Below are positions 1-64,000 of a stretch of 64,000 bases of DNA, one piece after another (within the stretch, counting starts at the first letter, position 1; each line of letters opens with the position of its first letter). Origin of the DNA: Oligoflexales bacterium (GTDB lineage: Bacteria > Myxococcota_A > UBA9042 > DTJE01). A program made the position numbers and the translations under genes. The notes beneath the pieces are model-generated. The model did not search any database, had not been told where the DNA came from, and saw only the letters and a program-made list of their open reading frames with translations. Location of the stretch: NCBI GenBank assembly GCA_012840965.1, contig DUVQ01000098.1, forward strand, positions 2,059-66,058, given 5' to 3'.

Positions 1-1119
1 CTCGATTGCCCTATCGGTCCACGCAAGATCTTGCAAGATGAATCCAAGATCCAGGCTATCGTTCCGAGTATTCGTGCCGCTGTTGATGCTGGCGCTAGGT
101 TGGTATTGGCTTCGCATCTGGGATCTCCTGATGGAAAGCGGGTTCCGTCCCTTTCCATGACCATAATTGGGGAGAGGCTGGCGGCAATCTTGGATCGGGA
201 TATATACGTTCCGGATGATGCAGTCGGCGACGGCCCTAGAAAGGTCATCATGGAGCGGCTAGACGGCGAAATCGTCCTTTTGCAGAACCTCGGCTTTTAT
301 AGCGATGAACAGGCTAATGATGACCTTTTTGCTCAAAGATTGGGAGCTTTGGCCGACGTGTACGTAAATGAGGCATTTGCTTTAAACCATCTGTCGCTAG
401 CCTCAACAGCCACATTGCCCAAGTATCTGACAGTTAACGGTGCCGGGCCACTTTTCCACAAGGAATTTAAGCGGTTAAATGCGCTTAAGACATCATTGGA
501 TTCGAACCTAGTGCTGATTGCCGGTGGTGAGACAGTTGGTGGCACTTTTGACCTGATTCAGGCCTTTTTCAATCGAATTAAGACGCTCGTCATTGGTGGC
601 CCGATGGTTGCGACTTGGCTTGCGGCAAACGGCATGAGGGTTGGACTTTCACCGGTTGAGGCCGATAAGGTTGAGGCTGTGACTAGCCTTTTAGGCAGGG
701 CGAGATTACGAGGTTTTGACGTGATCCTGCCAAAGGATGTGGCGATAATTCGGCAAGCAGACCCCGACAAAAAGATGTTGGTAGGTCCTGTCAACCAGAT
801 TCCTGATGATGGTATAATAGTTGACCTTGGCCCGGCGACGATTCGCGAGATTAACGCTTCATTTGCCGAGGCCAGCACAGTGCTTTGGGCTGGAGAGTTA
901 GGGCGAGGTCTGGATCAGCTTGACGCTACCGAGGCAGTTGGTAAGGCATTGTCTAAGTGTAGGGCCTCTGGCACTATCGTCGGAGACAACCTAGCAGCAG
1001 CCATGAAGATGTTGATGCTGACGCCTTTTTTGGGCCATGTCTCCACAGGTGGAGACGCGTCGATCAGATTTCTTGAGGGAGTGAGTCTACCCGGCTTGAA
1101 ATCGTTAGTGGAGGACTAA
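1..1119 (+). CDS. pgk: phosphoglycerate kinase, 5'-truncated at window edge
   Basis: Frame 1 is open from base 1. The motif ...LVLASHLGSPDG... lies about 40 aa into a typical PGK, so the true start is upstream of the window. C-terminal ...STGGDASIRFLEG... is PGK-like. Stop TAA overlaps the tpiA ATG (TAATG at 1117-1121). Confidence 0.9.
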   Translation, partial: LDCPIGPRKILQDESKIQAIVPSIRAAVDAGARLVLASHLGSPDGKRVPSLSMTIIGERLAAILDRDIYVPDDAVGDGPRKVIMERLDGEIVLLQNLGFYSDEQANDDLFAQRLGALADVYVNEAFALNHLSLASTATLPKYLTVNGAGPLFHKEFKRLNALKTSLDSNLVLIAGGETVGGTFDLIQAFFNRIKTLVIGGPMVATWLAANGMRVGLSPVEADKVEAVTSLLGRARLRGFDVILPKDVAIIRQADPDKKMLVGPVNQIPDDGIIVDLGPATIREINASFAEASTVLWAGELGRGLDQLDATEAVGKALSKCRASGTIVGDNLAAAMKMLMLTPFLGHVSTGGDASIRFLEGVSLPGLKSLVED

Positions 1120-1877
1120 TGGGTAGGAAACCTTTGATTGCTGGTAACTGGAAAATGAACACTGATGCGGTGTCTGCTCCTAACTTGGCTAGAGAAGTGC
1201 TTCAGAAAACCTCAAGGCTGAGAAATGTGGATATCGCTGTATTTCCACCATTTCCCCTGATTCCGTCTGTGCTAAAGGTTTTGGACGGCAGTGCAATCGG
1301 AATTGGTGGTCAAGATATCAGCGCCGAGTTGCAGGGGGCTTTTACCGGAGAGGTTAGCGCTGGAATGATGACCAGCTTGGGCTGCACCTACACGCTGGTT
1401 GGTCACTCCGAGCGCCGCGAATATCATTTAGAATCCGATGAGTTGGTCAATCGCAAGACAATCCGTGCCTTAGAAGCCGGATTAATTCCGATTGTCTGCG
1501 TTGGAGAGAAGCTTTCTGAGCGTGATGGCGGTGAGACTTTTGCCAGGGTGGAGAGGCAAATCAAGGTCGGTTTGGCCGGGCTTTCAAAGGAGCAGATGGC
1601 GCGAGTTGTTATAGCTTACGAGCCGGTTTGGGCGATTGGCACAGGTAGGACCGCGACGCCTCAACAGGCCGAAGAAGTGCATGAATTCATTAGAAAACTT
1701 CTGGCAACTCTGTTTGATCAACAGATCGCAGATGCAACCAGAATTTTATATGGGGGAAGCGTCAAGGCGAGCAATGCCCGCGAGTTGATGTCTCAGCCAG
1801 ATGTTGATGGAGCGCTAGTTGGTGGCGCTAGTCTTTCAAGTGATGACTTTGCAGCAATCGCTGAAAGTGCGGGGTAA
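1119..1877 (+). CDS. tpiA: triosephosphate isomerase
   Basis: 252 aa. N-terminal PLIAGNWKMN and the active-site GHSERR motif. Classic pgk-tpiA-secG order. Confidence 0.92.
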   Translation: MGRKPLIAGNWKMNTDAVSAPNLAREVLQKTSRLRNVDIAVFPPFPLIPSVLKVLDGSAIGIGGQDISAELQGAFTGEVSAGMMTSLGCTYTLVGHSERREYHLESDELVNRKTIRALEAGLIPIVCVGEKLSERDGGETFARVERQIKVGLAGLSKEQMARVVIAYEPVWAIGTGRTATPQQAEEVHEFIRKLLATLFDQQIADATRILYGGSVKASNARELMSQPDVDGALVGGASLSSDDFAAIAESAG

Positions 1878-1881
1878 TGCA

Positions 1882-2199
1882 ATGGACGTACTATTTGGGT
1901 TCTTAGTCGCTTTTCACGCGATCATATCCGCTCTCTTGATTATCGTTATTTTGCTACAGCCTGGTAAAAGCGGCGGTATGGGCGCAGTATTTGGTGGAGG
2001 TTCTTCAACGTCTGTATTTGGCGGTCGTGGAGCAACCACCATCCTTAGCAAGGGTACTGGAGTGTTGGCGGCGCTATTTTTCGCCCTCTCCATCGCCATC
2101 GCGATACTGGGGACTGACTCTAGTGTCACTTCGAGTATTGACGTAGACACCCCAGTATCTACAAGCGCACCAGTAGCGCCAGAAGGCGATTCGAACTAA
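1882..2199 (+). CDS. secG: preprotein translocase subunit SecG
   Basis: The internal ATG at 1882 gives MDVLFGFLVAFHAIISALLIIVILLQPGKSGGMGAVFGGGS..., a typical SecG TM1 plus Gly-rich loop. The ORF-track start at 1819 overlaps tpiA and is likely too far upstream. Confidence 0.8.
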   Translation: MDVLFGFLVAFHAIISALLIIVILLQPGKSGGMGAVFGGGSSTSVFGGRGATTILSKGTGVLAALFFALSIAIAILGTDSSVTSSIDVDTPVSTSAPVAPEGDSN

Positions 2200-2201
2200 A
2201 C

Positions 2202-2217
2202 TGTTTCACGTGAAACA
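2202..2217. promoter_or_regulatory. parS: parS centromere-like site (TGTTTCACGTGAAACA)
   Basis: Perfect 16-bp palindrome matching the chromosomal parS consensus TGTTNCACGTGAAACA, read directly from the sequence. It overlaps the predicted parA start codon. Confidence 0.8.
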
Positions 2218-2995
2218 TTTGAACGCACCAATCAGAATAGCAGTTGCCAATCAAAAGGGAGGGGTTGGAAAGACCACCACTGCGGTCAACCTAGCCGCTT
2301 CACTTGCAGCCCTTGACGTTCCAACTACTTTAATCGATCTGGACCCTCAAGCTAACGCAAGCCTCGCTTTTGGGCTAGATTATCGCCTGGGTGGACCTCA
2401 CATCTATGAGGCGATGATTGGAAACTATTCTATCAATGACATCTTCAGGGACACAGAACTACCTCTGCTAAAGGTCATCCCTTCCAATCCTGATGTTATA
2501 GCCGCAGAGGTTGAACTAGTTGATCACCCAAGAAGAGCCAATCTTTTGGCAGACACTTTGGAACAGGTTACCGACCCAACCACAATCACCATCATAGACT
2601 GCCCTCCTGCGTTGGGCTTTTTAACCTTGAACGCGCTGACTGCCGCAAATCACCTGCTGGCTCCACTTCAATGCGAGTTCTACGCCCTAGATGGCTTGGC
2701 AAGATTGCTACATACAGTTGAACTGACTAGGCAGACATACAACCCAGACCTAGAGATTCTAGGTCTAGTGTTGACAATGTTTGACAAGCGCAACCGCCTC
2801 TCACATCAGGTGGCTGACGAGGTTACACGTCATTTCCCAGACCACATTTTGGCCACAAGAATCCCAAGAAATGTTCGTCTTGCAGAAAGCCCATCACATG
2901 GCAAACCAGTATTGCTATTTGATGTACAATCGACTGGCGCCCAGGCGCACCTGGAACTGGCCCAGGAGATAATGGCCAGGTTAAACATCGCTTAG
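2210..2995 (+). CDS. parA: ParA/Soj chromosome-partitioning ATPase
   Basis: Deviant Walker A KGGVGKTT near the N-terminus, and typical ParA length. Start is GTG at 2210 or TTG at 2219, both inside the parS palindrome. Confidence 0.85.
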   Translation: MKHLNAPIRIAVANQKGGVGKTTTAVNLAASLAALDVPTTLIDLDPQANASLAFGLDYRLGGPHIYEAMIGNYSINDIFRDTELPLLKVIPSNPDVIAAEVELVDHPRRANLLADTLEQVTDPTTITIIDCPPALGFLTLNALTAANHLLAPLQCEFYALDGLARLLHTVELTRQTYNPDLEILGLVLTMFDKRNRLSHQVADEVTRHFPDHILATRIPRNVRLAESPSHGKPVLLFDVQSTGAQAHLELAQEIMARLNIA

Positions 2996-3003
2996 GAGCC
3001 AAG

Positions 3004-3858
3004 ATGTCCAGTACAAGACCTGCCCTTGGTAAGGGCGTCTCTGCCCTTTTCCCTTCAACAGCAACATCACCTGGCGGTGTATTGCAGATTTCAGTCGATC
3101 TTATCGACGCTATGAAAGAGCAGCCACGCCAGAATTTTGACCACGCTGGCCTAGAAGATCTGGCTGAATCAATCAAAGAGTCGGGCGTGCTGCAGCCCTT
3201 GCTGGTAACGAAAGAAGGCTCTCGATATCGCCTAATTGCTGGGGAACGACGCCTGCGCGCTGCCAAAATCGCAGGCTTAGCGCAAGTACCAGTTATCGTC
3301 CGGCAGTCAACTGACGAAGATGCGTTTTTATTGGCCTTAGTCGAAAATTTGCAAAGAGAAGACTTAAACCCCATTGAACAGGCAAGGGCATTCAAGCGAT
3401 TGAGCGATGACTACAACATGACACAGGAGGCGATTGCCAAGCGGATTGGCAAACAGCGGTCAACTGTTGCCAACAGCTTGCGGCTTTTAAAACTCGCACC
3501 GGAAGTCTTGGCTGCAGTAGAGGAGGGTAGGCTTGCTGAAGGGACCGCCAGAGCCCTTTTACCCTTAAAACAACAAAGGCAGCTAGAGCTATTGGGGCCA
3601 ATTCTTGAACAAAATATGACCGCCCGAGAGGTAGAACGGCTGGCAAAAATACACAAGCCCAAGCCCAAACAGGCCGCCCCCAAAGAGTCTGCCATGGACG
3701 CTTATTTCGATCAGGTCAGAACCCAACTTGAGGAAAGAACCGGGCTACCGACGACCCTTACCCACAAAGGAAATAGAGGGCGTCTGACCTTTGCCTTTAG
3801 AAGCCTCGCAGAACTAAGAAACCTAGTTGAACAACTGGAGCAGGCGCTTTCAAAATAG
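3004..3858 (+). CDS. parB: ParB/Spo0J partition protein
   Basis: 284 aa. ParB box GVLQPLLV...RYRLIAGERRLRAAKIAGL...VPVIV and an HTH region, immediately downstream of parA. Confidence 0.85.
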   Translation: MSSTRPALGKGVSALFPSTATSPGGVLQISVDLIDAMKEQPRQNFDHAGLEDLAESIKESGVLQPLLVTKEGSRYRLIAGERRLRAAKIAGLAQVPVIVRQSTDEDAFLLALVENLQREDLNPIEQARAFKRLSDDYNMTQEAIAKRIGKQRSTVANSLRLLKLAPEVLAAVEEGRLAEGTARALLPLKQQRQLELLGPILEQNMTAREVERLAKIHKPKPKQAAPKESAMDAYFDQVRTQLEERTGLPTTLTHKGNRGRLTFAFRSLAELRNLVEQLEQALSK

Positions 3859-3863
3859 AGCAT

Positions 3864-4484
3864 TCACAACAGCCACAAGGTAACCAACCAACTGGCAAGC
3901 AGACAAATTGAAACGACACCAATGCCCACAAACCTAGGCCAATAGATCTTTCCATCTTTGGACATACCAAACCAAGCCAAGATGAACAACGAGCTAACCC
4001 AGCCAATAAACAGCAATACTGCCAAGGTCGATCCGAGCGCAAAAGGGGTAAAATCCTTCTCAAGCAATTCAAGATGCTGGGCAGCAGAAAGAGCACGATC
4101 ACCGCGCTCCTTGAAATCCTGTACGGCCATTAGCTCGGCAATCCTGGAATTGGCTTGTGCAAGTGTCGCTGAATCTGGAACCACGATCCATCGACTACCG
4201 AGAATGGATCCACGAATATGACGCAAGGCAGACAGCGACAACTCGGGATCGTCGCCGTCGGCTATCTCAAAAAGCGAAGTCCAGGCGGCCTTTTGAGGGC
4301 CCACAAAAGGCAGATACCACCTTGCGGCCTTGCCAAACGATGAAACCGCTTTTTGGGCGTCTCCAGCCCTTAATAGAGCCTGTCCCTCGAAAAGAGCACT
4401 GTAACCGCAAATCAACACCCTCGCGATTAACGCCAGCAGGACAACGGCGATGCCTATCAAAACGATGCCCTTTTTAGAGATCAA
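3864..4484 (-). CDS. membrane protein, unknown function (last gene of the ABC-2 operon)
   Basis: 206 aa with N- and C-terminal TM segments. Start overlaps the stop of the upstream permease (4481-4484). Confidence 0.5.
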   Translation of the reverse strand: MISKKGIVLIGIAVVLLALIARVLICGYSALFEGQALLRAGDAQKAVSSFGKAARWYLPFVGPQKAAWTSLFEIADGDDPELSLSALRHIRGSILGSRWIVVPDSATLAQANSRIAELMAVQDFKERGDRALSAAQHLELLEKDFTPFALGSTLAVLLFIGWVSSLFILAWFGMSKDGKIYWPRFVGIGVVSICLLASWLVTLWLL

Positions 4485-5290
4485 TTAAAATCCCTCCGCG
4501 AAAAGATTAAAACAGCGAGAGCAAAAAAGAGGGCAGACCAGCCGAGACAATAAAAGAAGGCCCCAGAAACATAGTGCCACGTCACTGGGATACCCAAAAT
4601 CAATTCCTTGCTAACATTAAAAACGGTCATATCTGGCACCACCTTTATGGTGCCCTCAGCCAAAAACCGCATGGCTGGGCTGGCAGCCAAGGGCCCCTTT
4701 CTTAGGGTCAACAGATCCTGCAAAACTGGAATCATAGTACCAACGATAAAGACACCAAATGTAAAAACACCTGACAGAATAGGGCTAGCAAAGGTCGAAA
4801 ACAAAAGAGCCAACGATGTAACTAATGCTGCCTGAAGCCAAGTAAGAATCAGCGCCTTGAACAAATCAGCAGGCAGCGCGACATCGCGTATTACCAGCAC
4901 CAAAACCCAAGCCAAACCCATCAAAAACAAGGTGACAACTAAAACAGACAAAAGGCCAAGCAGCTTTCCAGCGAGCACCTCAGCTCGTCTGATCGGTTTG
5001 GTTAAAACCACGTAAAACGTCTTGCGGTCGACCTCTTTAAAAACAAGAATGACACCCATAGTTATCGATATGACGACAAGCAATAACGAAACGGCAAACA
5101 GGCCAAAGTCGACCAACACTCTGGCGCGTTGGTCAGAAACCGCAAGCCCAGAAATCGCCATCGAGGAAACCACCAAAGCGATAGCGGCAATACCAAGACC
5201 GATAAATGCGCGATTTCGTGACGCCTCGGTGAACGTATTTATTGCTATGGCACCAATCCGATTGAAAGAGCCACCAAACGATCCACTCAT
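4481..5290 (-). CDS. ABC-2 family transporter permease
   Basis: 269 aa, polytopic (about 6 TM), ABC-2-type permease architecture. Translationally coupled to the ATPase (overlap 5287-5290). Confidence 0.7.
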   Translation of the reverse strand: MSGSFGGSFNRIGAIAINTFTEASRNRAFIGLGIAAIALVVSSMAISGLAVSDQRARVLVDFGLFAVSLLLVVISITMGVILVFKEVDRKTFYVVLTKPIRRAEVLAGKLLGLLSVLVVTLFLMGLAWVLVLVIRDVALPADLFKALILTWLQAALVTSLALLFSTFASPILSGVFTFGVFIVGTMIPVLQDLLTLRKGPLAASPAMRFLAEGTIKVVPDMTVFNVSKELILGIPVTWHYVSGAFFYCLGWSALFFALAVLIFSRRDFN

Positions 5291-6234
5291 ATAGTCGCCT
5301 CCATCGCAGGGCCACCACCAGACTGACTAATAAACAAAGACTCAAGGCTAATTCGTTGGTCACTCACACTGACAATATGAAGCCCTGCCCTCAAAAGGCT
5401 CATTAACACTTCGTCCGCTTGGGCGTTCTCGACCACCAGCCTATGAACCAAGGAACCAACGACCTCGACACTTTTGACACCAGCAAGCAGCTCAACTGAA
5501 GCGACGTCTTTAAGCCCGCCGACAAGAATTTCCTTCTCACCACTGCCGGACCCAAGCAGCTGCTCCAAGGTCCCTTCCGCTTTTACAAACCCCTTATCGA
5601 TGATGACCACACGGTCACAAAGTCGCTCGATATCAGAAAGGATGTGAGAAGAAAAGAAAACTGTCTTACCCTGCGATTTCAAGGAAGCGAGAAGGTCAAT
5701 CACTTCCTTGCGCCCAATTGGGTCAAGCCCAGATAACGGCTCATCAAGGACGATCAGCTCAGGGTCGTTGATTAAAGCTTGTGCAATACCAATCCTTTGC
5801 AACATACCCTTTGAAAATTTGCGCAGCGTCTTGTTCCTGGCGTCTTCAAGGCCAACAACCCTCAGCAATTCATCGATCCGCTTCTCTCGAACCGACCTTG
5901 GTATGCTGAAAATCCGTCCAAAAGTATGAAGCAGCTCCTGAGGCTTGAGATAGTCGTAGAAATAAGGCTGCTCCGGCAAAAACCCGACACGACTCATCAC
6001 AGCATACTGCCCTGGCGAGCCACCAAGGATGCGAATAGTTCCACCGGTAGGACGAATAAGCCCCATCATCGCCTTCATGGTAGTGGTCTTGCCTGCCCCA
6101 TTTGGGCCCAAAAACCCAAATATTTCCCCAGGCTTCACCTTAAAGGACACGTCCTTTACTGCCTCAACCTTCCTCTGGGTCATGACCGTTCTGAAATGCT
6201 TTTTAAAGCCTTCTACCTCAATGATGTACTCCAA
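5287..6234 (-). CDS. ABC transporter ATP-binding protein
   Basis: Walker A GPNGAGKTT, signature/Walker B ...LDEPLSGLD, with a C-terminal extension of about 90 aa. Confidence 0.85.
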   Translation of the reverse strand: MEYIIEVEGFKKHFRTVMTQRKVEAVKDVSFKVKPGEIFGFLGPNGAGKTTTMKAMMGLIRPTGGTIRILGGSPGQYAVMSRVGFLPEQPYFYDYLKPQELLHTFGRIFSIPRSVREKRIDELLRVVGLEDARNKTLRKFSKGMLQRIGIAQALINDPELIVLDEPLSGLDPIGRKEVIDLLASLKSQGKTVFFSSHILSDIERLCDRVVIIDKGFVKAEGTLEQLLGSGSGEKEILVGGLKDVASVELLAGVKSVEVVGSLVHRLVVENAQADEVLMSLLRAGLHIVSVSDQRISLESLFISQSGGGPAMEATI

Positions 6235-6235
6235 G

Positions 6236-7336
6236 CTACCCTCCCAAAGCCTTGCTCAAGGCAGTCACAGCCATTTCAACATCACTTTCACTAAGCTCAC
6301 TAAAAAGTGGCATTGCAAGCGTAGTCCTAGCCAACCTCTCAGAATTCGGACACTTGGCCCAAGACGCCCCAAAACGCTTGTAAAAGGTCTGCTCAGTAAG
6401 CGCGTGCGCAGCCAACCCAACTCCAATCCCGCCATCGATTAGCCTTTGCCGAATTGGCGCCGCATCGCCTTCAAGCACAACAATCAGCGACTGCCACACG
6501 CGACCGGCCAAAGGACCACCTTGCACATAAACACCGGGCACGTCGGCTAAAAGTCGCGTGTATAGCTGACCTAGATGAGCATGCCTCTGTATCGCATCGC
6601 CCAGTTTCTTCAACTGAACCCTACCAACAGAGGCAAGCAGGTCAGACAACCTAAAGTTCAAACCCACCTCAGTGAAAATATCTCCAGGTCCACTGCCAGT
6701 ACGCCCGTAATCGCGAAATACCCTAACCTTGTTCATCTGTTCGGGACGACCGGTGACTACACCCCCTTCGCCTGCGGTAACCAGCTTTCGTGGGTGAAAC
6801 GAGTAAATGCCTAGCGTACCAACCGTCCCGGAAGGGTTGCCCTTTGGTGTAAACCCACCCAACGAACAGGCAGCATCCTCGATAATGGGTATCCCGCCCA
6901 CAGCGTCCGCTATTAGCTCGATATCAGCAGAAACCCCAAACGGATGGATAACGACAACCGCCTTTGTCTTTGAATTACAGACCCTTGCAGTCATTTCTGG
7001 GGTGGAAGCCATGGTAATCATGTCCACATCCGCCGCGACTGGAGTGGCACCAAGCAAAACCACAGCTTGAGCAGCGGCTGGAAAGGTGAATGCAGGCACA
7101 ACGACCTCGTCACCAGGACCAACATCCATCGCTGCGAGAGCACAGAAAAGGGCGGCCCCTCCACTAGATACTGCCAGCGTTGGCGCCCCTCCAATATACT
7201 CGGAAACCTCCCTCTCAAAGGCCGCTGATTCTGAGCCAGCCGCCACATGTCGAGATTGGATGACCCTAGCCAAAGCATCAATTTCATCGCTACCCACAGC
7301 CGGCCTAGCCAAGGGCACAAACTGTTTTTCACTCAT
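6236..7336 (-). CDS. DegT/DnrJ/EryC1/StrS-family PLP-dependent sugar aminotransferase (ArnB-like)
   Basis: N-terminal ...FVPLARPAVGSDEIDALARVIQS... and overall DegT-family similarity. Start placed at the internal Met (MSEKQFVPL...) to avoid a 28-nt overlap with the next gene. Confidence 0.75.
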   Translation of the reverse strand: MSEKQFVPLARPAVGSDEIDALARVIQSRHVAAGSESAAFEREVSEYIGGAPTLAVSSGGAALFCALAAMDVGPGDEVVVPAFTFPAAAQAVVLLGATPVAADVDMITMASTPEMTARVCNSKTKAVVVIHPFGVSADIELIADAVGGIPIIEDAACSLGGFTPKGNPSGTVGTLGIYSFHPRKLVTAGEGGVVTGRPEQMNKVRVFRDYGRTGSGPGDIFTEVGLNFRLSDLLASVGRVQLKKLGDAIQRHAHLGQLYTRLLADVPGVYVQGGPLAGRVWQSLIVVLEGDAAPIRQRLIDGGIGVGLAAHALTEQTFYKRFGASWAKCPNSERLARTTLAMPLFSELSESDVEMAVTALSKALGG

Positions 7337-7338
7337 TA

Positions 7339-8292
7339 TTAAGCCCCCATTCGGGTTCGATACCAAGCTATGGTCTTTCTTAACCCCTCATCGAGGTCGA
7401 CCTTGGCCTCAAAACCCAAAAGTTCCTTAGCCTTGGAGACATCAGGTATTCTCAGCTCAACATCTGCAAACGGCCAAGGTTCGAAAACAATTTCAGATTT
7501 GGACTCAGCCAGTCGAACTATTTCTTTGGCCAGATTGTAAATCGTAACGGTGGCCCTGGGATTACCAATATTGAACGCCTCACCAACGGCTTCGGGCACA
7601 GTCAGAACCCTGCAAATTCCTTCAACTATGTCATCTATATAACACCATGAACGAATCTGAGCACCATCGTTATGAACCTTGATCTGCTCACCCCTCAACG
7701 CCTTGACAATAAAGTGATGGATAGCTCCCTCGCCCACTTGTCTTGGCCCATAAATATTAAAAGGCCTAACAGAAACAGCTGGAAAGCCGAACTGACGATG
7801 ATAAGACAATGCCAGATGCTCAGTGGCAAGCTTGCTTACAGCATATGTCCACCTAGCCTCACCCACTGCACCAAGCTTTGAGACATCCCCCTCACGAACC
7901 TTGTAGGCATACTGGCCAAACACCTCAGATGTCGAAAAATCGACAAATCGCTCTACACACCCCTCCTCGAACGCGGCCTCAACAACGTTCATGGTTCCCT
8001 TCAGGGCAACTCTCATGGTTGTAACTGGCGACTTCATGACCGTATCTACACCAGCAATTGACGCCATATGAACGATGATTTTGCACCCTTCTACAGCCGA
8101 ACGCACGGTGCCAAAATCCATGACATCACCTTGGATCAAGGTGACATTTGGATGCGAAAGCAGCTCAGTTTCCTTTAAGGCGTTTCGATGCAGATTATCG
8201 AGCAACACCACTTGATACTTATCCACCAGCCGAAGTGTCAGTGAAGACCCAATAAAGCCAGCGCCACCAGTGATCAAAATCTTGTCAGTCAT
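7339..8292 (-). CDS. NAD-dependent epimerase/dehydratase (SDR family; UDP-sugar dehydratase/decarboxylase-like)
   Basis: Rossmann motif ILITGGAGFIGS at the N-terminus. 317 aa. Confidence 0.8.
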   Translation of the reverse strand: MTDKILITGGAGFIGSSLTLRLVDKYQVVLLDNLHRNALKETELLSHPNVTLIQGDVMDFGTVRSAVEGCKIIVHMASIAGVDTVMKSPVTTMRVALKGTMNVVEAAFEEGCVERFVDFSTSEVFGQYAYKVREGDVSKLGAVGEARWTYAVSKLATEHLALSYHRQFGFPAVSVRPFNIYGPRQVGEGAIHHFIVKALRGEQIKVHNDGAQIRSWCYIDDIVEGICRVLTVPEAVGEAFNIGNPRATVTIYNLAKEIVRLAESKSEIVFEPWPFADVELRIPDVSKAKELLGFEAKVDLDEGLRKTIAWYRTRMGA

Positions 8293-9217
8293 TAGTCAAT
8301 TCACCCGTGTTATCGGAACTATCCGCAATAAGCGCAAACAGCGAGACTGGCATAAACCCAAATCTGGCACGCCATTCACGCTCTTCATTCGCAATTCCAT
8401 CCGCTAAGGCCTCAGAAATCAACCCAACCCGCCTAACCAGCTGCTTGCGCTGATCCGCACTTGAGTCATAGTACTTTTGCAGTGCGTATGCCACCGCCAA
8501 ACTATTGTCTTCACTGCGCTCAAACAATTCAGCCACAAAATTTGGATCAATCGGGGCCCCAGGCAACCCAGCGGCAATCGCAAAATGGTCTCTAGCCATC
8601 AGCCTTTGCTCTGCCTTCTCCGCATCATCTTTACCAACCATTTCAAAATAAAGGTTAAATCCGAGATCCATATGCAGGCGCCAGTCTCTGGGAAACACCT
8701 TCAACCCTTCTTCCAAAAACCAGTTTGACTTACCAATGATGCGGTCATCAATGTGCTGACCATATTTCATAACTTGGCTGGCCCAAAGATAAATTCGCGG
8801 GTTGTCCGGGTCCAGCCCTCTGACTGCTTCAAAATAATTATCGAGCCATACAAATCGCCGATCAGCAAAAAAGTGGGTCAGGAAATAAGCATGCGCCCTG
8901 ACAAAAAGCAGGTCCGACCAAACCGAGTAATAACCAAGCGACAAAATCTTTAACACGACAACAGGTGGCAGGTACAAAGTCTCTGCCGCCAACGCATCCT
9001 GCCAGGTGAGCGCCTTGATGGCATCCTGGTCATAGCTGGTGCTGCCATCAGCATCCCTAACAACAACTGTCGAAAGCGGCCTACTAAACGACCATCTAAT
9101 CTCACTTTTGGAAACCAAAACTGTTTGATAGCCAAGGACCATGATCAAAACTGCAGCAACAGTAGTCAGCCATGTTCGTGAAGATTTGGCCCCTTTTTGT
9201 TCTTTCTTTTCAACCAT
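8285..9217 (-). CDS. membrane-anchored hypothetical protein (first gene of the operon)
   Basis: Start moved to MVEKKEQKGAKSSRTWLTTVAAVLIMVLGY (N-terminal TM anchor). The track ORF extended to 9331 and overlapped the divergent gene. Stop overlaps the epimerase start. Confidence 0.5.
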   Translation of the reverse strand: MVEKKEQKGAKSSRTWLTTVAAVLIMVLGYQTVLVSKSEIRWSFSRPLSTVVVRDADGSTSYDQDAIKALTWQDALAAETLYLPPVVVLKILSLGYYSVWSDLLFVRAHAYFLTHFFADRRFVWLDNYFEAVRGLDPDNPRIYLWASQVMKYGQHIDDRIIGKSNWFLEEGLKVFPRDWRLHMDLGFNLYFEMVGKDDAEKAEQRLMARDHFAIAAGLPGAPIDPNFVAELFERSEDNSLAVAYALQKYYDSSADQRKQLVRRVGLISEALADGIANEEREWRARFGFMPVSLFALIADSSDNTGELTND

Positions 9218-9312
9218 CTCAGACCTAGCAAAAACTCGCTTTTGCGACACACACCACATCGCCGCTGATGTTATCATAGTTGGCCGTGAGCGTTCACAAA
9301 CCAAGAGCATTG

Positions 9313-11157
9313 ATGTACGCAAATCAGTCAAAGAAGATGGCCAAACTTGGCACCCTGTTTTTCGTCACCTTTGCGGCCTTTGTGGCGGCCCTTTTTCCAT
9401 CCCTCGATCCCGACACTTATTTTCATCTTGCAGCAGGCAGGGATATAGCAACAACTGGAGTTATCCCAAGAACTGAAACCTTATGTTTTTGGGCAGCTGG
9501 TGAGCCCTTTATTAATCATGAATGGCTGTTTGACCTTTTGGCATGGTGGTCTTTTGATTTTGGTGGTGAGATTGGAGTCTCCCTTTTCAGGGCCACCCTG
9601 TCTGGGCTTTTATTCCTATTGGCGGCTTTGGTCGCCTTTCGCCTTGAGGCTGCTTGGTGGGCCACGTTGGCCACTTCCATCGCGTTTTTGCCCATTTTCA
9701 GGCCGTCTTTGGAGCTTCGCCCCCATCTTGCTGGATACACACTCGCGGCAGCGGCTCTTTTGGTGTTCCTGAATAAAAACGTCACCATCTGGCGAACCAT
9801 CGCCCTGATTATCATTGCAGTGGTCTGGGCTAACTCTCATGGTTCTTTCCCCTTGGTAGTACCGCTGATTATTTTGTGGGCCTTAATGCCAGTTACAAAG
9901 CAAGACCACGCCCTGGAACGACCAAAGCGCCTAGGAGTGGCTGCCTTAGCTGGCCTTTCAACGCTAATCAACCCCTGGGGCTTTGGCCTAGTTAAGACCG
10001 TTGTTTATCACACAGACAGCAAAATAACGGCCATGGTTCCTGAATGGTGGCCTATCTCTTGGGGTGAGCAGCCAGCTTTTGATGCGCTTTTATTGGCCTT
10101 GATCGCAGGGACGTTACTGTCGTTTCTCCCCAAAAAAAACAGGCTGCGTTTTGCTGAAATTGGCTTGGTTTTGCTGTTTTTAATCCCGGCTGTGAAATCT
10201 CAGAAATTCGTCTTGGGTCTAGCTGTTGGATTGGCACCTGTTATGGCGGCTAATCTTTCAAGGGTGCTCAACTTCCGGTTGACAACAAAACTATCCATCA
10301 GTGCTGCATCCGTCCTGATTGCTGGATTGGCAGGCTCGGTAATCCATCCGTCCACTAGTTTTGGGTTTGGTTTTGATAAAACCGAGGCACCCTTTGATGC
10401 AATCGACTGGGCCAGCAAGGCAAATGTAGGCGGCAAGTGGTTTAACCCCTTTGACCGAGGTGGCTTTTTGGCTTGGTCAGGGCAAAAACCAATCTTGGAT
10501 GGCCGTGCATATGTCCACGGTACAGATCGCATCCTGAACTTTGTGTCTGCTTTGGCTAATCCCTTAAATTTCCAACAGATGCACCGAGTTTTGGGTTTTG
10601 ATGCAGTGTTAGTCGATTATCATGACACGGCGTTTCCTGTGTTAACCGAGTACCTACTGCAATCTAATGACTGGGCCTTGGTCTGGCTTGACAATCGTTT
10701 CGCAATATTTGTCCCGGCAAGTAAAGCCCAAAGTCTGGACTTACCCACCTTCAAGGTATTACTTCCACAGGCCAACCCTTTGTATCTGTTTGATTTGCCA
10801 GACTCGGACGTCGCTAAAGCCAGGGCCGAAACAGATGGACCGTCACAATCCACGCTAGGCAAACCATTGTCCTTACTGGTCAAAGGATTACTAGATCTAA
10901 AAGAAGCAGGCCTAGGCTGGGCACCAATAGATGCAATCAAGTCCCCAACAAAGCCAGAGTTTTGCAAAACAGCTGCGGACAGTTTGAAACAACTAGTATC
11001 ACTAGAGCCAGACACTCCAATGTATCGCTATTTCTGGGCTATCTCCCTAGTTTGCAACGACCAATGTGAAGAGGCATTACACCAAGTCAACAAAATTCAA
11101 GACTTCCCAGATGCCAAAGGCCTAAAAATCTTAATTGAAAGGGGAGAGTGCCCCTGA
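9313..11157 (+). CDS. large polytopic membrane protein, possibly a GT-C-fold glycosyltransferase (ArnT/PMT-like; inference)
   Basis: More than 12 predicted TM helices and about 610 aa. Divergent from the aminotransferase/epimerase operon. No named motif was verified. Start uncertain (9280 TTG, 9313 ATG or 9337 ATG). Confidence 0.45.
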   Translation: MYANQSKKMAKLGTLFFVTFAAFVAALFPSLDPDTYFHLAAGRDIATTGVIPRTETLCFWAAGEPFINHEWLFDLLAWWSFDFGGEIGVSLFRATLSGLLFLLAALVAFRLEAAWWATLATSIAFLPIFRPSLELRPHLAGYTLAAAALLVFLNKNVTIWRTIALIIIAVVWANSHGSFPLVVPLIILWALMPVTKQDHALERPKRLGVAALAGLSTLINPWGFGLVKTVVYHTDSKITAMVPEWWPISWGEQPAFDALLLALIAGTLLSFLPKKNRLRFAEIGLVLLFLIPAVKSQKFVLGLAVGLAPVMAANLSRVLNFRLTTKLSISAASVLIAGLAGSVIHPSTSFGFGFDKTEAPFDAIDWASKANVGGKWFNPFDRGGFLAWSGQKPILDGRAYVHGTDRILNFVSALANPLNFQQMHRVLGFDAVLVDYHDTAFPVLTEYLLQSNDWALVWLDNRFAIFVPASKAQSLDLPTFKVLLPQANPLYLFDLPDSDVAKARAETDGPSQSTLGKPLSLLVKGLLDLKEAGLGWAPIDAIKSPTKPEFCKTAADSLKQLVSLEPDTPMYRYFWAISLVCNDQCEEALHQVNKIQDFPDAKGLKILIERGECP

Positions 11158-11300
11158 TCCTGTCCCTGGCCCTAGTGACCTGATCCTGTCCCTGCCCCTG
11201 TCCCTGCCCCTAGCCCTGTCCCTGTCCCTGATCCTGTCCCCGCCCCTGCCCCCTTCTCCCTTCACCCTTCACCCTTCCTCCCACCCCCGCCCCCGCCCCC
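11158..11300 (+). repeat. C-rich (CCCTGY)n low-complexity repeat tract (copy R1 of the dispersed family)
   Basis: cctgtccctgcccctgtccctgcccctagccctgtccctgtccctgatcctgtccccgcccctgcccc... lies directly after the stop of the upstream gene. Confidence 0.9.
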
Positions 11301-11362
11301 AAACTTGGGTCTTCCCTCACTTACCTGTAGAATATAACGAGCTGTTTGAGGTTGAAGCCAAA

Positions 11363-12079
11363 TTGTCCAGTGACGCTCCAGGTGGCCCCCCAAAACCGGA
11401 AAACTACCTTCAGCTTGTCCGAGGCATCGCAGCTAGCATCATCGGTAAGCTACCGCCAAACTATACCCTGGACGAGTTGGTCAGCGCTGGCATGATTGGC
11501 CTAATGGATGCCTGCCGCCAGTTCGATCCCGCAAGGGGTGTCCCCTTTGAGCGATTCGCAGAACATCGGATTAAAGGGGCTATCCAGGATGAACTTAGGG
11601 CCCGAGATGAAACCTCTAGGGCCGCCCGCAGACTGGCTAATCGGGTTGACCAGGCCAAGCACCACCTTTCCAATCAGCTGGGACGCGTGCCATCGTCTGA
11701 AGAAATTGCCAAGGAAATGGGCATGACCCTTGAACATTATCAAAGGCTTGAGGCCCAAATGAACCAAGTGGTCGTCCTTGGTTTTGACGATATGCTAAAA
11801 GCCAACGACACCACGAGGCAGCAAGAAACCGTTTATCCAGTGGATCCTGATGCAACCGACCCTGAGGAACACTCGCTGAGAAAACAGGAGATGCTAAGGA
11901 TTATTGAAGCGTTAGAACAATTGACCCCAAAGGAAAAAACGGTCGTTGTCTTATACTACTTCAAAGGTGTTTTGTTTAAGGATATCGCCATGTTACTTGA
12001 TGTCACAGAGGGACGAATCTCGCAGCTTCATACAGCGGCCATGGGGCGTCTTAAAAAGCTGATGGATAAAAGGATCTAA
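11363..12079 (+). CDS. fliA: RNA polymerase sigma factor, FliA/WhiG (sigma-28) family
   Basis: Region 2 ...LDELVSAGMIGLMDACRQFDPARGVPFERFAEHRIKGAIQDELR... and region 4 ...KEKTVVVLYYFKGVLFKDIAMLLDVTEGRISQLH.... The track ORF (11135) reads the repeat tract as LSLPLSLPLALSLSL. I placed the start at the in-frame TTG at 11363, which gives a FliA-sized 238-aa product. Start is uncertain. Confidence 0.7.
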   Translation: MSSDAPGGPPKPENYLQLVRGIAASIIGKLPPNYTLDELVSAGMIGLMDACRQFDPARGVPFERFAEHRIKGAIQDELRARDETSRAARRLANRVDQAKHHLSNQLGRVPSSEEIAKEMGMTLEHYQRLEAQMNQVVVLGFDDMLKANDTTRQQETVYPVDPDATDPEEHSLRKQEMLRIIEALEQLTPKEKTVVVLYYFKGVLFKDIAMLLDVTEGRISQLHTAAMGRLKKLMDKRI

Positions 12080-12121
12080 AGGTTTTCAACGGCTACACAA
12101 TTTTGCTTAGGGAGTTAGATC

Positions 12122-13927
12122 ATGCCTGAACAAAAAGGTAAATTGACACAGTTAATAAATGATTATCTGGCCACAGCCCAACAAAACGAGTCAGATGCCT
12201 ACAAATGGCTTGTTGAAAATGGAATGCAAGGCTGTTTGGCCAAGTACCTGGCAAACGCCGGGGCACCTGAAATTCAAACTTTTTTGAACGATGTCTTTAG
12301 AATTGACCGCGAGTGGCTAAAGCGGCATCGAGAAGCCAAGTCAGCTTTGACCAAACCAGCGATTACTTCGTTGTCAGTACTTCCCCCCTTTCTTTTAGAT
12401 AAAGAAAACAAGGAGCGACTGGAACTAATAGGCAAAACTTCGCTGAAAAATGGCCGTTGGGGAGTTTTAATCTTTTCAGGTGGCGCCGCAACCAGATTTT
12501 TTTCAGATAGCGCACTTAAAGACAAGGTTAAAAGCTTAAAAGGGCCAATTCCTAAAGGGCTTTTTCCACTAACACCTGTCCTGGGGTTGCCTTTTTTAGA
12601 CTTTTTTGCCGCCCAGATGCTGGAAATTGGAATTGAGACAGGTACCTTGCCGCCTCTTATCCTGATGGTCAGCAGTGAAACAGCCGACGCGATTAAGGCG
12701 TGGAGGCCGCACTATCCAGCTGAGGCGTTAATCATCATAGAGCAGGCCCGCCATCCGCGTCTTGATGAGGACGGAGATTTGGTAGCACACCCAGATGGCA
12801 GGCTGGTGCAAACTGGAGACGGTCATGGAGGGGTGTTCAAGGCGCTGCAGCAGCCGCGAGCAGGAGGGGATGGAGGCAGGGACAGGGACAGGGGTGCTGA
12901 AGGCAAGTCCGTGTGGGGCGGGGAGCCTCAGCCAGGAGACAGTGCTATGGACAAGCTTTTGTCGATGGGTGTTGATTCCATAGTCATGCACAACGTCGAT
13001 AATGCCGGGGCAAACGCGCTTGAGGCCGGTCGCTTGGGATGGTTCATTGATTCGAACGTTTCCTTTGGAATGACTGCAGTTGAAAGAACCAAGGTTGCAG
13101 AAAAAGTTGGAATTATCGCAGTTGATGACAGCGCGGATCGTGTGGACGTCGTTGAGTATTCAGTATGCCCTCCAGAACTGGCCACAGCAGCCGATTCTCA
13201 AGGACAACCAATCTTCAAATTGGCCCACATCAACACCAATCTTGTAAAGCTTGATTCAATAAATGCTGACCTGCCACCCACCTTGTACAGTGGAAAAAAG
13301 GTATCAGTCGGCGGCCAGACCATAGTCACAAGTTCCCTAGAAATGCTCAATCAGCATCTGGCAAAGACCCTACCAAAACAAAAGGTTGGCGTAATTTTAA
13401 TGAAGCGTGACGAAAGCTTTATGCCAACCAAGAGCATTTCCGGAGAAGATTCGTTAGAAAGCACTCAAGCAACTATGGCCCGCTTGTGGAAAGAGCGCCT
13501 AATCCAAGCCGGCGGCCAGGCAAGCCACGACGCCATGATCGAGCTTTACCCATCTTTTACACCGCCTGGTCTTTGGGCGAAAGGCTGGCAAATTGGTGAT
13601 GGAGCAACGTTAGCATTGGCCATAAAGCATGGAACTGAAAACCATTTTTTAGGAACAAACCTAGTTTTGGAGTCAGGCGCCAAACTAAGCATCACGGCGC
13701 AAAACCCTTATGGAGAAATAAGATACGCTGCCAAAACCAGAAAAATATCAGCCGACCCCAAAACCGCTGCGAAAGTAAGCCTAGGTAACAACGTCAAATT
13801 ACTTTGCAATGTGTCCATAAAGGTGCACATAAATGGAAGCGGAGTTTTGGTAATAAAAGACGGCCATATCTTCGATCAATCACAGACTTTGATCATAAAT
13901 TCGGGCGAAGTTTACCAGATAGGTTAA
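12122..13927 (+). CDS. UDP-sugar pyrophosphorylase-family (UDPGP/UAP1-like) nucleotidyltransferase with a C-terminal beta-helix-like tail
   Basis: ...VLIFSGGAATRF..., ...LILMVSSETADAIKAW... and ...RLVQTGDGHGGVFKAL... align with the UAP1/UGP G-loop, TSE and GNGG motifs. It carries an in-frame G-rich repeat insertion (12863-12897). Confidence 0.6.
   Translation: MPEQKGKLTQLINDYLATAQQNESDAYKWLVENGMQGCLAKYLANAGAPEIQTFLNDVFRIDREWLKRHREAKSALTKPAITSLSVLPPFLLDKENKERLELIGKTSLKNGRWGVLIFSGGAATRFFSDSALKDKVKSLKGPIPKGLFPLTPVLGLPFLDFFAAQMLEIGIETGTLPPLILMVSSETADAIKAWRPHYPAEALIIIEQARHPRLDEDGDLVAHPDGRLVQTGDGHGGVFKALQQPRAGGDGGRDRDRGAEGKSVWGGEPQPGDSAMDKLLSMGVDSIVMHNVDNAGANALEAGRLGWFIDSNVSFGMTAVERTKVAEKVGIIAVDDSADRVDVVEYSVCPPELATAADSQGQPIFKLAHINTNLVKLDSINADLPPTLYSGKKVSVGGQTIVTSSLEMLNQHLAKTLPKQKVGVILMKRDESFMPTKSISGEDSLESTQATMARLWKERLIQAGGQASHDAMIELYPSFTPPGLWAKGWQIGDGATLALAIKHGTENHFLGTNLVLESGAKLSITAQNPYGEIRYAAKTRKISADPKTAAKVSLGNNVKLLCNVSIKVHINGSGVLVIKDGHIFDQSQTLIINSGEVYQIG
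12863..12897 (+). repeat. G-rich repeat copy embedded in-frame in a CDS (ggaggcagggacagggacaggggtgctg)
   Basis: Same family as the intergenic copies. It encodes the low-complexity GGDGGRDRDRGAEG between conserved UDPGP blocks. Confidence 0.8.
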
Positions 13928-13999
13928 ATTAGCGTGTTTTCAGATCAAATTTGGTCTGAATATTTTTGTTACTTAGTCGTCAAAGGTTAGGTTTTACGC

Positions 14000-14587
14000 G
14001 TGGAAGTATTAGAACGCGACTTAGTGCTGGCTGCCAAAAAGGGTGATAGGGCGGCTTTTAAAGTGTTGGTGGAACGGTATTACGGGAGGATTCACCGAAT
14101 GTTGACGGTGATGACTAGAAACCAAGATGTTGCTTTGGATTTAACCCAAGAAACATTTGCTAAGGCGATTGAGGCGCTTCCAAACTTTAACATGACCTCA
14201 TCGTTTTACACTTGGATTTACCGGATCGCCCGTAATCTCGCTCTCGATAGATTTCGTCGTTATAAGACCGCAGGCGGTCAAAGCGAGTACGACGACAGCA
14301 GGGAGGCGCAGGTGGCTTGGGGGTTAGGACAAACAGTTCCTCTTGAACCTTCCCGAGCGGTGGCAGCACAACAGTCATTGAATATAGTTGCCGAGGCACT
14401 TGATGAATTAAAGCCACAGTTCAAGGAAATCATCATCTTGCGAGAAATCGAAGAGATGAGCTATGAAGAGATTTCCCAAACCTTGAATCTGAAAATGGGA
14501 ACTGTGATGTCTAGGCTCTTTCAGGCGAGGATGGCTTTGAGAGAGTTGCTTGAGCCTCGTCTTGGCGCTAATGCGGCCAAGCTTTAA
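14000..14587 (+). CDS. ECF (sigma-70 family group 4) sigma factor
   Basis: Region 2 ...YYGRIHRMLTVMTRNQDVALDLTQETFAKA...FYTWIYRIARNLALDRFRR... and the region-4 HTH ...MSYEEISQTLNLKMGTVMSRL.... GTG start. Confidence 0.85.
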   Translation: MEVLERDLVLAAKKGDRAAFKVLVERYYGRIHRMLTVMTRNQDVALDLTQETFAKAIEALPNFNMTSSFYTWIYRIARNLALDRFRRYKTAGGQSEYDDSREAQVAWGLGQTVPLEPSRAVAAQQSLNIVAEALDELKPQFKEIIILREIEEMSYEEISQTLNLKMGTVMSRLFQARMALRELLEPRLGANAAKL

Positions 14588-14602
14588 AAAGGCGGTGATG
14601 TT

Positions 14603-15046
14603 ATGTCTGAAATTAAAAAGAAACGCTTATCAAAAAGGGAATTAATGGCCGCCATGTTGGACGCTGATGCTGGAAGGCGCAGCGACGATGCTGAGGTTTC
14701 AGCCTTTGCAAATCTTAGCCAGCAGATCCGACAATCGGTGGCCGACACCTCTCCTCCACCTTTTGAGCTGATGTGGCAAGGGGTTGAGGCCAGAATCGAG
14801 GCAAATGCTAGGGAAGCGGCTAATGAAAAAACCGCCAAATCTTGGTCCTTTGGTTGGTTTTTGGCCCCAATTGGCGCCTTGGTTATTGCCGCAGTTGTTG
14901 GTTATTTTGTATTTTCAGGGCAAGAGGGCTTGGATAATCGCTGTTATGTCGATTCTTATGATGTTGAGTCAGGGATTATTTTGGTTCAGCAAGATTTAAA
15001 CGACAAAGACGGGGCTACCGTAATCTGGCACCTTGATGAAGGCTAG
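14603..15046 (+). CDS. putative anti-sigma factor (single-TM)
   Basis: Immediately downstream of the ECF sigma. N-terminal cytoplasmic segment, then TM WSFGWFLAPIGALVIAAVVGYFVF. Confidence 0.55.
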   Translation: MSEIKKKRLSKRELMAAMLDADAGRRSDDAEVSAFANLSQQIRQSVADTSPPPFELMWQGVEARIEANAREAANEKTAKSWSFGWFLAPIGALVIAAVVGYFVFSGQEGLDNRCYVDSYDVESGIILVQQDLNDKDGATVIWHLDEG

Positions 15047-15063
15047 AAATGGGGGGTGGCGAT

Positions 15064-15528
15064 ATGAAAAAGTATCTGAAAAAGACTTCAATTCTTAGTG
15101 CTTTTGTCTTCTTGTTCACCTTTTTTGCCTTAAGTGTCGCAAAGGCGCAAACTTCTGAAGCCGAGCTGAAAATCACGGTGATTCATGCCAAGTCTGGAGA
15201 GCCTTACTTAAGCCCAGAGCTAAGGCCACTGTGGAGAACTATTCGCAAAACCTTTGGAGACCAGTTTTCGAGTTATCGGCAGATCACCTCTAAAGCTGGG
15301 GTGGTCCAAGAGGGTAAGCAAGTCACCGTTGACCTTCCAGATGGCACCACTTTTGAGGCTATGTACAATGGCGTCACAAAAAAGGCCGGACTTTTAAGGG
15401 TGCATTTGGCCTTTGGTGAGTTTAGGACCAAGGTGCGAATTCATAGTGGTGGAACCTTTTTTCAAGCCGGTCGCAAGTACGACAAGGGCACGTTAATCAT
15501 CGCCGTCAGTGCTACTTTAAAGGACTGA
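15064..15528 (+). CDS. secreted hypothetical protein
   Basis: Signal peptide MKKYLKKTSILSAFVFLFTFFALSVAKA. RBS GGGGGGTGG upstream of the ATG at 15064. Confidence 0.5.
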   Translation: MKKYLKKTSILSAFVFLFTFFALSVAKAQTSEAELKITVIHAKSGEPYLSPELRPLWRTIRKTFGDQFSSYRQITSKAGVVQEGKQVTVDLPDGTTFEAMYNGVTKKAGLLRVHLAFGEFRTKVRIHSGGTFFQAGRKYDKGTLIIAVSATLKD

Positions 15529-15680
15529 CCTCTCCACAAAATCTTGCTTAAATCCAATGATCACTACCTAAATATGATGTCAAAAGCAGGAGTCTCGGGA
15601 CCACAATGAAATATAGGGTTGTGCCTTGACCATCTAAAAAAAATCTTCACAATCGCTAGTGGTGTTGCAGGAGCTTAACT

Positions 15681-16940
15681 GTGATTAAGATGCGATGGTT
15701 TTTTAGCTTTGGACTAGCACTGTTTTTGGCTGCGAGTGTTGGCTGTGGTGAAGCAGAACAAAAAACAGACGATGGGGCACCAGAACGTGACGCAGCCGCT
15801 GACGACAATGCCCAACCGCCAGACGCAGATGCCCCAGATGTTGATGACGCTGAGGATTCAGTGGATATAGAAGAGGTTGATGTCTGTGTTCCGAACTGTG
15901 ACGGTCGTCTATGTGGCGATGATGGCTGTGGCAACAGCTGTGGGCAGTGCGCGACTGGCCAGGAATGCGAGGATGGCACGTGCGTTAAACAGTGTCTGAA
16001 ACTAAATCGCACTGAAGTTACAGCCAGTTGGAAGCCCATCCATGGGCCAGATGACCCAAGAGGTGAATTCTACTATCAGGAAGTGGAGGAAAACGGGGAC
16101 GTGGTTAGTGCCCTGCGCTTGGAAATTCGCCAGTTTCACCCCTTCAATGGACCTCAAGGACCTGGGGAATATGACATTGCCTTCAAAGAGGAGAATGGTT
16201 TTGGCGCCTGTACTATCTGTGTCAGCTTTTTTGATAGTTGTGGCCAGACTGGCTGTAACAGGCGGCTGCTTGCAACCTCGGGAACACTTGTGATTGAAAG
16301 CCTTGATGGAGCTGATGCCTCGTTTAAGGCCACGCTCAAGGACTTGGTACTTAAGGAAGTTTCCATCGACAAGGATTACAACACTTATTACCTGAAGAAT
16401 AAGGAAACGGCTTGCATTGATGAATACGTGATCGAATCTGAAGAGGTCAGGCTGGCTGTACCACAACCTCAGTGTATGGCCGAGGGTACTGGCATATTCC
16501 TGGACGACAATATCGCAGATTTCGAGCTTACCAACTGCCTTGATGAAAAGCGCAATCTGCATGAAATGTGCAATCAAACCAAGGCCATGTGGTTGGTGCT
16601 GGGTGCAATGTGGTGCCCATACTGCAGCCAGTATATACCCATGTTTGATGAGATTAGGGCGAACAACGCTGATTCCATCGAATTGTGGGTTGTGATGGGT
16701 GAAAACAAAAATCGCCTAGCACCAACGGCTGCTGACTGCCTTGAATATGCGCAAAAAGTCGGAGTTGACCCCTCAAGAGTCTTTTATGATCACCACTATG
16801 AAACGGTCACGGAATATATTTATCCGTACGTGTTTCAGGGGATCCCATTTAGCATCATCCTGGACGGCAGTAACATGGCTTACATATGGTCTGATGGCAC
16901 TTATGGGTCCCTTAATTCTGCTTTAGGTGGGCTGCTGTAA
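15681..16940 (+). CDS. Cys-rich lipoprotein with C-terminal thioredoxin-fold (TlpA/redoxin-like) domain
   Basis: Lipobox LAASVGC, an acidic linker, the module CVPNCDGRLCGDDGCGNSCGQCATGQECEDGTC, and C-terminal ...WLVLGAMWCPYCSQYIPMFDE...GIPFSIILDG (CxxC plus cis-Pro region). Confidence 0.7.
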   Translation: MIKMRWFFSFGLALFLAASVGCGEAEQKTDDGAPERDAAADDNAQPPDADAPDVDDAEDSVDIEEVDVCVPNCDGRLCGDDGCGNSCGQCATGQECEDGTCVKQCLKLNRTEVTASWKPIHGPDDPRGEFYYQEVEENGDVVSALRLEIRQFHPFNGPQGPGEYDIAFKEENGFGACTICVSFFDSCGQTGCNRRLLATSGTLVIESLDGADASFKATLKDLVLKEVSIDKDYNTYYLKNKETACIDEYVIESEEVRLAVPQPQCMAEGTGIFLDDNIADFELTNCLDEKRNLHEMCNQTKAMWLVLGAMWCPYCSQYIPMFDEIRANNADSIELWVVMGENKNRLAPTAADCLEYAQKVGVDPSRVFYDHHYETVTEYIYPYVFQGIPFSIILDGSNMAYIWSDGTYGSLNSALGGLL

Positions 16941-16966
16941 CGATACATATCTTATAACGAGGAAAA

Positions 16967-17824
16967 GTGATGGATTTACAACAGATTCTGACCAAGGAAA
17001 ACCTGGTTTATCGTGGAAAATCTAAAGAGGTTTACTCGATACCAGGTGGTAAGTACGCTGGTAAATATGCGCTGCTTTTTACTGACCGGGCGACTGGTTA
17101 CATTGGGCCGGATGGTGAGCCTGTCTTTGACCCTGGAAGGGACGTTGTGGTGGGCTCAATCCCTGGTAAGGGCGCGATAGCGTGCAAGTTTGCTACTTGG
17201 TTTTTTGAACTTTTGGATAAAAAGGGGATCAAATCCCACTTTATAGATAGCCCTGCGGACAACGTGATGATTGTAAAACCTGCCAAGCCGCTGGGATTGA
17301 CCCCACAGTCGCCTGAATTTGAAGGGGCAGCTCCACTGGAAAATCTTGAATTCACTTGGCGCAATCAGGCTACGGGCAGTTTTTGGCGGCGTTATCCCTT
17401 TATGAGGCCGTGTGCCAAGCTTGATATTTTGGTGGAGGCTTGGACCAAGGGCGATTCTGACACGTTGATTACATTCGAATCTTTGGAACAAGTTGGCGTC
17501 ATGACCAAGGCTGAAATTTCGTATGCGGTTGATATGGTAAAGGAAATTGCCGCTACCGTGACTCAGGCTTTTGCAGACAAGGGGTTACACTGTCTTGATG
17601 GAAAATTCGAGCTTGGACGACTTAACGATGGGCAAATAGTGCTAATTGACGAGATTTCACCTGACGTTTTGAGGGTGTGCAAAGGCTATTTGCCTGATGA
17701 AAACGGCCATTGCACTGTCTATCACGAATGTATCAAGACGCGCTTGAAGGATGGGCAAAGAAGCATCAAGGCAAAAAATCAGCAAAGTGCCGATGAACTA
17801 AGACGAATTTTTGTTGAGGTTTAA
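16967..17824 (+). CDS. purC: phosphoribosylaminoimidazole-succinocarboxamide synthase (SAICAR synthetase)
   Basis: ...LVYRGKSKEVYS..., ...IPGKGAIACKFATWFFELLDKKGIKSHFI.... Long-type PurC, 285 aa. Confidence 0.85.
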   Translation: MMDLQQILTKENLVYRGKSKEVYSIPGGKYAGKYALLFTDRATGYIGPDGEPVFDPGRDVVVGSIPGKGAIACKFATWFFELLDKKGIKSHFIDSPADNVMIVKPAKPLGLTPQSPEFEGAAPLENLEFTWRNQATGSFWRRYPFMRPCAKLDILVEAWTKGDSDTLITFESLEQVGVMTKAEISYAVDMVKEIAATVTQAFADKGLHCLDGKFELGRLNDGQIVLIDEISPDVLRVCKGYLPDENGHCTVYHECIKTRLKDGQRSIKAKNQQSADELRRIFVEV

Positions 17825-17838
17825 TCAGGTTGTTACTA

Positions 17839-18918
17839 ATGAGACGTTTGGTTCTTTTAGCGATTTTACTTTTGCTGCCAAGCCACGCTTTTGCCCACGC
17901 TGGTATTATTTCGGGAGTCGAGAGACAAAAACTGACTGTTTCCAGGAGTACCTGGAAGTCTGAGGGGCGAACACTCACGGCAAATCTGCTTTTTGTGCGC
18001 CACCAGTTGGAACATATCGGAGTTAATGTCCCTGAATCGGTAGATTTCGAAGGTGGGGTTAACGAAGAGGCGGTCAAAAAGGCGTTAATCGACAAGATTG
18101 TGGTAACGCGCCAAGGAAAAGCTTGTGACGCAGTGACGATTGTATCTGGAGACACCAAGGACCAAGTGACAACCCAAATACAGTGGCAGTGTCCTGGTGG
18201 CAGTGAGCCTATTTTGGTAACCCTAGGATTTTTTGATATTTTCGATCCAGATCATCGGCATCTGGCTTCGATTTCTGATGAATCAGGGGCCAGAACCGAG
18301 GTGCTTGGCGCTGCAAACCCTGTCGTCAAGATTACGGCTGCTCCCGGGGTTTCAAGCTGGCTTTCATGGTCATTTTTTAAGTTGGGAATCGAGCACATCC
18401 TGATTGGATGGGACCATCTTTTGTTCCTTTTTGCTTTGATCCTGCTAGGTGGAACTTTTAAATCACTTTTTGGAACGATTACCGCCTTTACTATTGCCCA
18501 CTCGATTACCCTTGCCCTTGCCGCGTTGGAGATTTGGACGCCTGGGCCAGCAATCGTGGAGCCGATGATTGGTGCGACTATCGCCTATGTGGGTTTTGAA
18601 AACCTGTTTTTGAAGGAGCCTAAAGGGCGCTGGCGGATTACATTCCTGCTGGGACTAATCCACGGGTTTGGGTTTGCTGGAGCGCTTATAGAGGTTGGAA
18701 TTGCTCAAACCCAGTTGGCCACAACCCTGCTTATGTTCAACTTAGGTGTTGAGGTCGGCCAACTGATGGTTTTGGCGGTGTTTTTACCGCTTGTTTTACT
18801 TGCGCGTCGTAGTAAATGGGTTGTGAATAGAGCTGTTCCTGTACTGTCGGCCGGGATTGGGGGCACTGGCTTGGTCTTGGCGATAATGAGGATCGTTGAG
18901 GCGGTTGGTAGGGGATAG
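17839..18918 (+). CDS. HupE/UreJ-family membrane protein with N-terminal periplasmic domain
   Basis: Signal peptide MRRLVLLAILLLLPSHAFA. C-terminal ...HILIGWDHLLFLFALILLGG...TIAHSITLALA...LLGLIHGFGFAGAL resembles HupE/UreJ metal-transporter helices. Confidence 0.55.
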   Translation: MRRLVLLAILLLLPSHAFAHAGIISGVERQKLTVSRSTWKSEGRTLTANLLFVRHQLEHIGVNVPESVDFEGGVNEEAVKKALIDKIVVTRQGKACDAVTIVSGDTKDQVTTQIQWQCPGGSEPILVTLGFFDIFDPDHRHLASISDESGARTEVLGAANPVVKITAAPGVSSWLSWSFFKLGIEHILIGWDHLLFLFALILLGGTFKSLFGTITAFTIAHSITLALAALEIWTPGPAIVEPMIGATIAYVGFENLFLKEPKGRWRITFLLGLIHGFGFAGALIEVGIAQTQLATTLLMFNLGVEVGQLMVLAVFLPLVLLARRSKWVVNRAVPVLSAGIGGTGLVLAIMRIVEAVGRG

Positions 18919-18975
18919 TGGGGCAGGGGCGGGAGGTAGGGGCGCGGAGTAGGGTGGTTGGTTTGGGCGGGATTT
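18919..18975 (+). repeat. G-rich repeat copy R2 (G-quadruplex-capable)
   Basis: gggcaggggcgggaggtaggggcgcggagtagggtggttggtttgggcggg, between convergent genes. Confidence 0.85.
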
Positions 18976-18979
18976 TGGG

Positions 18980-19933
18980 CTAGGTAATCTGTGTGCCGCC
19001 GTTTCCTTTTAGGGCTTGTTCAAGGGTCTCAGGGTTTGTGATGATCGCCTTGGCTCCACCCTTGTTCAGAAATTCACAGGCCGCTAGTACCTTTGGTCCC
19101 ATGCTTCCTGGGGGAAAATAGCCTTCTTCGTATAATTCCATCAATTTGTTTTTAGAAACCTTGGAAAGTGCCTCCTGGTCAGGCTTTTTAAAGTTTATGT
19201 ACACTTGGGGAACTTCAGTCAGGATGACAAAAAGTCTTGCGCCTATCTGATTTGCCAGGATAGCTGATGATAGGTCCTTATCGATTACTGCTTCGATACC
19301 TTCATAAGTGCCATCCTCAGCTTGTTTGACCGGGATTCCACCACCACCACAGGCAATCACAATGTGGCCTTTTCTTGCGGCCTCTATAATCAAATCCCCT
19401 TGCAGGATCTGCTTTGGTTTTGGGGATGGAACCACCCGTCTAAAGCCTCGTCCACTGTCATCAACGATGCTCCAACCCCTTTCAACCCTACACTTTTCAG
19501 CATCTTCTTGGCTCATGAAGGGGCCAACTGGTTTTGTAGGGTTTTGAAAGGCAGAATCTGCCGGGTCAACCAGCACTTGGGTAACTATTGTAAATACTTC
19601 TCTTTTTATCTGCTGGCGAGCCAGTTCGTTCATCATCGCCTGCTGCAGAAAATAACCAAGGCTCCCCTCAGTCTGGGCCACCAGCACATCCAATGGCATC
19701 GGTGGAACAGTTGCGGCCTCATTTTGCAAAAGCAGGTTGCCCACCTGTGGCCCATTACCATGCGTTATGACCAACTGGTAATCCCCTTGGACCAACATCT
19801 GTAGCTGTCGACTAATCTTTGCGGCATTGGACTGATGATCCCTAAAGGTGCCTTTTTGGCCATGCTCAATAAAGGCATGACCACCCAAAGCTACTAATAC
19901 AGTTTGTTTAGCGCTTTCCAAGGTGTCCTCCAA
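18980..19933 (-). CDS. arcC: carbamate kinase
   Basis: ...VLVALGGHAF...LVITHGNGPQVGNLLLQ... amino-acid-kinase family, 317 aa. No arcA/arcB nearby. Confidence 0.85.
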   Translation of the reverse strand: MEDTLESAKQTVLVALGGHAFIEHGQKGTFRDHQSNAAKISRQLQMLVQGDYQLVITHGNGPQVGNLLLQNEAATVPPMPLDVLVAQTEGSLGYFLQQAMMNELARQQIKREVFTIVTQVLVDPADSAFQNPTKPVGPFMSQEDAEKCRVERGWSIVDDSGRGFRRVVPSPKPKQILQGDLIIEAARKGHIVIACGGGGIPVKQAEDGTYEGIEAVIDKDLSSAILANQIGARLFVILTEVPQVYINFKKPDQEALSKVSKNKLMELYEEGYFPPGSMGPKVLAACEFLNKGGAKAIITNPETLEQALKGNGGTQIT

Positions 19934-20073
19934 AATGTCCTAGAAGTGGCAAAAGTCACTTAAGTCAAGCTAGTCGCAGATAATGCCACCATCGCATCTG
20001 AGATCAAGTAAAAAATGCGCGAACCTGTATCAACTGGCGGCTTGCGATCAGAAGGCGGGAGTTTTGAATAAAG

Positions 20074-21167
20074 TCAATTGGATTGGGATTTTGGGTCAGA
20101 TAAATATCTCTTTAACAAGAAGGCGCAAAAGTAAGGAAAGGTGTAAATATCATTGCTGTAGCCAATATTTCGACCAGCAAATCTATAATGAATGTCTGGG
20201 TATCTGTCACTATCGATCAAAGTTCTCATCGATTTGGAGGTTCCTCTTTGTGCCTTCACCTCAATGGGGATGAGCGATTTTGCGGTTCTAACAAAGAAAT
20301 CCTGCTCAAGCGATGAGTCGCCACGCTTATAGTAATAAAGCTTGTACCCGCCTTTGGCTAAAGCTTCTGAAACGATATTTTCGTACAGTGCGCCTTTGTA
20401 AACACCCAAGTTTTGGTTGGCCCTCAAATCGTCTTGAGCCTCTTCATCAATTATGGCTACAAGCATCCCAGTATCCGCAAAGTAGATCTTGTATTTCGAA
20501 TCGTCGTGGTTTCCACCAAGCGGCAATTCAGGAAAGTTTAAGCAATAGCAAAGATTTACAATCCCAGCTTCATCCAACCACTCTATGCAACCACGATAAA
20601 AAGTTTACTAAAAACCGACATTTCCACTTCATTAAAGGGTGTCAGACTCAGCATATGTTCAAGCATGTCATCAACAAAGGAGTCGTTGTAGCCCTTTGCC
20701 CAAAGAAATTCCTCAAAGTCCATAGAGTACATTTCATAGTCTGTTTTATATCCAACGCTGTTGCTTTCAATTTTCCGATAGTTGATGCCCAGCATTGAAC
20801 CACTGCAGATTATGTCAAACCTACCATCGATTTTGAAAAACTTGAGTGCCGTTGCTATATCTGGAAACTCCTGCAGTTCGTCAAAGATTATTACTGTCTT
20901 ACCAGCGATGAACTGTTTTGATGGGTCGATTCTGGACAGGTTTTTGACGATGTCAGCAGTACCATATCCATCGGATGTAATCAGTTTGTACTTTGGCTCT
21001 TCAACAAAGTTTATATAGATTACGTTTTCGTAATTCGTATTAGCGAACCTTTTGATCGATTCAGTCTTTCCAACCTAGCGGGGACCTTTAACTATCAAAG
21101 GCTTTCTGTCTGGATTCGCCTTCCAATTAGTCAAAAAGACGTCAATTTTCCTTTTTAAATAAAGCAT
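20074..21167 (-). pseudogene. disrupted AAA-family ATPase (AAA + DUF4143-type) gene
   Basis: Minus-strand translation gives MLYLKRKIDVFLTNWKANPDRKPLIVKGPR, then TAG (21075-21077) exactly where the Walker A should read GPRQVGKT (next residues are VGKTE). It continues in frame to ...FSKLFIVVA*, then needs a frameshift near 20580 to reach the C-terminal DUF4143-like part (20074-20577). Confidence 0.7.
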
Positions 21168-21222
21168 AAGGTGTGCCTTCCTCGAACGAACTATAGCGAT
21201 GGGAGGGAACGGAATCAATTGG

Positions 21223-21310
21223 TTGCACAAAAAATGAGCGAGTTTTTTGTTTGTTTGCACATTTTTAGAGCGAGTTTTTGCTCCATTTGCACAAAAAATG
21301 AGCGAGTTTT
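21223..21310. repeat. three tandem 31-32-bp repeats (TTGCACAAAAAATGAGCGAGTTTT...)
   Basis: Copies at 21223-21246, 21255-21279 (degenerate) and 21286-21309, in the region upstream of the pseudogene start and 3' of tRNA-Cys. Confidence 0.8.
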
Positions 21311-21388
21311 GTAATGCAGGGGCACTTTTGGGGTTGTACAAAGGCAGAGTCAACGAGAACTTGGTAGATTTGGACATTAAATCATCGG

Positions 21389-21459
<71 letters not shown>

Positions 21460-21517
21460 ACAGCCACAAAGCCCGAAGATCTTGCTATAGCTGGCCCAAC
21501 AAGTCAAGTCTAAAAAC

Positions 21518-21574
21518 AGGAGCAGGGACAGGGGCAGGGAGCGGGGAGCAGGGACAGGAGGCAGGGACAGGGCA
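21518..21574 (+). repeat. G-rich repeat copy R3
   Basis: ggagcagggacaggggcagggagcggggagcagggacaggaggcagggacaggg, between tRNA-Cys and the nucleotidyltransferase gene. Confidence 0.85.
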
Positions 21575-21647
21575 ATAATTGCTAGTTTTGATGCTGCTAT
21601 TAACATCATTGGGTTGACTTCTTTATGGTATCTGTTATGTTGATACT

Positions 21648-22187
21648 ATGAGGCCACGGGAGACCATAGAGCAATTTGATCTCTTCCTAAAAAAGCATGG
21701 ACTTTCCTTGTCGGCTGTCATCATCGGCGGCTCGGCTTTGTCTTTGTTAAGGGTTATCTCCCGCGAGACGCGAGATTTTGATGTGCTCCACCCGCCACTG
21801 ACGGGCGAGATTATCAAGGCGCAGGCCGCCTTCGCCGCAGAGATGCGTAGACAGGGCATTCCACTTGATGATCACTGGTTGAATGATAACCCCGTGTCGG
21901 TGGCCGATCTGCTGCCGGAGGGGTGGCTTTCCAGGACGCAGGTTGTGTATCAGGGAAGCGCTGTGACGTTGTTGTCGCTTTCCAGAGACGACATGCTGCT
22001 GACCAAGCTCTTCGCTTATTGTGATCGTGGGACGGATTTGGGAGACTGCTTGGCGCTCAAGCCGTCCGCCGATGAATTGCGAGCGTCTTTACCCTGGATC
22101 GTTAAACAGGACGCCCACCCTGACTGGCCCAGTCATGTTGAAGAATCCATTCGAGAGTTGGCTAGGAGGTTGGGCCATGAGCTATAG
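21648..22187 (+). CDS. Pol-beta-superfamily nucleotidyltransferase-fold protein (AbiEii/MNT-like)
   Basis: hGGS-x13-DxD signature IIGGSALSLLRVISRETRDFDVL. 179 aa. Stop overlaps the next gene. Confidence 0.55.
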   Translation: MRPRETIEQFDLFLKKHGLSLSAVIIGGSALSLLRVISRETRDFDVLHPPLTGEIIKAQAAFAAEMRRQGIPLDDHWLNDNPVSVADLLPEGWLSRTQVVYQGSAVTLLSLSRDDMLLTKLFAYCDRGTDLGDCLALKPSADELRASLPWIVKQDAHPDWPSHVEESIRELARRLGHEL

Positions 22188-22860
22188 TCGCAGCATTGCC
22201 CCTAGCGCCGTACCTGACACTGAGATGCTTTCGTCTATGATGGCCGGGATTGGTATGAATGTCGCGACTACGCCTGACTGGAACGCCAATATTGAGGATA
22301 CTCTGTACTTCGCCAGTATCGAAGGGATGGAGCATTACGATCTACGCACCCTGTCCCTTGTCACGCAATGGCTTTCTGTTCATCTGCGTAGAGTCAACGC
22401 TGACCGCATAATCCGCGTGATTTCCGCCTGTCCTTTTGAACGAGTGCGTTCCTACTGGAAGGCTGTGGCTGTTTGGCAGTCCAAGGATAGGCGACTGGTG
22501 CGCCTCTTAGATACTTACCGTGGTTCTCGGATCGACCTACTGCCCTCGGGAACGGACTTCCAAATCAGTCGGTGCGGCGAAGATACCCGTTTTGTAAATG
22601 GGCCACTTCGCGTTCCAGCTGGAACACTGCGGGAGCGTGAGTCGGACATCCTGAGTCCACAGGAGCTTGCCTCCCGCCACCCTGCCTATCGTTGGCGCAT
22701 TCTCGTGGGACCTACCTACCGTGCCGACATGCTGGCACATCTCGAAAACAACCCCGGTCTATCAGCTTCGGAACTGGCTCGACTAGCCTACGGCTCTTTC
22801 GCCACGGCCCACGAGGTCAAGCGGGATTGGAGCGTCCTTTCGATGACACAGTCTGTTTGA
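22177..22860 (+). CDS. hypothetical protein, partner of the nucleotidyltransferase-fold protein
   Basis: ATG at 22177 is preceded by AGGAGGT and overlaps the upstream gene by 11 nt. 227 aa with no recognised motif. The track start at 22021 is over-extended. Confidence 0.5.
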   Translation: MSYSRSIAPSAVPDTEMLSSMMAGIGMNVATTPDWNANIEDTLYFASIEGMEHYDLRTLSLVTQWLSVHLRRVNADRIIRVISACPFERVRSYWKAVAVWQSKDRRLVRLLDTYRGSRIDLLPSGTDFQISRCGEDTRFVNGPLRVPAGTLRERESDILSPQELASRHPAYRWRILVGPTYRADMLAHLENNPGLSASELARLAYGSFATAHEVKRDWSVLSMTQSV

Positions 22861-22870
22861 CGGGAATTAT

Positions 22871-22898
22871 GGCGGGAGGCGGGGACAGGGGCAGGGCC
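22871..22898 (+). repeat. G-rich repeat copy R4
   Basis: ggcgggaggcggggacaggggcagggcc, directly after the stop of the partner gene. Confidence 0.8.
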
Positions 22899-22957
22899 AA
22901 AGTATACAAACCGGGGTTTTGAGCTATACTGCGGCGGGCATTTGGGCTAGGAGGTTA

Positions 22958-25204
22958 ATGATGCCGAGATTTTCGTATCGAGACGGACGCTTTTATAAGG
23001 ATGATGAACCATTTTTCTTTTTGGGCGCTGAATACCAATACTACCGTGACAAACGATCCAACTGGGCCGCTAGATTAGACCAGCTCAAGGCCGCAAATGT
23101 AAATGTAGTCTGCTTTTACACCCCCTGGCGTCATCACATCGTCCACGACCCAGTAACAGGTGCCATAAGCTATGATTTTGATGGCACCACCCTGGATTCA
23201 AGAGACCTAAAAACCTTCTTGCGTTTAATTCAGGAACGCGGCCTGTACATGCTGGCAAAACCAGGGCCATTTGTGCACTCAGAGCTAAATATTGGTGGAC
23301 TACCAGACATTACTTCGCCCTCTTTCAACCCCGGCATCGAGCCAGTCAGAATTCACGACGGCAACCCCTTGTTTTGGGAATATGACTACACCTTGATGCC
23401 AAGCCCATATGACCAGGCCTTTGATGACTTGGCCAAGGAATGGCTCATAGCTGTAGGCAATATTTTGCGCCCATACGCTGCCCCAAACGGCAACATCATT
23501 GCCTTGCAACTGCTGGATGAAACTATCTATTGCTCATCCAATGACGCCCCATGGCACTTTGGCTATGATGCCCCTGACGTCAGGGCCTTCCATCAGTTCT
23601 TGGCCGAAAAATATGGTTCCGTGGAAAAATACAACGCCGCACACGGAAGCGAAATCAAATCATTTTCCTTCGTGAAGCCACCTGTTTTGGATCCAAAAAC
23701 TCCAGTCGCAAGAACCAGAGGCCAAACACTTGACCTAGTCGATTGGGGCGAATTTCAGTGGCGAATCAGGCGCGATATCTATGTCAGATACATTGAATAT
23801 CTAAATATTGATCTGCCATATCTGACCAACTATGCCGGAATCACACCGCCAATCGATGAAAACGTCCCAGACAAACAGGAAAGCTCCACCAAAAACACCC
23901 CCCACGAGTACATCAAGCTCTATCCCGAATGGTGGTTTGCCCACAATCGGATTGACCAGGACCTAGATGTCTATGAATACGGCATGATTAGCTGGCTTGG
24001 AGTGGCGGCTTATAACGTACCTGACGCCTCAACCCCACCAAAGGACGACGTTGGAGACAACGACGTCTTTAACCGCTATATAAACACATCTAGGCGTCGC
24101 AGAGGTATCAATATTGAAGAAAACTGGGGCTTTGCAACTTTGTATCATCCGATGTCAAAGTATCCAATGATCCCATTTTTCCAAACGCTGGCGTGTGTCG
24201 CAGGCGGATGCACAGGCTACGTTGTGTTTACTGCTGTCTCGCACGGTTACTGGCTGGATGACTTGGACAGAACCACGCAAAAGCAGTACCGCACGTTCCC
24301 GTCTGATGCTCCAATTGGTGAAAACGGTGAGACTGGGGCGCTTTATGACTCCATGAGCAGCTTAAATCAATGGTTTGCGAAGGAAGGCGCCAATTTCCTT
24401 AAGGCAGAGCTTGATATGGACGTCTGCTTGATGGTAGTTCCGGAATATGCCGCGATTTCATCGTGGGTCCCCGAAGATCGTGACCCTTACTGGGTGCTGC
24501 CACATGCTGTGCCACGGACTGGCTACAATGTGATTGAACCTGCCACCATGATTTGTAACAACAATGGTATTAACTACGCTATTCGTGAGCTTCCAGCGCT
24601 TTCGATTGAAGAAATGGTCGATTATCCGGCTATCACAGTGCACCTTGGGTTTTTCCTACCAAAGGCCGATCAGCAAAAACTGATTGATGCTGTAAAGGCT
24701 GGTGCGACCCTTATCGCTGGTGGTGAACTGCCAGCCTTTGATGAAAACATGAAGCCATGCACTTTACTGGCTGATTTCATTACCAATCCTGGTGAAACCA
24801 AAGGCAGAGTGTTTTACAGCACTGGTAACATCTTTAACAATGAGCGTGCATTTTTGGGTAACCTGACTTTGGCTGGTTGGGAAAAACGAGTCGACTATGA
24901 TGACGGTATAAAGGTGTTTGTATATCGTCATGAAGCCGATTACTACCTGTTTTTCTTTAACTTTGACCGTCATGGAAGCCATGATAAGACTGTAACATTC
25001 TACGGTCACAGACTTGACCTGACGGTAGGTTCAAAAACCTGCGGAATAGTCCATGTAAACGCCCCAAAAGACGGCAAGGGCAGATTAGTTTCCTACTTGG
25101 TAAAAGGCGTCAACGAATATGAAATGGAAACTGCCGAAGTAGTGTTAAAGTTTGAAGACCAAAGACACATTATCCACGGCGACAATTCCGCATACGACTT
25201 GTAG
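22958..25204 (+). CDS. glycoside hydrolase family 35 (beta-galactosidase-like)
   Basis: N-terminal GH35 pattern ...FSYRDGRFYKDDEPFFFLGAEYQYYRD...VVCFYTPWRHH...LAKPGPFVHSELNIGGLPD.... AGGAGG RBS precedes ATGATG at 22958. Confidence 0.7.
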   Translation: MMPRFSYRDGRFYKDDEPFFFLGAEYQYYRDKRSNWAARLDQLKAANVNVVCFYTPWRHHIVHDPVTGAISYDFDGTTLDSRDLKTFLRLIQERGLYMLAKPGPFVHSELNIGGLPDITSPSFNPGIEPVRIHDGNPLFWEYDYTLMPSPYDQAFDDLAKEWLIAVGNILRPYAAPNGNIIALQLLDETIYCSSNDAPWHFGYDAPDVRAFHQFLAEKYGSVEKYNAAHGSEIKSFSFVKPPVLDPKTPVARTRGQTLDLVDWGEFQWRIRRDIYVRYIEYLNIDLPYLTNYAGITPPIDENVPDKQESSTKNTPHEYIKLYPEWWFAHNRIDQDLDVYEYGMISWLGVAAYNVPDASTPPKDDVGDNDVFNRYINTSRRRRGINIEENWGFATLYHPMSKYPMIPFFQTLACVAGGCTGYVVFTAVSHGYWLDDLDRTTQKQYRTFPSDAPIGENGETGALYDSMSSLNQWFAKEGANFLKAELDMDVCLMVVPEYAAISSWVPEDRDPYWVLPHAVPRTGYNVIEPATMICNNNGINYAIRELPALSIEEMVDYPAITVHLGFFLPKADQQKLIDAVKAGATLIAGGELPAFDENMKPCTLLADFITNPGETKGRVFYSTGNIFNNERAFLGNLTLAGWEKRVDYDDGIKVFVYRHEADYYLFFFNFDRHGSHDKTVTFYGHRLDLTVGSKTCGIVHVNAPKDGKGRLVSYLVKGVNEYEMETAEVVLKFEDQRHIIHGDNSAYDL

Positions 25205-25240
25205 CCCCAGATCCTGCCCCCCGTCTCTGCCCCCGCCTAC
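25205..25240 (+). repeat. C-rich repeat copy R5
   Basis: gccccagatcctgccccccgtctctgcccccgcc, in the 33-bp gap between convergent genes. Confidence 0.75.
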
Positions 25241-26193
25241 TTCACCAAGGTGAACCACCTTCCAGGTGGCCACCAGCGCACTACAGCTCTGCCCTTGGAG
25301 TACGAGACCGGCACAAAGCCCCAATAACGCCCATCACTAGAGTTATCCCGGTTGTCACCCATCGCCAATATATGTCCTGGCGGGACCACCACTTCTGGAT
25401 AATCTGGATTACCTGCAGAACTACCCATCATGGCAGGCTCGGAATCTGATGGCCAGGTTGACGCGTTTCTGCAATACCTGTCACCTTGCGCAGAGGGCGG
25501 AGCTACGTGCTGCGCTATGTACGTGACGCCACCCAACGTTTCTTGTTGTTTGACACACTTACAATGAGTTCCATCTGCACAGTCCACACTAGTTTCAATT
25601 ATCTTGGTAGGAATCGGCTTTCCATTTATATGGATGACGTTGTCGATGATTGAAACTCTATCACCTTCAACTCCAATAACTCGTTTTATAAAGTCCTTCC
25701 CAGCATCAGGACCATCACCAGGAAATTCAAATACAAAAACTTCACCAGGTTTTGGAACGCCAACTTCGACAAAGCGCCAGTGGGTAAATGGCATCCTTAG
25801 GCCATAGGCATACTTGTTTACAAAAATATGATCTGAAATCAAAAGGGTAGGAATCATAGAACCAGTCGGAATTTTAAAGGCCTCAAACCAAAAGGCTCTG
25901 ATTATCAGCGCTATTAAAACTGCAGTTCCAAGAGACCTGAAAGTCTCTAAAAAGCTTGCTTTTTTCAACAATTTGTTATGCTTGACCAAGATGCCTCTTA
26001 AAGCCTCAACCGCCATTGCTACGGTCGTTTCGTCATTTTCTTTTAAGGCATCGTCCAATTCCAAAATCTTTTTCTCAAACTGCGATCTGACTTCCGGAGA
26101 TAGTCTGTTACCACGATAACGAATTATTTTAGTCGTATCGTCTAAAAACTTTTTCGCATCTTTTTTAAGCTTAACAGAGGCTGGTTTTGACAC
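25237..26193 (-). CDS. lepB: signal peptidase I
   Basis: ...IPTGSMIPTLLISDHIFVNKYAYG...GDNRDNSSDGRYWGFVP... (S26 family boxes). GTG start. The N-terminal cytoplasmic extension of about 90 aa may be partly an over-call. Confidence 0.85.
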   Translation of the reverse strand: MSKPASVKLKKDAKKFLDDTTKIIRYRGNRLSPEVRSQFEKKILELDDALKENDETTVAMAVEALRGILVKHNKLLKKASFLETFRSLGTAVLIALIIRAFWFEAFKIPTGSMIPTLLISDHIFVNKYAYGLRMPFTHWRFVEVGVPKPGEVFVFEFPGDGPDAGKDFIKRVIGVEGDRVSIIDNVIHINGKPIPTKIIETSVDCADGTHCKCVKQQETLGGVTYIAQHVAPPSAQGDRYCRNASTWPSDSEPAMMGSSAGNPDYPEVVVPPGHILAMGDNRDNSSDGRYWGFVPVSYSKGRAVVRWWPPGRWFTLVK

Positions 26194-26629
26194 AAAGTAA
26201 CCCTTTTACAAAACTAAAAACATCTTTTAAAGACCAAAAGAACCAAGTCGGAAGGATAGTTACGCAAGCAAAGCCTGTCAAACAAAAGCCACCAAAACAT
26301 TTTCAATCTTTATTTCTACATTTGTGTGTAGAAAAGTTAACTAAAGCCATGTCTACAACTGTCCAAAAATAGTTTGTCTGCATTCTTTCGACCAACGAAT
26401 TTGAATTGTGACCTGATACTCAACATTTTATTAACAAGGCTGTTTAATATATTTGCAATAGAAACAATGACTTAATTACGTTTTCTACTTTTAAACAGCC
26501 CCCACCATCTTTAGCTCCTAAAAATTAAAAATATAAAAACAAAGAAACGCCTGTTGAAAGTTGGTGCTTATTGTCGAAGCTTGAATCGAAAGCTAGAATC
26601 CCAGGTGCTTTGGGTGAAGGAAAATAGCT

Positions 26630-29458
26630 TTGTCGGCTGTTGATCAAAAACTGGTTTTAGCATCGGAACCTAAAAGGGCTATCTGGTCACTGGAAATGGA
26701 CAGGGCTGGAATCCAGTTGAAGCTGGAATCAGCAATGTTTGACAGCTTTTTGCTTGTTTCAAACCTGAAAGTGCTAGTTCCATATGCTGGAAAATCCTTT
26801 GATTACACGGCTGGACCAAAGGTTTTACAGTCGTCGCTTACTTTTTTGGAAAGCGTTGAAATCCACTTGTCTTTACCAGATTTGGTTAAAAGAAATAGGG
26901 TTGAACGTGACTGGAATATAAATCAGATCAGGGCGTTACACCAAGGTTTAAGCCTAGCTGGTACTGGGATGGGTGTGCCATTTACGCTGGGCGTTCAGAT
27001 TGCATCAGGGGCTTTTCCTGGCTCTGTAAGACTTGAATTTGTAAAACCAAGGTTTTGGGGTTTTGTACCTGATGATTGGGATTACCTGCCAACTAGAATC
27101 ATTGCGGGAATAAACCCAGCTTTGAGGTTGGATTTTGGTGATGATTGGGTTGAAATTGGGTTACTTAGACCGTTACTGATCCGCCTGATTACTGGGTTGG
27201 GATACAAAATGCCAATCTTGGATGGCATTGGCTTGACTAGCTGGCGCCACGAGGATGGCAGATTGATTTTGTCCTTTGGTAGACTGGTCCAAGATGAAAG
27301 CGCTTCAAAGCAGCCTGATCGCAAACCCCTTCAAAACACACCTGAATCCACTGCAAGGGCCTGTCTGCAGGAGTTGACAACTGGTGGTCATAATCAGGCT
27401 GTTGTCGAAAGGTTCCTTAGATCCGGAGTTGCGGCGCCTAGATTTGCGACCGAGGTCATATCCAGAGCCTTGATTTTAGGTCAGGACAGACCTGAATCGG
27501 TTTTACCACACTTGGTAATAATGGTTTTGGCTGATGCTGGAAAACAGTCGCATTCGTTATTAAACAATCTTTCGAAGGATCAGATACTTCACAACACCAA
27601 GCGATTATTGGCTGCTGTAGAACTGGAAGGGGACCCATCTCAACTATTTTTGGCCGCGCAGTTGGTGGCAAAAGTAAGTTTGGGCATGGATCCCGACTAT
27701 GCCTTGAAAATGCTTGAAGAAGTCAGATATCGTGGGATTGAAACAACTTTGGTGTTGCAATCCTTAAGTTTGGCTCTCGATAGAACCGGTCAGCATGAAG
27801 AGGCTCGGGTGGTCAGATCAAGAGCTTTGGCGTTGGTTCCAACAGGTCAGACTGCTAAAACGCTGGTTTTGATTACTGAACAGCTGGAATCATTTGGGTT
27901 GACTGAGGTTGCTTTACAGTGGCTTTTGGATGTTATCGATCAGTGCGACCAAGGTTTTTATGGTTCCGAGAGTAAGTCGATAAAGAATAAGGCCACGTTA
28001 ATGTTGGCCGCCAGAGAGTCGTTAGATACACAGCTTATTGGTCAAGCTAGAGGGCGATTACTGGGGCTTTTGGATGAAAATCCGCTTGACGAAGAGGCGC
28101 TTAATCTCTTGCTTGCAACTTCAAGCGGAAGTCGCCAAGTAGCCGAGGCAATTTCACGCTTTAAAGAGGCAGCCAACGCGGCTCATGGGATGCAACGAGC
28201 TGGATTTCTGCTTGAAGCTGCGTCTGCCACCCTTGATAGACTTGGCTTGAAGCATCAGGCAATTGAACTTTTGGAACAATCCCTTGAGGCAGCCGCTGAA
28301 AACCAGGCTTCTATGGTTGCATTGGACAGGCTGTACAATGATTTGGGATATGAGGAGCGACGTTTGGCCTTAATTTTGAAGCGAATTGAGCTGCCTTGCA
28401 CTCCAAACGAGTTGGATGAATTGCGTTTTGAAGGGGCAAGGCTGGCTTTTGATTCTGGAGCAACGGATACGGCGGCACAGCTGCTGACTGCTTTGTTGGA
28501 AGGGGACCCCACGCATGTTTCAGGCTTGGAACTAGCACTTGAGGTGGCTATATCGATCAAGGACAACGACTGGGCCAAAAGAATCAGTAACACCCTGTCT
28601 GACCTGGGACATAAGCCAGATTTCAATGCTACTGGGCAACCTAATAAATCTGCTGTCGCTGTGCAAAGACCGGTTGCCAAAGACAATTTAGAGGATGATT
28701 CGGATGGAATGGAATTTGAACCTTCCATCAGCGAAGAGGAAGATGTAGAGGACCCAGACGACATAGCATTATTAGACGCTGATTCAGAAGAGTTAGATTT
28801 GTTTGAAGCTGAGGCCCAGTGGCTGAATCAGCAGATGGAGATTGGGGCAGAACAGTTGCTTCTTGGAAATCCAATGGAGACCTTGTCAGCGGCGCTTGAG
28901 GTTTTGGAGGTTGATCCAGTACACCTGGAGGCCCTGCGTCTTAGCGTTCAAGCCGCCGTTGCAGTTGGTGACCTTGATTTAGCTGTTCAGTTGGGGCGAC
29001 GATGGGTTGATAGGATTTTTACCCCATCGCAACAGGTTTTGGCGCTTTTGGAATTGGCCGACATTCAGCTGCTTAGTTCCGAGGATCCAAGCGATGCTGT
29101 TGCTAGTTATGCCAGGGTAATGTCAACAATCCCGTGTCATCAGGAGACGTTGGCTACGGTGCTGAATTTAGCGAAACTGCACCCATCCGATGCGTCAAAA
29201 ATCTTGTTGCCCGTAGTAGCTTCAGCTGTGTCTACAGCTATGGATCTGGAAACTGAAGAACGAAATCGTTGTGCTGACCGCCTTTATGAGATCGCAGGCG
29301 CGGTGTGGGACGATTTGGAGCTTCCCGAGACTGCTTTGTCAATCTTGGAACTGATCATTGGGCTTGCACCTGACCACGAAGCGGCTACATCGGATCTCAT
29401 CATTTTGTATCAGGCTTTGGGACGTTTAGCCGCAGCTGACGTTTTGCAGCAGATGTGA
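26630..29458 (+). CDS. large hypothetical protein with TPR-like helical repeats
   Basis: 942-aa ORF. Repeated Leu/Ala-rich helical-hairpin segments in the C-terminal half. TTG start is uncertain. Confidence 0.45.
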   Translation: MSAVDQKLVLASEPKRAIWSLEMDRAGIQLKLESAMFDSFLLVSNLKVLVPYAGKSFDYTAGPKVLQSSLTFLESVEIHLSLPDLVKRNRVERDWNINQIRALHQGLSLAGTGMGVPFTLGVQIASGAFPGSVRLEFVKPRFWGFVPDDWDYLPTRIIAGINPALRLDFGDDWVEIGLLRPLLIRLITGLGYKMPILDGIGLTSWRHEDGRLILSFGRLVQDESASKQPDRKPLQNTPESTARACLQELTTGGHNQAVVERFLRSGVAAPRFATEVISRALILGQDRPESVLPHLVIMVLADAGKQSHSLLNNLSKDQILHNTKRLLAAVELEGDPSQLFLAAQLVAKVSLGMDPDYALKMLEEVRYRGIETTLVLQSLSLALDRTGQHEEARVVRSRALALVPTGQTAKTLVLITEQLESFGLTEVALQWLLDVIDQCDQGFYGSESKSIKNKATLMLAARESLDTQLIGQARGRLLGLLDENPLDEEALNLLLATSSGSRQVAEAISRFKEAANAAHGMQRAGFLLEAASATLDRLGLKHQAIELLEQSLEAAAENQASMVALDRLYNDLGYEERRLALILKRIELPCTPNELDELRFEGARLAFDSGATDTAAQLLTALLEGDPTHVSGLELALEVAISIKDNDWAKRISNTLSDLGHKPDFNATGQPNKSAVAVQRPVAKDNLEDDSDGMEFEPSISEEEDVEDPDDIALLDADSEELDLFEAEAQWLNQQMEIGAEQLLLGNPMETLSAALEVLEVDPVHLEALRLSVQAAVAVGDLDLAVQLGRRWVDRIFTPSQQVLALLELADIQLLSSEDPSDAVASYARVMSTIPCHQETLATVLNLAKLHPSDASKILLPVVASAVSTAMDLETEERNRCADRLYEIAGAVWDDLELPETALSILELIIGLAPDHEAATSDLIILYQALGRLAAADVLQQM

Positions 29459-29496
29459 TAGCGTAGTCCTCGTTGAAGTAAACGAGGTGCCAGGAT

Positions 29497-30735
29497 ATGC
29501 GAGCGATTAGCCTGTCATTTTCGGTCATTTTGTTTTCAACGGTTGCATTTGCCTCAACTCCTGCCGTTTTGGTTATAGATGAACAGATCCCTTTTCAGGA
29601 ACTTCAGGCATTAATTGCAAATATTCCCGAGTCCTACGAAGTGATATCGCCCGAGAATCTGTCGATTCATCTAAAAAACCGTTGGACTGCGACTAGTGAA
29701 TGCAGTGTTGATGATGAAACAAAGGCCTTAATACATAAAGCCTACACCACTGGTTATAAGTGTTTTTATGAAAAAACGGATCTGCGTTGTGCGGCAAAGC
29801 AGTATCAGATAGTTCTTAATGAGCTTGAACAACAACCCTACATTTTGCATGCAGATTCCAACCAAAGACTGAAGCTTGTGGAAGCCTTACTTATGTGGCT
29901 ACACGTGTCGATGAACTACAAAAAATTGGGCCATCCAAGGGATCTGGCAAAAAGGATTGGACATTTGTTTGGACCCGACGAGATTGCAAAAGCAGACGTT
30001 CCACCAATGGCCAAAACTCTGCTAGAAGAGGTCAGGTCTGAAGTTCAGTGGGGTTATCCAACAGTTAACTTGACTGCGATTGGCTTGGAGGCTGATGACT
30101 TACTGACCTTGGTTGTTGGTGACGCCGTAGTTGGCGAGTTTAAAGGGACACTGTCGTTTTTGGCAAGTCCTGGAGAACACATTTTAACTGTTATTTCCAA
30201 GCGTTATGGCTCCTTTGAAAAACGTGTAACTGTAAATCAAGACACTGATTTAGCCATAGATCTGAATTTATCTAAAAACTTCAAATTCCACGAAACGTTG
30301 CCTGCGTTACTGGTAGAAGATCAAAAAGTGCTTCAGGCGTTACAACATCAAGAAGATATTGCAGTTATTTCAATATCGGAATTGATCAAAGATGCTCAAA
30401 GTAAGGCAGTTACTGTAGACACGGTTCGCACCAAGCTAGACAACCAATCAATAGGCTCGATCACAACTGGCTTGTGTTCTGCCGGTTTCCTTGCCGCTGG
30501 CATAGCTTTAAATGTACAGGCAAACCAAAGTGTGCAGGCAATTAACACTGGGACCAATCGACTTGATTTGCACAAAAGGCAAAAGGCAGGATCCATCGCC
30601 TGCTACACCCTAGGTGGGGCCGCTGGATTGACCGCCATCTTGTTGGCCGTGATAAAACCGGCTAAAAAAGCGCCTGCAGCAGCAGTGTTACCTTTAGAAC
30701 AAGGAGCCGCAATAAGTGCGACTTTTAGCTTTTAA
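29497..30735 (+). CDS. secreted hypothetical protein with C-terminal hydrophobic segment
   Basis: Signal peptide MRAISLSFSVILFSTVAFA, RBS GAGGTG upstream, ends ...SATFSF. Confidence 0.5.
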   Translation: MRAISLSFSVILFSTVAFASTPAVLVIDEQIPFQELQALIANIPESYEVISPENLSIHLKNRWTATSECSVDDETKALIHKAYTTGYKCFYEKTDLRCAAKQYQIVLNELEQQPYILHADSNQRLKLVEALLMWLHVSMNYKKLGHPRDLAKRIGHLFGPDEIAKADVPPMAKTLLEEVRSEVQWGYPTVNLTAIGLEADDLLTLVVGDAVVGEFKGTLSFLASPGEHILTVISKRYGSFEKRVTVNQDTDLAIDLNLSKNFKFHETLPALLVEDQKVLQALQHQEDIAVISISELIKDAQSKAVTVDTVRTKLDNQSIGSITTGLCSAGFLAAGIALNVQANQSVQAINTGTNRLDLHKRQKAGSIACYTLGGAAGLTAILLAVIKPAKKAPAAAVLPLEQGAAISATFSF

Positions 30736-30956
30736 AAAATTGAACAGGATTTGTTGCCCATTATAAGGGTGACTAAAAGGAGCCCAGCCGCAATAACCAA
30801 AAGCCACTTGATAGTTTTGCTAGGCTTGCCCCCCTCGTCTTGGGATTCTACTTCTCGACGAATTTCGGCCAAACGAAGCATCAATTCGGCCATTTGAACC
30901 TGTGAAAGTTCAGGTTTTTCTTCATCAACAGTACTGTTGTTTGGCTTTTCTTCCAT
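30732..30956 (-). CDS. small membrane protein (C-terminal TM)
   Basis: Start moved to the internal Met (MEEKPNNSTV...) so it no longer overlaps recO. TM KWLLVIAAGLLLVTLIM. Confidence 0.35.
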   Translation of the reverse strand: MEEKPNNSTVDEEKPELSQVQMAELMLRLAEIRREVESQDEGGKPSKTIKWLLVIAAGLLLVTLIMGNKSCSIF

Positions 30957-31045
30957 CGCACCCACTCCCGCCAGATTCTGCACCTTGAGTTGCAGTTTTT
31001 CAACGGTTGACCCACTATCATAGCGCCTTTTTGAGGTGCTGGCCG

Positions 31046-31720
31046 GTGGCTGAGAGTCAGGCAATTTTATTAGACAGGGTGCCTTATCGCGACAGGGACT
31101 TGATTCTGACCTTGCTGACCAAGGATTTCGGAGTAATTCACGCTATTGCCAGGGGCGCCAGAGGATCAACAAGGCGTTTTGCCGCAGCCCTTGATTTGTT
31201 CGTGGTCTCTACAGTTTCCTGGACGCAAGGTAAGTCTTCCTTGGTGACTCTGACCCAAGCCTCAGTCATAAAGCAGTTTCCAGGTATATTTGAATCTCTG
31301 CACAGGTTGGAAGTTGGTCAAATGGCCACGGTGCTGGTCAGAGACCTAACTTTTGAAGCGCCAGCTGGAGAGGCTATGTTTTTACATCTGTTGCAGACAT
31401 ATACAGCATTAGAAATTGCCGACGATAGTGATGCCCTTAATCACTTACTGCTCTTGGCGGTAAATCTGCTGGATGAGATAGGCCACTTTGGGCGCAATTG
31501 CCCAAGGTGTGGGGCACAACTAGAGCCTCCTGGACTGCTTTTAATGGCTGATGGGACTGTTTTGTGTCGCACCTGTAGTTCATTTGCGGTTGGTGTCCCT
31601 GCAGACCAACTGTTTACCGACGATAAATCAAGTTTTGACCCGTCACACACCGCAAATTTGATAGCCACTTTGATGTCGGGGACTCTTGGAAGACCCTATC
31701 AACTACGAGGCCTTAGCTAA
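31046..31720 (+). CDS. recO: DNA repair protein RecO
   Basis: GTG-start product MAESQAILLDRVPYRDRDLILTLLTKDFGVIHAIARGAR... parallels the E. coli RecO N-terminus. C-terminal zinc-finger-like CPRCG...CRTC. Confidence 0.75.
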   Translation: MAESQAILLDRVPYRDRDLILTLLTKDFGVIHAIARGARGSTRRFAAALDLFVVSTVSWTQGKSSLVTLTQASVIKQFPGIFESLHRLEVGQMATVLVRDLTFEAPAGEAMFLHLLQTYTALEIADDSDALNHLLLLAVNLLDEIGHFGRNCPRCGAQLEPPGLLLMADGTVLCRTCSSFAVGVPADQLFTDDKSSFDPSHTANLIATLMSGTLGRPYQLRGLS

Positions 31721-33214
31721 TCTGCGGACCCAAATAATCAGGGTTGCAAACAAAAACAACACGAAGGGGCTAGCCATAGTGGGCCCGCTATTACAGCCAG
31801 CAGATTTTTTGGCTTTGACACAATCCTCTTCATCTGTCTGACCGTCGCAGTCGTTGTCAATGCCGTCGTCACAGATTTCAGGTTCTGGAGTCCCAGGTTT
31901 TGCCTCACAAATCACAGATGAGCCGTCATCAGAACACCTGGTTTTTCCAAAGGCCCTACAGGCACCTTCGCCTATTGAGCATTCAACTCCAACTTCGAAG
32001 CCTTCATCGACTTGGCCATCACAGTCATTGTCTATACCGTCACAGATCTCTTCAGAAGGTTCAATTACTTGGGCTAGGCAAATCTGACCAAGCTCCTTGT
32101 CACATGCGAAAACCCCGATTTGAGCGCATGCCCCAAGCCCTTCCACGCATGCTTCGCCAACGTTAAATCCCTCGTCAGTTTCACCGTCACAGTCATTATC
32201 GATACCATCACAGATCTCTTCAGAATCTTTGGCGTCAGGCCCGTCAGGCATTGTTGAGCACGTAGCGCCAGTTCCATCCACCTTACACGTTACAACGCCT
32301 TTTCCGCAGTTACCTAGCGAAACGCAGCCGGCACCAAGGGCGAGCCCCTCAAAGGTGTGGTTATCGTCGACAATGCCGTTACAGTCGTTATCGATCCCAT
32401 CACAGGTGACCTCAACCTCTTCGTAGCCTTCAGGATAAGGACAAATCCAACCGGCAGCCCCTTGGCAAGTTGGGACAGTGCCGGCGCAGATCCCCTTGTC
32501 AAGGCATGAGATGGTTGGTTCAACATCTTCATCGGTCAGCCCATTGCAATTGTCGTCAATACCGTTGCAATACTCCGGCATGCCTGGCCCAATTTTGGGG
32601 TTGTAATCGTCGCAATCGCCTTCGTCTTCCGCCCAACCATCGTTGTCATTGTCGCAGTAATTATTGGCCTCACCTGGAGTGCCAAAATTCCTGTCTTCTC
32701 CGTAAGTCTTGCGAGCAAGGCACCAACCCTTGGGAATTCCATCGATGTATGGCTCAAGCGAGATTGACTTTCCCACTTCCACTGAAATCAAATCCGGCCC
32801 ATAGGAAACTAAATCAACAACAGTGCCATCCAGCTTTAGCTGAATCTCATCAGATTCGCGGCCCAGCAAGATGTCGTCTTCATACACATAATCAAGCTTA
32901 ATACCGCCATTTTGCTTGAAATCGTCCAGCTGTCCCAGGACGACTATGCCACCTGGCTCCAGTATCAGTTCTTTTCTGGCGCTGATGGGGTGAAACCCAC
33001 CAGATGCAGTTGTCAACACCATGCCCTGCAGGTTTACAGGTTCTTCGTTAAAGTTCGAAAGCTCAATCCACTGGCCGGCTTCGGGTGATATCCCATCTGG
33101 CAGGACCATGAATTCAGTAATAACAACACGTGGCCAGGGGCTCGGGTCAGGCGACTTAGCCCACCCCAAAAGAGGCAATAAAAGGACTGCGATGGTAAAA
33201 ATTAACCGCGTCAT
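31703..33214 (-). CDS. secreted protein: lamin-tail domain + MopE-type CDGIDNDCDG repeats + MYXO-CTERM-like tail
   Basis: Signal peptide. LTD ...ITEFMVLPDG...GQWIELSNF.... At least four copies of C(D)DGIDNDC(D/N)G...DE. C-terminus ...GCNSGPTMASPFVLFLFATLIIWVRRLAKAS. Confidence 0.7.
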   Translation of the reverse strand: MTRLIFTIAVLLLPLLGWAKSPDPSPWPRVVITEFMVLPDGISPEAGQWIELSNFNEEPVNLQGMVLTTASGGFHPISARKELILEPGGIVVLGQLDDFKQNGGIKLDYVYEDDILLGRESDEIQLKLDGTVVDLVSYGPDLISVEVGKSISLEPYIDGIPKGWCLARKTYGEDRNFGTPGEANNYCDNDNDGWAEDEGDCDDYNPKIGPGMPEYCNGIDDNCNGLTDEDVEPTISCLDKGICAGTVPTCQGAAGWICPYPEGYEEVEVTCDGIDNDCNGIVDDNHTFEGLALGAGCVSLGNCGKGVVTCKVDGTGATCSTMPDGPDAKDSEEICDGIDNDCDGETDEGFNVGEACVEGLGACAQIGVFACDKELGQICLAQVIEPSEEICDGIDNDCDGQVDEGFEVGVECSIGEGACRAFGKTRCSDDGSSVICEAKPGTPEPEICDDGIDNDCDGQTDEEDCVKAKKSAGCNSGPTMASPFVLFLFATLIIWVRRLAKAS

Positions 33215-33410
33215 CCGCTGATCCTACAGGATTAGTCTTAAAATGAGCAAGGATTTGCATTGGGTCATCAACTACGGCTGGCTTAAGCACGATCTACGGC
33301 CGACTCGCGATTATGACTGTGAATTTGGGCCCACTCAGATTGACATATCTTGGCTTGTAACTTAGGATTCCGCCGCCTTTCGGAAGTTTGGCCGCTTTTT
33401 GGGACGCCAA

Positions 33411-35132
33411 GTGAAGCTGTCTTATAAAAAATTAATATCTACCGGATTAAATCTGGTTACTGCACTGGCCATTTTGGGTTTTTCACCAAAAGTCATGGCT
33501 GAATCACAGGCCCCAAGCTGGGGGGATACCGACATCAGGATTTTGCCCCTCGTGACCTTGGAAAATCATGGCTCATTCAGGTTGAGGTTTAACCTGTTTT
33601 CCAACATGGACCTGGGGCTTGGTGCCGATCCTACGTTGAATCCCACATGTGCGCCCGCAACATCTCCTGGGGTTTCAGCTCAAGGTTCGTTAGGTAACGT
33701 CAAGGAAACAGCCACTTTTGCCAATATGCGCCTGCGCTACGAGCCAACTCTGCGTATAGGCGAGATTGTGGCGGTCCACGCCACAATGGACTTCTTAGAC
33801 AACGTTATTCTTGGAGACGCCCCAGTCAGACATAGTGTTGCCGCCCCAATGAGCGTGTATGCCAAAAGCGCCTTTCCACCAGCAGCCGGTTTTTCTGGCT
33901 TGCGTGATTCAGTCCGCATCAAGGCGGCTTGGGCTGAGTTTACCCTCTTTGATTTGATCATTTTAAGAGGTGGGCGGATCCCCTATAAGTTTGGTTTGGG
34001 GATGGTTCGAAGCGATGGCCGTTCGCCAGATTCCGACTTTGGGGACTATGTTGATGGCGCTTTTGGAAAAATCAAGGTCGGCATTACATACCTGTTCGCA
34101 GGCATGGAATTTCCAGGCGAAGGGGTTGTTTCTGACGGCCCATACGGCTATTTCACGCGACCTTATGACTTAGACCAGTCGGACGATATCACTCGTTGGG
34201 TGCTTGGGGTTGATTCAACTCCTGAAACTAGGGCCGAAAAGGCAAAGGCGGCAAAGGCCCTCGAAGAAGGCAAACCTGTAGTTGACTGGGGCATGTACAA
34301 CGCAATCACCCAGCAAAAGATATCCTCAGAGCGAGTTGTTGGAGCAACAGGTGGCCAGGCCAACGAGCCTGACTTGATGGATGTCGGATACGATGACTAC
34401 ACCTTGGTGCCTAGAGATGCCTTTTTTTGGACCCCTAGTCTGTGGACCAGGGTTTTGTATCGACCAAAGTCTGATCTTACGTTAAGGGTGGAGTTTGAGA
34501 CGGCCATGACCTATGGATGGGTTACCCATGTTCAAAGTAACCGGGATGACCCCAGGTCTAAAAAAAGCTTCCTTTCCGCCGGTGCCGCACTGGAAGTCGT
34601 GTTGGACGTTGGATTTAACAAAATCGAACTGCTCAGTGGTGTGGCCAGTGGTGGAAACACCCTTGGCTCTTGGGGTATTTTGGACCGCCACACGATTTCC
34701 ACACCAAATCAGCCATGTTACTCCCTGGACCAGTCCGAGGTTTTCAGGACTCGGAAAGTACATCATTTCGTCTTCAACCGGGACTATCGTCTTGACTCCA
34801 TTTTATTCAGGGAAGTCATAGGCTCGGTGACCAACGCCTTTTATTTCAAGCCGGCTTATGACCGCGTTTTCTTTAAGCAAAATGGCTGGGAAGTTGGCGG
34901 TGGTGCCAGTCTGTTGATGGCATTTGCAACTATCCCAGAAGGCACCCCTGGTAACAGCAGGACCTTAGGATTTGAGCCAGCCCTTGACCTGTGGGCAAAG
35001 TGGGGACAAAACTTTACCCTTAGGGCCGATGGGGCGTTGCTTGTTCCGATGGATGGCCTCGACCGAGCGTCCACAGGGCAAGACGCCTCTTTGGCGGGTG
35101 CGTTACGAATCAGAGCTCAGGTTAGTTTCTAA
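33411..35132 (+). CDS. putative outer-membrane beta-barrel protein
   Basis: GTG start gives signal peptide MKLSYKKLISTGLNLVTALAILGFSPKVMA. Alternating amphipathic strands and a terminal aromatic (...RAQVSF). Confidence 0.5.
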   Translation: MKLSYKKLISTGLNLVTALAILGFSPKVMAESQAPSWGDTDIRILPLVTLENHGSFRLRFNLFSNMDLGLGADPTLNPTCAPATSPGVSAQGSLGNVKETATFANMRLRYEPTLRIGEIVAVHATMDFLDNVILGDAPVRHSVAAPMSVYAKSAFPPAAGFSGLRDSVRIKAAWAEFTLFDLIILRGGRIPYKFGLGMVRSDGRSPDSDFGDYVDGAFGKIKVGITYLFAGMEFPGEGVVSDGPYGYFTRPYDLDQSDDITRWVLGVDSTPETRAEKAKAAKALEEGKPVVDWGMYNAITQQKISSERVVGATGGQANEPDLMDVGYDDYTLVPRDAFFWTPSLWTRVLYRPKSDLTLRVEFETAMTYGWVTHVQSNRDDPRSKKSFLSAGAALEVVLDVGFNKIELLSGVASGGNTLGSWGILDRHTISTPNQPCYSLDQSEVFRTRKVHHFVFNRDYRLDSILFREVIGSVTNAFYFKPAYDRVFFKQNGWEVGGGASLLMAFATIPEGTPGNSRTLGFEPALDLWAKWGQNFTLRADGALLVPMDGLDRASTGQDASLAGALRIRAQVSF

Positions 35133-36475
35133 TAGGACTTCGTAGCTTCATCACCACGAATCAAGGTAGATTTTAAGCGGGCGGTAGCCTTCGCCACTGA
35201 TACCGAGAAGTCGCTCATTAGATCGGCGTCCAGGCTTGGTCCCTTGACCTGCAAAAGGGTGCGGGGATGGACAAAGCTACCGTTCTTGGCAACAGCGAAA
35301 TGAAGGTGCGGGCCAGTTGAGCGGCCGGTGGAGCCAACTTCTCCGATAAAGGAGCGGCGGCTAACTTCTGAGCCAACCTTCAGACCCTTGGCAAACTTGG
35401 ACAGGTGTGCGTAGTAGCTTTGGAACCCGTCTTGGTGCTGGATAACAACTAAGTTCCCATTGGCACCTTTTTTGCCCGCGAAAATGACCTTACCGTCGCC
35501 GATAGCGTGGACGGGCGTCCCAATAGGTGCGGCGTAATCAATCGCTCGGTGGGGCGTATAGTTCTTTAAAATGGGGTGCTTACGACGATTAGTGTAGTTT
35601 GAAGACACCCGAGTGTACTTAAGCGGGCTTCGCAAGAACAAGCGTTCAACGCTGTTTCCACTTTGATCGTAGTACGAAACCTTGCCCATATCGTCTTGGT
35701 GGGGGAATGCGCTACCGGAGCCAAGTTTGCCTTCGTAGATGACACCGTGAACCAAACCGTACCGCAAGAAAGAGCCGCCAAGGCTTTCACGGTCGACAAT
35801 CATACGGATTACGTCACCCTTACGGACATCAGAATGGAAATCGACTTGGCCACCAAGCAAGTCAGAAATAATCGGTACCAATGAGACATCCGCGCCACAG
35901 CGAGAAATGCTGTCAAAAAGGGTGCCGCTCATCATGCAGGCCACTTCGACGGTTTCTTTGTCGGTTGGGATTTGTTTATAGGTGACGTTCCAAACGCCGT
36001 CTTCAGGGGCTATTTCAAGGTAGCGGATTCTATCAAGCGGGAACCTAAGATATGCAAGCTCGCCATCAGGAAGGACGCCAGCGATAAACTTTTGTCCAGC
36101 CTTCAAAGTGCGCATGTTTACTTCTGAGGCCAAAGCAGCCAAGGCATCAGCGGAGGCCGAGGGTTGCACCCCAATTCTAGCCAAAGCCTTGGCGGAGGTG
36201 TCCCCCCTGGCAAGGGTAGTCTCAACAGCTTCAGGATGCATAGTCTGTGGAGACCTTTGGGCTACAAGCGCCTCAAGTTTACCTTCTGGAAGCACTTCTA
36301 CCGGCTTAGCCAAGCGCTGATCCAGGGAAGGGGTCTCAACTGGGCCTGATTTAAAGAATACAAGATAGTTCACAACCACTATTGCAAGCACAAACAAGGC
36401 GCCGCCGAGAAGCCCAGAAGTGGGCTTTCTAGTCGGTTGTGAACCCCTTAAATACAAGGGCTTTCCTAATGGCAC
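35129..36475 (-). CDS. M23-family metallopeptidase with N-terminal TM anchor
   Basis: ...YAAPIGTPVHAIGDGKVIFAG...GNLVVIQHQDGFQSYYAHL...GSTGRSTGPHLHF.... Start placed at GTG (36475) preceded by GGAGG. The track ORF extended to 36667. Confidence 0.75.
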   Translation of the reverse strand: MPLGKPLYLRGSQPTRKPTSGLLGGALFVLAIVVVNYLVFFKSGPVETPSLDQRLAKPVEVLPEGKLEALVAQRSPQTMHPEAVETTLARGDTSAKALARIGVQPSASADALAALASEVNMRTLKAGQKFIAGVLPDGELAYLRFPLDRIRYLEIAPEDGVWNVTYKQIPTDKETVEVACMMSGTLFDSISRCGADVSLVPIISDLLGGQVDFHSDVRKGDVIRMIVDRESLGGSFLRYGLVHGVIYEGKLGSGSAFPHQDDMGKVSYYDQSGNSVERLFLRSPLKYTRVSSNYTNRRKHPILKNYTPHRAIDYAAPIGTPVHAIGDGKVIFAGKKGANGNLVVIQHQDGFQSYYAHLSKFAKGLKVGSEVSRRSFIGEVGSTGRSTGPHLHFAVAKNGSFVHPRTLLQVKGPSLDADLMSDFSVSVAKATARLKSTLIRGDEATKSY

Positions 36476-36716
36476 GTATCGCCTCCATTTTGGGTGCTCG
36501 CTTTGGGGACGGACACCCAGGAAGGGCCAAAACCTAGCATCGGTCAAGTGAAATGTCAATAGGTAAAGTCGTATAGTGAACGCAACCAAACGTATGACTG
36601 GCAAGGAATTTTTATTGCAAGTGCAAAATATGGGATAAAAGTACTTGAAACTCAACAATGGTTTCAATTAGAATTCCAGCGGCCTTTTGGCAGATCACTC
36701 CAGAGGAGATTCAAAA

Positions 36717-38429
36717 ATGCGTCTAAATGGTTTGTTAATCGCTTGCTTGTTTTTGGCAGGCTCGTTTGCCGCATGCGGCGGTGTCGACGTTGGAAATGCT
36801 TGTCTTGGCAACAACGACTGTGTTCCCGGGGAAGTATGTCGAGACTTGCAATGCACTGAGGTCAAGTGTTTGGGTGCTGGCGATTGTAATAATGCCAACG
36901 ATGAAATCTGCGTCCCAGGTGCCCTAGTAGGCAAGGACCCAGAGTTCAGATTCTGCACAGCCGCCCAGTGTAAGACAGATGGCTCTCTCAATTGTCCAGA
37001 AGGCTCAACTTGCAAGAACGGCTGGTGCGAGAGGGACCCGGGGACTGACATTGACGCAGTCGAGCCGGACAACGGTGACCGTCCAGATGATGGGGATACT
37101 GACCCGGGAGAAGAGCCTGACGTACCTCCAGTGGCCGAGGGTGGCGACTGTAAGTCCTGTGCAGGTGACGGCGATTGCAACGAAGGGTTCAAGTGCCTGC
37201 CTCTGGGTTCTGACGGCAAATACTGCCTGCGTCCTTGTGAAGATCACAAGGATTGTTTGTCCGGCTACCAGTGCTATCAGGCCTCAAGCGTTCTCAAGGC
37301 TTGCGTTCCAAACACTTACAACTGTGTAGCATGCGCCTTTGACGCGCCATGTGGCGAAGGCATGTGTTGCGACTTCACCAGTGGTGAGTGCAAGGAATGC
37401 CGTCAGGAGTGTGATCCATGCACCTATGACTACGACTGCGCTGGCAACATGCGCTGCTTCAAGAAAGCCGGTAATCCAACAGGAGCCTGTGTTGAGGAGT
37501 GTGAGAAGGACAATTGTTCTGACCCCGCCAATTTCACATGCCAACCCAACCACCTAGGTGTTAGGGTTTGCCAACCAAACGATGACAGTTGTGGCGGTTG
37601 CCCAGCTGGCACCTTCCCGTTGCCCGATGGAACTGGTTGCGTTGAGTGTCTAAACACCAGCCACTGCACAGGGGGCGCTTCTTGCGATTTAACAACTAAC
37701 ACATGTGTTGTCGGCGCGTGTGATGATAGGACTCCACACACTTGCAGCGATGGTGAATGTCATCAGTGCTGTGAGGATGCCCACTGTGCCGGCATTGGAA
37801 CTGGTGTGTGTAAGCCAACCTTCGAGTGTGAAGGGGCTGAGCTATGCGGCGGTACCTGTGCGCACCCGTATCCTATTTGTGCAATCGTTGACGGGACTGA
37901 AATGTGCGTCCAGTGCAAAACAGACGCTGACTGCCATAAGGTCGACGCGACATGCTATTGTACTCGTGAGCCCCTGTATGCGTGCAACTTCCCCGACCAA
38001 TCGATGTGTATGACCGAGGGTGGGGCTTGCATGCAAACCTGCAAAACCGACAATGACTGTCCGCCAAGCAGCGATGGTGGGGAGCTGTACTGCGATACTG
38101 TTGGTGAAATTTGCTATGATTCCAGTGGAAAATGTGATGGTATGTATTCTTGCTGCCCTGCGGGTGAGGTTTGCTTCGACCTTATGAGCCTTCTAATGGG
38201 TGGTGGCATGGGTGGTATGCCTGGCATGCCTGAAGAGATGGGTGTGTTATTTGGCCACTGTTCCTGTAATAAGGGGACCTGCCTGGGTGGTGGTACTTGT
38301 ACCCCCACTGCTATGGCATGTTTGATGCCAATGATTGGTGACATCATTTGCCCCGGTGGCTCTTTGGCTCCGAACGTGCCCCAAAATATCTGCTTTGACA
38401 TAATGGGCCTTTTGGGCGGCATTATCTAA
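36717..38429 (+). CDS. Cys-rich lipoprotein, paralog A (570 aa, about 80 Cys)
   Basis: ATG at 36717 is preceded by GGAGAT. Lipoprotein signal MRLNGLLIACLFLAGSFAAC. Dense ordered Cys pattern. C-terminal Met/Gly-rich tail. Confidence 0.75.
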   Translation: MRLNGLLIACLFLAGSFAACGGVDVGNACLGNNDCVPGEVCRDLQCTEVKCLGAGDCNNANDEICVPGALVGKDPEFRFCTAAQCKTDGSLNCPEGSTCKNGWCERDPGTDIDAVEPDNGDRPDDGDTDPGEEPDVPPVAEGGDCKSCAGDGDCNEGFKCLPLGSDGKYCLRPCEDHKDCLSGYQCYQASSVLKACVPNTYNCVACAFDAPCGEGMCCDFTSGECKECRQECDPCTYDYDCAGNMRCFKKAGNPTGACVEECEKDNCSDPANFTCQPNHLGVRVCQPNDDSCGGCPAGTFPLPDGTGCVECLNTSHCTGGASCDLTTNTCVVGACDDRTPHTCSDGECHQCCEDAHCAGIGTGVCKPTFECEGAELCGGTCAHPYPICAIVDGTEMCVQCKTDADCHKVDATCYCTREPLYACNFPDQSMCMTEGGACMQTCKTDNDCPPSSDGGELYCDTVGEICYDSSGKCDGMYSCCPAGEVCFDLMSLLMGGGMGGMPGMPEEMGVLFGHCSCNKGTCLGGGTCTPTAMACLMPMIGDIICPGGSLAPNVPQNICFDIMGLLGGII

Positions 38430-38661
38430 TACCTGACTCCCTCCTTTCATAAGACATCGCATAATTTCATTGAATGGGTAATTCTTGATGAGCTCGGTGC
38501 CAAGGTCTATTTGGCAGTGAGGGCCTTTTAGACAATCAACTGGATGCTGCCAAGCTTGATCTTTAAGATAAGGAACAAGTAGTTGAAAGATAAATGTGTT
38601 TTTAGGTAGAATTTACAATTCCAGTGGCCCTTTGGCAGTCTACTCCAAAGGAGATTCAAAA

Positions 38662-39789
38662 ATGCGTCGACGTGGCTTGTTAATCGTTTGCCTGTTCATG
38701 GCGGGCTCATTTGCAGCGTGCGGTGTTGACAAGAAAAACCAAGAAGTTCCCGTTGACACGGTTGAAACTGGCGATGGTTTCAGCTGTGATCCTGGGAAGG
38801 AGCCGGGGGAAGATTTGGAAGAAGAGCCCGGGGAAGCGCCTGGAGAGGATCCGGGACAAGAGCCTGAACAAGACCCGGGACAAGAGGCCAGCGAGCCGGC
38901 AAAGGTGCTGGAACGTGGTGACTGCAAATCATGTACAGGCGATGATGACTGCAATGAAGGCTTTAAGTGCCTATCTTTGGCCTCTGAAGACAAATACTGC
39001 CTGCGTCCTTGTGAAGAGCACAAGGATTGTTTGCCTGGCTACCAGTGCTTTCAGGCCTCAAGCGTTCTCAAGGCTTGTGTTCCAAACACTTACAACTGCG
39101 TACCATGCGCCTTTGATGCGCCATGTGACGAAGGCATGTGTTGCGACTTTGGCTCCGGCCAGTGTTGGGAATGTCGCCAGCAGTGTGATCGATGCATCTA
39201 TGACAGCAACTGTGCCGGCGACATGCGGTGCTTTAAAAAGGCTGGTAGTCCGGTTGGTGTTTGCGTTGAAGAATGCGAGAAGCAGGAATGTTCTGACACC
39301 ACCAATTTTACGTGCAGCCCCAGTTTCAACAATATTCAGGTGTGCCAGCCAAACGACGTCTATTGTGGCGGTTGCCCAGATGGTACCTTTCCGTTGCCTG
39401 ATGGAACTGGCTGCGTTGAGTGTCTTGACAGCAGCCATTGTGATGACGGTATTTGTGATTTGATTACTTATACTTGTGACTATTCCGAGTGTCCTTCCCA
39501 CCTACATATGTGCGATGACGGTCAATGTCACACGTGTTGTGAAGACGCTCATTGCGTGTGTGAGGGTGGTGGTACTGGCATTTGTAGGTCGAATTTCGAA
39601 TGTGAATGCTGCTCCACATGCGATGATAGTGACTGTAGAGACCCGTATCCTGTGTGCGCTAAGGTTGATGGGGTTGAGATGTGTGTTCAGTGCAAAGAGG
39701 ACGCTGACTGCCATCGCATCAATGAAGCCTGCATTTGTACCCCTGTGTACGCATGTGAGTTTTCCGATCATACGGCATGCACAAAATAG
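38662..39789 (+). CDS. Cys-rich lipoprotein, paralog B (375 aa)
   Basis: ATG at 38662 has the same leader and RBS as paralog A. Signal MRRRGLLIVCLFMAGSFAAC, acidic PGE/PGQ repeat, and a core about 330 aa long that is colinear with A. Confidence 0.75.
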   Translation: MRRRGLLIVCLFMAGSFAACGVDKKNQEVPVDTVETGDGFSCDPGKEPGEDLEEEPGEAPGEDPGQEPEQDPGQEASEPAKVLERGDCKSCTGDDDCNEGFKCLSLASEDKYCLRPCEEHKDCLPGYQCFQASSVLKACVPNTYNCVPCAFDAPCDEGMCCDFGSGQCWECRQQCDRCIYDSNCAGDMRCFKKAGSPVGVCVEECEKQECSDTTNFTCSPSFNNIQVCQPNDVYCGGCPDGTFPLPDGTGCVECLDSSHCDDGICDLITYTCDYSECPSHLHMCDDGQCHTCCEDAHCVCEGGGTGICRSNFECECCSTCDDSDCRDPYPVCAKVDGVEMCVQCKEDADCHRINEACICTPVYACEFSDHTACTK

Positions 39790-39856
39790 GCGACTCTTTT
39801 TAAAAAAAACAGCTGATTTGTGCTAAAACTCGCCTAGGCTTTTGGAGCGTGTAGTC

Positions 39857-42292
39857 ATGACCTCGATTGAAAAACTTGGCGCCTTTTATCTTGGTCGCCA
39901 TTGGGACCAGCTAAATCGCACAACTTTGGACGTGCCTGTAATGCTCGATTCCAGGGATCTGCTGACGCATGCCGTGTGTCTTGGTATGACTGGCAGTGGG
40001 AAAACTGGGCTTGGTGTAGCAATGCTGGAAGAGGCCGCGATTGACCAAATCCCGGCCATTGTTATTGACCCAAAAGGAGATATGACCAATCTGGCGTTGA
40101 CGTTTCCTGGGCTTGCGGGCCAGGATTTTGAACCCTGGATTGACGCCCAAGTTGCAGCCCAAAAGGGGGTGGATGTGCCTGTGCTGGCACAGCAGACGGC
40201 GCAGATGTGGGCAAATGGGATACAGGAGTGGGGCCAGGATGCGGCAAGGATCCAAAGGTTTAAAGATGCCGCGAGGGTGGAGATATACACCCCAGGAAGC
40301 AGTACTGCGCCTTTGTCCATCTTGAAGGCCTTTTCACCACCTAGCAGCCAAGTGATGGCAGAAAGCGATCTCTATGCGGACACGCTCTCGGGCACTGTTT
40401 CAGCGCTGCTTACCTTGATTGGCGTGGACCCAGACCCAGCAAAAAGCAAAGAGCTGGTTTTGATAAGCAGCATCCTTGACAGGCTATGGCGAAATGGCGA
40501 GGGCACAGACCTAGCTGGGCTGATTACGCTGGTACAAAACCCGCCCATGACTCAGATTGGGGTGTTTAATCTCGATATGTTTTATCCGGCGCCAGAACGG
40601 ATGAAGCTTGCGATGGCGTTAAATAATCTTTTGGCGTCGCCAGACTTTTCGGCTTGGATTCAAGGGCCGCCTTTGGATATCAATTCGCTGCTTTACACGC
40701 CGGAAGGAAAGCCAAAACTGTCTGTGATTTCGATTTCTCATCTGGATGACCAATCCAGGATGTTCGTGGTTTCTTTGGTTCTAAACAGGTTGTTGACTTG
40801 GGTAAGGGCTCAAAATGGGACATCCAGCTTGAGGGCCTTGTTTTACATGGACGAGATCTTTGGCTTTTTACCCCCAGTTGCCCAACCGCCTTCCAAAAAG
40901 CCGCTGTTGACCTTGTTGAAACAGGCTCGTGCCTTTGGGTTGGGACTGGTTTTATGTACCCAGAACCCTGCGGATATTGATTACAAGGCCTTGTCCAATA
41001 TTGGAATTTGGATGATTGGCCGCTTGCAGACCGAGCAAGACAGGAACCGGTTGCTTGATGGTTTGAAAGAAAACCCGGCCTTGGGTGATAGGGCACAGCT
41101 TGGGGGGTTGATAAGTGCCTTGGATAAAAGGGCATTTTTAATGCACAACGTCCATGATGAGCGACCTTACATTTTCAAGACCCGGTGGTGCTTGTCTTAT
41201 CTTGCAGGACCACTAAGCAGGGAGCAGCTTCGGAGATTGGTTACTACTGCCGAGGTCGTGCAGCCGGTAGAAGGGCCTAAGGCTGAAGCGGGTGTTGGGC
41301 TGGTGGGTGGTCAGGTACAGGCTGGGATCGGGGCGGGAATGCCGCCTGTGTTACCAGCTAGCATCTCGCCTGTTTTTTTACCGCCAAACAGTGGGCTGCG
41401 TGCTGACGAACCGGTTGTTTATCGTCCTTCGCTTTTGGCGTTTGGCTCGGTTTACTATGCTGATGCGAGGTATCGCCTTAATTTCGAAGAACAGGTGATG
41501 GCCTTGTTCGACGATGAAGAAAAACCTTTGATGATGGACTGGGAGCAGGCTATCAAAGTCGACTGTGCAGCAAGCGATTTGCGGCCATTTCAGCCTGTTG
41601 ATGGTAAGTTTTTTGTCCCTCCTGCGTGGATGATTAATGACAAGGAATACAAGAATTATGCTTCATCCATGCAAAATTGGCTTTTGCGAAGCAAGCGGTT
41701 GACTTTGTGGCGTAGTCCTTCAACCAAGCTTGTCTCGGCGGCTGGCGAGGCTGAGCAAGATTTTCGCCTTAGGCTGAAACAGGCTGGTCGTGAGGAGCGG
41801 GATTTGAAGCTTGATGCCATCAAAAAGCGTTATGCAACTCGTGTTGAGCGGCTGCAAAACCAGATCCGTCAGGCGGAAGATAAGCTAGAAAAGGAGCATC
41901 TACGGCACAGCAATTTGAAAAAAGAGGCTGCGCTTGCGGCTGGTAGAACGTTGTTTTCAGGGTTGTTTGGTGGTAGGGGGGCAATCAGCAAGGCCTCTAC
42001 GGCCATGCGTAAAAGCCAAAGAAGCGGTGAAAAGGCCAAGGATGTCGAACTGGCTCAACAAAGACTGGCGGACCTTCAACAGCAAGAGCTGGACCTGCAA
42101 GCAGAACTTAGCCAAGAGATTGAAAACCTGCAGGCAGCGCTTGATCCAATGACAGAGGTCTTGGAAGAAATCGAGGTTTTGCCAAAAAAGACAAATATAT
42201 CCCTGCACATGCTTACTTTGTGTTGGCTACCTTACAGCGTGAGTGGACCTGGGATTTTGAAGCCTTTGTGGTCTGCATCGAGAGATCAATGA
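39857..42292 (+). CDS. HerA/FtsK-clade P-loop ATPase (DUF853/YjgR-like) with C-terminal coiled coil
   Basis: Walker A LGMTGSGKTG followed by IVIDPKGDM. Later block ...RAFGLGLVLCTQNPADID...IGRLQTEQD.... No TM. Heptad-rich tail of about 200 aa. Confidence 0.65.
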   Translation: MTSIEKLGAFYLGRHWDQLNRTTLDVPVMLDSRDLLTHAVCLGMTGSGKTGLGVAMLEEAAIDQIPAIVIDPKGDMTNLALTFPGLAGQDFEPWIDAQVAAQKGVDVPVLAQQTAQMWANGIQEWGQDAARIQRFKDAARVEIYTPGSSTAPLSILKAFSPPSSQVMAESDLYADTLSGTVSALLTLIGVDPDPAKSKELVLISSILDRLWRNGEGTDLAGLITLVQNPPMTQIGVFNLDMFYPAPERMKLAMALNNLLASPDFSAWIQGPPLDINSLLYTPEGKPKLSVISISHLDDQSRMFVVSLVLNRLLTWVRAQNGTSSLRALFYMDEIFGFLPPVAQPPSKKPLLTLLKQARAFGLGLVLCTQNPADIDYKALSNIGIWMIGRLQTEQDRNRLLDGLKENPALGDRAQLGGLISALDKRAFLMHNVHDERPYIFKTRWCLSYLAGPLSREQLRRLVTTAEVVQPVEGPKAEAGVGLVGGQVQAGIGAGMPPVLPASISPVFLPPNSGLRADEPVVYRPSLLAFGSVYYADARYRLNFEEQVMALFDDEEKPLMMDWEQAIKVDCAASDLRPFQPVDGKFFVPPAWMINDKEYKNYASSMQNWLLRSKRLTLWRSPSTKLVSAAGEAEQDFRLRLKQAGREERDLKLDAIKKRYATRVERLQNQIRQAEDKLEKEHLRHSNLKKEAALAAGRTLFSGLFGGRGAISKASTAMRKSQRSGEKAKDVELAQQRLADLQQQELDLQAELSQEIENLQAALDPMTEVLEEIEVLPKKTNISLHMLTLCWLPYSVSGPGILKPLWSASRDQ

Positions 42293-42312
42293 TTATGCTG
42301 AGTTAGTTGGTA

Positions 42313-43530
42313 TCAGACTCTGTTTAGAAGGTGCCCCATTCTGGTTTTTTTAGTTGCAAGATAGCGCAGAGCTTTGGGGCCTCGTGCTGGGATTTCAATA
42401 GGCACTCGCTCAACTATTTCAAGGCCGTACCCGGCTAGTCCAATGATTTTTTGAGGGTTGTTGGTCAGCAAGCGCATCTTTTTGATGCCCAGGTGCGCCA
42501 GGATCTGGGCGCCAATCCCATAGTCTCGAAGATCGGGGGCAAAACCAAGGTGAGTGTTGGCGTCGACTGTATCGAGACCTTGGTCTTGGAGTTCATAGGC
42601 TTTGAGTTTGTTCAGGATGCCGATGCCGCGCCCTTCTTGTCGAAGATAGAGCAGGACTCCGCCTTCTTTGGAAATCTGTTCAAGGGCGGCTTTCAGTTGT
42701 GGGCCGCAATCGCATCGTCTGGAGTGAAAGACGTCACCAGTTAGGCATTCAGAGTGGACCCTTACAAGGATAGGGGTGTTGCTGGAAATATCGCCTTTTA
42801 CCATGGCGATGTGGGCGGCTTGTGCGACTGAATCTTCGTAGACAATGCTTTTAAATTCGCCGTGTTCTGTTTGAACTGTGGTTGTACCTACTGGGCGTAC
42901 CAAAAGTTCTTTTCGCATCCTGAAGGCGATTAAGTCTTGGACTGTGATTATTGGGATGCTTTTTTCCTGGCCGAGGGCAAGTAGGCTGTCCAAGGTCGCT
43001 GCATCGCCGTTGTCGTCAAGTACCTGACAGATTACTGCTGCGGGTTTTAGTCCTGCGAGTCTGGCGAGGTCGACGGCTGCTTCGGTTTGGCCGGCTCTTT
43101 TTAGGACGCCGCCTGGTACGGACCGCAGGGGGAAGACGTGGCCTGGGACTACAAAGTCGTCTAGGACGGCGTCGTCGTGAAGTAGTAGTTCGACAGTTTT
43201 GGCTCTGTCAAAGGCGGATATGCCGGTGGTGGTGACAGCGCGGCCGTCGACTGAGACTGTGAAGGCGGCTTGGAAGTGGGCGGTGTTTCTTTGGACCATC
43301 ATTGGGAGGCCAATTCGATCAATCATGTCGTGGCTCATGGCGACGCAGACTAGGCCGCTGGCGATTTTGGTTATTTCATTGATAATCTCAGCGGTTGCCA
43401 TTTCTGCGGCGACGATTATATCGCCTTCATTTTCGCGACTTTCGTCGTCGACGACGATGACCATGCGGCCCATTCGTAGGGCTTCAATTGCAGATTCAAT
43501 TGACGAGGTAATTCTTACAGCATCAACCAT
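42313..43530 (-). CDS. ribBA: bifunctional 3,4-dihydroxy-2-butanone-4-phosphate synthase / GTP cyclohydrolase II
   Basis: ...[22 protein letters not shown]... (RibB) plus a C-terminal GTP cyclohydrolase II domain. Start at the internal Met MVDAVRIT.... Confidence 0.85.
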
Positions 43531-43606
43531 GAACGAACTCCAAAGCAGGTCCCAAACAAGGCGCGAGATGATACCACGCACCATCGATCACGACAAAACT
43601 GGTCTT

Positions 43607-43646
43607 GCCCCTGGTTTTGGCCCTGGCCCTGTCCCCTGCCCCTGCT
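43607..43646 (+). repeat. C-rich repeat copy R6 (G-rich on the ribBA-sense strand)
   Basis: cccctggttttggccctggccctgtcccctgcccctgc, inside the ribBA 5' leader. Confidence 0.8.
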
Positions 43647-43649
43647 ACA

Positions 43650-43980
43650 GATCCTGCTAATTTGTCTGTTATGACTCCTGATTGTTTGTTCTTTTTTGCG
43701 TTTGATCTCTTCGTTACAGTTGTAAAACACGTCCCGGGGGCATCCTTCCGGACCCAAAATCTCCCGTAGCCACCCCGACTGTCTCTTAGTGACATCGTCC
43801 GGGCGAAATACACGATTGCTAATGTGTACGTTTATCCTTTTGGCCCGGACGGAGTGCTGCGCACTCTTCAAGTCACCTAAGAGACGTCGGGTCCCGGCAA
43901 CTCCCGATAGCGCCCTCCAGGATTGCCCCCGGACCATGTTGCAGGGTGCCCTCTCGACCTTCTTTTAGCTCCAAATCCCG
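43650..43980 (-). other. structured non-coding region upstream of ribBA (candidate cis-regulatory RNA; family unassigned)
   Basis: Long-range inverted repeat cccgggggcatcc (43731-43744) / ggattgcccccgg (43921-43934), plus internal helices GTCCGGGC...GCCCGGAC (43797-43850) and GAGTGC-tgc-GCACTC (43850-43866). Not coding in any frame. Strand assumed from ribBA. Confidence 0.3.
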
Positions 43981-43984
43981 CTAA

Positions 43985-44040
43985 ACAGTACGATCATTTC
44001 CCTGCCTCCTGTTCCCTGCCTTCTCTGTCCCTGCCAAGAC
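43985..44040 (+). repeat. C-rich repeat copy R7
   Basis: ccctgcctcctgttccctgccttctctgtccctgcc. Confidence 0.75.
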
Positions 44041-44146
44041 TAGGCGGGTACGGTTTGGCGGTCGGTAATGATTGAGTTCAGGTTCGACATGTGCTATCAC
44101 CAAGCATCGGGTTTGGAATGGACCGTTGATTCTGTAGGGGTCGTTA

Positions 44147-45352
44147 ATGCGGGTCTTGCGATATTTGGCTGTACTTTCGCTAGTTTTCGCTATTATCGCG
44201 ATGATTGGTTGTGACGATTCTGCCCATCGAGCCCATGTTTTGGGGGGAGTGCCGCTGCCTTCTGATGATGAGCCGGATATCGTGTCAAAGCCTGATGAGG
44301 GCGGCGATACTGATGAGGGTTTTGATGTCGATTCATTGTGCGTGCCGGAGTGTGGGGACAGAGTCTGTGGCCCTGATCCCGTTTGCGGCAAGTCGTGTGG
44401 CACCTGTGATGCTTCCACAACTTGCAATTCTCAAGGCCAGTGTGAGTGTGTGAGAGACTGTACCGGTCGCGTTTGTGGTCCGGACCCTGTTTGTGGCGAG
44501 CCGTGTGGGGCTTGTGATGAAAACTGGGTCTGTGTTCTTAGTGGCAAGTGTATAGCCCCAACAGCCGACTGCAGCAACGGGTGGTGTTTGATTCCGTCAG
44601 GCACCTTTAAGATGGGTTCTTTAGGAGATGATCCTTACCGTGAACTTGATGAGGGGCCTGTTCATTTGGTCACGATTTCCCGCTCTTTTTACATGGCGCA
44701 GACGGAAGTCACTCAGGGCCAGTGGAAGTCCTTGATAGGCAACAATCCTTCTGAACATAGTGCCTGTGGGGATAACTGCCCTCTTGAGAACGTTAATTGG
44801 TATGAAGCCGTTCATTATGCAAATGCGCTTTCTGAGAGGGAAGGTTTTGAAACCTGTTACACGTTGAATGGTTGCAGTGGTACTGTCGGTTCTGGGGAAA
44901 GTAAGAACAATCTCTATCAATGTACGGTCACTTTTAAGGGACTTGGTTGTGCAGGTTATCGTTTACCAACCGAGGCCGAGTGGGAATATGCAGCCCGTGC
45001 TGGTACTTCTGGGCCTAGGTATGGCGAAATTGATGCCACAACTTGGTATTGGAACAACAGTTCAAACACTAGTCATCCGGTGGGTGGAAAGGCGGCAAAT
45101 TCCTGGGGCTTATATGATGTGCTGGGCAATGTATTTGAGTGGGTTTACGACTTTTACAGCGAGGACTACTACAGCACTTGTTCATCCAACTGCACAGATC
45201 CAACCGGACCTGCGACAGGCTTTAACCGGGTAAATCGTAGTGGCGGTTGGGGCAGCGACGAAAGCCGTACACGCGTGGTTTTTCGCAACAACTACTCGCC
45301 TGACGAACGCCGAGTCTATTTGGGTTTTCGTTTGGTGAGGTCCGCGCCCTAG
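44147..45352 (+). CDS. lipoprotein with two Cys-rich CxxCxxRxCGxDxxCGxxCGxC modules and a C-terminal FGE-sulfatase (SUMF1-like) domain
   Basis: Lipobox AMIGC. Modules CVPECGDRVCGPDPVCGKSCGTCD... and CVRDCTGRVCGPDPVCGEPCGACD.... FGE motifs ...HLVTISRSFYMAQTEVTQGQW..., YRLPTEAEWEYAARAG, ...GNVFEWVYD.... Confidence 0.75.
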   Translation: MRVLRYLAVLSLVFAIIAMIGCDDSAHRAHVLGGVPLPSDDEPDIVSKPDEGGDTDEGFDVDSLCVPECGDRVCGPDPVCGKSCGTCDASTTCNSQGQCECVRDCTGRVCGPDPVCGEPCGACDENWVCVLSGKCIAPTADCSNGWCLIPSGTFKMGSLGDDPYRELDEGPVHLVTISRSFYMAQTEVTQGQWKSLIGNNPSEHSACGDNCPLENVNWYEAVHYANALSEREGFETCYTLNGCSGTVGSGESKNNLYQCTVTFKGLGCAGYRLPTEAEWEYAARAGTSGPRYGEIDATTWYWNNSSNTSHPVGGKAANSWGLYDVLGNVFEWVYDFYSEDYYSTCSSNCTDPTGPATGFNRVNRSGGWGSDESRTRVVFRNNYSPDERRVYLGFRLVRSAP

Positions 45353-45393
45353 TCTCCTGCCTCCTCTCCCCGTCCCTGCCCTCGCCCTCGCGC
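45352..45393 (+). repeat. C-rich repeat copy R8
   Basis: gtctcctgcctcctctccccgtccctgccctcgccctcgcgccgcc, directly after the stop. Confidence 0.75.
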
Positions 45394-45467
45394 CGCCAAG
45401 CCTCTTGCCATTTCACACCTTGTGCTGTAAAATCGCGCTCCCTTTTGGCCTAGGATATAGAGGGGAT

Positions 45468-47285
45468 ATGCTTGGACTTTTGCGAAAATACTCCCAGTCG
45501 GTGATTATCTACGTTCTTTTCGGGATCATCATCATTGTCTTCGTCTTTACCTTCAATATGGGCGGAGCTGGCGATTCTGGTTGTGGACAGGCTGGTAGCT
45601 CTCCAGCTTCTGTCTTGGTTGAGCTGGATGGCCAAAATATTGATTCTTCGTTGCTTTACATGGGGTTGGCGCTGACCTTGGACCCGCCTTCTCCTGCAAA
45701 GATGTTTAGTCCTGCTGGCTACCAAGAAGAGATGATGTACCGATCAACTCGTTTCTTTAGGTTTAAGGGTGAGCCAGGTTTTATGCTGTATAACCAGGAC
45801 CCTAGGCAGGTTGCTTCTGTTAAGGTCAGGAAGGTTGCGGATGACCTGATCGAAACGATCCTGGTGTCCGAGGTGGCCCAGGCAAATGGTCTAAGAGCTA
45901 CCCCTGATGAAATCCGGGCTCGCGTGCTAAAAGAGTTTACAGACCCTTCGACTGGTAAATTCCGTAAGGATTCCTATCAAAACTTCGTGCGTTATGGCCT
46001 GCGAACCACTTTGGGTCGGTTTGAGGACTTTGTTCGGCGTGAAATCCTGCGTGAGCGCATGATTGAAATGATTACTGCGCCAGTGGTTGTGACCGAACGT
46101 GAGGCAACTGAGGCCGCAATTCGTGCCAGCAATACTCGTTCGTATCGTTACTTGGAAATTTCCCCGACGCTTTTGGCTGAAGCCATGCAGCCAACTTTGG
46201 CTGAGGCTCAGGAATGGCTTGCAAATAATGAGGCCGCCGCCAAGAAATTCTTTGAGGATAACGAGGCCTCTTATCAGATTCAGACAGGGTACGACATTTC
46301 GATGCTCAAAAAATCTGCCGCATCCAAGCGCATGATGGCCGCTTTTGAAGACCCGGAAACCCGCCAGGCCATGGCTGCAGGTCGCGCTGATGCAAAGCAT
46401 GCGGCAGAGGCCTTGTTGGCTGAACTGGAAGGCGCCGCTACTGGTGATCGCGCCGCCACATTTGAACGCTTGGCAAAGGCTTCTTCCGATGATTCCTCTA
46501 CCAAGGACAATGGTGGCCGCTATCAGACGGCTCTTGAGCTTGCAACCATCTCCGCTTTACTTGATCCGGCAGTTGCAAACGCAATCAGTCAGATGGCGCC
46601 AAACGAGATGACCAAGGTCATCGAAGGTGACTCTGGCTACTACATTGTCTATTTGCATGGCATTCGTCCTGCGCAGGCCAGAGGATTTGACGACGTCAAG
46701 AACTCAATCGCGCTCGAATTGCTGGCGCTGGAGCGGGCAAAAGGAAAGGCTGACTCGGTTGCAAATGATGCTTTAGCGAAAGTCCAGGCCAATGCCGAGA
46801 TGCCAATGGCCGAGATTGCGGCGCAGATTAACTCGCAATTTGCCCCACACAACCCCGTTAGGTTTGGCGAAACAGGCGATATGCCAGACATGCCAACCGG
46901 CCTTACAACCTTGGTTAGCTGGAATCCAGATGACATCCCTGGTATCGGTAACAATCCAGAGCTTGCAAAGAAGATTCGCACCCTGACCATTGAAAAGCCT
47001 GTGCTGCCAGACATTGAGCGCGTTGGTGATAGCCAATTCATAATCCGCCTTGAGTCTGCAGTTGTGCCTAGCGGGCCTGATGCCGAGGCAATCGCAAAGG
47101 TTAAGGAAGAGCTTTTACCTTTGAAGCGCCAAGCCGTTTACCACGAATGGTACGCCGCATTGAAGGCCAAGGCCGCCAAGGATGGGAACTTGGTGGAAAA
47201 GGCCACATTAAGCAAGATAGTTGAAGAAGAAGTCAGAGCCCGCAACGAAGCTATTCAAAGCCTGATATCAAAAGGCTCAGATTAG
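45468..47285 (+). CDS. PpiD-like periplasmic chaperone / peptidyl-prolyl isomerase (SurA-N + rotamase)
   Basis: N-terminal MLGLLRKYSQSVIIYVLFGIIIIVF (PpiD-type anchor). Rotamase-like ...VIEGDSGYYIVYLHGIRPA.... RBS GAGGGG. Confidence 0.65.
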   Translation: MLGLLRKYSQSVIIYVLFGIIIIVFVFTFNMGGAGDSGCGQAGSSPASVLVELDGQNIDSSLLYMGLALTLDPPSPAKMFSPAGYQEEMMYRSTRFFRFKGEPGFMLYNQDPRQVASVKVRKVADDLIETILVSEVAQANGLRATPDEIRARVLKEFTDPSTGKFRKDSYQNFVRYGLRTTLGRFEDFVRREILRERMIEMITAPVVVTEREATEAAIRASNTRSYRYLEISPTLLAEAMQPTLAEAQEWLANNEAAAKKFFEDNEASYQIQTGYDISMLKKSAASKRMMAAFEDPETRQAMAAGRADAKHAAEALLAELEGAATGDRAATFERLAKASSDDSSTKDNGGRYQTALELATISALLDPAVANAISQMAPNEMTKVIEGDSGYYIVYLHGIRPAQARGFDDVKNSIALELLALERAKGKADSVANDALAKVQANAEMPMAEIAAQINSQFAPHNPVRFGETGDMPDMPTGLTTLVSWNPDDIPGIGNNPELAKKIRTLTIEKPVLPDIERVGDSQFIIRLESAVVPSGPDAEAIAKVKEELLPLKRQAVYHEWYAALKAKAAKDGNLVEKATLSKIVEEEVRARNEAIQSLISKGSD

Positions 47286-47450
47286 CAGCCCAACTAAGCC
47301 CCACCGACTTGTTATAAATTCATGCAAGCTTCACAAAGTTTGATCTTCTGCCCCCTCCATGTGCTTTATTGGTTTTAATTAAACCTAAGTAATGTTAAAC
47401 ATGCTGGCCTCGCTGTGTCAGGCGACTGTGGACCTAGTTTGGAGGTGACC

Positions 47451-48293
47451 ATGCCAAAGGTATTTGAGAACCATGAGATTGCTAAAGACGTATATCGCAT
47501 GGTGGTTGAAGCGCCGGATGTGGTGAAGTACCGCAAGGCGGGACAGTTTGTGATGGTGCGCCCTGGAGCGGGCCATGAACGCATCCCCTTGACTATTGCT
47601 GATGCAGACAAGGAAAAAGGGACCATCACCTTGATTTATCAGGTTGTGGGTAAGACCACCATTGAAATGAGCCGAATTGAAGCAGGTGGCGAGATATCAG
47701 ATGTGGCCGGCCCCTTGGGTATGCCAACTCACATCAGCAAAGTCGGCACCGTGGCCATCGTGGGCGGCGGGATCGGTGTGGCGCCTTCGCATCCAATTGC
47801 CCAGTCGATGCGGGCCGCAGGCAATGAAGTTATCGCAATTATGGGTGCGCGAAATAAGGACCTGATCATCATGGAGCCTGAGATGAGGGCCGCCAGTGAT
47901 GAAGTGGTCATCGTCACCGATGATGGGTCATATGGTGAAAAAGGCTTTGTTACAGACGCCTTAAAGCGCCTTCTTGATGCGGGCCGTAAGATAGATTTGG
48001 TGGTCGCAATTGGGCCGCCCATCATGATGAAAATGGTCTCCAAGCTTACCAAGGAGTACGGTGTTTCGACGTTGGTCAGCTTAAACACCATCATGGTCGA
48101 TGGGACTGGGATGTGTGGTGGCTGCAGGGTGACAGTGGGTGGTGAAACCAAGTTTGTGTGTGTTGATGGGCCTGAATTTGATGGCCACTTGGTTGATTTT
48201 GACGAGATGATGAGGCGCCAGAAGATGTATTCGCGGCATGAGGCCGAGTCTAGGCATCTGTGTCGTTTGGACGGGGGGACAAGTCATGGCTGA
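47451..48293 (+). CDS. PyrK-like FAD/[2Fe-2S] oxidoreductase subunit (NfnA/SudB-like)
   Basis: Ferredoxin-NADP reductase-like fold. C-terminal CGGCRV cluster motif. GGAGGT RBS before the ATG at 47451. Confidence 0.7.
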   Translation: MPKVFENHEIAKDVYRMVVEAPDVVKYRKAGQFVMVRPGAGHERIPLTIADADKEKGTITLIYQVVGKTTIEMSRIEAGGEISDVAGPLGMPTHISKVGTVAIVGGGIGVAPSHPIAQSMRAAGNEVIAIMGARNKDLIIMEPEMRAASDEVVIVTDDGSYGEKGFVTDALKRLLDAGRKIDLVVAIGPPIMMKMVSKLTKEYGVSTLVSLNTIMVDGTGMCGGCRVTVGGETKFVCVDGPEFDGHLVDFDEMMRRQKMYSRHEAESRHLCRLDGGTSHG

Positions 48294-49722
48294 AAAACTT
48301 ACTAACCGTGAAAAACTGCAGATCAAGCCTGTTCCTATGACGTCTCAGGACCCGCTGGTGCGCAGACAGAATATCAACGAGGTCCCGCTGGGATACACCG
48401 AACAAGAGGCAATGGCCGAGGCCGTTAGGTGCCTTTTTTGTAAAAACCCTCCGTGTATGAAGGGATGCCCTGTATCGGTCGATATCCCTGGATTTATTGC
48501 ACTAGTCGCTGAAGGGAAATTCCATGAGGCGGCAGTCAGGATTAAGCAGACCAACATTTTGCCGGCAGTCTGTGGGCGCGTGTGCCCTCAAGAAGAGCAG
48601 TGTGAAGCGCACTGTATGGTCGCTAAATCCCATAAATCCACGGACATGAGCGTCAAGATCGGGCGCCTAGAGCGCTTTGTTGCGGACTGGGACCGCAAGC
48701 ATAATCCTGTGCACAAGCCGGTTGAGGTTAAAAAGACTGGAAAGCGGGTGGCCGTTGTTGGAGCAGGACCTGCAGGCCTTACAGTTGCTGGGGATTTGGC
48801 CCTTTTGGGTCATCAAGTCACCATCTATGAGGCACTTCATCGGGCAGGTGGTGTGCTAGTTTATGGCATTCCAGAATTCAGGCTTCCTAAAGAGATAGTC
48901 GATTATGAAGTTGATGGTCTAAGGGCGCTTGGTGTTGAGATAAAGTTCAACGTGGCCATTGGGAAGTCCAAGTCGATTGCTGACCTGTTTGACGAAGGCT
49001 ACGACGCGGTTTTTGTTGGAACCGGTGCTGGCCTGCCTATGTTTAAAAAGATTCCTGGCGAAAACTATCTTGGCGTTTATTCTGCCAACGAGTATCTGAC
49101 CAGGGCCAACTTGATGAACGCTTATGGCTTTCCCCACGAGTCGGACACTCCCATTTTGCGTGGGCGCAACGTGGTGACCTTTGGTGGCGGAAACGTGGCC
49201 ATGGACTCTGCTAGAACAGCCTTGCGTCTTGGTGCCGAGACCTCGACGATCCTTTATCGGCGCTCCGAGGCTGAAATGCCTGCTCGAATCGAAGAGATTC
49301 ACCATGCCAAGGAAGAGGGCATCGAGTTTAGACTTCTACAAGATGCAATCGAGATTTTGGGTGACGAAGAGGGGTGGGTCACTGGTTGTAAATGCCTGAA
49401 GATGGAGTTGGGCGAGCCTGACGCCAGTGGCAGACGACGACCTGTTCCGATTCAGGGCAGCGAGTTTGTGATCCCAGCTGACGTGGTGGTTGTGGCAATT
49501 GGAAATGGTCCAAACCCGATTGTTACCCAGACCACTCCAGAGCTTTCCACCAACAAGTGGGGCAACATTGTGGCCGATCCTGAAACTGCTAAGACGACCA
49601 TGCGTGGCGTTTGGGCAGGTGGCGACATTGTACTGGGGGCAGCCACGGTCATTTTGGCAATGGGCGAAGGGCGCCGTGCCGCGCAATCCATCCACGAGTA
49701 TTTGACTACTGGCGTTTGGTAG
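48286..49722 (+). CDS. GltD-like NAD(P)H-dependent oxidoreductase subunit (NfnB/SudA-like)
   Basis: Two Cys clusters (CLFCKNPPCMKGCP, CGRVCPQEEQCEAHC) followed by VAVVGAGPAGL.... ATGGCTGA overlap with the upstream subunit. Confidence 0.8.
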   Translation: MAEKLTNREKLQIKPVPMTSQDPLVRRQNINEVPLGYTEQEAMAEAVRCLFCKNPPCMKGCPVSVDIPGFIALVAEGKFHEAAVRIKQTNILPAVCGRVCPQEEQCEAHCMVAKSHKSTDMSVKIGRLERFVADWDRKHNPVHKPVEVKKTGKRVAVVGAGPAGLTVAGDLALLGHQVTIYEALHRAGGVLVYGIPEFRLPKEIVDYEVDGLRALGVEIKFNVAIGKSKSIADLFDEGYDAVFVGTGAGLPMFKKIPGENYLGVYSANEYLTRANLMNAYGFPHESDTPILRGRNVVTFGGGNVAMDSARTALRLGAETSTILYRRSEAEMPARIEEIHHAKEEGIEFRLLQDAIEILGDEEGWVTGCKCLKMELGEPDASGRRRPVPIQGSEFVIPADVVVVAIGNGPNPIVTQTTPELSTNKWGNIVADPETAKTTMRGVWAGGDIVLGAATVILAMGEGRRAAQSIHEYLTTGVW

Positions 49723-49753
49723 TTGAATCAGTCCGCAACAGCTGGAAATTCCA

Positions 49754-50119
49754 TCACTTTTGAGGGGCTCTTGAATCCGCTAGGTGGCCTTGACCTAAAA
49801 GCAGCCTCAAAAACATGGCCAGACGCAAGCGCATTTCCGTTTCTTCAGGCCACTGATCGGCAAGCAACTGCGCGATTTCTTCGCCAGTTTTGCTGCCATC
49901 ACAATGTTTCCAAACAAAAGAACCAAAGGGATCAAGGCGAATTGAGAAGTCAGGCTTTTTTAACAAAGGGACAAGTATCCGTTTAAGGACGTAGCCATCA
50001 AAGCGCGGAACCGAGATTGAGACCCTGTCATCCTCACCCAAAGTAAAGGCCCGCGCCGGAACAGGTTTTGTGGCCAAAACGCCATCAACCCAAGCTGGTT
50101 GTTTTAACTGATCAGTCAT
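49754..50119 (-). CDS. PqqD-like (RRE-type) small protein
   Basis: ...FVWKHCDGSKTGEEIAQLLADQWPE...RLAMFLRLLLGQGHL parallels the PqqD core. Start abuts the carbamoyltransferase stop. Confidence 0.5.
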   Translation of the reverse strand: MTDQLKQPAWVDGVLATKPVPARAFTLGEDDRVSISVPRFDGYVLKRILVPLLKKPDFSIRLDPFGSFVWKHCDGSKTGEEIAQLLADQWPEETEMRLRLAMFLRLLLGQGHLADSRAPQK

Positions 50120-51880
50120 CTATTCTGGCCAATCCTTAGGTTCCAAGACAGGCCTTTGGCCATTTTCCAGGGCCTCGCCCTTTACCAGATAGCAGTTTTC
50201 CATGGCAAGGCAGTCCATGTCTTCCTTTAAAAAGCATGTCAAACCGTCACCATAGTCCAAAATTATTGGTTCCCCGCGAATGTTAAACGATGTGTTTAGC
50301 AGTACTGGCACACCTGTCAGTTCCCCAAAACGGACTATCAAGTCGTGAAACTTCTGATTTTGTTCCCTAGTTACCGTTTGCAATCTGGCGGTTCCATCAA
50401 CGTGGGTAACTGCGCCCAAAACACCAACTTTGTCTGGTCTAGTCCTAGAGACAAGCAGCATGAATGGGCTTTCAAATGCAGGCTCAAAATAATCGGCGCA
50501 ACGATCCGCCGGCACCGCTGGGGCAAAGGGTCGAAAATCCTCGCGGTGCTTGACCCTGCGGTTAATAATGTCCTTCATATCTGGGATGGTTGGATTGGCC
50601 AGAATCGACCTGTTGCCCAAGGCTCTTGGACCGAACTCCATCCTGCCTTGGATCCAACCGATAATTCGGCCCTTTGCAAGGTCTACGGCCGCCCTGTCTC
50701 GCAGCTCCTCGAAGTTGTCGTACCGTTTGTATGGCATTTCCCTAAGCTTAAGAAATCGTTCGATTTCATCTGGATCATTGGCTGGCCCCAAAAATCCGTT
50801 TTTCATGGTCCATTGCCTTGGTTTGTCCAGGACCTGGTGCCAGTAGTACAAGGTGCTGCCAAGCGAGCCCCCATCGTCACCAGATGCAGGCTGGATGAAC
50901 ATCTTTTCAAAGGGCAGGTGTTCCAAAATGATGCCATTGGCCACGCTATTTAGGCCAACCCCACCAGCGACACACAGGTTTTTCATCCCCGTTTCTTCAT
51001 AAAGACTGCTAGCCGCCTTCAAAGCAATAGTTTCAACCACCTTTTGCATGCTTGCGGCAATATCGTAATCTCGCATGGTAATTTCAGATTCTGGCACTCT
51101 TGGCTGGCCAAACTTTTTGACAAATTTGGAGCTGTACATCACGGTATCGCGGAAAAATGCAAAATAATCGAGGTTCATCAAAAAACTACCATCTTCTCGG
51201 ACAGTTATCATGTCAGCTATCATCTGATCATAATAAACAGGCTCCCCATAGGAGGCCAGTCCCATGACCTTGCCTTCCCCGCCGTTTACCCGAAAGCCCA
51301 AAAATGCAGTAAAGGTGCTGTACCAAAGGCCAAGGCTGTGTGGATAGCGCATCTCATGGGTCAGGTGGATCTTGTTACCTCGTCCAACCCCCTTGGTCAT
51401 TGTGGCCCATTCGCCGACCCCATCCATGGTTAGGATCGCAGCCTCATCAAAGCCAGATGCAAAGAAAGAAGAAGAGGCATGGGCGTAGTGATGGTCCGCA
51501 AAAAAGACCTCACCTTTAAAGTCCAAGTTGTACTGGATCATTTCTTTGATAAAAAGCTTGTACTTAAGCCACAGCGGCATCGAATCTGCGAACTGGCCAA
51601 ATCCCCTTGGAAATGACTGCGCGTTCATGGTGATTATGCGCTCAAACTTCTGGAGCGGCTTTTCGTAAAACACGACCGCGTCAATATCTTTTTGCTCAAT
51701 ACCGCCAATTTTAAGACACGCCTCTATGGCCTGACTTGGAAAGTCCAGCGAGTGCTTTTTGCGTGAAAATCGTTCTTCCGCAGCGGCCGCGACGATGTTT
51801 CCATCCATCATCAAAGTCGCAGAAGAGTCATGGTACATGAACGAAAGTCCAAGTATGTTCATTTTCTTTTTATCCTTCAT
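50120..51880 (-). CDS. carbamoyltransferase (NodU/CmcH/TobZ family)
   Basis: MNILGLSFMYHDSSATLMMDGNIVAAAAEERFSRKKH... N-terminal ASKHA-like domain. 586 aa. The true start is possibly the internal MNILG at 51862. Confidence 0.8.
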   Translation of the reverse strand: MKDKKKMNILGLSFMYHDSSATLMMDGNIVAAAAEERFSRKKHSLDFPSQAIEACLKIGGIEQKDIDAVVFYEKPLQKFERIITMNAQSFPRGFGQFADSMPLWLKYKLFIKEMIQYNLDFKGEVFFADHHYAHASSSFFASGFDEAAILTMDGVGEWATMTKGVGRGNKIHLTHEMRYPHSLGLWYSTFTAFLGFRVNGGEGKVMGLASYGEPVYYDQMIADMITVREDGSFLMNLDYFAFFRDTVMYSSKFVKKFGQPRVPESEITMRDYDIAASMQKVVETIALKAASSLYEETGMKNLCVAGGVGLNSVANGIILEHLPFEKMFIQPASGDDGGSLGSTLYYWHQVLDKPRQWTMKNGFLGPANDPDEIERFLKLREMPYKRYDNFEELRDRAAVDLAKGRIIGWIQGRMEFGPRALGNRSILANPTIPDMKDIINRRVKHREDFRPFAPAVPADRCADYFEPAFESPFMLLVSRTRPDKVGVLGAVTHVDGTARLQTVTREQNQKFHDLIVRFGELTGVPVLLNTSFNIRGEPIILDYGDGLTCFLKEDMDCLAMENCYLVKGEALENGQRPVLEPKDWPE

Positions 51881-51883
51881 TCA

Positions 51884-52225
51884 TTAGAAGGGCTCAGCCA
51901 AATCCTTTACAAAGCTTTCAGGCGCAGGCCTTGGATGCCAGAAAGTTTCAGCGGTTTTCTTTTTACCAAGCGGCCTTTTCCCTGAAATCCACAAAAACAG
52001 CTTGGCCAAGGGAAATCCCAAATAAAACACAAAGGCCAGAACAATCTTGTTCCAAAAACGGGCCTGTTTTTGAAAAGACATCCCTATGGAACTGCTTACA
52101 GGATTTGAACCCCACGTCAGCAATTTCGCAAACCAGAATCTGGGTTTGTATGGCAGCAACAGGGAAATTGAGCATACGATAGCGCCACTTACCCTAAGCC
52201 ACAGTGCTTTCAACTTGCCTTTCAT
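51884..52225 (-). CDS. small membrane protein (possibly SxtJ-like; inference)
   Basis: 113 aa, two hydrophobic segments, translationally coupled between the PP-loop and carbamoyltransferase genes. Confidence 0.45.
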   Translation of the reverse strand: MKGKLKALWLRVSGAIVCSISLLLPYKPRFWFAKLLTWGSNPVSSSIGMSFQKQARFWNKIVLAFVFYLGFPLAKLFLWISGKRPLGKKKTAETFWHPRPAPESFVKDLAEPF

Positions 52226-52228
52226 TTT

Positions 52229-52993
52229 CTAGCTCTCCTGTGGCCCTTCAATCAGTTTGGCTAGGCGCGAATCCGGCCCCTTTTCCAAGTACTCTTTGGT
52301 CATTTCTTCAACCATATCCAGCTTTTCCTTGTAATAGGCTGCCATCTTCTTTTCAAATTCCTCAAACGGCATTTTATGCAGGGTGCTTCGCAAGAACATG
52401 GCATACAAAACCTGCTGCTCACACACAAACTGCAAGTCATCCTTTTGACCCTTAACCTTGGGATTTCTTGAATATCTTAGTTCATACAGGATTTGCTCAG
52501 TAAGCTCGCCCTCTTCGTAGATGGGCGTTTCATAAGTTATCCCAAAGGTTGCATATAGCTGCCTCAGGCGATTTAGCATGATTACTTCGTTTTGCTCTGG
52601 ATAAACGTTTGCAATCCGAACAGCCCCATCGGCTATGTGTTTGATTCCATTTTCCAAACAGTAAATCAACGCCCGCCAGTGAAACGACACCTTACACTGG
52701 CCACACATGGACAACACCATCTTTTTATGTTTGCGATAATGGGTCCAATAACGCTCATACATCACAAACTTAAGTAGCTTATCTGTCTTAATGAATTGGT
52801 GGACAAACTTGTTGGGGCTATTTACGTGCGTTTCAAGCCGTTTTACCCCCGCTAACACATGCTCTGTCCCATGAGTGCCCTTGCGCAAAAACGTCAGCAA
52901 ATGCACTTGGTCAAAGCGTTTGGCCATTTTGATAGCGACCAAAGAGGAATCAGAGCCAGCAGAATACAAAACTGCAACGGAATTGTTTTCCAA
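52229..52993 (-). CDS. PP-loop ATP pyrophosphatase-family protein (QueC/ExsB-like)
   Basis: N-terminal VAVLYSAGSDSS (SGGxDS variant). Later Cys cluster ...MCGQC.... Confidence 0.55.
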   Translation of the reverse strand: MENNSVAVLYSAGSDSSLVAIKMAKRFDQVHLLTFLRKGTHGTEHVLAGVKRLETHVNSPNKFVHQFIKTDKLLKFVMYERYWTHYRKHKKMVLSMCGQCKVSFHWRALIYCLENGIKHIADGAVRIANVYPEQNEVIMLNRLRQLYATFGITYETPIYEEGELTEQILYELRYSRNPKVKGQKDDLQFVCEQQVLYAMFLRSTLHKMPFEEFEKKMAAYYKEKLDMVEEMTKEYLEKGPDSRLAKLIEGPQES

Positions 52994-52998
52994 GGGGC

Positions 52999-53169
52999 CC
53001 CCTAAAAGATAGCGTAAAAGAAAGGCAAAAGAACTGGTGATTCAACAATAACTAGCAGCAAAACACCTATTAAAAGCATGGTCAGGATTGGGATTAAAAA
53101 CCATGTTTTCTTGTGCCATATCATCTTGGAAAACTGAACTATAAGGCCAAGTCTGCGCCGTTTCATCAT
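52999..53169 (-). CDS. unannotated small membrane protein, 56 aa (possibly SxtK/DUF5989-like)
   Basis: Minus-strand MMKRRRLGLIVQFSKMIWHKKTWFLIPILTMLLIGVLLLVIVESPVLLPFFYAIF*. Its ATG overlaps the upstream TGA (ATGA at 53169-53166). Not in the ORF track, which has a 60-aa cutoff. Confidence 0.5.
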
Positions 53170-54521
53170 TCATCCTTTTGCTCAAGGCCTTGTAACCATT
53201 TCTCAATCTCAGGCTCAAGCATATCCGCTAGGATTTCATGGCCTTTGATCCCAAGGTGGAAAGGATCCCCACAGCCTGACGAGTACGGCAACGGCTCGTA
53301 TGGCTGACAGTCAGCGTCCGGGCCATCAGGATACATGGCATCTAGCTTTGGTTCAAAATCAATTAACGTTACATTTGGAAATCTTTCAGCCAATCCCCTC
53401 ATGTGAGCGTTTTCCATGTCCATGTAAGTTTTTGATTGTTCAGAAATAACTCTTTTATCAGCAGAAACGGTTGCCACAAACACGTGGGCTTTGTGAGACT
53501 GAGCCACTTTTACTATCGCGTCCATATTTGCGGCGTAACGGCTGAAAACCTCTTCTATAACCTTGTCAGTGACTTCGTAAGTGTGGTCGTATCTCTGACT
53601 CCAGATAATGTACAACGACATTCTTATAAAGGCTGATTGGTTAAAGAGAACTTGGAACGCAGAACCAGACAATTCGTCGTTGATCGAGGTATTGTTTGTT
53701 AACCTGAATTCGTTGTGGGCGTTCAGGTCCTGGTGACCTATGTACAGCAAAAGAGCGTCTAGGTGGTCCAACGTTGCAAAGCGGCGTTTAGTTATCTCCA
53801 GAAGGTGATTGCTTGCGAGCCCACCTGCTTCGAAATAGAGGAAGTTAGCCCTGCCCTTGAAGCGCTTAGCCAAAATGGCTGAAAAAGGTGTCCTATGAAT
53901 CCGCTCTAAATTGGCAGGGGAACTGCCGATAGTTGCTAGAGTCGGCTTATCAGCTTCATATTCAGGTGGCGGAGCCATGGATGGATATTCGGAAATGCGC
54001 AAAGGCTGGTATTTATTGTGAATAATAGTGTCGCAAGCGGCTTCAAGTACCAAAAGCATCCCTAGGGTGATCCAGACCCCAGTAATCCAGCTTTCCTTTT
54101 TCTTTACCGCCGGTTTGGGTAAGGTCTTGGCCAGAAACACCGCAATTCCAATCCAGGCAAGTACGGCCAAAATGGCTAAGGGGTGATCCGCTAAAGTGAT
54201 CCTACCCATGTGAAGCAGTTCGAATATGGCAAGCCAAACAGCGATAGACGCCGCGACACGTTTTTTTCTAAAAACGGTGACTAAGAAAACTATGGACAGA
54301 ATGAAAATCCCTGACAAATCAAGCCATCTGAAAATCGTAAGTGGTGGATCCCCAAAAGATATAATCTGTCCAATAAGGTCAACTAAAGTGGAGAGAACTC
54401 GCCATATGGCCCATACCATGGCAGTGACAGTAGCTACAAAGATGACCCTTTCTTTACGCATCCCTTGGTCGACCTCGCGGTGCAATCGCCGAAAACTACC
54501 ACACTCCGTCCGAGGTCTCAA
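53166..54521 (-). CDS. polytopic membrane protein with C-terminal SGNH/GDSL-like hydrolase domain
   Basis: 4-5 N-terminal TM helices, then ...TIGSSP... (block I-like) and a terminal ...GDPFHLGIKGHEILADML (DxxH block V). The true start is possibly the internal Met at 54461. Confidence 0.55.
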   Translation of the reverse strand: MRPRTECGSFRRLHREVDQGMRKERVIFVATVTAMVWAIWRVLSTLVDLIGQIISFGDPPLTIFRWLDLSGIFILSIVFLVTVFRKKRVAASIAVWLAIFELLHMGRITLADHPLAILAVLAWIGIAVFLAKTLPKPAVKKKESWITGVWITLGMLLVLEAACDTIIHNKYQPLRISEYPSMAPPPEYEADKPTLATIGSSPANLERIHRTPFSAILAKRFKGRANFLYFEAGGLASNHLLEITKRRFATLDHLDALLLYIGHQDLNAHNEFRLTNNTSINDELSGSAFQVLFNQSAFIRMSLYIIWSQRYDHTYEVTDKVIEEVFSRYAANMDAIVKVAQSHKAHVFVATVSADKRVISEQSKTYMDMENAHMRGLAERFPNVTLIDFEPKLDAMYPDGPDADCQPYEPLPYSSGCGDPFHLGIKGHEILADMLEPEIEKWLQGLEQKDE

Positions 54522-54680
54522 TTTATCAAAGCCGAAAATTAGGGATTAATAATTGCAACCAATAGTTGCACACTAAGTCATTTGGCGGTATCAGAGTCTG
54601 CGGACTTTGATGTTTATCAAATCTGTGTAGTTTAATTGGTGCGTACAAGCTTGCGGAGGGATACCTTGAAATCAACAGCA

Positions 54681-57600
54681 ATGCAGGAACTAGTTCAAGG
54701 GGCAGCTGCCTTTTCAGATTTTCGCCTCAAGGCCTTGGCTGATTCGCTGGGCGAGATAATTCCAGGGATTAAGCAGGTTTCAGCAAGCTTCGTTTATCTG
54801 CTCGATCTGGACGCCCCCTTGAATGAAGCCATAAGGGCTAGGATTTTAGAGCTGCTTGACGCAACTGATGAGCCGCTGCTGCCAGGGTGCTTTTTTGTGA
54901 CTCCTAGGCTTGGAACCATTTCTCCTTGGTCGTCAAAAGCCATTAACATCCTTCACAATTGCGAGTTGACGGCGGTGCGACGAGTTGAGCGTGGCATAGC
55001 GTTTTGTGTAAAGGACAGTGCTGGAAAATCGCTGGGGCCTGCCGATCTGGCCAAGGCGCTTGACCTGCTTTATGACAAGATGACTGAGGGGGTGTATGAA
55101 AACGTTGACAATTTCTTTTACTCGCAGCCACCGGCCCCAGGCGTCGTCTTTGATCTAAAAAATGGTGGAATCGACGTCTTACATAAGGCAAATGCGAAAA
55201 TGGGATTGGCCTTATCAGATGATGAAATTGACTACCTGTACCAAGCCTACTCAAAGGCTGGTCGAAATCCCACCGACAGCGAACTTGTGATGTTTGGCCA
55301 GGTAAATTCGGAGCACTGCCGCCATAAAATCTTTAACGCCGACTGGGTAATCGATGGCGAGCCCCAACAGCATACCCTGTTTCAGATGATCAAGCATACC
55401 CACGCATGCAGTCCAAAAGGAACGCTTGTCGCGTACAAGGACAACTCAAGCGTGGCGCAGGGGCATTTAGTGCAAGCCTTTGAAATCAATGACGAAGGTT
55501 CCTACAGCTTTCAAGAAGACCAAATCGACATGATTATGAAGGTCGAGACTCATAATCATCCAACGGCGATTTCCCCATTTGCTGGTGCGGCCACTGGTGT
55601 TGGAGGGGAGATTCGCGACGAATCTGCTACTGGGACTGGTTCAAAGAGCAAGGCTGGGTTGGCTGGATTTATGGTTTCCAACTTACGCATCCCAGGTCAT
55701 ATCCAGCCTTGGGAGGTTGAGCATTCCAAGCACCCAGCACGACTTGCGACTCCTTTGTCGATCATGCTTGATGGGCCGTTGGGTGGGGCTTCATTTGGAA
55801 ACGAGTTTGGTCGTCCTCAACTTGCTGGATTCTTTAGGACCTTTGAAGATCTGGTAAACGGTCGTCATCGTGGATACCACAAGCCAATAATGCTTGCTGG
55901 TGGTATGGGAAACATCAGGCGTAGTCAGGTTTACAAAAAGAAGCTTAAACCAGGCGATCTGATTGTTCAGCTAGGTGGTCCTTCCATGCGCATCGGTCTT
56001 GGCGGTGGTGCGGCGTCGTCTATGGACACCGGTGTAAATGAGGCCGCCTTGGATTTTGACTCGGTCCAACGCGGAAATGCTGAGGTTCAGCGTCGCTGCC
56101 AGGAGGTTATCGATGCATGCGTCACCATGGGGGATGATAATCCCATCATAAGCATCCACGATGTTGGAGCTGGCGGTCTTTCTAACGCCTGTCCAGAGCT
56201 GGTTGAAGACACTGGCGCCATTTTCCAGCTTAGGGATATCCCAAACGAGGAACCTTCGATGAATCCCATGGAGATTTGGTGCTGCGAGGCTCAGGAGCGC
56301 TACGTGTTGGCCATAGATCCAAATGATCGAGCGCTATTTGAAGGGCTGTGTAAAAGGGAGCGCTGCCCAGTGGCATTCATAGGTGTGGCAACTGGTGACG
56401 AGCGCCTTGTGGTTGAAGATAGCTATTTTAATGACCGCCCAATCGACATGGATATCAGGGTGTTGCTTGGAAAGCCCCCGAAAATGCAGCGAAGCATCCA
56501 ACGGGCCGAGGTCAAACCTCCACCCCTCGATTTGGAACATGTCGCCATCGAAGACGCGATTTACCGGGTTTTAAATCTGCCCGCGGTCGCCGATAAGTCG
56601 TTTTTAATAACTATTACAGACCGTTCCGTTACAGGTCTGGTTCATAGGGATCAGCTGGTTGGTCCATATCAAATCCCAGTTGCAGATTGTGCTGTGACTG
56701 CCACCAGTTACCTTTCATACAAGGGTGAAGCGATGGCAATGGGCGAGCGGTCTCCTATCGCGCTGATAAGCGGCCCTGCATCTGGTCGTATTGCGATTGG
56801 CGAGGCGCTGACCAATCTGGCCGGCGCAAATATTGGCGAAATTGGAAACGTTAAGCTGTCGGCAAACTGGATGTGTGCCTGTGGTGAGGACAACGAGGAC
56901 GCCCAGCTTTTTGACACCGTTAAAGCCGTTGGGATGGAGCTATGCCCAGCTCTCGGCGTGTCCATTCCAGTAGGTAAAGACTCGCTTTCAATGCGCAGTG
57001 TCTGGCAGGATGAATCAGGTCAAAATCGTCGCCAGACCTCGCCTTTAAGCTTGGTTGTCAGTTCATTTGCACCGGTCCAAGACATTCGCAAAACGGTGAC
57101 CCCGGATCTAAAACCGGTCGATTCAAGCTTGATCTTGATTGACCTTGGAGCTGGCAAAAATCGCCTAGGTGGCAGTGCTTTAGCACAAGTCTACAACCAA
57201 GTCGGCGATGAGGCCCCAGACCTGGATGATCCTGTGAAGTTCAAGGCTTTTTGGTCCGCTATCCAGGAATTAGTGGATAAAGGGCTACTTTTGGCCATCC
57301 ACGACCGCTCTGACGGTGGTTTGTTCATCACTCTTTCAGAAATGGCGATGGCTGGTGGTCGTGGATTTGAAGTCACCTTGCCGGGTAATTCCACGACAGC
57401 CAAAGCCCAGCTCTTTAGTGAAGAATTGGGTGTTGTGATACAGGTTGCCGACCGTGAACCAGTGTTGGACCTGCTAAACAAGCATGGCCTTTCAGACATC
57501 TGTTTCACGTTGGGTACTGTCAAAACAGATAACCACCTGATTTTCAAATCAAATGAAGGCTCCACCCTAGTCTCGACAACCATTACTGACGTGCGTCGCC

Positions 57601-58529
57601 AGTGGTCCGCTTTGTCATACAAGATTCGCTCAATTCGCGAAAATCCGGCGTGTGCCACGCAAGAATATGAAAAGGCGATATCGCCTGACGCAAAAGGCAG
57701 GCAGTACAAGCTAACTTATGACTTGCTGCCAAAACCAGTCAACTTGAATCTGACTAAGCCAAAGGTGGCGATTTTGCGTGAGCAGGGCGTAAATGGCCAT
57801 GTCGAAATGGCCGCCGCCTACACATCTGTCGGCTTTGATGCGGTAGATGTTCACATGACCGATCTTTTAGCAGGTCGAATAAACCTTGACGGTTTTACTG
57901 GCTTGACCGTCTGCGGCGGTTTTAGTTATGGCGATGTGTTGGGCGCAGGTACCGGATGGGCCAGGTCAATCCTGTTTAATCCAACCATGAAAGCCATGTT
58001 TACCCGGTTTTTTGCAAGGCAAGACACCTTCACACTTGGGGTTTGTAATGGGTGCCAGACTATCTCTCAGCTAAAAAGCATCATTGACGGCGCAGCCCAC
58101 TGGCCACGATTCATGGCCAACGTCAGTGGTCAGTTTGAGGCCAGGTACTCAACTGTCAGGATAATGCCATCGCCATCAGTCCTTTTGCGTGGGATGGAAG
58201 GGGCCCGTATCCCAGTCCCATCGGCCCATGGTGAAGGGCTTGTGACATTTGCAAGCGACGAGGACAAAAAGGCCGCCTTAGCCGCCGTGTGCTACGTTGA
58301 CAATGATGGGAATTGCACCCAGCAATATCCTGAAAATCCCAATGGTTCTGTTGGCGGCATGACTGGTTTTACGACAACTGATGGGCGCGTGCTAATCATG
58401 ATGCCGCACCCCGAGCGTGCCTTCAGGTCCGTCCAGCTAGCTTACAGACCTGCTGACATGTTTGCTGGCGAAGCCGGTCCTTGGCTACGCATGTTCCAAA
58501 ATGCATATGCTTTTGCCACTGGGCGATAA
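54681..58529 (+). CDS. purL: phosphoribosylformylglycinamidine synthase (single-chain, large PurL)
   Basis: [19 protein letters not shown]... parallels E. coli PurL [20 protein letters not shown]. C-terminal glutaminase domain ...[16 protein letters not shown].... Confidence 0.9.
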
Positions 58530-58586
58530 ATGACTACAATGCAGACCTTAGTGGTGTCCTTTTGCCGTTTTACAAGGGGGGAGTTG

Positions 58587-61103
58587 ATGGGGCTATCTAA
58601 TCAAAAACATTGGTCAATTTTGGCGGGCTTGTCCTTGGTTTTCGCTGTTGCTTGTAATGAAAGCCCAGAGCCAACCCCTTTGGATGACGCTATCCAAGAC
58701 GCATCAGATGACACCCCCACAGAAGACGTTTTTGGTGACGACGATTCTGGCGACGAATCTGGATTTTCACAAAAGGCAACTCCTTGGCGTGCTGGTCCGG
58801 AGGCGCCTTCAAGTGACCTGTTCGAGGATTATGGATTAACCGAATTTAACGGTTGGGTCGACGAGGTCTCGTGGAAGTTTGAAAACGGAGAACCCGTGCT
58901 CAACCACCACGAGCTTGCCTATTATGCAGTTGCTAATGGGCGCACCTTTTCCTTTTTGGGTACAACTTACCCCCTAACAGTGCTTCACGAACCTTATGGG
59001 CCTGATTACAACCGACCGAAACTAAAGACTTTCCCAGATATCCATTTCAGCGCAACTATTGGTGGTAAAGCCCAAAAGGTGGATGTCTCACGCATAGGTC
59101 GATTCAGCAAAAGCTCCATTGTTGGCATTACAAACGAGGGCCAGAGCCTTAAAGTTTCTTCGCTATTTGCGGCCCCAGTCAGTGATGATGCAGACATCAG
59201 AACCTCGATTATTGCCATTTTCCGGCTCACCAACACCGGGACAGACCCAATCAAATCAGTTGGTTTTTCAATGAAGCCGATGTCTGGTTTTGAAGAATCA
59301 GCTGAAGGTGTGGCTATTTTTAAACAATTGGATCGCCGCATAACAACCGTTTGTCCTGATGCGACATGGGACGACGACAAAGCCGCGTTTGTTGTGCAAG
59401 ACGTCGACCTAGAAGCTGGTGCCAGCCGAGATATCCAGTTTTGGTTGTTTTTCTCCGATGGAAAGGTGGAGGCCAACAGGGTAGAGCACCTGACTGCCCT
59501 AGCTAAAGCATCAGACGTCAAAGCAATTTTCGGCGCGACCAACTCGTGGTGGGAAGACTGGTTTTCACAGGGCCTAGTTGTGGAATTGGACGACCCTATG
59601 GTCACCGACCTGATCGAGTCCTTCCAGTACACCCTTAAAGCGCAAATTTCATACAACGGCGCAATGAGCCCGCTTTCTCACTATGGCGAGTATTGGACTC
59701 GTGACATCAGCTCTCCCGTAAGGATGCTGTCAATCATGTCCAGGCCAGACGAGGCGCGGTCCATACTTGATTATCACCACGTCGCAGCCTGTGCAAATGA
59801 GGGCTTCTTTAATGCCTCCAAAGTTGATTGGCCTACCGACGTTCCCTGTGCTGTAACCGATTGGTCCGCGCTGCCCGTCCTTACAAACAAAACAGCTGCC
59901 GAGGCGCCATCTTACATTGTTCACATGTACCACCGGTTATTTGACACTACCGGCGATTCGTCCTTGATGCGTGAAAGAGAAGAGATGCTTCGCTATGGGC
60001 TTCAAAAGCAAAACATGGACGAGACATTCTTGCTGCCATTTTCTGACGACGAGACCTTTAGGGCAGCCATGGCCATGAACTTAAACCTTGATGGAGGGGC
60101 ATCAATGATGTTTGCCGATGTGGCATGGTCTCTTCACTCCACGCTGCTCTACGTGGCTGCTGCCGATGGCCTTGCCGCAGCCCTTGGTTACGAGCAGACC
60201 GACGACATCGTTAAGGTCAGAAATTCTGTGGCCGCAACTTTGGATCAGTACTACTGGCAAGAAGAAGAGGGCTTTTGGGCAGCCATGGTTTACAAAGACG
60301 ATCTGAGGCCTTTAATGGCTCCATACGAAGATGTGAATCTTACCGCCGCTTGGATGAACCTCGAAGATGCCTTGGGATGGGACAGGATAAGCAGTGATAT
60401 TAATGCCTTAGTTGAAAGGGCCTGGGTTGACGAGCTTGGAGTTATTCAAACCAACGCAGGGGCTTATAGTGAGCTTTTTGGTTTTGACCTCTCGATGGGC
60501 ATAGCAACTGGAATGACGCCAGGTTTTTCTTTGTATGCGCTGTCTCGTCATCGCCCCGATCTGGCACAAAAAAGCTTTAATGCTTTTAGGGAAATTGCTA
60601 CCGCCTCTGGGAATGTTACCGAGGATTATGCGACAAAGGGCTTCGTCCCACTGATGCCTTTGTACGATGATTCAGGTGAGTTTGGTGAGGTTTGGGCACG
60701 TTTCCGTCCGTGGGAGGGGGCCCAGGATGCAGAGGCCATTATTTTCTATCTGACAGGGCTGTGGCCAGACGCTGCAAACCATCGTGTCGCCCTTCAACCG
60801 CATCTGCCAAATAACCTTCCACGTGCGACATATAGGGGGCTTATGGCGGGCGGTTGCAAGATCGACTTGAGCTTAGAGGAGCAAAGTGAGACGGTGCGAG
60901 ACTACGCGGTACATTTCACAGGCGACAAGTGTAATGACCTCAATGTGACTTTGAAAACCGCCACTTGGGAATGTGGTGAGACCGATTTCTGCCAAGTGAC
61001 AGTAACGGCCAGTGGGTGCGTCATTGACCAGGCCGCAGCTGCTATTGGAACAGCCAGTTTTAAAGCCCAAGACAAGATGATTTGCACATTCAGGGCCGAG
61101 TAA
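58587..61103 (+). CDS. large lipoprotein, unknown function (possibly alpha/alpha-toroid glycosidase-like; weak)
   Basis: The internal start MGLSNQKHWSILAGLSLVFAVAC has a GGGGGGAG RBS and a lipobox. The track start at 58530 overlaps the purL stop. Confidence 0.5.
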   Translation: MGLSNQKHWSILAGLSLVFAVACNESPEPTPLDDAIQDASDDTPTEDVFGDDDSGDESGFSQKATPWRAGPEAPSSDLFEDYGLTEFNGWVDEVSWKFENGEPVLNHHELAYYAVANGRTFSFLGTTYPLTVLHEPYGPDYNRPKLKTFPDIHFSATIGGKAQKVDVSRIGRFSKSSIVGITNEGQSLKVSSLFAAPVSDDADIRTSIIAIFRLTNTGTDPIKSVGFSMKPMSGFEESAEGVAIFKQLDRRITTVCPDATWDDDKAAFVVQDVDLEAGASRDIQFWLFFSDGKVEANRVEHLTALAKASDVKAIFGATNSWWEDWFSQGLVVELDDPMVTDLIESFQYTLKAQISYNGAMSPLSHYGEYWTRDISSPVRMLSIMSRPDEARSILDYHHVAACANEGFFNASKVDWPTDVPCAVTDWSALPVLTNKTAAEAPSYIVHMYHRLFDTTGDSSLMREREEMLRYGLQKQNMDETFLLPFSDDETFRAAMAMNLNLDGGASMMFADVAWSLHSTLLYVAAADGLAAALGYEQTDDIVKVRNSVAATLDQYYWQEEEGFWAAMVYKDDLRPLMAPYEDVNLTAAWMNLEDALGWDRISSDINALVERAWVDELGVIQTNAGAYSELFGFDLSMGIATGMTPGFSLYALSRHRPDLAQKSFNAFREIATASGNVTEDYATKGFVPLMPLYDDSGEFGEVWARFRPWEGAQDAEAIIFYLTGLWPDAANHRVALQPHLPNNLPRATYRGLMAGGCKIDLSLEEQSETVRDYAVHFTGDKCNDLNVTLKTATWECGETDFCQVTVTASGCVIDQAAAAIGTASFKAQDKMICTFRAE

Positions 61104-61205
61104 TTCTTTTTTGGCGTAAAAACCCTTAAAAAAGGGATAATCCCCATCTTGAAACAGTGTGAATCCTTTGATACTCTGCGTCGGAAACGTCTGATTGGGG
61201 GAATC

Positions 61206-63545
61206 ATGGACTGGGCTGTTCGACTTCCTGAGATTGGAGACAAGATTGGCGGTAGGTTTCGCATAGTTGCGATTAAAGGCTCCGGGCCGGTAGGCATGGT
61301 GTTCAAGGCCTTTGATTTGGCTTTGGACTTGCCTGTGGCAGTGAAAGTTTTTAATCCAGAGTTGTTTAGTTCCGCATTTAGGGAGCTGAATCTGCTGCGG
61401 CTGTACAGGGCCAGGACCCTACAAGACAGCAATCTGGTCAGAATTTTTGAGGTCATGGAAGAAGACGGCCTTCATTTTGTGACCAGCCAGTTAGTTGAGG
61501 GGATGTCCCTTAGGGCAGTGCTCGATCTGAGGGACGAAAGTGGTGAGCGATTTCCAGCGCCCAAGATTCGGTCGCTTGCAGAGTGGCTGATAGACGCTGT
61601 TGTCCCTATCCATAAACAGGGGATTATTCACGGGAATCTGAAGCCGGAGAACCTGTTCGTTTTACCGGACAAACTAATGGTTTCGGACCCTCACTACTTG
61701 GTCCTTAACATGCTTGTTGAGGGCCAGGAGATTCCAGCTACAGACTTTTATCGTGGTCCAGAGCAACTTACTGAACCGCGAATGGAATTGAAGCAGACTG
61801 ATGTTTACGCCGTCGCTTTAATCATAGGTGAGATTCTTGCCATTAATCCAGTAAGGGCAGGCGTTCCTCTTTCTGAACAAATTCCAAGGCTTACCAAGCA
61901 TCTTGATGATGTCTTTGTCAAGGCTACCCAAGACGACCCATTTGATAGGTACGATTCATTACAAAGCTTTGCCAAGGATTTAAGCAGTGCCTTTGCAAAG
62001 GTAGATGTTGACGGACTGTGGGTCCGCAGGATGCACGAGACAGGCTCGTTCAAGGCGTTAAGGATCGTCCAAGCTCCAGATGGTCAGCCAATTCCTCTGG
62101 TAGTGGAACCAACTGCTGTCACAGCCCCCGAGCCTGCCCCTGCTCCCGAGCCCGAGCCTGCCCCAGAGCCCGCCCCAGAGCCAGAGCCTGCCCCTGCCCC
62201 GGAGCCTGCACCTGTCTCTGCCCCCGCCCCTGATCCTGTCCCTGTCCCTGACCCCGAGCCAGAGCCCAACCCTGCTGACGAACTAGAGGAAGAGGGCATC
62301 GAATTCGATACAAATCGCATTGATGACTCGGACTTAGAGGGAATCGAGGTTGTCTTTAGCGCACCTGCAATGGATGATGAGGAAGATCTTGCTGTTGAGG
62401 AGACAGTAGAGCCCGTGGCACCGGAGCCCACCAAAGCCGGAAGGGGTAGAAAAGGGAAAAAGGGTAGACAGGCCGCTAGGGAGGCCGCTAAAGAGGCGGC
62501 AAGGGCCGCTCAAAAGGAGGAAGAACAGCCCCCACCTGCACCTGAACCACCTCCGGTTGTAGTTGCAGATGCCCCACCAGATGTGCCAGATCTGCTGTTG
62601 ACTACCCCACAGCGCAGACCCACTGGCCCCTTACCAAAACCACCTACCAGGCCTATAGATACCGGCACTGTAACTGTAATCAAAAAAGACGAGCCAAAAA
62701 GCGGAATTATGCGTTTTCTTTGGCTTATAGCGTTGGTGGTAGTGTTGGGTGGTGCTGCAACATTTTGGTACATGGGTAAATCTGATCCAGTGGAGGAGCC
62801 AGTCATTGCTGCTGTTGATGACCCAGCTCCTGCCCCGGCTCCAGCTCCTGAGCCTGCTGCAGCTCCGGCCCCAGCTCCGGCCCCAGCCCCTGAGCCCGCT
62901 GCAGCCCCGGCCCCGGCTCCGGCCCCAGTCCCTGAGCCTGCTCCTGCCCCCGAGCCTGTCCCTGCCCCTGAGCCCGCTGCTGCCCCCGAGCCTGAGCCTG
63001 TCCCTGCCCCAGAACCAGCCCCCGCTCCCGAGCCAGCCCCAGCCCCCCAAGGCGCCCTTTTAGCAGACAACCTAGTCTGCCCCGCGGGCATGGCGCTAAT
63101 CGTGCTGGATGAAACAGCCACTGTTGACTCCAAGGCCAAACCAAGCTCAGTAGGCTTTTGTATCGACACCCACGAATTTCCTGGAGCTGGTCAAAAACCA
63201 AGGGGCGGCGCGTCTAGGGCCACCGCAACCAGCTTGTGCAAAAAGGCTGGGAAGGCACTGTGCAGTAGCGCCCAATGGTTAAAAGCCTGCGAAACCGGCA
63301 CACCAGAGGCATCGAAGTGTAACGTGACAGGCGGCGTACAACCCGCAGGTTCCTACGCTGAATGCGTAACATCCAACGGTGTGTACGACATGATCGGAAA
63401 TGTTGGGGAATGGACCTCTGACAACTTCATCAGAGGCGGTGACACCAACGTTGGTGGGATTGGATCTTGTTCCTACAAAACTAAGCGTTTTAGCCCGAAA
63501 TCCACAGACGGATTCAGATGTTGTGCCAATCCTACAACTCGCTGA
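61206..63545 (+). CDS. Ser/Thr-kinase-like protein (predicted pseudokinase) with TM, Pro/Ala/Glu repeats and a C-terminal FGE-sulfatase-like domain
   Basis: G-loop IKGSGPVGMVFKA and VAVKV lysine are present, but the catalytic loop reads HGNLKPEN (not HRDLKPEN) and the DFG position reads SDP. A TM segment (LIALVVVLGGAATFWYM) separates two PAPEPEP tracts. C-terminus ...YDMIGNVGEWTSD.... Confidence 0.7.
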   Translation: MDWAVRLPEIGDKIGGRFRIVAIKGSGPVGMVFKAFDLALDLPVAVKVFNPELFSSAFRELNLLRLYRARTLQDSNLVRIFEVMEEDGLHFVTSQLVEGMSLRAVLDLRDESGERFPAPKIRSLAEWLIDAVVPIHKQGIIHGNLKPENLFVLPDKLMVSDPHYLVLNMLVEGQEIPATDFYRGPEQLTEPRMELKQTDVYAVALIIGEILAINPVRAGVPLSEQIPRLTKHLDDVFVKATQDDPFDRYDSLQSFAKDLSSAFAKVDVDGLWVRRMHETGSFKALRIVQAPDGQPIPLVVEPTAVTAPEPAPAPEPEPAPEPAPEPEPAPAPEPAPVSAPAPDPVPVPDPEPEPNPADELEEEGIEFDTNRIDDSDLEGIEVVFSAPAMDDEEDLAVEETVEPVAPEPTKAGRGRKGKKGRQAAREAAKEAARAAQKEEEQPPPAPEPPPVVVADAPPDVPDLLLTTPQRRPTGPLPKPPTRPIDTGTVTVIKKDEPKSGIMRFLWLIALVVVLGGAATFWYMGKSDPVEEPVIAAVDDPAPAPAPAPEPAAAPAPAPAPAPEPAAAPAPAPAPVPEPAPAPEPVPAPEPAAAPEPEPVPAPEPAPAPEPAPAPQGALLADNLVCPAGMALIVLDETATVDSKAKPSSVGFCIDTHEFPGAGQKPRGGASRATATSLCKKAGKALCSSAQWLKACETGTPEASKCNVTGGVQPAGSYAECVTSNGVYDMIGNVGEWTSDNFIRGGDTNVGGIGSCSYKTKRFSPKSTDGFRCCANPTTR

Positions 63546-63585
63546 TCTATCTTGCATCAAGCCTTCAACCACAAGGAGCCACACA

Positions 63586-64000
63586 GTGATAGATAGATAC
63601 ACAACTGTGCGCATGCGCAATATCTGGTCCATGAAGAATCGTTGGAATCTTTTTTTGGACGTAGAGCTAGCTTATCTTGAGGCTTTAGAAGAAGACAAGA
63701 TTGCCACACCAGGACAAGCTAAAAAAATTAAGGACTTGGTGACCATAGACCCCGACCGGATCGCAGCCCTTGAACAGACGCTTCGCCACGATGTGATAGC
63801 GTTTTTGACCCATGTGGAAGAGCAGGCAGGTGAGGCGACCAGATTCCTGCATTATGGACTTACCAGTTCCGACGTCCTAGACACGGTATTTGCTCTTCAG
63901 CTTAAACAGGCCACAGCCTACATCTTGGAAGAGATGTCAAACCTGACAGATGCGCTGGATGAACTGGCGCAACGTCACAAAAAAACGCCCATTGCCGGTC
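63586..64000 (+). CDS. purB: adenylosuccinate lyase, 3'-truncated at window edge
   Basis: GTG start preceded by AAGGAG. VIDRYTTVRMRNIWSMKNRWNLFLDVELAYLEA... parallels B. subtilis PurB MIERYSRPEMSAIWSDENRF.... Runs off the window end. Confidence 0.8.
   Translation, partial: MIDRYTTVRMRNIWSMKNRWNLFLDVELAYLEALEEDKIATPGQAKKIKDLVTIDPDRIAALEQTLRHDVIAFLTHVEEQAGEATRFLHYGLTSSDVLDTVFALQLKQATAYILEEMSNLTDALDELAQRHKKTPIAG

Follow-up and report, generated by a model that had tools for sequence, protein, structure and literature searches.

The window, i.e., the whole 64,000-nucleotide stretch of DNA that we analysed, derives from an uncultured Myxococcota bacterium that has a ~3.2-Mb genome with 50% GC and is recurrent in digester and sludge metagenomes. 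A cyanobacterial origin was rejected, as the window lacks HIP1 sites and its homologues carry Myxococcota names; a scan of a genome-contig collection with the HupE-like protein gave 41% identity as the best match, and hence no near relative. Scattered over the window are short tracts that are C-rich on one strand and G-rich on the other, a discrete non-coding element enclosed by two of these tracts, and longer arrays of related units within an open reading frame. The initial annotation had described the tracts as nine intergenic copies of a (CCCTGY)n-like repeat; all nine are present, but eight of them are intergenic and one lies in a coding sequence. The features are as follows.

11158-11300, plus strand (C-rich on plus): R1, a composite solo tract
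12863-12897, minus strand (G-rich on plus): R1b, in frame in a UDPGP-family gene (12122-13927), where it encodes ...GGDGGRDRDRGA...
18919-18975, minus strand (G-rich on plus): R2, a degenerate G-run tract
21518-21574, minus strand (G-rich on plus): R3, a solo hexamer tract
22871-22898, minus strand (G-rich on plus): R4, a solo hexamer tract between the stop of a 227-aa gene (22860) and the GH35 gene
25205-25240, plus strand (C-rich on plus, opposite to R4): R5, a degenerate C-run tract
43607-43646, plus strand: R6, the tract that forms the left arm of the mobile element, from the multiple alignment of copies with their flanks
43645-44001, plus strand: the non-coding mobile element, from its fold, multi-copy alignment and terminal repeats
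43985-44040, plus strand: R7, made up of the right terminus of the element (43985-44001) and its right tract arm (44002-44036)
45352-45393, plus strand (C-rich on plus): R8, a solo tract between the stop of the FGE-sulfatase gene and the SurA-like gene
62116-62272 and 62863-63063, plus strand: in-frame arrays in a Ser/Thr kinase-FGE ORF (61149-63545)

R1 consists of a hexamer array (11158-11252) followed by (CCCTTCA)n (11251-11277) and (CCCGCC)n (11280-11300). Upstream, it adjoins the stop of the ORF at 9280-11157, whose TGA is located inside a CCCTGA unit; downstream, a promoter-like sequence (TTGGGT-17-TAGAAT) is found 5' of a sigma-factor gene. R1 is intergenic, since this gene, encoding 238 amino acids as called in other assemblies, starts only at ~11363. 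In one strain locus (L165), a different upstream locus is joined inside R1. R3 has as neighbours a tRNA-Cys gene (21387-21459, minus strand) and the DUF6036 nucleotidyltransferase gene. The latter occupies positions 21648-22187. R2 makes up the entire convergent spacer between the stops of the HupE/UreJ (18918) and AA_kinase (18980) genes, and R5 that between the stops of the GH35 (25204) and signal peptidase (25237) genes. With R1, R2, R5 and R8 all abutting stop codons, the proposal that the copies sit at gene ends holds. The two arrays in the kinase ORF, which are the largest arrays of CCCTGY-like units and had been overlooked, encode PAPEPEP-type, (P-A/E/V)n linkers, and are coding low complexity that has its DNA motif in common with the tracts.

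The sequence CCCTGYCCCTG, with at most one mismatch, is found 35 times in the window, versus a mean of 2.8 and a maximum of 8 in shuffled sequences. TRF detects arrays with a period of 6, 12 or 18 at R1, R1b, R3 and R6, and a period of 13-14 for R2 and R7. The hexamer unit has the consensus YCCYGN and is mostly CCCTGY. Whereas R1, R1b, R3, R4 and R6 are clear hexamer arrays, as had been proposed for all copies, R2, R5, R7 and R8 are degenerate G/C-run tracts in which only two in-phase units, or none, were scored. Literature searches for the motif, and for G4s or MITEs in Myxococcota, returned nothing relevant.

Distribution statistics were obtained from ~560 kb of non-redundant DNA of the same organism. 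It should be noted that this sample was ascertained through the element, and that element-associated tracts are therefore over-represented in it; its gene calls come from a crude home-made caller. The sample contains 96 tracts in which at least three in-phase YCCYG units are arranged head to tail, and 86 of these are located outside deep coding sequence, which accounts for 66% of the bases. Viral contigs served as a control: there, 78 out of 120 occurrences of the pattern are deep inside ORFs, and the location of the tracts is therefore not an artefact of the sequence itself. Together with the enrichment in the window, this restriction to non-coding DNA confirms that the repeat family is dispersed, non-random and associated with gene boundaries. 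The tracts that do occur within long genes are in frame, and are found in either orientation.

The longer arrays vary in copy number between strains. At one locus (L066), located in a divergent spacer upstream of a gene, near-identical strains have a tract of 101 or 23 nt, a difference of 78 nt that equals 13 units of 6, and at another locus near-identical strains differ by 53 nt. R1, including 20-nt flanks, spans 183, 231, 276 or 278 nt depending on the strain. Short tracts (28-57 nt) are invariant among the strains that reach them: R1b is unchanged across 10 strains, and so are R3 and R4 in the 9 strains whose loci extend that far. R2 is nearly invariant, L166 being the one that differs. The tract indels are sometimes not multiples of 3 (47 and 53 nt). 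A 60-nt polymorphism between L076 and L111 was rejected as a member of the hexamer family, being a coding (AEPA)n repeat.

The tracts had been proposed to act as cassette boundaries of individual protein genes, with both flanking copies in the same orientation. The orientation is indeed the same for R3/R4, R6/R7 and R7/R8, but R4 and R5 are opposed, R4 being G-rich and R5 C-rich on the plus strand. Furthermore, the flanked genes are constant among strains: the DUF6036 module and the GH35 gene are found unaltered in each of those among the ten strain loci that extend to that region. The FGE gene is missing solely in distant relatives with 63-70% GC; the HerA-like gene next to ribBA is also missing in these, even though it has no flanking tracts. 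These observations lend no support to a role of the tracts as boundaries of protein-gene cassettes.

What R6 and R7 do flank, in one orientation, is a discrete unit, as the initial annotation had recognised. This unit had been taken for a structured region in the ribBA leader, but it is one copy of a multi-copy mobile element of which the two tracts are the arms. In Rfam 15, there is no match with E<=10 in the region 43550-44150, and window-wide only tRNA-Cys reaches the gathering score; an FMN riboswitch, or another known RNA ahead of ribBA, was therefore rejected. The element is composed of a left terminus (CTACAGATCCTGCTAAT...), an imperfect hairpin core at ~43727-43945 that accounts for ~210 nt of the 357 bp, and a right terminus (...CAGTACGATCATTTCC). 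Its fold has a z-score of ~-5 on both strands, and the consensus structure contains 75 pairs, 3 of them with compensatory changes; the mean column identity in an alignment of 25 copies is 90%. A metagenome scan with the element gave 100 matching stretches, the alignments covering window positions 43618-44035, so that BLAST alignments of other copies reach into R6 from ~43618. The sample contains 63 non-redundant copies, at least 41 of which are complete. Without exception, the qualifying flanking tracts (52 out of 52) are C-rich on the top strand of the element. Genes were called on both sides of 37 copies; every one of these copies is intergenic, without bias as to gene direction. The left terminus, CTACAG, is mostly preceded by CCCTG or a close variant; since CCCTG is the tract unit itself, the insertion target is inseparable from its context.

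The two ends of the element share a 22-nt direct repeat, and in the family consensus each contains a TGCT-N4-AGCA mini-hairpin with a stem of just 4 bp that not all copies conserve. Aligned in direct orientation the ends score 24, and aligned in inverted orientation they score 15, which equals the 95th percentile of shuffled sequences. A fixed-length target duplication was not observed at the two sites for which filled and empty alleles are available (see below), the arms being variable and unequal in length. Having neither TIR nor TSD, the element was rejected as a classical, DDE-transposase-dependent MITE. A tblastn search of ~750 kb (~20% of the genome) with an approximate IS200 TnpA query did not reveal a transposase partner. 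An autonomous version was not found either, none of the element copies being longer than 536 bp; the ~190 bp by which the long copies exceed the others correspond to a second MITE nested in them, and not to an ORF. The element is absent from the viral contigs and from the loci of relatives. Some copies are truncated and retain the right end only, and these share one breakpoint, at core position ~335-337, which coincides with CCCYG microhomology; they are therefore deletion derivatives. A SINE-like target-primed reverse transcription, suggested by right-end-only copies with long tails, was rejected because of this single shared breakpoint. A 1.67-kb insertion at L066 is an IS-like two-ORF unit without flanking tracts, and is unrelated to the element.

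Two loci are polymorphic, having both filled and empty alleles, and at both of them the empty allele is an intact tract. One is the R8 site, which is empty in the window and in L006; L133 has a complete copy of the element in it, and the contigs of L001, L002 and L005 end inside that copy. The other is the L068/L092 locus. At these loci the element is positioned ~13 nt from the 5' end of the tract on the C strand, and in either filled allele the right arm runs collinearly with the empty tract until the unique flank is reached. The match between filled-allele arms and empty tracts is imperfect, with 3 out of 28 and 4 out of 35 positions being different and extra units being present, and such junctions are as compatible with recombination or gene conversion as they are with transposition. 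The two filled/empty pairs could have arisen by insertion of the element into a tract, or by its excision or deletion, with the tract being left behind. Because the copies are tract-flanked in one polarity and the empty alleles are intact tracts, R6 and R7 are the two arms around one element, and R8 is a site that is unoccupied, or has been vacated.

To serve as docking site and arms for this ~357-bp non-coding element is the only activity that has been demonstrated for the tracts. We consider it likely, though far from certain, that the tracts are genome-wide hexanucleotide simple repeats that are tolerated or selfish, and that provide the docking site and arms of a hairpin-rich mobile element. 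According to this view, tracts occupy any intergenic space, often the full spacer up to the stop codons, and those inside genes persist only where they are read in frame as (Pro-X)n or (Gly-X)n linkers. Between strains, long arrays gain or lose blocks of units, probably via slippage or unequal recombination. The element would insert strand-specifically, 3' of a CCCTG unit, a step that may involve a hairpin-recognising HUH-type enzyme or tract homology. Folding of the tracts into G4 or i-motif structures, if it occurs, would add to their instability and not contribute to gene regulation.

The causal order might also be the reverse, with the element making the tracts: its end units would expand by slippage, and recombination between the arms would delete the core and leave a solo tract, so that R1-R5 and R8 would be footprints resembling solo LTRs. 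This view may be supported by the observations that each inspected copy retains at least two tract units on the left and at least three on the right, the right arms being systematically longer, that the hexamer phase continues into the core terminus (CCCTGA TCCTGC TAAT), that deletion derivatives such as the right-end-only copies have junctions at tract-like microhomology, that tandem copies have one tract in common, and that the total arm length of the filled alleles exceeds that of the empty tracts. However, the window, whose selection did not depend on the element, contains ~7 solo tracts per element copy, in-frame tracts are present in either orientation in long genes where the element was probably never tolerated, and the filled right arms are collinear with the empty tract, as is expected for insertion into an existing tract. 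We therefore regard an origin of the tracts from the element as rather unlikely. About equally tentative is the view that the arrays are dedicated landing pads for an undescribed class of mobile DNA that homes in strand-specifically at ~13 nt from their 5' end. The driver would in this case be a hairpin-recognising HUH-type nuclease, or breaks induced by G4/i-motif structures combined with tract homology, and the arrays could also shuttle the FGE gene (R7-R8) or the DUF6036 module (R3-R4).

Other explanations assign the tracts a role in the expression of neighbouring genes, or derive them from such genes. The initial annotation considered them to be G-quadruplex and i-motif elements that act as terminators or insulators at gene ends. 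Canonical motifs (four G3+ runs with loops N1-7) are enriched ~8-fold in the window (13 versus 1.7 in shuffled sequences) and are present in R1, R2, R3, R4, R6 and R8, the tracts in which RNAfold, run with the G-quadruplex option, also predicts G4s; the statement that the motif is satisfied many times over applies to R1 only. Consistent with a role in termination, R2 and R5 take up whole convergent spacers in which no hairpin terminator is present, and the region 10500-26500 contains only 11 terminator-like sites, versus 19.9 expected. However, R1b, R5 and R7 lack the canonical motif: one loop in R1b is 9 nt, R5 has just three G3+ runs and R7 just three C3 runs. None of the 11 terminator-like sites overlaps a tract, and the tracts contain neither a hairpin nor a T-run. 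Moreover, the density of solo tracts, ~0.35 per kb of intergenic DNA, is equal in tandem, convergent and divergent spacers, divergent promoter regions bear tracts more often per region than convergent regions do, and in tandem contexts 7 tracts are C-rich and 11 G-rich on the sense strand, i.e., there is no bias. The equal density and the unbiased orientation, to which the element copies conform, mean that nothing indicates terminators or insulators. With the arrays also being arms of a mobile element inserted in any orientation to genes, and their length varying freely between strains, the predicted G4-based termination or insulation is improbable. The same figures bear on Rho-dependent termination, in which C-rich, G-poor tract RNA would function as a rut site downstream of genes. 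Such RNA would indeed be produced right after the stop codon at R1, R5 and R8, and at R2 for the minus-strand kinase gene, but R3, R4 and R6 would give G-rich sense RNA, orientation is mixed in the wider sample as well, and 7 tracts of that sample are located in divergent spacers, where there is no upstream gene; this makes a general rut function highly improbable. Some tracts may have a function; R2 and R5, for example, take the place of any conventional terminator in their convergent spacers. Array length near promoters might also tune or phase-vary neighbouring genes, as in contingency loci, and both the variable R1 array (183, 231 or 278 nt), which abuts the promoter-like sequence of the sigma-factor gene, and the L066 tract, being upstream of a gene, would be candidates. 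However, the length change in R1 occurs upstream of the -35 hexamer and leaves the -35/-10 spacing unaltered, most tracts are short and do not vary across the 10 strains, and many are located after stops or between convergent stops, where there is no promoter, making this explanation quite improbable. Finally, the tracts could derive from coding sequence that has decayed or escaped annotation, namely from Pro-rich or Gly-rich tails of proteins, given that these units do code for (P-X)n linkers in the kinase ORF, and that an ORF from 11135 is open through all of R1. This is scarcely credible in view of the start of the sigma-factor gene called in other assemblies, the stops in two frames of R1, the indels that are not multiples of 3, and the occurrence of tracts in either orientation as well as in divergent promoter regions.

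Intergenic simple-repeat families and MITE- or REPIN-like elements are kinds of sequences that are already known, and the ~360-bp non-coding mobile element is previously undescribed. Among the simple-repeat families are the cyanobacterial STRR heptamers, e.g., CCCCAGT, reportedly described by Mazel et al. in 1990; STRR1 is likewise rich in C-runs. In Beggiatoaceae, TAACTGA direct repeats have been described (MacGregor 2015, cited in PMC4853749). The STRR and TAACTGA repeats have in common with the tracts that they have units of 6-7 nt, are present in variable tandem copy number, are scattered over many intergenic sites in the genome of one lineage, and have no established function; the tracts differ from them in that the hexamer has another sequence, the host phylum is Myxococcota, and a specific mobile element is physically linked to the arrays. 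We know of no report of such a link for either the STRR or the TAACTGA repeats. The REP/BIME and REPIN sequences, which are linked to RAYT (HUH Y1) transposases, are likewise intergenic, non-coding and abundant; REPINs form long hairpins and encode no protein, and REP arrays are specific insertion sites for other mobile DNA, e.g., IS1397 and members of the IS110 family such as IS621. By analogy with REP/RAYT, the hairpin-bearing ends in direct orientation would suggest recognition by an HUH enzyme. Unlike these sequences, the tracts are simple-sequence arrays and not palindromic units, the core of the element is much longer, and neither a GTAG-type signature nor a RAYT gene was seen. The element also resembles the MITE-like ERIC and Correia/NEMIS sequences of enterobacteria and Neisseria, respectively, and the PATEs derived from IS200/IS605, in being a 100-400-bp, non-coding, structured, multi-copy and intergenic sequence with internal indel variants. 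PATEs, which lack both TIR and TSD, integrate in a single orientation, 3' of a short target motif. What distinguishes the element from this group as a whole is the combination of no terminal inverted repeats, no fixed target duplication and simple-sequence flanks. In eukaryotes, non-LTR elements insert into (TAA)n, (TC)n or telomeric repeats, and microsatellites are carried by SINEs and MITEs. Like the microsatellite-homing elements, the one described here is always found within one simple repeat, with fixed polarity and arms of variable length, but whereas the former use reverse transcription primed on the repeat, it has no reverse transcriptase and no random 5' truncation. Bacterial G-quadruplex motifs, finally, are known from promoters and UTRs, e.g., in Deinococcus and Mycobacterium. 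The tracts share with them the G3-4 runs, the short loops and the enrichment in non-coding DNA, but they are a by-product of a tandem hexamer and have no strand or position preference relative to transcription.

In summary, the polarity of the flanking tracts and the two polymorphic sites provide a sequence-defined case in which a bacterial microsatellite family and a mobile element are structurally linked. The non-coding G4 enrichment in this genome is a by-product of tandem repeats without a positional signature of regulation, which calls for caution in G4 surveys. The arrays and the element also break short-read assemblies, as illustrated by the several contigs that end at R1 or inside the copy at the R8 site, and they mark strain-level variation in this Myxococcota lineage. 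The joint spread of simple repeats and small non-coding elements in compact prokaryotic genomes thereby becomes testable in one organism.

The nine tracts described in the initial annotation are present in the window and comprise clean hexamer arrays, with the unit YCCYGN, and degenerate G/C-run tracts of a similar flavour:

R1, 11158-11300: clean hexamer array
R1b, 12863-12897: clean hexamer array
R2, 18919-18975: degenerate tract
R3, 21518-21574: clean hexamer array
R4, 22871-22898: clean hexamer array, G-rich on the plus strand
R5, 25205-25240: degenerate tract, C-rich on the plus strand
R6, 43607-43646: clean hexamer array
R7, 43985-44040: degenerate tract
R8, 45352-45393: degenerate tract

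The motif CCCTGYCCCTG, allowing at most one mismatch, has 35 matches in the window; dinucleotide-preserving shuffles average 2.8 and never exceed 8. Tandem Repeats Finder detects arrays with periods of 6/12/18 at R1, R1b, R3 and R6. The largest arrays of related units, which the initial annotation had missed, are located at 62116-62272 and 62863-63063, in frame within a Ser/Thr kinase-FGE ORF, where they code for PAPEPEP-type linkers. Canonical G4 motifs number 13 in the window versus 1.7 in shuffles. The G4 potential ascribed to the tracts applies to six of the nine, which contain a canonical motif; R1b, R5 and R7 have none. Judged from sequence, it is plausible that the tracts fold into G4 or i-motif structures, and, if such folding is real, it would more likely cause array instability and breakage than serve as a regulatory device.

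The hexanucleotide simple-repeat family is confined to non-coding DNA or in-frame linkers. Tract location relative to genes, a check that had been proposed earlier, was analyzed in a non-redundant sample of ~560 kb that includes the window: 86 of the 96 tracts with at least three in-phase units are outside deep coding DNA, although 66% of the bases are deep coding. In viral contigs, used as a control, 78 of 120 occurrences of the identical DNA pattern lie deep within ORFs; it is thus this genome, and not the sequence itself, that accounts for the non-coding location. When the 44 solo tracts were classified with a simple codon-usage gene caller, 18 were assigned to tandem spacers (sense strand C-rich in 7 and G-rich in 11), 7 to divergent and 2 to convergent spacers, and 9 to the inside of genes, the remainder being at the 5' edge of a called ORF (5) or at contig ends (3). 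Normalised to the available DNA, solo tracts are equally dense in the three types of spacer (tandem, convergent and divergent), at ~0.35 per kb. In addition, none of the terminator-like hairpins in the 10.5-26.5 kb region coincides with a tract. The equal density, the mixed sense strand and the lack of overlap with such hairpins argue against the proposal that the tracts act as terminators or insulators. Their pattern is typical of DNA tolerated in any available non-coding space, and is not what terminators, rut sites or insulators would show.

Three contigs from metagenomes match the window at 99.7% identity and end at R8, where each has a copy, 92-93% identical, of the sequence that the window has after R6. 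Scanning the metagenome collection with a 22-mer from this post-R6 sequence yielded 100 stretches, and BLAST comparison of window positions 43591-44060 with these stretches revealed a multi-copy element, the alignments typically spanning 43618-44035, i.e., running through R6 and R7. The ~560-kb sample contains 63 copies, 41 of which are complete by a set criterion. Genes were called on both sides of 37 copies, all of them intergenic; the four gene configurations account for 11, 10, 9 and 7 of these copies. The core of ~330 bp has a mean column identity of 90% in a 25-copy alignment and folds into a long imperfect hairpin (z ~ -5 on either strand); of the 75 pairs in its consensus structure, 3 show compensatory changes, and two sub-hairpins of the core occur as interchangeable sequence modules. 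No match to the core was found in Rfam, in IMG/VR or in the loci of relatives. The two termini of the element share a 22-nt direct repeat (consensus GCTACAGATCCTGCTAATTAGCA and GCTCCAAATCCTGCTAAACAGCA), and each contains a TGCT-N4-AGCA mini-hairpin in the consensus; terminal inverted repeats are absent from the ends. Variants include copies with core deletions at microhomology, right-end-only derivatives with a single common breakpoint, and copies containing a nested second MITE, whose insertion point in the core is fixed between CTAAG and A in several copies and which has no copy in the window:

L074 (a locus from another assembly), 3987-4192, also in L086, L092, L097 and L126: nested MITE of ~190-205 bp with the perfect 16-bp TIR GCCCCCAAAATCACCG

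The tracts constitute both arms of this structured non-coding mobile element and always have the same polarity relative to it. All 52 hexamer tracts flanking element copies are C-rich on the top strand of the element, and the inspected copies never have fewer than two units on the left or fewer than three on the right, the right arms being longer. Empty alleles of element sites are intact tracts. At R8, the window and L006 have the empty allele, a tract of 42 nt, and L133 has the filled allele, with a complete element 13 nt into the tract; L001, L002 and L005 end within this same element copy. At a second polymorphic locus, L092 is empty, with a 48-nt tract, and L068 is filled by a short-variant element ~13 nt from the same tract end. 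At both loci, the filled allele has a right arm that is collinear with the empty tract as far as the unique flank, with 3 differences in 28 positions in one case and 4 in 35 in the other. Given this coupling and the polymorphism at R8, R6 and R7 are the arms of a single element copy (43645-44001), and R8 is an element site that is either unoccupied or vacated.

The relationship between tracts and element may be explained in different ways. A serious rival is that the tracts are born from the ends of the element, in which case the solo tracts would be its footprints. Homology between the tract arms might offer an alternative route by which the element spreads or is lost. In the mechanism that we propose, the element would insert in a strand-specific manner on the 3' side of a CCCTG unit, close to where the array has its 5' end. 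The element may resemble the IS200/IS605 or REP-RAYT (HUH) systems in its direct-repeat, hairpin-bearing termini and in its lack of TIR and TSD; an HUH-type enzyme (IS200/IS605 or RAYT-like) was not found in the ~20% of the genome searched with an approximate IS200 TnpA query.

The view that the tracts are cassette boundaries holds for the non-coding element only, and finds no support for protein genes. The initial annotation also stated that both members of every flanking pair have the same orientation, which is wrong for the GH35 gene, since R4 is G-rich and R5 C-rich on the plus strand and the two are thus inverted. Moreover, each of the ten strain loci that extends to that region has the DUF6036 module and GH35 in unchanged form. 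In distant high-GC relatives, the syntenic locus lacks the FGE-sulfatase lipoprotein gene (44147-45352), and the SurA-like gene is directly beside ribBA. It should be noted that the HerA-like gene (DUF87, 39842-42292) on the other side of ribBA, which has no flanking tracts, is equally missing in the relatives, and the comparison for the FGE gene is therefore uninformative on tract-mediated mobility.

Array length is unstable when the array is long. Long arrays differ in length among strains that are 98-99.9% identical, as illustrated by one that measures 101 nt in one strain and, with 13 units fewer, 23 nt in another, and by a 53-nt difference at another locus. Depending on the strain, R1 with its 20-nt flanks spans 183, 231 or 278 nt, sizes that arose through duplication of blocks of 48 and 47 nt. 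Among the short tracts, R1b, R3 and R4 show no variation across the strain loci that reach them, and R2 shows almost none. In L165 (3100-3340), the sigma-factor promoter region is joined inside R1 to a different upstream locus, which contains genes for a trypsin-like protease and a ribulose-phosphate epimerase; this junction reflects either rearrangement at the tract or a chimeric assembly. R1 is also where several contigs end, and these ends and the L165 junction are consistent with recombination or assembly breaks at arrays. Separately, L066 has a 1.67-kb insertion (5195-6862) that is missing in the otherwise 98%-identical L124; it contains two minus-strand ORFs of 199 and 302 aa, looks IS-like and has no flanking hexamer tracts.

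Pfam annotation shows that the window is an ordinary chromosomal region, with genes for PGK, TIM, ParA/ParB, purC, a large PurL, ribBA, sigma factors, GH35 and FGE-sulfatase proteins, and for a MopE/LTD protein typical of Myxococcota. Its proteins recur in 'Myxococcota bacterium' MAGs, whose contigs reach 3.2 Mb, and in many digester and activated-sludge metagenomes. Single-contig assemblies of ~3.2 Mb exist for this species and encode these proteins, one example being MGI6683847.1; MAGs include GCA_029567465.1, GCA_017995135.1 and GCA_020047475.1. The host genome, of ~3.2 Mb, is small for the phylum. The closest ribBA relatives (L055-L057 and L158-L160) are syntenic and have 74-82% protein identity, with 63-70% GC vs 50% in the window, and a large GC drop seems to have occurred in this Myxococcota lineage. 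Upstream of ribBA (43585-44146), no FMN riboswitch or other Rfam family was detectable, and, judging from homologues, ribBA probably starts not at the ATG at 43584 but ~18-20 codons downstream of it. Directly downstream of ribBA, relatives have short hexamer arrays with other units, (CGTACC/CGTCCC)n, (CGTGCA)n and (ACGTCG)n (L057 2983-3008 and L160 1414-1516), so that small intergenic arrays of hexamers may be more widespread in the clade.

Other repeats and gene changes were also observed. Compared with L166 (9324-9573), where the DUF4143 gene is intact and encodes 323 aa, the window (20074-20795) and most strains have a 250-bp deletion that splits this gene into ORFs of 167 and 70 aa. A 32-bp unit, TTGCACAAAAAATGAGCGAGTTTTTGCTCCAT, is repeated 2.8 times at 21223-21310, directly downstream of tRNA-Cys (21387-21459, minus strand). 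The region 36687-39789, where JGI gene calls are fragmentary, contains adjacent paralogous ORFs (37141-37937 and 38915-39714) with 74% DNA identity and without Pfam domain; both hold a 9-nt GCATGCC-type, MPG-coding repeat that is also present in the orthologues of relatives.

Among the closest known counterparts of the hexamer tracts are the cyanobacterial STRR heptamers, an intergenic short tandem repeat family. The TAACTGA repeats of Beggiatoaceae, another such family (cited in PMC4853749), are similarly close. For tracts and element, the closest systems include REP/BIME/REPIN and the insertion sequences targeting them; for the element itself, they include ERIC- and Correia-type elements and IS200/IS605 PATEs, and eukaryotic microsatellite-homing elements are close by analogy to the tract-bound element. 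A search of the literature for the hexamer family and for the element turned up no report of either. The main interest of these findings is the strict coupling of a microsatellite with a mobile element.

Follow-up and report, generated by a model that had tools for sequence, protein, structure and literature searches.

We have identified an in-frame G-rich tandem repeat in a UDP-sugar pyrophosphorylase-like gene of an uncultured Myxococcota bacterium, in a window of 64,000 nucleotides (the whole stretch of DNA that was analysed). The feature is probably an in-frame hexanucleotide microsatellite, namely a coding VNTR of the (RGGGNC)n family, lying in an indel-tolerant, disordered loop of a UAP1/AGX-like pyrophosphorylase. 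The host-gene tract is expansion-prone, and it combines head-to-tail short units with copy-number polymorphism in close relatives, two characters of a coding VNTR. Changes in length would arise by slipped-strand mispairing or by unequal recombination among units during replication or repair, and folding of the G-rich strand into a G-quadruplex or another structure may assist this instability. Since the unit has six bases, most slippage products would remain in frame, and selection would remove the others. The protein would tolerate such changes because they fall in a short turn that joins two helices and lies apart from the conserved motifs; for the enzyme as a whole they are probably neutral or almost neutral. 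The first units could have grown in situ from the G/D codons of an ancestral ...PGxDG... loop, or they could have been seeded from another tract. In-situ slippage accounts for the host-gene locus equally well as the insertion of a copy does.

The host enzyme and its insertion

The host gene (12122..13927, + strand) is a 601-aa open reading frame whose product was assigned to the UDP-sugar (UAP1/AGX-like) pyrophosphorylases by Pfam, an AF2 model, Foldseek and a profile search. Its match to Pfam UDPGP (PF01704) scored 65.5 bits against a cut-off of 22. The AF2 (AlphaFold) model, with an overall pLDDT of 92.6, matched UAP1/AGX structures in Foldseek at E=5e-27 with TM scores of 0.72-0.83, normalised by target, and the profile search against PDB UAPs gave E=2.6e-62. 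By its profile score, above the curated threshold, and by its modelled fold, the gene is a UDPGP/UAP1-like pyrophosphorylase gene. On the one hand, the protein shares with the UAP1/AGX1 UDP-N-acetylhexosamine pyrophosphorylases (PDB 2yqs, 6tn3, 8yp3, 1jv1) this common fold and the GGxxTR, GDGHGG/GNGG-type and VDN motifs. On the other hand, the identity to these enzymes is only 17-20%, the host protein has in addition a beta-rich domain of about 130 aa at its C-terminus, and 33 residues stand where the solved UAPs have a turn of 4-5 residues. A GHMP sugar kinase adjoins the orthologue genes, which is compatible with a putative salvage pair, but this is not so for the window gene.

The block TGDGHGGVFKAL (aa 231-242; 12812..12847, + strand) covers a 'GNGG'-type motif of putative nucleotide/sugar-binding function and the first residues of helix 238-243. 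In alignments of 30 and 88 sequences, T231, G232, D233, G234, H235, G236, G237, A241 and L242 of this block were invariant or nearly so, as were H290, N291, V292, D293 and N294 of the HNVDN block (aa 290-294; 12989..13003, + strand). Between the two blocks, the host protein carries a lineage-specific insertion of 23 codons, AGGDGGRDRDRGAEGKSVWGGEP (aa 247-269; 12860..12928, + strand). The initial annotation had described an insertion of 12-14 aa; an insertion exists, but its actual size is 23 aa. The repeat string had likewise been placed at 12863-12897, and the string ggaggcagggacagggacaggggtgctg is present, although its true span is 12872-12899. The peptide GGDGGRDRDRGAEG (aa 248-261), encoded by 12863-12904, stands between the conserved blocks.

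The hypervariable core of the insertion is a hexamer tract (12872..12895, + strand), GGAGGC AGGGAC AGGGAC AGGGGT, read as G-G-R-D-R-D-R-G and recognised by TRF, by a match to the family 15-mer and by copy-number differences among strains. It consists of four hexamer-like units (two perfect and two imperfect), and TRF reported 2.8 copies of CAGGGA at 12877-12893 with 100% identity. With just two perfect units, the window copy is a modest repeat when taken alone; this is also short for a highly mutable SSR, a point against the microsatellite reading. Only about half of the 23-aa insertion is hexamer repeat, and the remainder, GAEGKSVWG (12893..12919, + strand), is a unique, non-repeat core with hexamer-like sequence on both sides. 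No second copy of this core, taken as 27-33 nt, was found in the window or in 1.2 Mb of related loci, and we therefore dropped the idea that it is part of a composite mobile unit. Neither an inverted repeat in 12780-13000 nor a target duplication flanking the insertion was found, no defined ends were found for the host-gene repeat copy, and no sequence of the dispersed element described below lies in or beside the gene. A weak direct repeat of 13/15 positions (12829-12843 and 12890-12904) was considered as a sign of local duplication and set aside, because the match is too short to tell from chance in G-rich sequence.

Mapping of the loop on a structural model had been proposed, and the AF2 model places the repeat-encoded residues in a loop with pLDDT <50, between helices 238-243 and 275-281. 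Such low values occurred only at aa 249-252 and 254-261, and the mean pLDDT of the successive ten-residue blocks over aa 241-280 was 76, 47, 54 and 90. The repeat-encoded loop is predicted to be disordered, exposed on the surface and tolerant of indels.

The 23-aa insertion was absent from 87/87 orthologues (24-50% identity; syntenic where checked), which agrees with the gap that the initial annotation had expected. The orthologue loop at this site has 0-10 residues, with small indels in a few orthologues, and the two orthologue loci that were examined are syntenic and carry no tract of three or more units. The same insertion encoded by unrelated DNA in repeat-free genomes, named in advance as evidence to the contrary, was not observed among the 87 orthologues, two loci of which were checked for tracts. 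No intermediate relative, at 50-97% identity, turned up in the databases searched, a gap that prevents a reconstruction of when and how the insertion arose. Also, a search of the contigs of GTDB-representative genomes with the host protein gave no match, indicating that the species is not among the representatives searched. The organism does occur in digester or activated-sludge samples, for example JGI 3300060823, 3300009664 and 3300026311.

Length alleles among close strains

Four alleles (A-D), all in frame, were found at the loop among strains that are at least 97% identical at the protein level. Allele A has 74 nt between the anchors (the window, L003/4 and L009-12), and allele B has 65 nt (L001/2 and L013-15). 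Both show the layout hexamers-27 nt-hexamers and conserve the GAEGKSVW core. Allele C (53 nt; L005) is made of pure hexamers throughout, which replace the non-repeat core, and allele D (L006-8) has at least 13 hexamer-like units and is incomplete, as it runs to the contig end. Each allele is represented by at least one independent assembly; allele C comes from one assembly, and the three assemblies with allele D are perhaps from the same or related samples.

The alleles differ in length by 9, 21 or more bases, never out of frame. Alleles A and B differ by one 6-nt unit and one 3-nt codon, and the difference between A and C also involves the 27-nt non-repeat segment. Considering the 9- and 21-nt differences, neither of which is a multiple of six, the 3-nt G-codon indels and the gain or loss of the 27-nt core, slippage by single units does not account for everything. 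When the window was compared with L001 over 200 nt, five of the seven differences fell inside the insertion. The tract is present in all close strains, among which no empty site was found, and the next relatives are at most 50% identical. Phase-variable frameshift switching was not seen among the alleles, which keep a frame of 594-601 aa with a unit length that is a multiple of three. The repeat family had been called mobile or expansion-prone. At this gene the four in-frame alleles bear out the expansion, whereas a mobile or inserted copy is not supported, given the lack of ends, inverted repeat and target duplication and the uniqueness of the core.

In-frame SSRs and VNTRs in prokaryotic coding regions are hotspots of slipped-strand indels (Lin & Kussell 2012, PMC3315296; Gemayel et al. 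2012, PMC3899988). The host-gene tract resembles them in having a short tandem unit within an open reading frame, length polymorphism among strains, reversible indels and a tolerant loop or linker. Classic bacterial SSRs are mono- to tetranucleotide frameshift on/off switches or long repeats in surface proteins. In contrast, the tract described here is a frame-keeping hexamer in a cytoplasmic housekeeping-type enzyme, and its unit is common to hundreds of intergenic tracts of that genome. G3N3 repeats form G-quadruplexes, for example in telomere-like hexamers and bacterial promoter G4 motifs, and (GGGNCA)n is a textbook G3+N3 array. Here the tracts are candidate G4 motifs, and the coding allele of the window fits only the relaxed definition (loops up to 12 nt). 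Its G runs, GGGG-N9-GGG-N3-GGG-N3-GGGG at 12866-12894, fail the strict rule (four runs of at least three G, loops of 1-7 nt) by one 9-nt loop. In allele D, many G runs lie 1-9 nt apart as judged by eye.

The repeat family and its tract-bounded elements

Tracts of the G-rich hexamer family (RGGGNC)n are scattered through the intergenic DNA of the genome. In the window, 7 tracts with at least three RGGRNC units were observed where 0.01 were expected, and 17 with at least two units where 2.2 were expected. The 15-mer GGGACAGGGACAGGG occurs 21 times with up to two mismatches (0.17 expected), a count reached by 0/100 shuffles. The commonest of 1371 family units were AGGGAC (35%), AGGGGC (19%) and GGGGAC (15%), and tract length across the family ranges from 2 to 23 units. 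A scan of GTDB-representative contigs for perfect (AGGGAC)4 gave sporadic matches, about one per contig, in many phyla; accordingly, the motif itself is not lineage-specific, and only its density is. We assign the host-gene tract to the family because of its exact identity to the common units, its expanded alleles in sister strains and its absence from the orthologues. The claim of the initial annotation that the host-gene string is the unit of the intergenic repeats is thus upheld, by an exact 15-mer match and by units that are the three commonest of the family. It had also regarded the other copies as intergenic, which is correct for five tracts but not for those at 62124-62260 and 62819-63046, which are coding.

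The intergenic tract between a 625-aa open reading frame and a FliA-like sigma gene (11150..11300, G-rich on the - strand) is hypervariable and polymorphic for the presence of the element. It measures 152 nt in the window and 56 nt in L005 (a difference of 96 = 16 x 6); in L009/L010 it reaches 441 nt and contains the element of about 350 nt. A tract adjoining tRNA-Cys (21518..21572, + strand) and another at 22871..22898 (+ strand) form the left and right boundaries of a 1.3-kb cassette, whose outer flanks are joined by a single tract in L013/L014. The remaining two (43599..43644 and 43998..44035, both on the - strand) flank a copy of the dispersed element, on its left and right side respectively as read on the + strand. 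The two coding tracts (62124..62260, + strand, and 62819..63046) belong to a Ser/Thr kinase gene (61149-63545), in which they encode PxPx linkers. In the first, recognised by the family 15-mer, the C-rich strand is read (…APAPDPVPVPDPEPEP…). Several intergenic tracts satisfy the strict G4 rule, and most strict G4 motifs in the window lie in tracts, in the kinase gene where it has G/C-rich repeats, or in a short tract at 18911-18942.

In-frame tracts were also found in at least four other genes, with length alleles in two, so that the claim that the repeat can enter coding sequence without breaking the frame extends beyond the pyrophosphorylase. The tract is read as EGQGQ in one gene (596 and 607 aa) and as TGAGTG within the PAS domain of a histidine kinase (575 and 597 aa); it links IspG and HAD domains as (GA/GT)n and appears as PVPAPD in the kinase of the window. 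All three reading frames of the G strand and the C-rich strand are used, and no conserved encoded peptide was found across genes, the reading being RD, GT/GA, GQ/EQ or PV/PA by gene. The DNA motif is constant while the peptide varies by frame and strand. This is a clear natural case of a single repeat process at the DNA level that writes new, variable peptides into ordinary enzymes, sensor kinases and domain linkers.

The dispersed element is structured and, at most of its loci, lies between two tracts; the copy in the window occupies 43645..43997 (- strand, about 350 nt). The element gave at least 119 matching stretches in metagenomes, from about 50 or more distinct loci. The folding z-score is -5.9, and G-C to G-U changes were seen on the - strand. 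Rfam at the gathering threshold returned only tRNA-Cys over the whole window, and nothing at 43500-44150 at E up to 10, which excludes HEARO/omegaRNA, an FMN riboswitch and other curated families. The open reading frame beside the element (42313-43584) was considered as IscB, TnpB or an IS110 transposase and turned out to be RibBA. Beside the other copies, no obvious transposase candidates were seen among the open reading frames, as judged by their size.

Competing origins of the tract

A system associated with the tracts could have seeded the host-gene tract, as a footprint or off-target event through insertion and excision of an element, ectopic recombination or gene conversion, with slippage afterwards. 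Tracts flank the element of about 350 nt at about 50 loci, and one and the same site may hold the element in one strain and lack it in another. Two defence-type cassettes, one of 1.3 kb (DUF6036) and one of 1.7 kb (AbiEi/AbiEii), are each enclosed by a pair of tracts, and only one tract stands at that position in sister strains. Six of the ten large strain indels end at tracts on both sides, against a background of 3.5% per position, an association that is inflated because the loci were partly selected for the element. Alleles A and B beside the pure allele C also repeat the tract-cargo-tract layout in miniature. However, the host gene has no element sequence in it or next to it, no inverted repeats and no target duplication, and its core is unmatched in the 1.2 Mb of related DNA. 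Moreover, direct-repeat deletion accounts for tract-cargo-tract against a single tract without any insertion machinery. Accordingly, we consider such seeding unlikely at this locus. A discrete mobile repeat of the RPE/MITE type, carrying an open frame and entering the gene whole by transposition, is disfavoured further and appears very improbable. The family is multi-copy, both between genes and in frame within several, and RPEs are a known case of repeats inserted in frame into genes of metabolism (PMC10969869). They and intragenic MITEs are likewise dispersed between genes and in frame in unrelated metabolic genes at fold-compatible sites. Each RPE, however, is a discrete palindrome about 100-150 bp long with a conserved encoded peptide (PMC10969869), whereas the copies here form a variable-number 6-nt array. 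These share just the unit, without a common full-length sequence, and show no ends, palindrome, terminal inverted repeat or conserved peptide.

Peptide selection would take the loop as a functional, flexible G/D/R-rich segment for regulation or interaction, whose likeness to the intergenic repeats is a by-product of codon choice. All alleles are G/D/R-rich and two keep the core; but the loop is missing in all orthologues, is predicted to be disordered, and varies in length and sequence in near-identical strains, while the same motif gives unrelated peptides elsewhere. Allele D encodes all its Arg residues by AGG and all its Asp residues by GAC, codons with a class usage of only 25% and 48%. 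This monotony exceeds the codon-usage expectation and points to DNA amplification rather than peptide selection, which we regard as quite improbable. That the feature is an error of assembly or sequencing, in a metagenome bin rich in repeats, is the least probable account and hardly credible. Short-read contigs do break frequently at tracts, and L006/L007 join the sigma gene to sequence like that near 43950 of the window, a junction now explained by a real element copy that is also found in long contigs. Allele A, however, recurs without change outside the window, in two Logan assemblies, in JGI contigs of 34-233 kb and in a 3.2-Mb NCBI contig (JBMNKS010000001.1, GCA_050952305.1), and allele B occurs in five assemblies from ENA and JGI.

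Beyond the microsatellite reading of the host gene, the tracts might act in this Myxococcota lineage as places where DNA lands or recombines, within an exchange system that spans the genome, a possibility that we hold only tentatively and consider doubtful. Strains would acquire and lose, between tracts, the structured, RNA-like element of about 230-350 nt, which belongs to no Rfam family, and small defence cassettes (AbiE, DUF6036 nucleotidyltransferase). Seeding or expanding tracts would create loops, linkers and gene fusions (IspG-HAD), and the pyrophosphorylase loop would be a by-product. In Neisseria (NIME/dRS3) and in enterobacteria (BIME/REP), palindromic units of 20-40 bp, some of which have known recombinase or IS partners, also bracket variable inserts as short repeats and mark strain indel sites. 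In the present genome a microsatellite takes this place, and no enzyme was identified. If the tracts do serve as such sites, they would represent a new flexible-genome organisation in a bacterium. In this lineage, the tracts also affect assembly and annotation: contigs break at them, open reading frames are over-extended through them, and protein clusters are split by tract length.

The repeat family and its coding copy

The coding copy of the G-rich (RGGGNC)n repeat lies in a 601-aa ORF on the forward strand (12122-13927) that is UDP-sugar pyrophosphorylase-like (Pfam UDPGP, 65.5 bits; cut-off 22). The string ggaggcagggacagggacaggggtgctg noted in the initial annotation is present, but at 12872-12899 rather than 12863-12897, a figure nearer the span of the encoded peptide GGDGGRDRDRGAEG (aa 248-261; 12863-12904, forward strand). 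The flanking blocks TGDGHGGVFKAL (aa 231-242) and HNVDN (aa 290-294) sit where they had been placed.

The repeat family is genuine. GGGACAGGGACAGGG occurs 21 times in the window with at most two mismatches, against 0.17 expected, and seven RGGRNC tracts of at least three units were seen against 0.01 expected. Tandem Repeats Finder returned arrays of period 6, 12 and 18 at 11149-11252, 21519-21572, 43599-43645 and 62124-63046; at 12877-12893 it detected 2.8 perfect copies of CAGGGA. The family had been described as intergenic, which holds for some members but not for those at 62124-62260 and 62819-63046, which encode PxPx linkers in a Ser/Thr kinase gene. On its own, (AGGGAC)4 is found about once per contig across many phyla. 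Distinctive here are how densely one hexamer family occurs, how hypervariable it is, that several genes have put it to use and that it is linked to a dispersed structured element.

When 5.8 billion proteins were searched, the closest were an identical protein and then a 98% relative, all others standing at 48% or less. Orthologues in two alignments (30 and 88 sequences) have 0-10 residues, typically xPGxDGxS, from ...GGV(F/Y)(R/K)AL to the next helix. The window protein has 23 residues more, AGGDGGRDRDRGAEGKSVWGGEP (12860-12928), rather than the 12-14 aa first estimated, and every orthologue in both alignments lacks this insertion. The orthologue loci share with the window the downstream ECF sigma gene, two small ORFs and a ParAB/ABC/DegT neighbourhood, indicating that the compared genes are true orthologues. 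No repeat-free genome was found to carry the same insertion in unrelated DNA: the orthologues are without it, and two of their loci (18 kb, 69% G+C; 15 kb, 54.5% G+C) contain no tracts of at least three units. Six orthologues have a few additional residues here, and accordingly the site tolerates indels. In orthologue loci L135 and L137, the pyrophosphorylase gene lies directly 3' of a GHMP (galactokinase-like) sugar kinase gene, an arrangement suggestive of a salvage pair; the window lineage has a FliA-like sigma gene upstream instead.

An AlphaFold2 model built from the 88-sequence alignment (mean pLDDT 92.6, pTM 0.92) falls below pLDDT 50 only at aa 249-252 and 254-261, the repeat-encoded part. 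In this model, the insertion bridges helix 238-243, after the GDGHGG motif, and helix 275-281. By Foldseek, its structural neighbours are UDP-GlcNAc pyrophosphorylases of fungi, insects and humans, with target-normalised TM values of 0.72-0.83, and by profile alignment the best solved relative has a four-residue turn, KNQG, at the equivalent place. From the disorder, the indel tolerance and the conserved flanks, we infer that the loop is probably peripheral in the protein.

Length alleles and the origin of the coding tract

At 90%, the clusters around the two closest proteins comprise 26 members; these come from NCBI, JGI, ENA and Logan assemblies whose annotation is Myxococcota bacterium MAG. 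Alignment of these proteins, and then of their DNA, revealed four alleles of the coding tract in backgrounds at least 97% identical. Allele A (GCA GGA GGG GAT GGA GGC AGG GAC AGG GAC AGG GGT GCT GAA GGC AAG TCC GTG TGG GRC GGG GAG; peptide AGGDGGRDRDRGAEGKSVW(G/D)GE) is that of the window and of loci L003, L004 and L009-L012, including 233-kb and 3.2-Mb contigs. Allele B (L001, L002, L013-L015; AGDGGRDGGAEGKSVWDGE) is without GGA and one AGGGAC unit. In allele C (L005; ...GGC AGG GAC AGG GAC GGG GAC AGG GAC GGG GAG; AGDGGRDRDGDRDGE), the 27-nt GAEGKSVW core is missing and the tract consists entirely of hexamers, and allele D (L006-L008; AGGDGGGDRGGDGGRDGDRDRDGDR...) has at least 13 hexamer-like units reaching past the contig end. 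The reading frame is kept in the complete alleles A-C and, as far as assembled, in D, which bears out the earlier description of the repeat as expansion-prone and in frame. Seven differences separate the window from L001 over 200 nt, and five of them are within the insertion. Its repeat part draws on AGGGAC, GGGGAC and AGGGGC, the top three by frequency among the 1371 units that make up 261 distinct family tracts. Allele D uses AGG alone for Arg and GAC alone for Asp, codons with genome-wide shares of 25% and 48% of their classes; this fits amplification of a DNA unit, not selection for a peptide.

The locus thus shows a repeat array with length alleles that keep the frame, at a disordered site that tolerates change, and monotonous codon use. 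Indels would arise by slipped-strand mispairing or unequal exchange between units; the 6-nt period would leave most products in frame, with purifying selection clearing the others, and folding of the G-rich strand may favour slippage. In the window, strict G3+N1-7 motifs mostly lie in tracts or in the kinase gene's G/C-rich repeat regions, and the coding allele satisfies only a relaxed G-motif rule, at 12866-12894. On the other hand, the 3-nt steps, and the presence of the 27-nt core in alleles A and B but not C, fit one-unit slippage poorly. As for the first units, the codons of the ancestral ...PGxDG... loop (GGN-GAC-GGN-like) resemble a unit, so birth in situ within that loop is plausible from the sequence; seeding from another tract is also conceivable. 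The initial annotation took the repeat family to be mobile or expansion-prone. Nothing at the coding copy pointed to mobility: neither inverted repeats nor duplications were found at the tract, and the core sequence was found nowhere else in the related loci searched. Apart from mobility and the insertion size, the interpretation in the initial annotation was supported. A 13/15 direct repeat has one arm at the conserved GGVFKA codons (12829-12843, AGGGGTGTTCAAGGC) and the other at the insertion's unique core (12890-12904, AGGGGTGCTGAAGGC); a local duplication may have left it, or it may be due to chance.

The feature behaves like an in-frame coding microsatellite or VNTR (PMC3315296, PMC3899988). 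A phase-variation locus was ruled out, as there is no frameshift. RPEs are discrete palindromic elements encoding a conserved peptide (PMC10969869); an RPE/MITE-type insertion is disfavoured, as the tract neither is a discrete palindromic element nor encodes a conserved peptide.

The family and mobile-looking DNA

Taken as a whole, the hexamer family is strikingly associated with DNA that looks mobile. Upstream of the sigma gene, the intergenic tract measures 152 nt in the window, 56 nt in L005 and 441 nt in L009/L010, where it contains an element of about 350 nt (L009:8767-9151). The same element lies at 43645-43997 of the window, between tracts at 43599-43644 and 43998-44035. A 24-mer from it gave at least 119 matching stretches in a metagenome scan, and 75 fully flanked copies among the matches listed represent at least about 50 distinct loci. 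In the consensus of these copies, hexamer tracts adjoin the element at either end (...CCCTG|CTACAG...ATCGTC|TCCCTG... at the junctions), and, on a by-eye reading of the alignment, the element has terminal direct repeats of about 22 nt. The element occurs in long (~350 nt) and short (~230 nt) forms with two alternative apical modules, and is present in some strains and absent in others. It folds into a long imperfect hairpin (z = -5.9 on either strand), more stable by 15 kcal/mol on the minus strand, where three pairs alternate between G-C and G-U, one G-U is invariant and four pairs are doubly changed. Rfam gave no match for it. Possibly, the element is a new ncRNA or a MITE-like family targeting CCCTG^TCCCTG.

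Tracts also bracket gene cassettes. A DUF6036 nucleotidyltransferase gene (21648-22187) and a 227-aa ORF form a 1.3-kb cassette (21573-22870) between two directly repeated G-rich tracts, adjoining tRNA-Cys; in L013/L014, one tract joins the same flanks (window 21518-22898). L013 carries an AbiEi/AbiEii toxin-antitoxin cassette of about 1.7 kb (L013:7930-9671) between two G-rich tracts; at this place in the window (~18911-18950) and in L009, a single tract, short and degenerate (TGGGGCAGGGGCGGGAGG), stands directly 3' of a HupE-like gene. Both ends lie at tracts in 6 of 10 large strain-to-strain indels, against a per-position background of 3.5%, in a locus set biased by enrichment for the element. 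Deletion between direct repeats could account for all these tract-bracketing patterns, with no insertion machinery needed.

Tracts in other genes and in gene calls

Related loci totalling 1.2 Mb contain about 215 distinct tracts, and 10 of these sit in stop-free frames reaching at least 80 codons on either side. One such case is an unannotated ORF of about 600 aa (L116:3959-5779 / L062) with a variable EGQ tract (EGQEQGQGQG vs EGQGQGQEQEQEQGQEQG; 596 vs 607 aa); another is a hybrid histidine kinase (L110:9000-10790 / L099) whose PAS region carries TGPGTGTG or a longer TGAGTGTGPG... run (575 vs 597 aa). In a 606-aa ORF (L019:1745-3562), a (GA/GT)n run links IspG(GcpE) and HAD domains, which may have arisen when two genes fused across a once intergenic tract; one more ORF has an in-frame GGRGGD tract. 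The peptide varies with frame and strand (RD/GD, GT/GA, GQ/EQ, PV/PA) and the DNA motif stays the same, which argues for a DNA-level driver. In the window, family-like hexamers on the C-rich strand encode the two long PAPEPVP low-complexity linkers around the transmembrane segment of the Ser/Thr kinase/FGE-sulfatase-domain protein (61149-63545).

Tracts also touch gene calls and assembly. A mechanical ORF (11135-12079) runs, within 11135-11362, through the intergenic tract as PLSLPLSL..., and in sister contigs the start that gene callers give the FliA-like sigma gene (238 aa) corresponds to 11363. Many of the organism's short-read contigs stop at the intergenic tract, with some others stopping at the coding copy. 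In the ENA contigs with allele B (L001:829-2625, L002:926-2722), the pyrophosphorylase gene is called as a 64-aa and a 523-aa ORF, which suggests an N-terminal disruption or alternative start unconnected with the tract. Two further repeats were observed in the window: 2.8 copies of a 32-nt unit (TTGCACAAAAAATGAGCGAGTTTTTGCTCCAT, 69% matches) at 21223-21310, adjoining tRNA-Cys, and 2.9 copies of a 24-nt-period repeat, GAACAAGACCCGGGACAAGAGCCT, at 38818-38886, which is coding (ORF 38596-39789) and outside the hexamer family.

Follow-up and report, generated by a model that had tools for sequence, protein, structure and literature searches.

Cysteine-rich repeats of the TIGR04201 (Myxo_Cys_RPT) type occur in exported proteins of Myxococcota, such as the stalk of Myxococcus xanthus TraA, where they form short tandem CxxC...C...C modules. 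In myxobacterial TraA the repeats lie between the variable domain and the sorting tag (PMC13184517). The HerA/FtsK hexameric translocases, a second group of described proteins, include HerA of the HerA-NurA pair, the C-domain of DndH/DptH, Sir2-HerA, DUF4297-HerA, and E. coli YjgR. In the window, i.e. the whole stretch of 64,000 nucleotides that was analysed, two genes for Cys-rich lipoproteins, here called A and B, are followed on the same strand by a gene for a HerA-type ATPase, and the original prediction paired the Cys-rich family with this translocase-like ATPase as a system. The comparisons described below show an ordinary duplication with a chance neighbour. Very probably, A is the ortholog of its family, B is a recent duplicate of the lineage, and the ATPase is an unrelated gene that stands beside them by chance, so that there is no three-gene system.

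Lipoprotein genes and their duplication

Both Cys-rich reading frames were found adjacent to each other as predicted. The features of the lipoprotein region and of the gene upstream of it are as follows.

35129..36475, minus strand: M23/LytM peptidase (Csd3-like), divergent from A; Pfam Peptidase_M23 (1e-31) and Csd3_N2; the 448-aa gene call is taken from contig L007
36645..36674, plus strand: promoter-like site of A, TTGAAA-18 nt-TAGAAT, 10/12 consensus matches
36668..36716, plus strand: shared leader of A, with -10 element, predicted 5' UTR and RBS (CTCCAGAGGAG)
36717..38429, plus strand: lipoprotein A, long form, 570 aa, 80 Cys (14.0%)
A, residues 1-20: signal peptide and lipobox
A, residues 27-104: N-terminal Cys module
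A, residues 105-143: acidic linker
A, residues 144-431: core, 58 Cys
A, residues 432-570: C-terminal Cys, Met/Gly-rich and hydrophobic domain
38583..38612, plus strand: promoter-like site of B, TTGAAA-18 nt-TAGAAT
38613..38661, plus strand: shared leader of B, duplicated copy of that of A
38662..39789, plus strand: lipoprotein B, truncated tandem duplicate, 375 aa, 56 Cys (14.9%)
38818..38886, plus strand: DNA tandem repeat, period 24/12, encoding the acidic PGE/PGQ linker of B

A and B have the lipobox LAGSFAAC in common, the Cys of which is nearly invariant in the family alignment; the signal and lipobox sequences are MRLNGLLIACLFLAGSFAAC in A and MRRRGLLIVCLFMAGSFAAC in B. In a pattern-level test, both proteins show the basic n-region, hydrophobic h-region, and lipobox Cys of SPII lipoproteins, and canonical lipoboxes (IVGC, LSGC) are present in some orthologs. 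The tail of A contains the Met/Gly-rich motif MGGGMGGMPGMP, a Met-rich stretch being conserved among the long forms in the family alignment, and the protein ends in ...CFDIMGLLGGII, with neither a Cys-anchored tag nor a basic tail.

B arose in this lineage through a recent tandem duplication of A. The two proteins align colinearly by BLASTP (54% identity, E 4e-139), as proposed for tandem paralogs, and the shared core is present, with a length of about 290 aa (A residues 143-431) and not the approximately 330 aa first given. At the DNA level the region contains four direct-repeat blocks of 72-85% identity, and direct repeat D2 (36668-36783 vs 38613-38728) is 82% identical. In neighbour-joining trees constructed from each half of the core, B is the sister of A, evolving faster than A, and the short forms from other genomes make up a clade apart from B.

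B is made up of the signal peptide with lipobox, the acidic PGE/PGQ repeat linker, which had been noted correctly, and the core only. Since orthologs in other species carry the N-terminal module and the tail, B has lost both; these parts of A do exist as described, but they are not additions. The long form is the ancestral form of the lipoprotein, and orthologs of A with 563-593 aa are found in other Myxococcota MAGs. Eight full-length long forms were examined, with A among them; after the lipid Cys, seven contain 78 Cys and one contains 80. The corresponding number is 54 in B and is odd in P0004 and P0005, the two short forms from other genomes whose signal peptide is intact. Comparison between strains indicates purifying selection on both genes, with dN/dS values of 0.22 (A) and 0.30 (B). 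A strain of 98% nucleotide identity carries an intact copy of B, and a database variant of it (P0012) is frameshifted within the tandem repeat of its linker.

The duplicated unit brought its own cis-regulatory leader, in line with the original prediction of near-identical leaders. Each copy contains the TTGAAA-18-TAGAAT site, and on the side of B a second hexamer, TACAAT at 38614-38619, aligns with the -10 of A. Identity is approximately 87% across the 48 nt 5' of each ATG and 95% in the last 20 nt; the last 50 nt of the leader are 84% identical, compared with 72% for the core coding DNA and 61% for synonymous third positions. The -35 and -10 of A are alignable with those upstream of orthologs in three other loci (L011, L001, and L018), and 5' of orthologs in other species both elements are retained together with the 5' UTR core (TGGCA..CTCCAGAGGAGA). 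No match to the leader was found in Rfam, and its predicted fold is no better than that of shuffled sequence. In the most probable course of events, the duplicated segment included a sigma-70-type promoter, the 5' UTR and RBS, and the coding sequence for the signal peptide and Cys core; B afterwards shed its N-terminal Cys module and its Met/Gly-rich, hydrophobic C-terminal domain and acquired an acidic repeat linker.

Relation to known cysteine-rich modules

As had been supposed, neither A nor B matches any curated domain or family in Pfam and NCBIfam scans. The lipoprotein family comprises about 300 clusters, in which every named source is Myxococcota, and A is the resident ortholog of this small, Myxococcota-restricted family of putatively lipid-anchored, disulfide-rich envelope proteins. 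In several lineages the long form is a syntenic ortholog present in single copy; tandem copies occur elsewhere (L026 with three; L012, L040, and L041 with two each), all without the ATPase, and MAG JARKOL01 has three dispersed copies.

The building unit of both proteins is a CxxC-x5-C-x5-7-C module, with six copies in A and four in B against a chance expectation of about 0.5 (the observed count was attained in 0/2000 shuffles). These modules show a weak relationship to TIGR04201, the Cys-rich repeat of Myxococcales. The cut-off of 25 bits is not reached, since A scores 15.7 bits and the best member, P0007, 24.3 bits, and B has no match; sub-threshold matches (E<=1) are found in five of the eleven family members, with up to seven stretches in one protein. 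Like TIGR04201 proteins such as TraA, A and B are exported proteins of Myxococcota with short tandem modules. Unlike them, they are anchored by an N-terminal lipid and have neither the variable PA14-like domain nor the MYXO-CTERM tag, and the long form has a conserved Met/Gly-rich hydrophobic C-terminal domain of its own. No MYXO-CTERM tag or variable domain was found in A, B, or the long forms with the NCBIfam and Pfam libraries, which presumably hold the MYXO-CTERM model.

A second resemblance is to Dickkopf/colipase-fold and knottin domains, since A and B are likewise predicted to consist of small beta-hairpin modules with several disulfides. The Cys-rich domain of Draxin (PDB 5z5k_B) ranks first in the fold comparison (E 0.012) and also in the sequence-profile search (E 0.014), and Pfam Dickkopf_N gives weak matches in two family members. 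However, the Dickkopf, knottin, and Draxin domains are eukaryotic signalling or toxin domains, no match is significant, and the model is of low confidence. The likeness is one of structural class, not evidence of homology. The 30-aa CDGxDNDCDG motif of Cu-binding_MopE (PF11617) is absent from A, B, and all eleven members at E<=1. Elsewhere in the window, the neighbouring gene at 31703-33214 matches Cu-binding_MopE at 1e-28, with five copies of these 'putative metal-binding' repeats.

Possible function of A and B

A and B would leave the cytoplasm through Sec, receive their lipid at Cys20, and undergo oxidative folding. This would yield an elongated stalk of small beta-hairpin modules that is locked by disulfides, approximately 39 for A and approximately 27 for B, and attached to a cell-envelope membrane, and the C-terminal hydrophobic Met/Gly-rich domain of the long form may provide a second contact surface. 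We infer this disulfide-knotted envelope stalk, its localisation and function included, from the sequence pattern; because AlphaFold gives a poor model for A (pLDDT 59, pTM 0.26, predicted units being beta-hairpins), the architecture and the disulfides have the standing of a proposal. A structural or ligand-binding role in the envelope is most likely.

Among the neighbours of the long-form lipoprotein, the M23 peptidase alone recurs in different lineages. The two genes are head-to-head in at least six lineages, the arrangement of the window being found also in L001, L011, L018, L032, and L035, and in L025 they lie within 2.3 kb. The 78-Cys long form might accordingly be a dedicated envelope partner of the divergent M23/LytM peptidase, that is, a protein rich in disulfides and anchored by a lipid that serves as a scaffold for peptidoglycan hydrolysis or regulates it, with B as a truncated decoy or specialised copy; we regard this more specific role as unlikely.

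It is also quite improbable that A and B are periplasmic proteins for binding or buffering Cu, Zn, or Cd, with CxxC thiolate ligands and Cu(I) bound by the Met/Gly-rich motif. The eight CxxC motifs of A, a Cys content of 14-15%, the conserved Met-rich stretch of the long forms, and the MopE-type repeats in a neighbouring gene would fit such a role. However, the Cys positions are invariant, with fixed modular spacing and an even total, the predicted units are beta-hairpins, and the weak similarities point to disulfide-knotted modules (Draxin/Dickkopf, knottins, TIGR04201); therefore, the cysteines are better read as structural disulfides in an oxidising compartment. In addition, the MopE motif itself is absent from A and B, and GGM-type repeats are also known as flexible tails that bind no metal.

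TraA-type surface recognition or adhesion, or a polymorphic toxin-like surface protein whose duplication diversifies specificity, is very unlikely: the presence of cysteine-rich repeats in myxobacterial TraA (PMC13184517), the repeated duplication in the family (L026, L012, L040, L041, and MAG JARKOL01), and the faster evolution of B are as it would predict, but NCBIfam and Pfam scans found no PA14-like or other variable domain, MYXO-CTERM tag, or toxin domain, the long form is single-copy and syntenic in several lineages, and with a dN/dS of 0.2-0.3 between strains there is no sign of diversifying selection.

The HerA-type ATPase

The third gene and the spacer in front of it have the following features.

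39790..39856, plus strand: spacer between B and the ATPase, 67 nt, folding z-score +0.73
39857..42292, plus strand: HerA-type P-loop ATPase, 811 aa, ATG at 39857
ATPase, residues 1-465: ATPase domain
ATPase, residues 466-489: disordered linker, followed by a beta domain
ATPase, residues 633-704 and 709-760: antiparallel helical hairpin

The predicted gap of 67 bp is right, but the protein has 811 aa from ATG 39857 and not 816 aa from TTG 39842; the ATG fits the gap, and homologs and the database protein P0013 begin there. The ATPase belongs to the HerA/FtsK superfamily, with a DUF87 match above the Pfam cut-off (32.1 vs 23.2 bits), conserved Walker A (GMTGSGKTG) and Walker B, and a HerA-like fold. 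The assignment to the HerA clade thus stands, and for its DUF853 part the score is 21.8 bits against a gathering score of 22 for HerA_C (formerly DUF853, PF05872), many homologs having precomputed PF05872 matches. YjgR (PDB 11kk_A) is matched over 120 residues with E 9.6e-4, and the ATPase is approximately 310 aa longer than YjgR. It scores far under the cut-offs of the curated HerA, CedB, and TraD models; all NCBIfam equivalogs give less than 40 bits against cut-offs of 600-970, and PADLOC HerA matches are partial.

Like the translocases named above, the ATPase has DUF87; unlike them, it carries a conserved beta domain in its C-terminal part, along with a long helical hairpin, regions that no matched structure covers. 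In place of the heptad-rich tail of about 200 aa first proposed, there is a helical hairpin of about 130 aa (633-760) within a C-terminal module of about 320 aa, and no membrane-spanning segment is predicted. More than 8000 homologs of approximately 810 aa, with 45-47% identity over the full length, are present in many phyla, and the Walker A, Walker B, and TQNP motifs are invariant in the family.

Unlike the partnered HerA systems, the ATPase is a stand-alone gene whose contexts vary. Its neighbours in the window are B and ribBA; the genes beside it at six other loci code for a sulfatase, a PTR2 transporter, or histidine kinases, or have metabolic functions, its closest relatives adjoining the sulfatase and the PTR2 transporter. 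No NurA, Sir2, DUF4297, or Dnd partner is found near it in the window or at those six loci, and a HerA-NurA pair or HerA-effector defence (Sir2-HerA, DUF4297-HerA, Dnd/Dpt) is not supported, since there is no adjacent nuclease or effector gene. The ATPase is an orphan, unrelated to A and B, in a very large HerA-type family.

Linkage of the three genes

The trio was found only in six contigs, all from this species (L007-L010, L030, and L031); the arrangement is kept in strains with 96-98% identity, and in a strain that differs by 2-3% at the nucleotide level. The ATPase is absent from all 22 distinct Cys-rich loci of other species, and by tblastn the Cys-rich gene is absent from all six ATPase loci of other organisms, which have no neighbour in common with the window. 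The co-conservation in related genomes on which the pairing was to be judged is therefore lacking.

In the closest relatives the gene order is M23 peptidase (minus), one long Cys-rich lipoprotein (plus), ribBA (minus), and a SurA-like gene (plus). Four loci (L011, L017, L018, and L042) have the single long Cys-rich gene, then ribBA on the minus strand, then the SurA-like gene, and neither B nor the ATPase; in L011 and L018 the M23 gene on the minus strand is directly upstream of the long gene. Therefore, B and the ATPase are lineage-specific additions. Since the ATPase adjoins B in this species only, there is no three-gene system. In the 67-nt spacer, neither a consensus promoter nor a terminator was found. 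B and the ATPase may therefore be co-transcribed in this species, which leaves a small chance of a functional link that was acquired recently.

That the HerA-like ATPase energises secretion, assembly, or turnover of the Cys-rich lipoproteins is highly improbable: the common strand, the short gap, and the retention of the trio in all six contigs would be consistent with such a system, but linkage is 0/22 and 0/6 elsewhere, the ATPase family occurs, going by named sources, in phyla without the lipoprotein family, the lipoproteins bear ordinary Sec/SPII signals, for which a dedicated ATPase is unnecessary, the ATPase lacks any predicted membrane-spanning segment, and in its closest relatives it is flanked by the sulfatase and the PTR2 transporter.

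Significance

A candidate novel system is thereby removed, the adjacency of lipoprotein and ATPase being an accident of gene order in one species. What is left is two uncharacterised families: a clade-restricted Myxococcota lipoprotein with approximately 39 predicted disulfides and a conserved place beside an M23 peptidase, and more than 8000 HerA-like ATPases of 810 aa, with a helical-hairpin tail, which no curated model covers and which are spread over many phyla. Annotation and structural work would find clean targets in both, although neither settles an open question. If the long form were indeed a partner of the M23 peptidase, one clade of Myxococcota would have a scaffold or regulator for peptidoglycan hydrolysis that has not been described before.

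Tandem lipoprotein genes and their origin

The ORF list places two genes for Cys-rich lipoproteins, A and B, in tandem on the forward strand, followed by a gene for a P-loop ATPase.

36717-38429, +, lipoprotein gene A: 570 aa, 80 Cys (14.0%)
38662-39789, +, lipoprotein gene B: 375 aa, 56 Cys (14.9%)
39857-42292, +, HerA-type ATPase gene: start ATG at 39857, 811 aa

The products of A and B align colinearly with 54% identity (BLASTP, E 4e-139), and four direct-repeat blocks with identities of 72-85% link the genes at the DNA level. Both proteins open with the lipoprotein signal LAGSFAAC, whose lipobox Cys is nearly invariant across the family alignment. The Cys-rich tandem paralogs put forward in the original prediction are therefore real, although their shared core, given there as about 330 aa, measures about 290 aa. 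A module CxxC-x5-C-x5-7-C occurs six times in A and four times in B where about 0.5 would be expected, and the observed count was reached in none of 2000 shuffles.

In the longer protein A, an N-terminal Cys module is followed by an acidic linker, then the core, and finally a Met/Gly-rich hydrophobic C-terminal domain that closes with LLGGLI. Orthologs of 563-593 aa in many MAGs are built the same way, and of eight full-length long forms compared, A among them, seven (including A) have 78 Cys after the lipid Cys and one has 80. A had been thought to have added the N-terminal module and the tail; however, orthologs from other species have both, and it is B that lost them; the long form is ancestral. 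In neighbour-joining trees built from the 5' half of the core, its 3' half, and the whole core, the sister of B is A, with B on the longer branch, which shows that B arose locally by duplication of A, not by import. Short forms known from other genomes (P0004, P0005, and P0008) form a clade separate from B, and truncation therefore happened at least twice. No remnants of the tail-coding DNA of A were found in searches 3' of B and 3' of the ATPase gene.

A comparison of two strains gives dN/dS values of 0.22 (A) and 0.30 (B), against 0.07 for the ATPase gene and 0.13 for ribBA; both lipoprotein genes are therefore functional, with moderately relaxed constraint. In the B gene of a strain with 98% identical nucleotides (L030 2630-3757, protein P0001), several residues that differ from the window's B (e.g. 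CGEG, QCKEC, and DSDCAG) are those of A, which points either to gene conversion within the tandem pair or to changes that are derived in the allele of the window. A 265-aa ENA protein, P0012, corresponds to B with a frameshift within the acidic PGE/PGQ tandem repeat at 38818-38886, after which it continues in the overlapping +1 frame ORF 38711-39463; it reflects either natural truncation of B at a repeat prone to slippage or a fault in the assembly.

Shared promoter and leader

The similarity of A and B extends upstream of their start codons.

36645-36674, +, promoter-like site of A, TTGAAA-18-TAGAAT
38583-38612, +, promoter-like site of B, TTGAAA-18-TAGAAT
36668-36783 and 38613-38728, +, duplicated leader block, 82% identical

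The duplicated block spans the -10 hexamer, 5' UTR, RBS, and signal peptide. Identity between the two leaders is 95% over the last 20 nt before the ATG and 84% over the last 50 nt, the latter being higher than in the coding core (72% of nucleotides, 61% of synonymous third positions). The -35 and -10 hexamers and the UTR core (TGGCA.G..CA.CTCCAGAGGAGA) also stand 5' of the orthologs in three loci of other species (L011, L017, and L018). A duplicated regulatory unit had been predicted here, and the identical promoter-like sites, together with a leader kept in other species, bear it out.

A structured RNA element in the leaders was considered and rejected. The Rfam scan returned no matching family, single-sequence folds were not better than shuffles (z -0.25 and -0.40), and RNAalifold over the orthologs gave invariant pairs only, including a CUCC/GGAG hairpin over the RBS; since all consensus pairs are invariant, they carry no covariation signal. 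Given these null results, the leader is read here as promoter and 5' UTR, conserved and copied together with the gene.

Gene order around A

The closest other lineages share the gene order recO, an LTD/MopE lipoprotein gene, a TIGR04551 protein gene, an M23 peptidase gene (-), one long Cys-rich lipoprotein gene (+), ribBA (-), and a SurA/PpiD-like gene (+). The full order is seen in L011 and, with no LTD/MopE gene detected, in L018; its right-hand part is seen in L017 and L042. The window departs from this order in that B and the ATPase gene stand between A and ribBA; since the syntenic order of the relatives lacks both, they are additions specific to the window's lineage. The window also has an FGE-sulfatase-domain gene between ribBA and the SurA-like gene. 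An extra 835-aa gene of L011 (5650-8157), between the TIGR04551 and M23 genes and without a Pfam match, was rejected as a displaced copy of the ATPase gene (E 0.35).

35129-36475, -, M23/LytM (Csd3-like) peptidase gene, divergent from A
33399-35132, +, 577-aa protein with a full-length NCBIfam match to TIGR04551, E 6e-82
31703-33214, -, LTD protein with five MopE repeats, exported, moderately Cys-rich
15690-16940, +, lipoprotein, exported, moderately Cys-rich
44147-45352, +, FGE-sulfatase protein with N-terminal CGPDPVCG..CG.C repeats, exported, moderately Cys-rich

The M23/LytM peptidase is the sole neighbour of the family that recurs across lineages: at least six of them (the window, L001, L011, L018, L032, and L035) have it head-to-head with the long-form gene, and in L025 it is within 2.3 kb of the Cys-rich gene. 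Further genes nearby have links to the cell envelope, namely Lgt (in L001), the SurA-like gene, and the TIGR04551 protein. The last, a Myxococcota protein that is syntenic in L011 and L018 at 78-79% identity, scores 276 bits against TIGR04551, below the 300-bit cut-off, and is probably an envelope protein. The window's genome has many Cys-rich secreted proteins; Cys makes up 5-7% of the three other exported proteins listed, and A and B are clear outliers at 14-15%.

Linkage between the lipoproteins and the ATPase

The original prediction joined the lipoproteins and the ATPase into one system, and the lack of this linkage in other genomes decides against it. Among six ATPase loci from other organisms, two distant (L015 and L016) and four with the closest homologs (L013, L014, L028, and L029; 57-61% identity), none shares a neighbour with the window, and tblastn detected a Cys-rich family gene in none of the six. 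Conversely, tblastn with the ATPase was negative over all 22 distinct Cys-rich loci of other species, 14 of which have at least 3 kb of downstream sequence. The A-B-ATPase trio occurs only in L007-L010, L030, and L031, whose A is 96-100% identical to that of the window, so these loci belong to the same species. The trio is thus not conserved outside the window's species, and the pairing is a chance juxtaposition confined to this species.

In three of the four closest relatives of the ATPase, a sulfatase gene (PF00884) lies directly 3' of it, followed by a PTR2 transporter gene, and it overlaps or abuts the ATPase gene in two of these three.

L013 10442-11770, sulfatase, PF00884
L028 7393-8769, sulfatase, PF00884
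L029 10530-11834, sulfatase, PF00884

The window's FGE-sulfatase-domain lipoprotein gene lies 1.9 kb 3' of the ATPase gene, past ribBA; the presence of sulfatase-type genes in both settings may be coincidence.

The HerA-type ATPase

Assignment of the ATPase to the HerA clade was confirmed, with DUF87 above its Pfam cut-off and HerA_C (formerly DUF853) just under (21.8 against 22 bits). It does lie 67 bp 3' of B, but the predicted 816 aa become 811 aa with the ATG at 39857, as in the homologs and the identical protein P0013. The AlphaFold2 model is usable (pLDDT 78, pTM 0.68) and matches HerA of Deinococcus, Sulfolobus, and Thermococcus (Foldseek E 2e-12). All scores against the curated HerA, CedB, and TraD models are far under their cut-offs. 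Walker A, Walker B, and the TQNP motif are invariant in the family alignment, which is conserved end to end, tail included. The 3' part of the gene encodes a disordered linker (466-489), a beta domain, and an antiparallel helical hairpin (633-704 and 709-760); the helical tail thus stands, but at about 130 aa instead of a heptad-rich 200 aa. A hydrophobic, Gly-rich patch, TLLGAFxGRK, is conserved at the hairpin tip.

More than 8000 proteins match this family of about 810-aa members, which lies outside any curated family model; the best 120 of them are all full-length (about 800-830 aa) with 45-47% identity, and their sources, spread over many phyla, include Acidobacteriota, Planctomycetales, Calditrichota, KSB1, Anaerolineales, and Deferrimicrobiaceae. 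Family members are encoded by stand-alone genes and combine the HerA-like ATPase domain with the beta domain and the hairpin of about 130 aa. Plasmids essentially lack the family: the plasmid search gave one weak, partial match, and that in a record of chromosome size. The neighbourhood contains no gene for a nuclease or effector partner, and the literature on YjgR gave no functional information. The modelled protein appears to be a stand-alone hexameric translocase-like enzyme.

The lipoprotein family and its possible role

Compared with the ATPase family, that of the lipoproteins is small. A word-indexed search yielded 12 proteins, and a profile search of 1.84 billion representatives gave 305 clusters at E<=1e-3 and 67 at E<=1e-30; all named genome records are Myxococcota or 'Deltaproteobacteria' MAGs. 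The family duplicates readily, with three tandem copies in L026, two each in L012, L040, and L041, and three dispersed in MAG JARKOL01; the ATPase gene adjoins none of these copies. As predicted, neither A nor B has a named domain, since Pfam, NCBIfam, and PADLOC scans all stayed below threshold. The sole recurrent domain signal is TIGR04201 (Myxococcales Cys-rich repeat), sub-threshold in 5 of 11 members (24.3 bits in the best and 15.7 bits in A; cut-off 25). A match to NF058595 'invert_tail' fell on the signal peptide of P0005 and was spurious, and the literature on lipo-invert and Cys-rich Myxococcota lipoproteins yielded no functional information.

The AlphaFold2 model of A, built on an 11-sequence alignment, is weak (pLDDT 59, pTM 0.26) and consists of small beta-hairpin units. 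Foldseek against the PDB had no match at E<=1e-3; the best of its weak matches are Draxin and Dickkopf domains, knottins, and EGF-like modules, and Draxin also ranks first in a sequence-profile search of PDB sequences (E 0.014, with nothing better). The even and conserved number of Cys, their fixed spacing, the export signal, and the beta-hairpin modules fit structural disulfides better than metal thiolates. In a working model, the protein would be a stalk in the envelope, anchored by lipid, knotted by disulfides, and serving in structure or binding.

Overall, the sequence observation behind the original prediction is accurate, and it was right about the duplicated regulatory unit. With the pairing rejected, what is left is a tandem duplication in an unannotated, clade-restricted subfamily of Myxococcota Cys-rich repeat lipoproteins, adjoining a member of a large unannotated HerA-like family.
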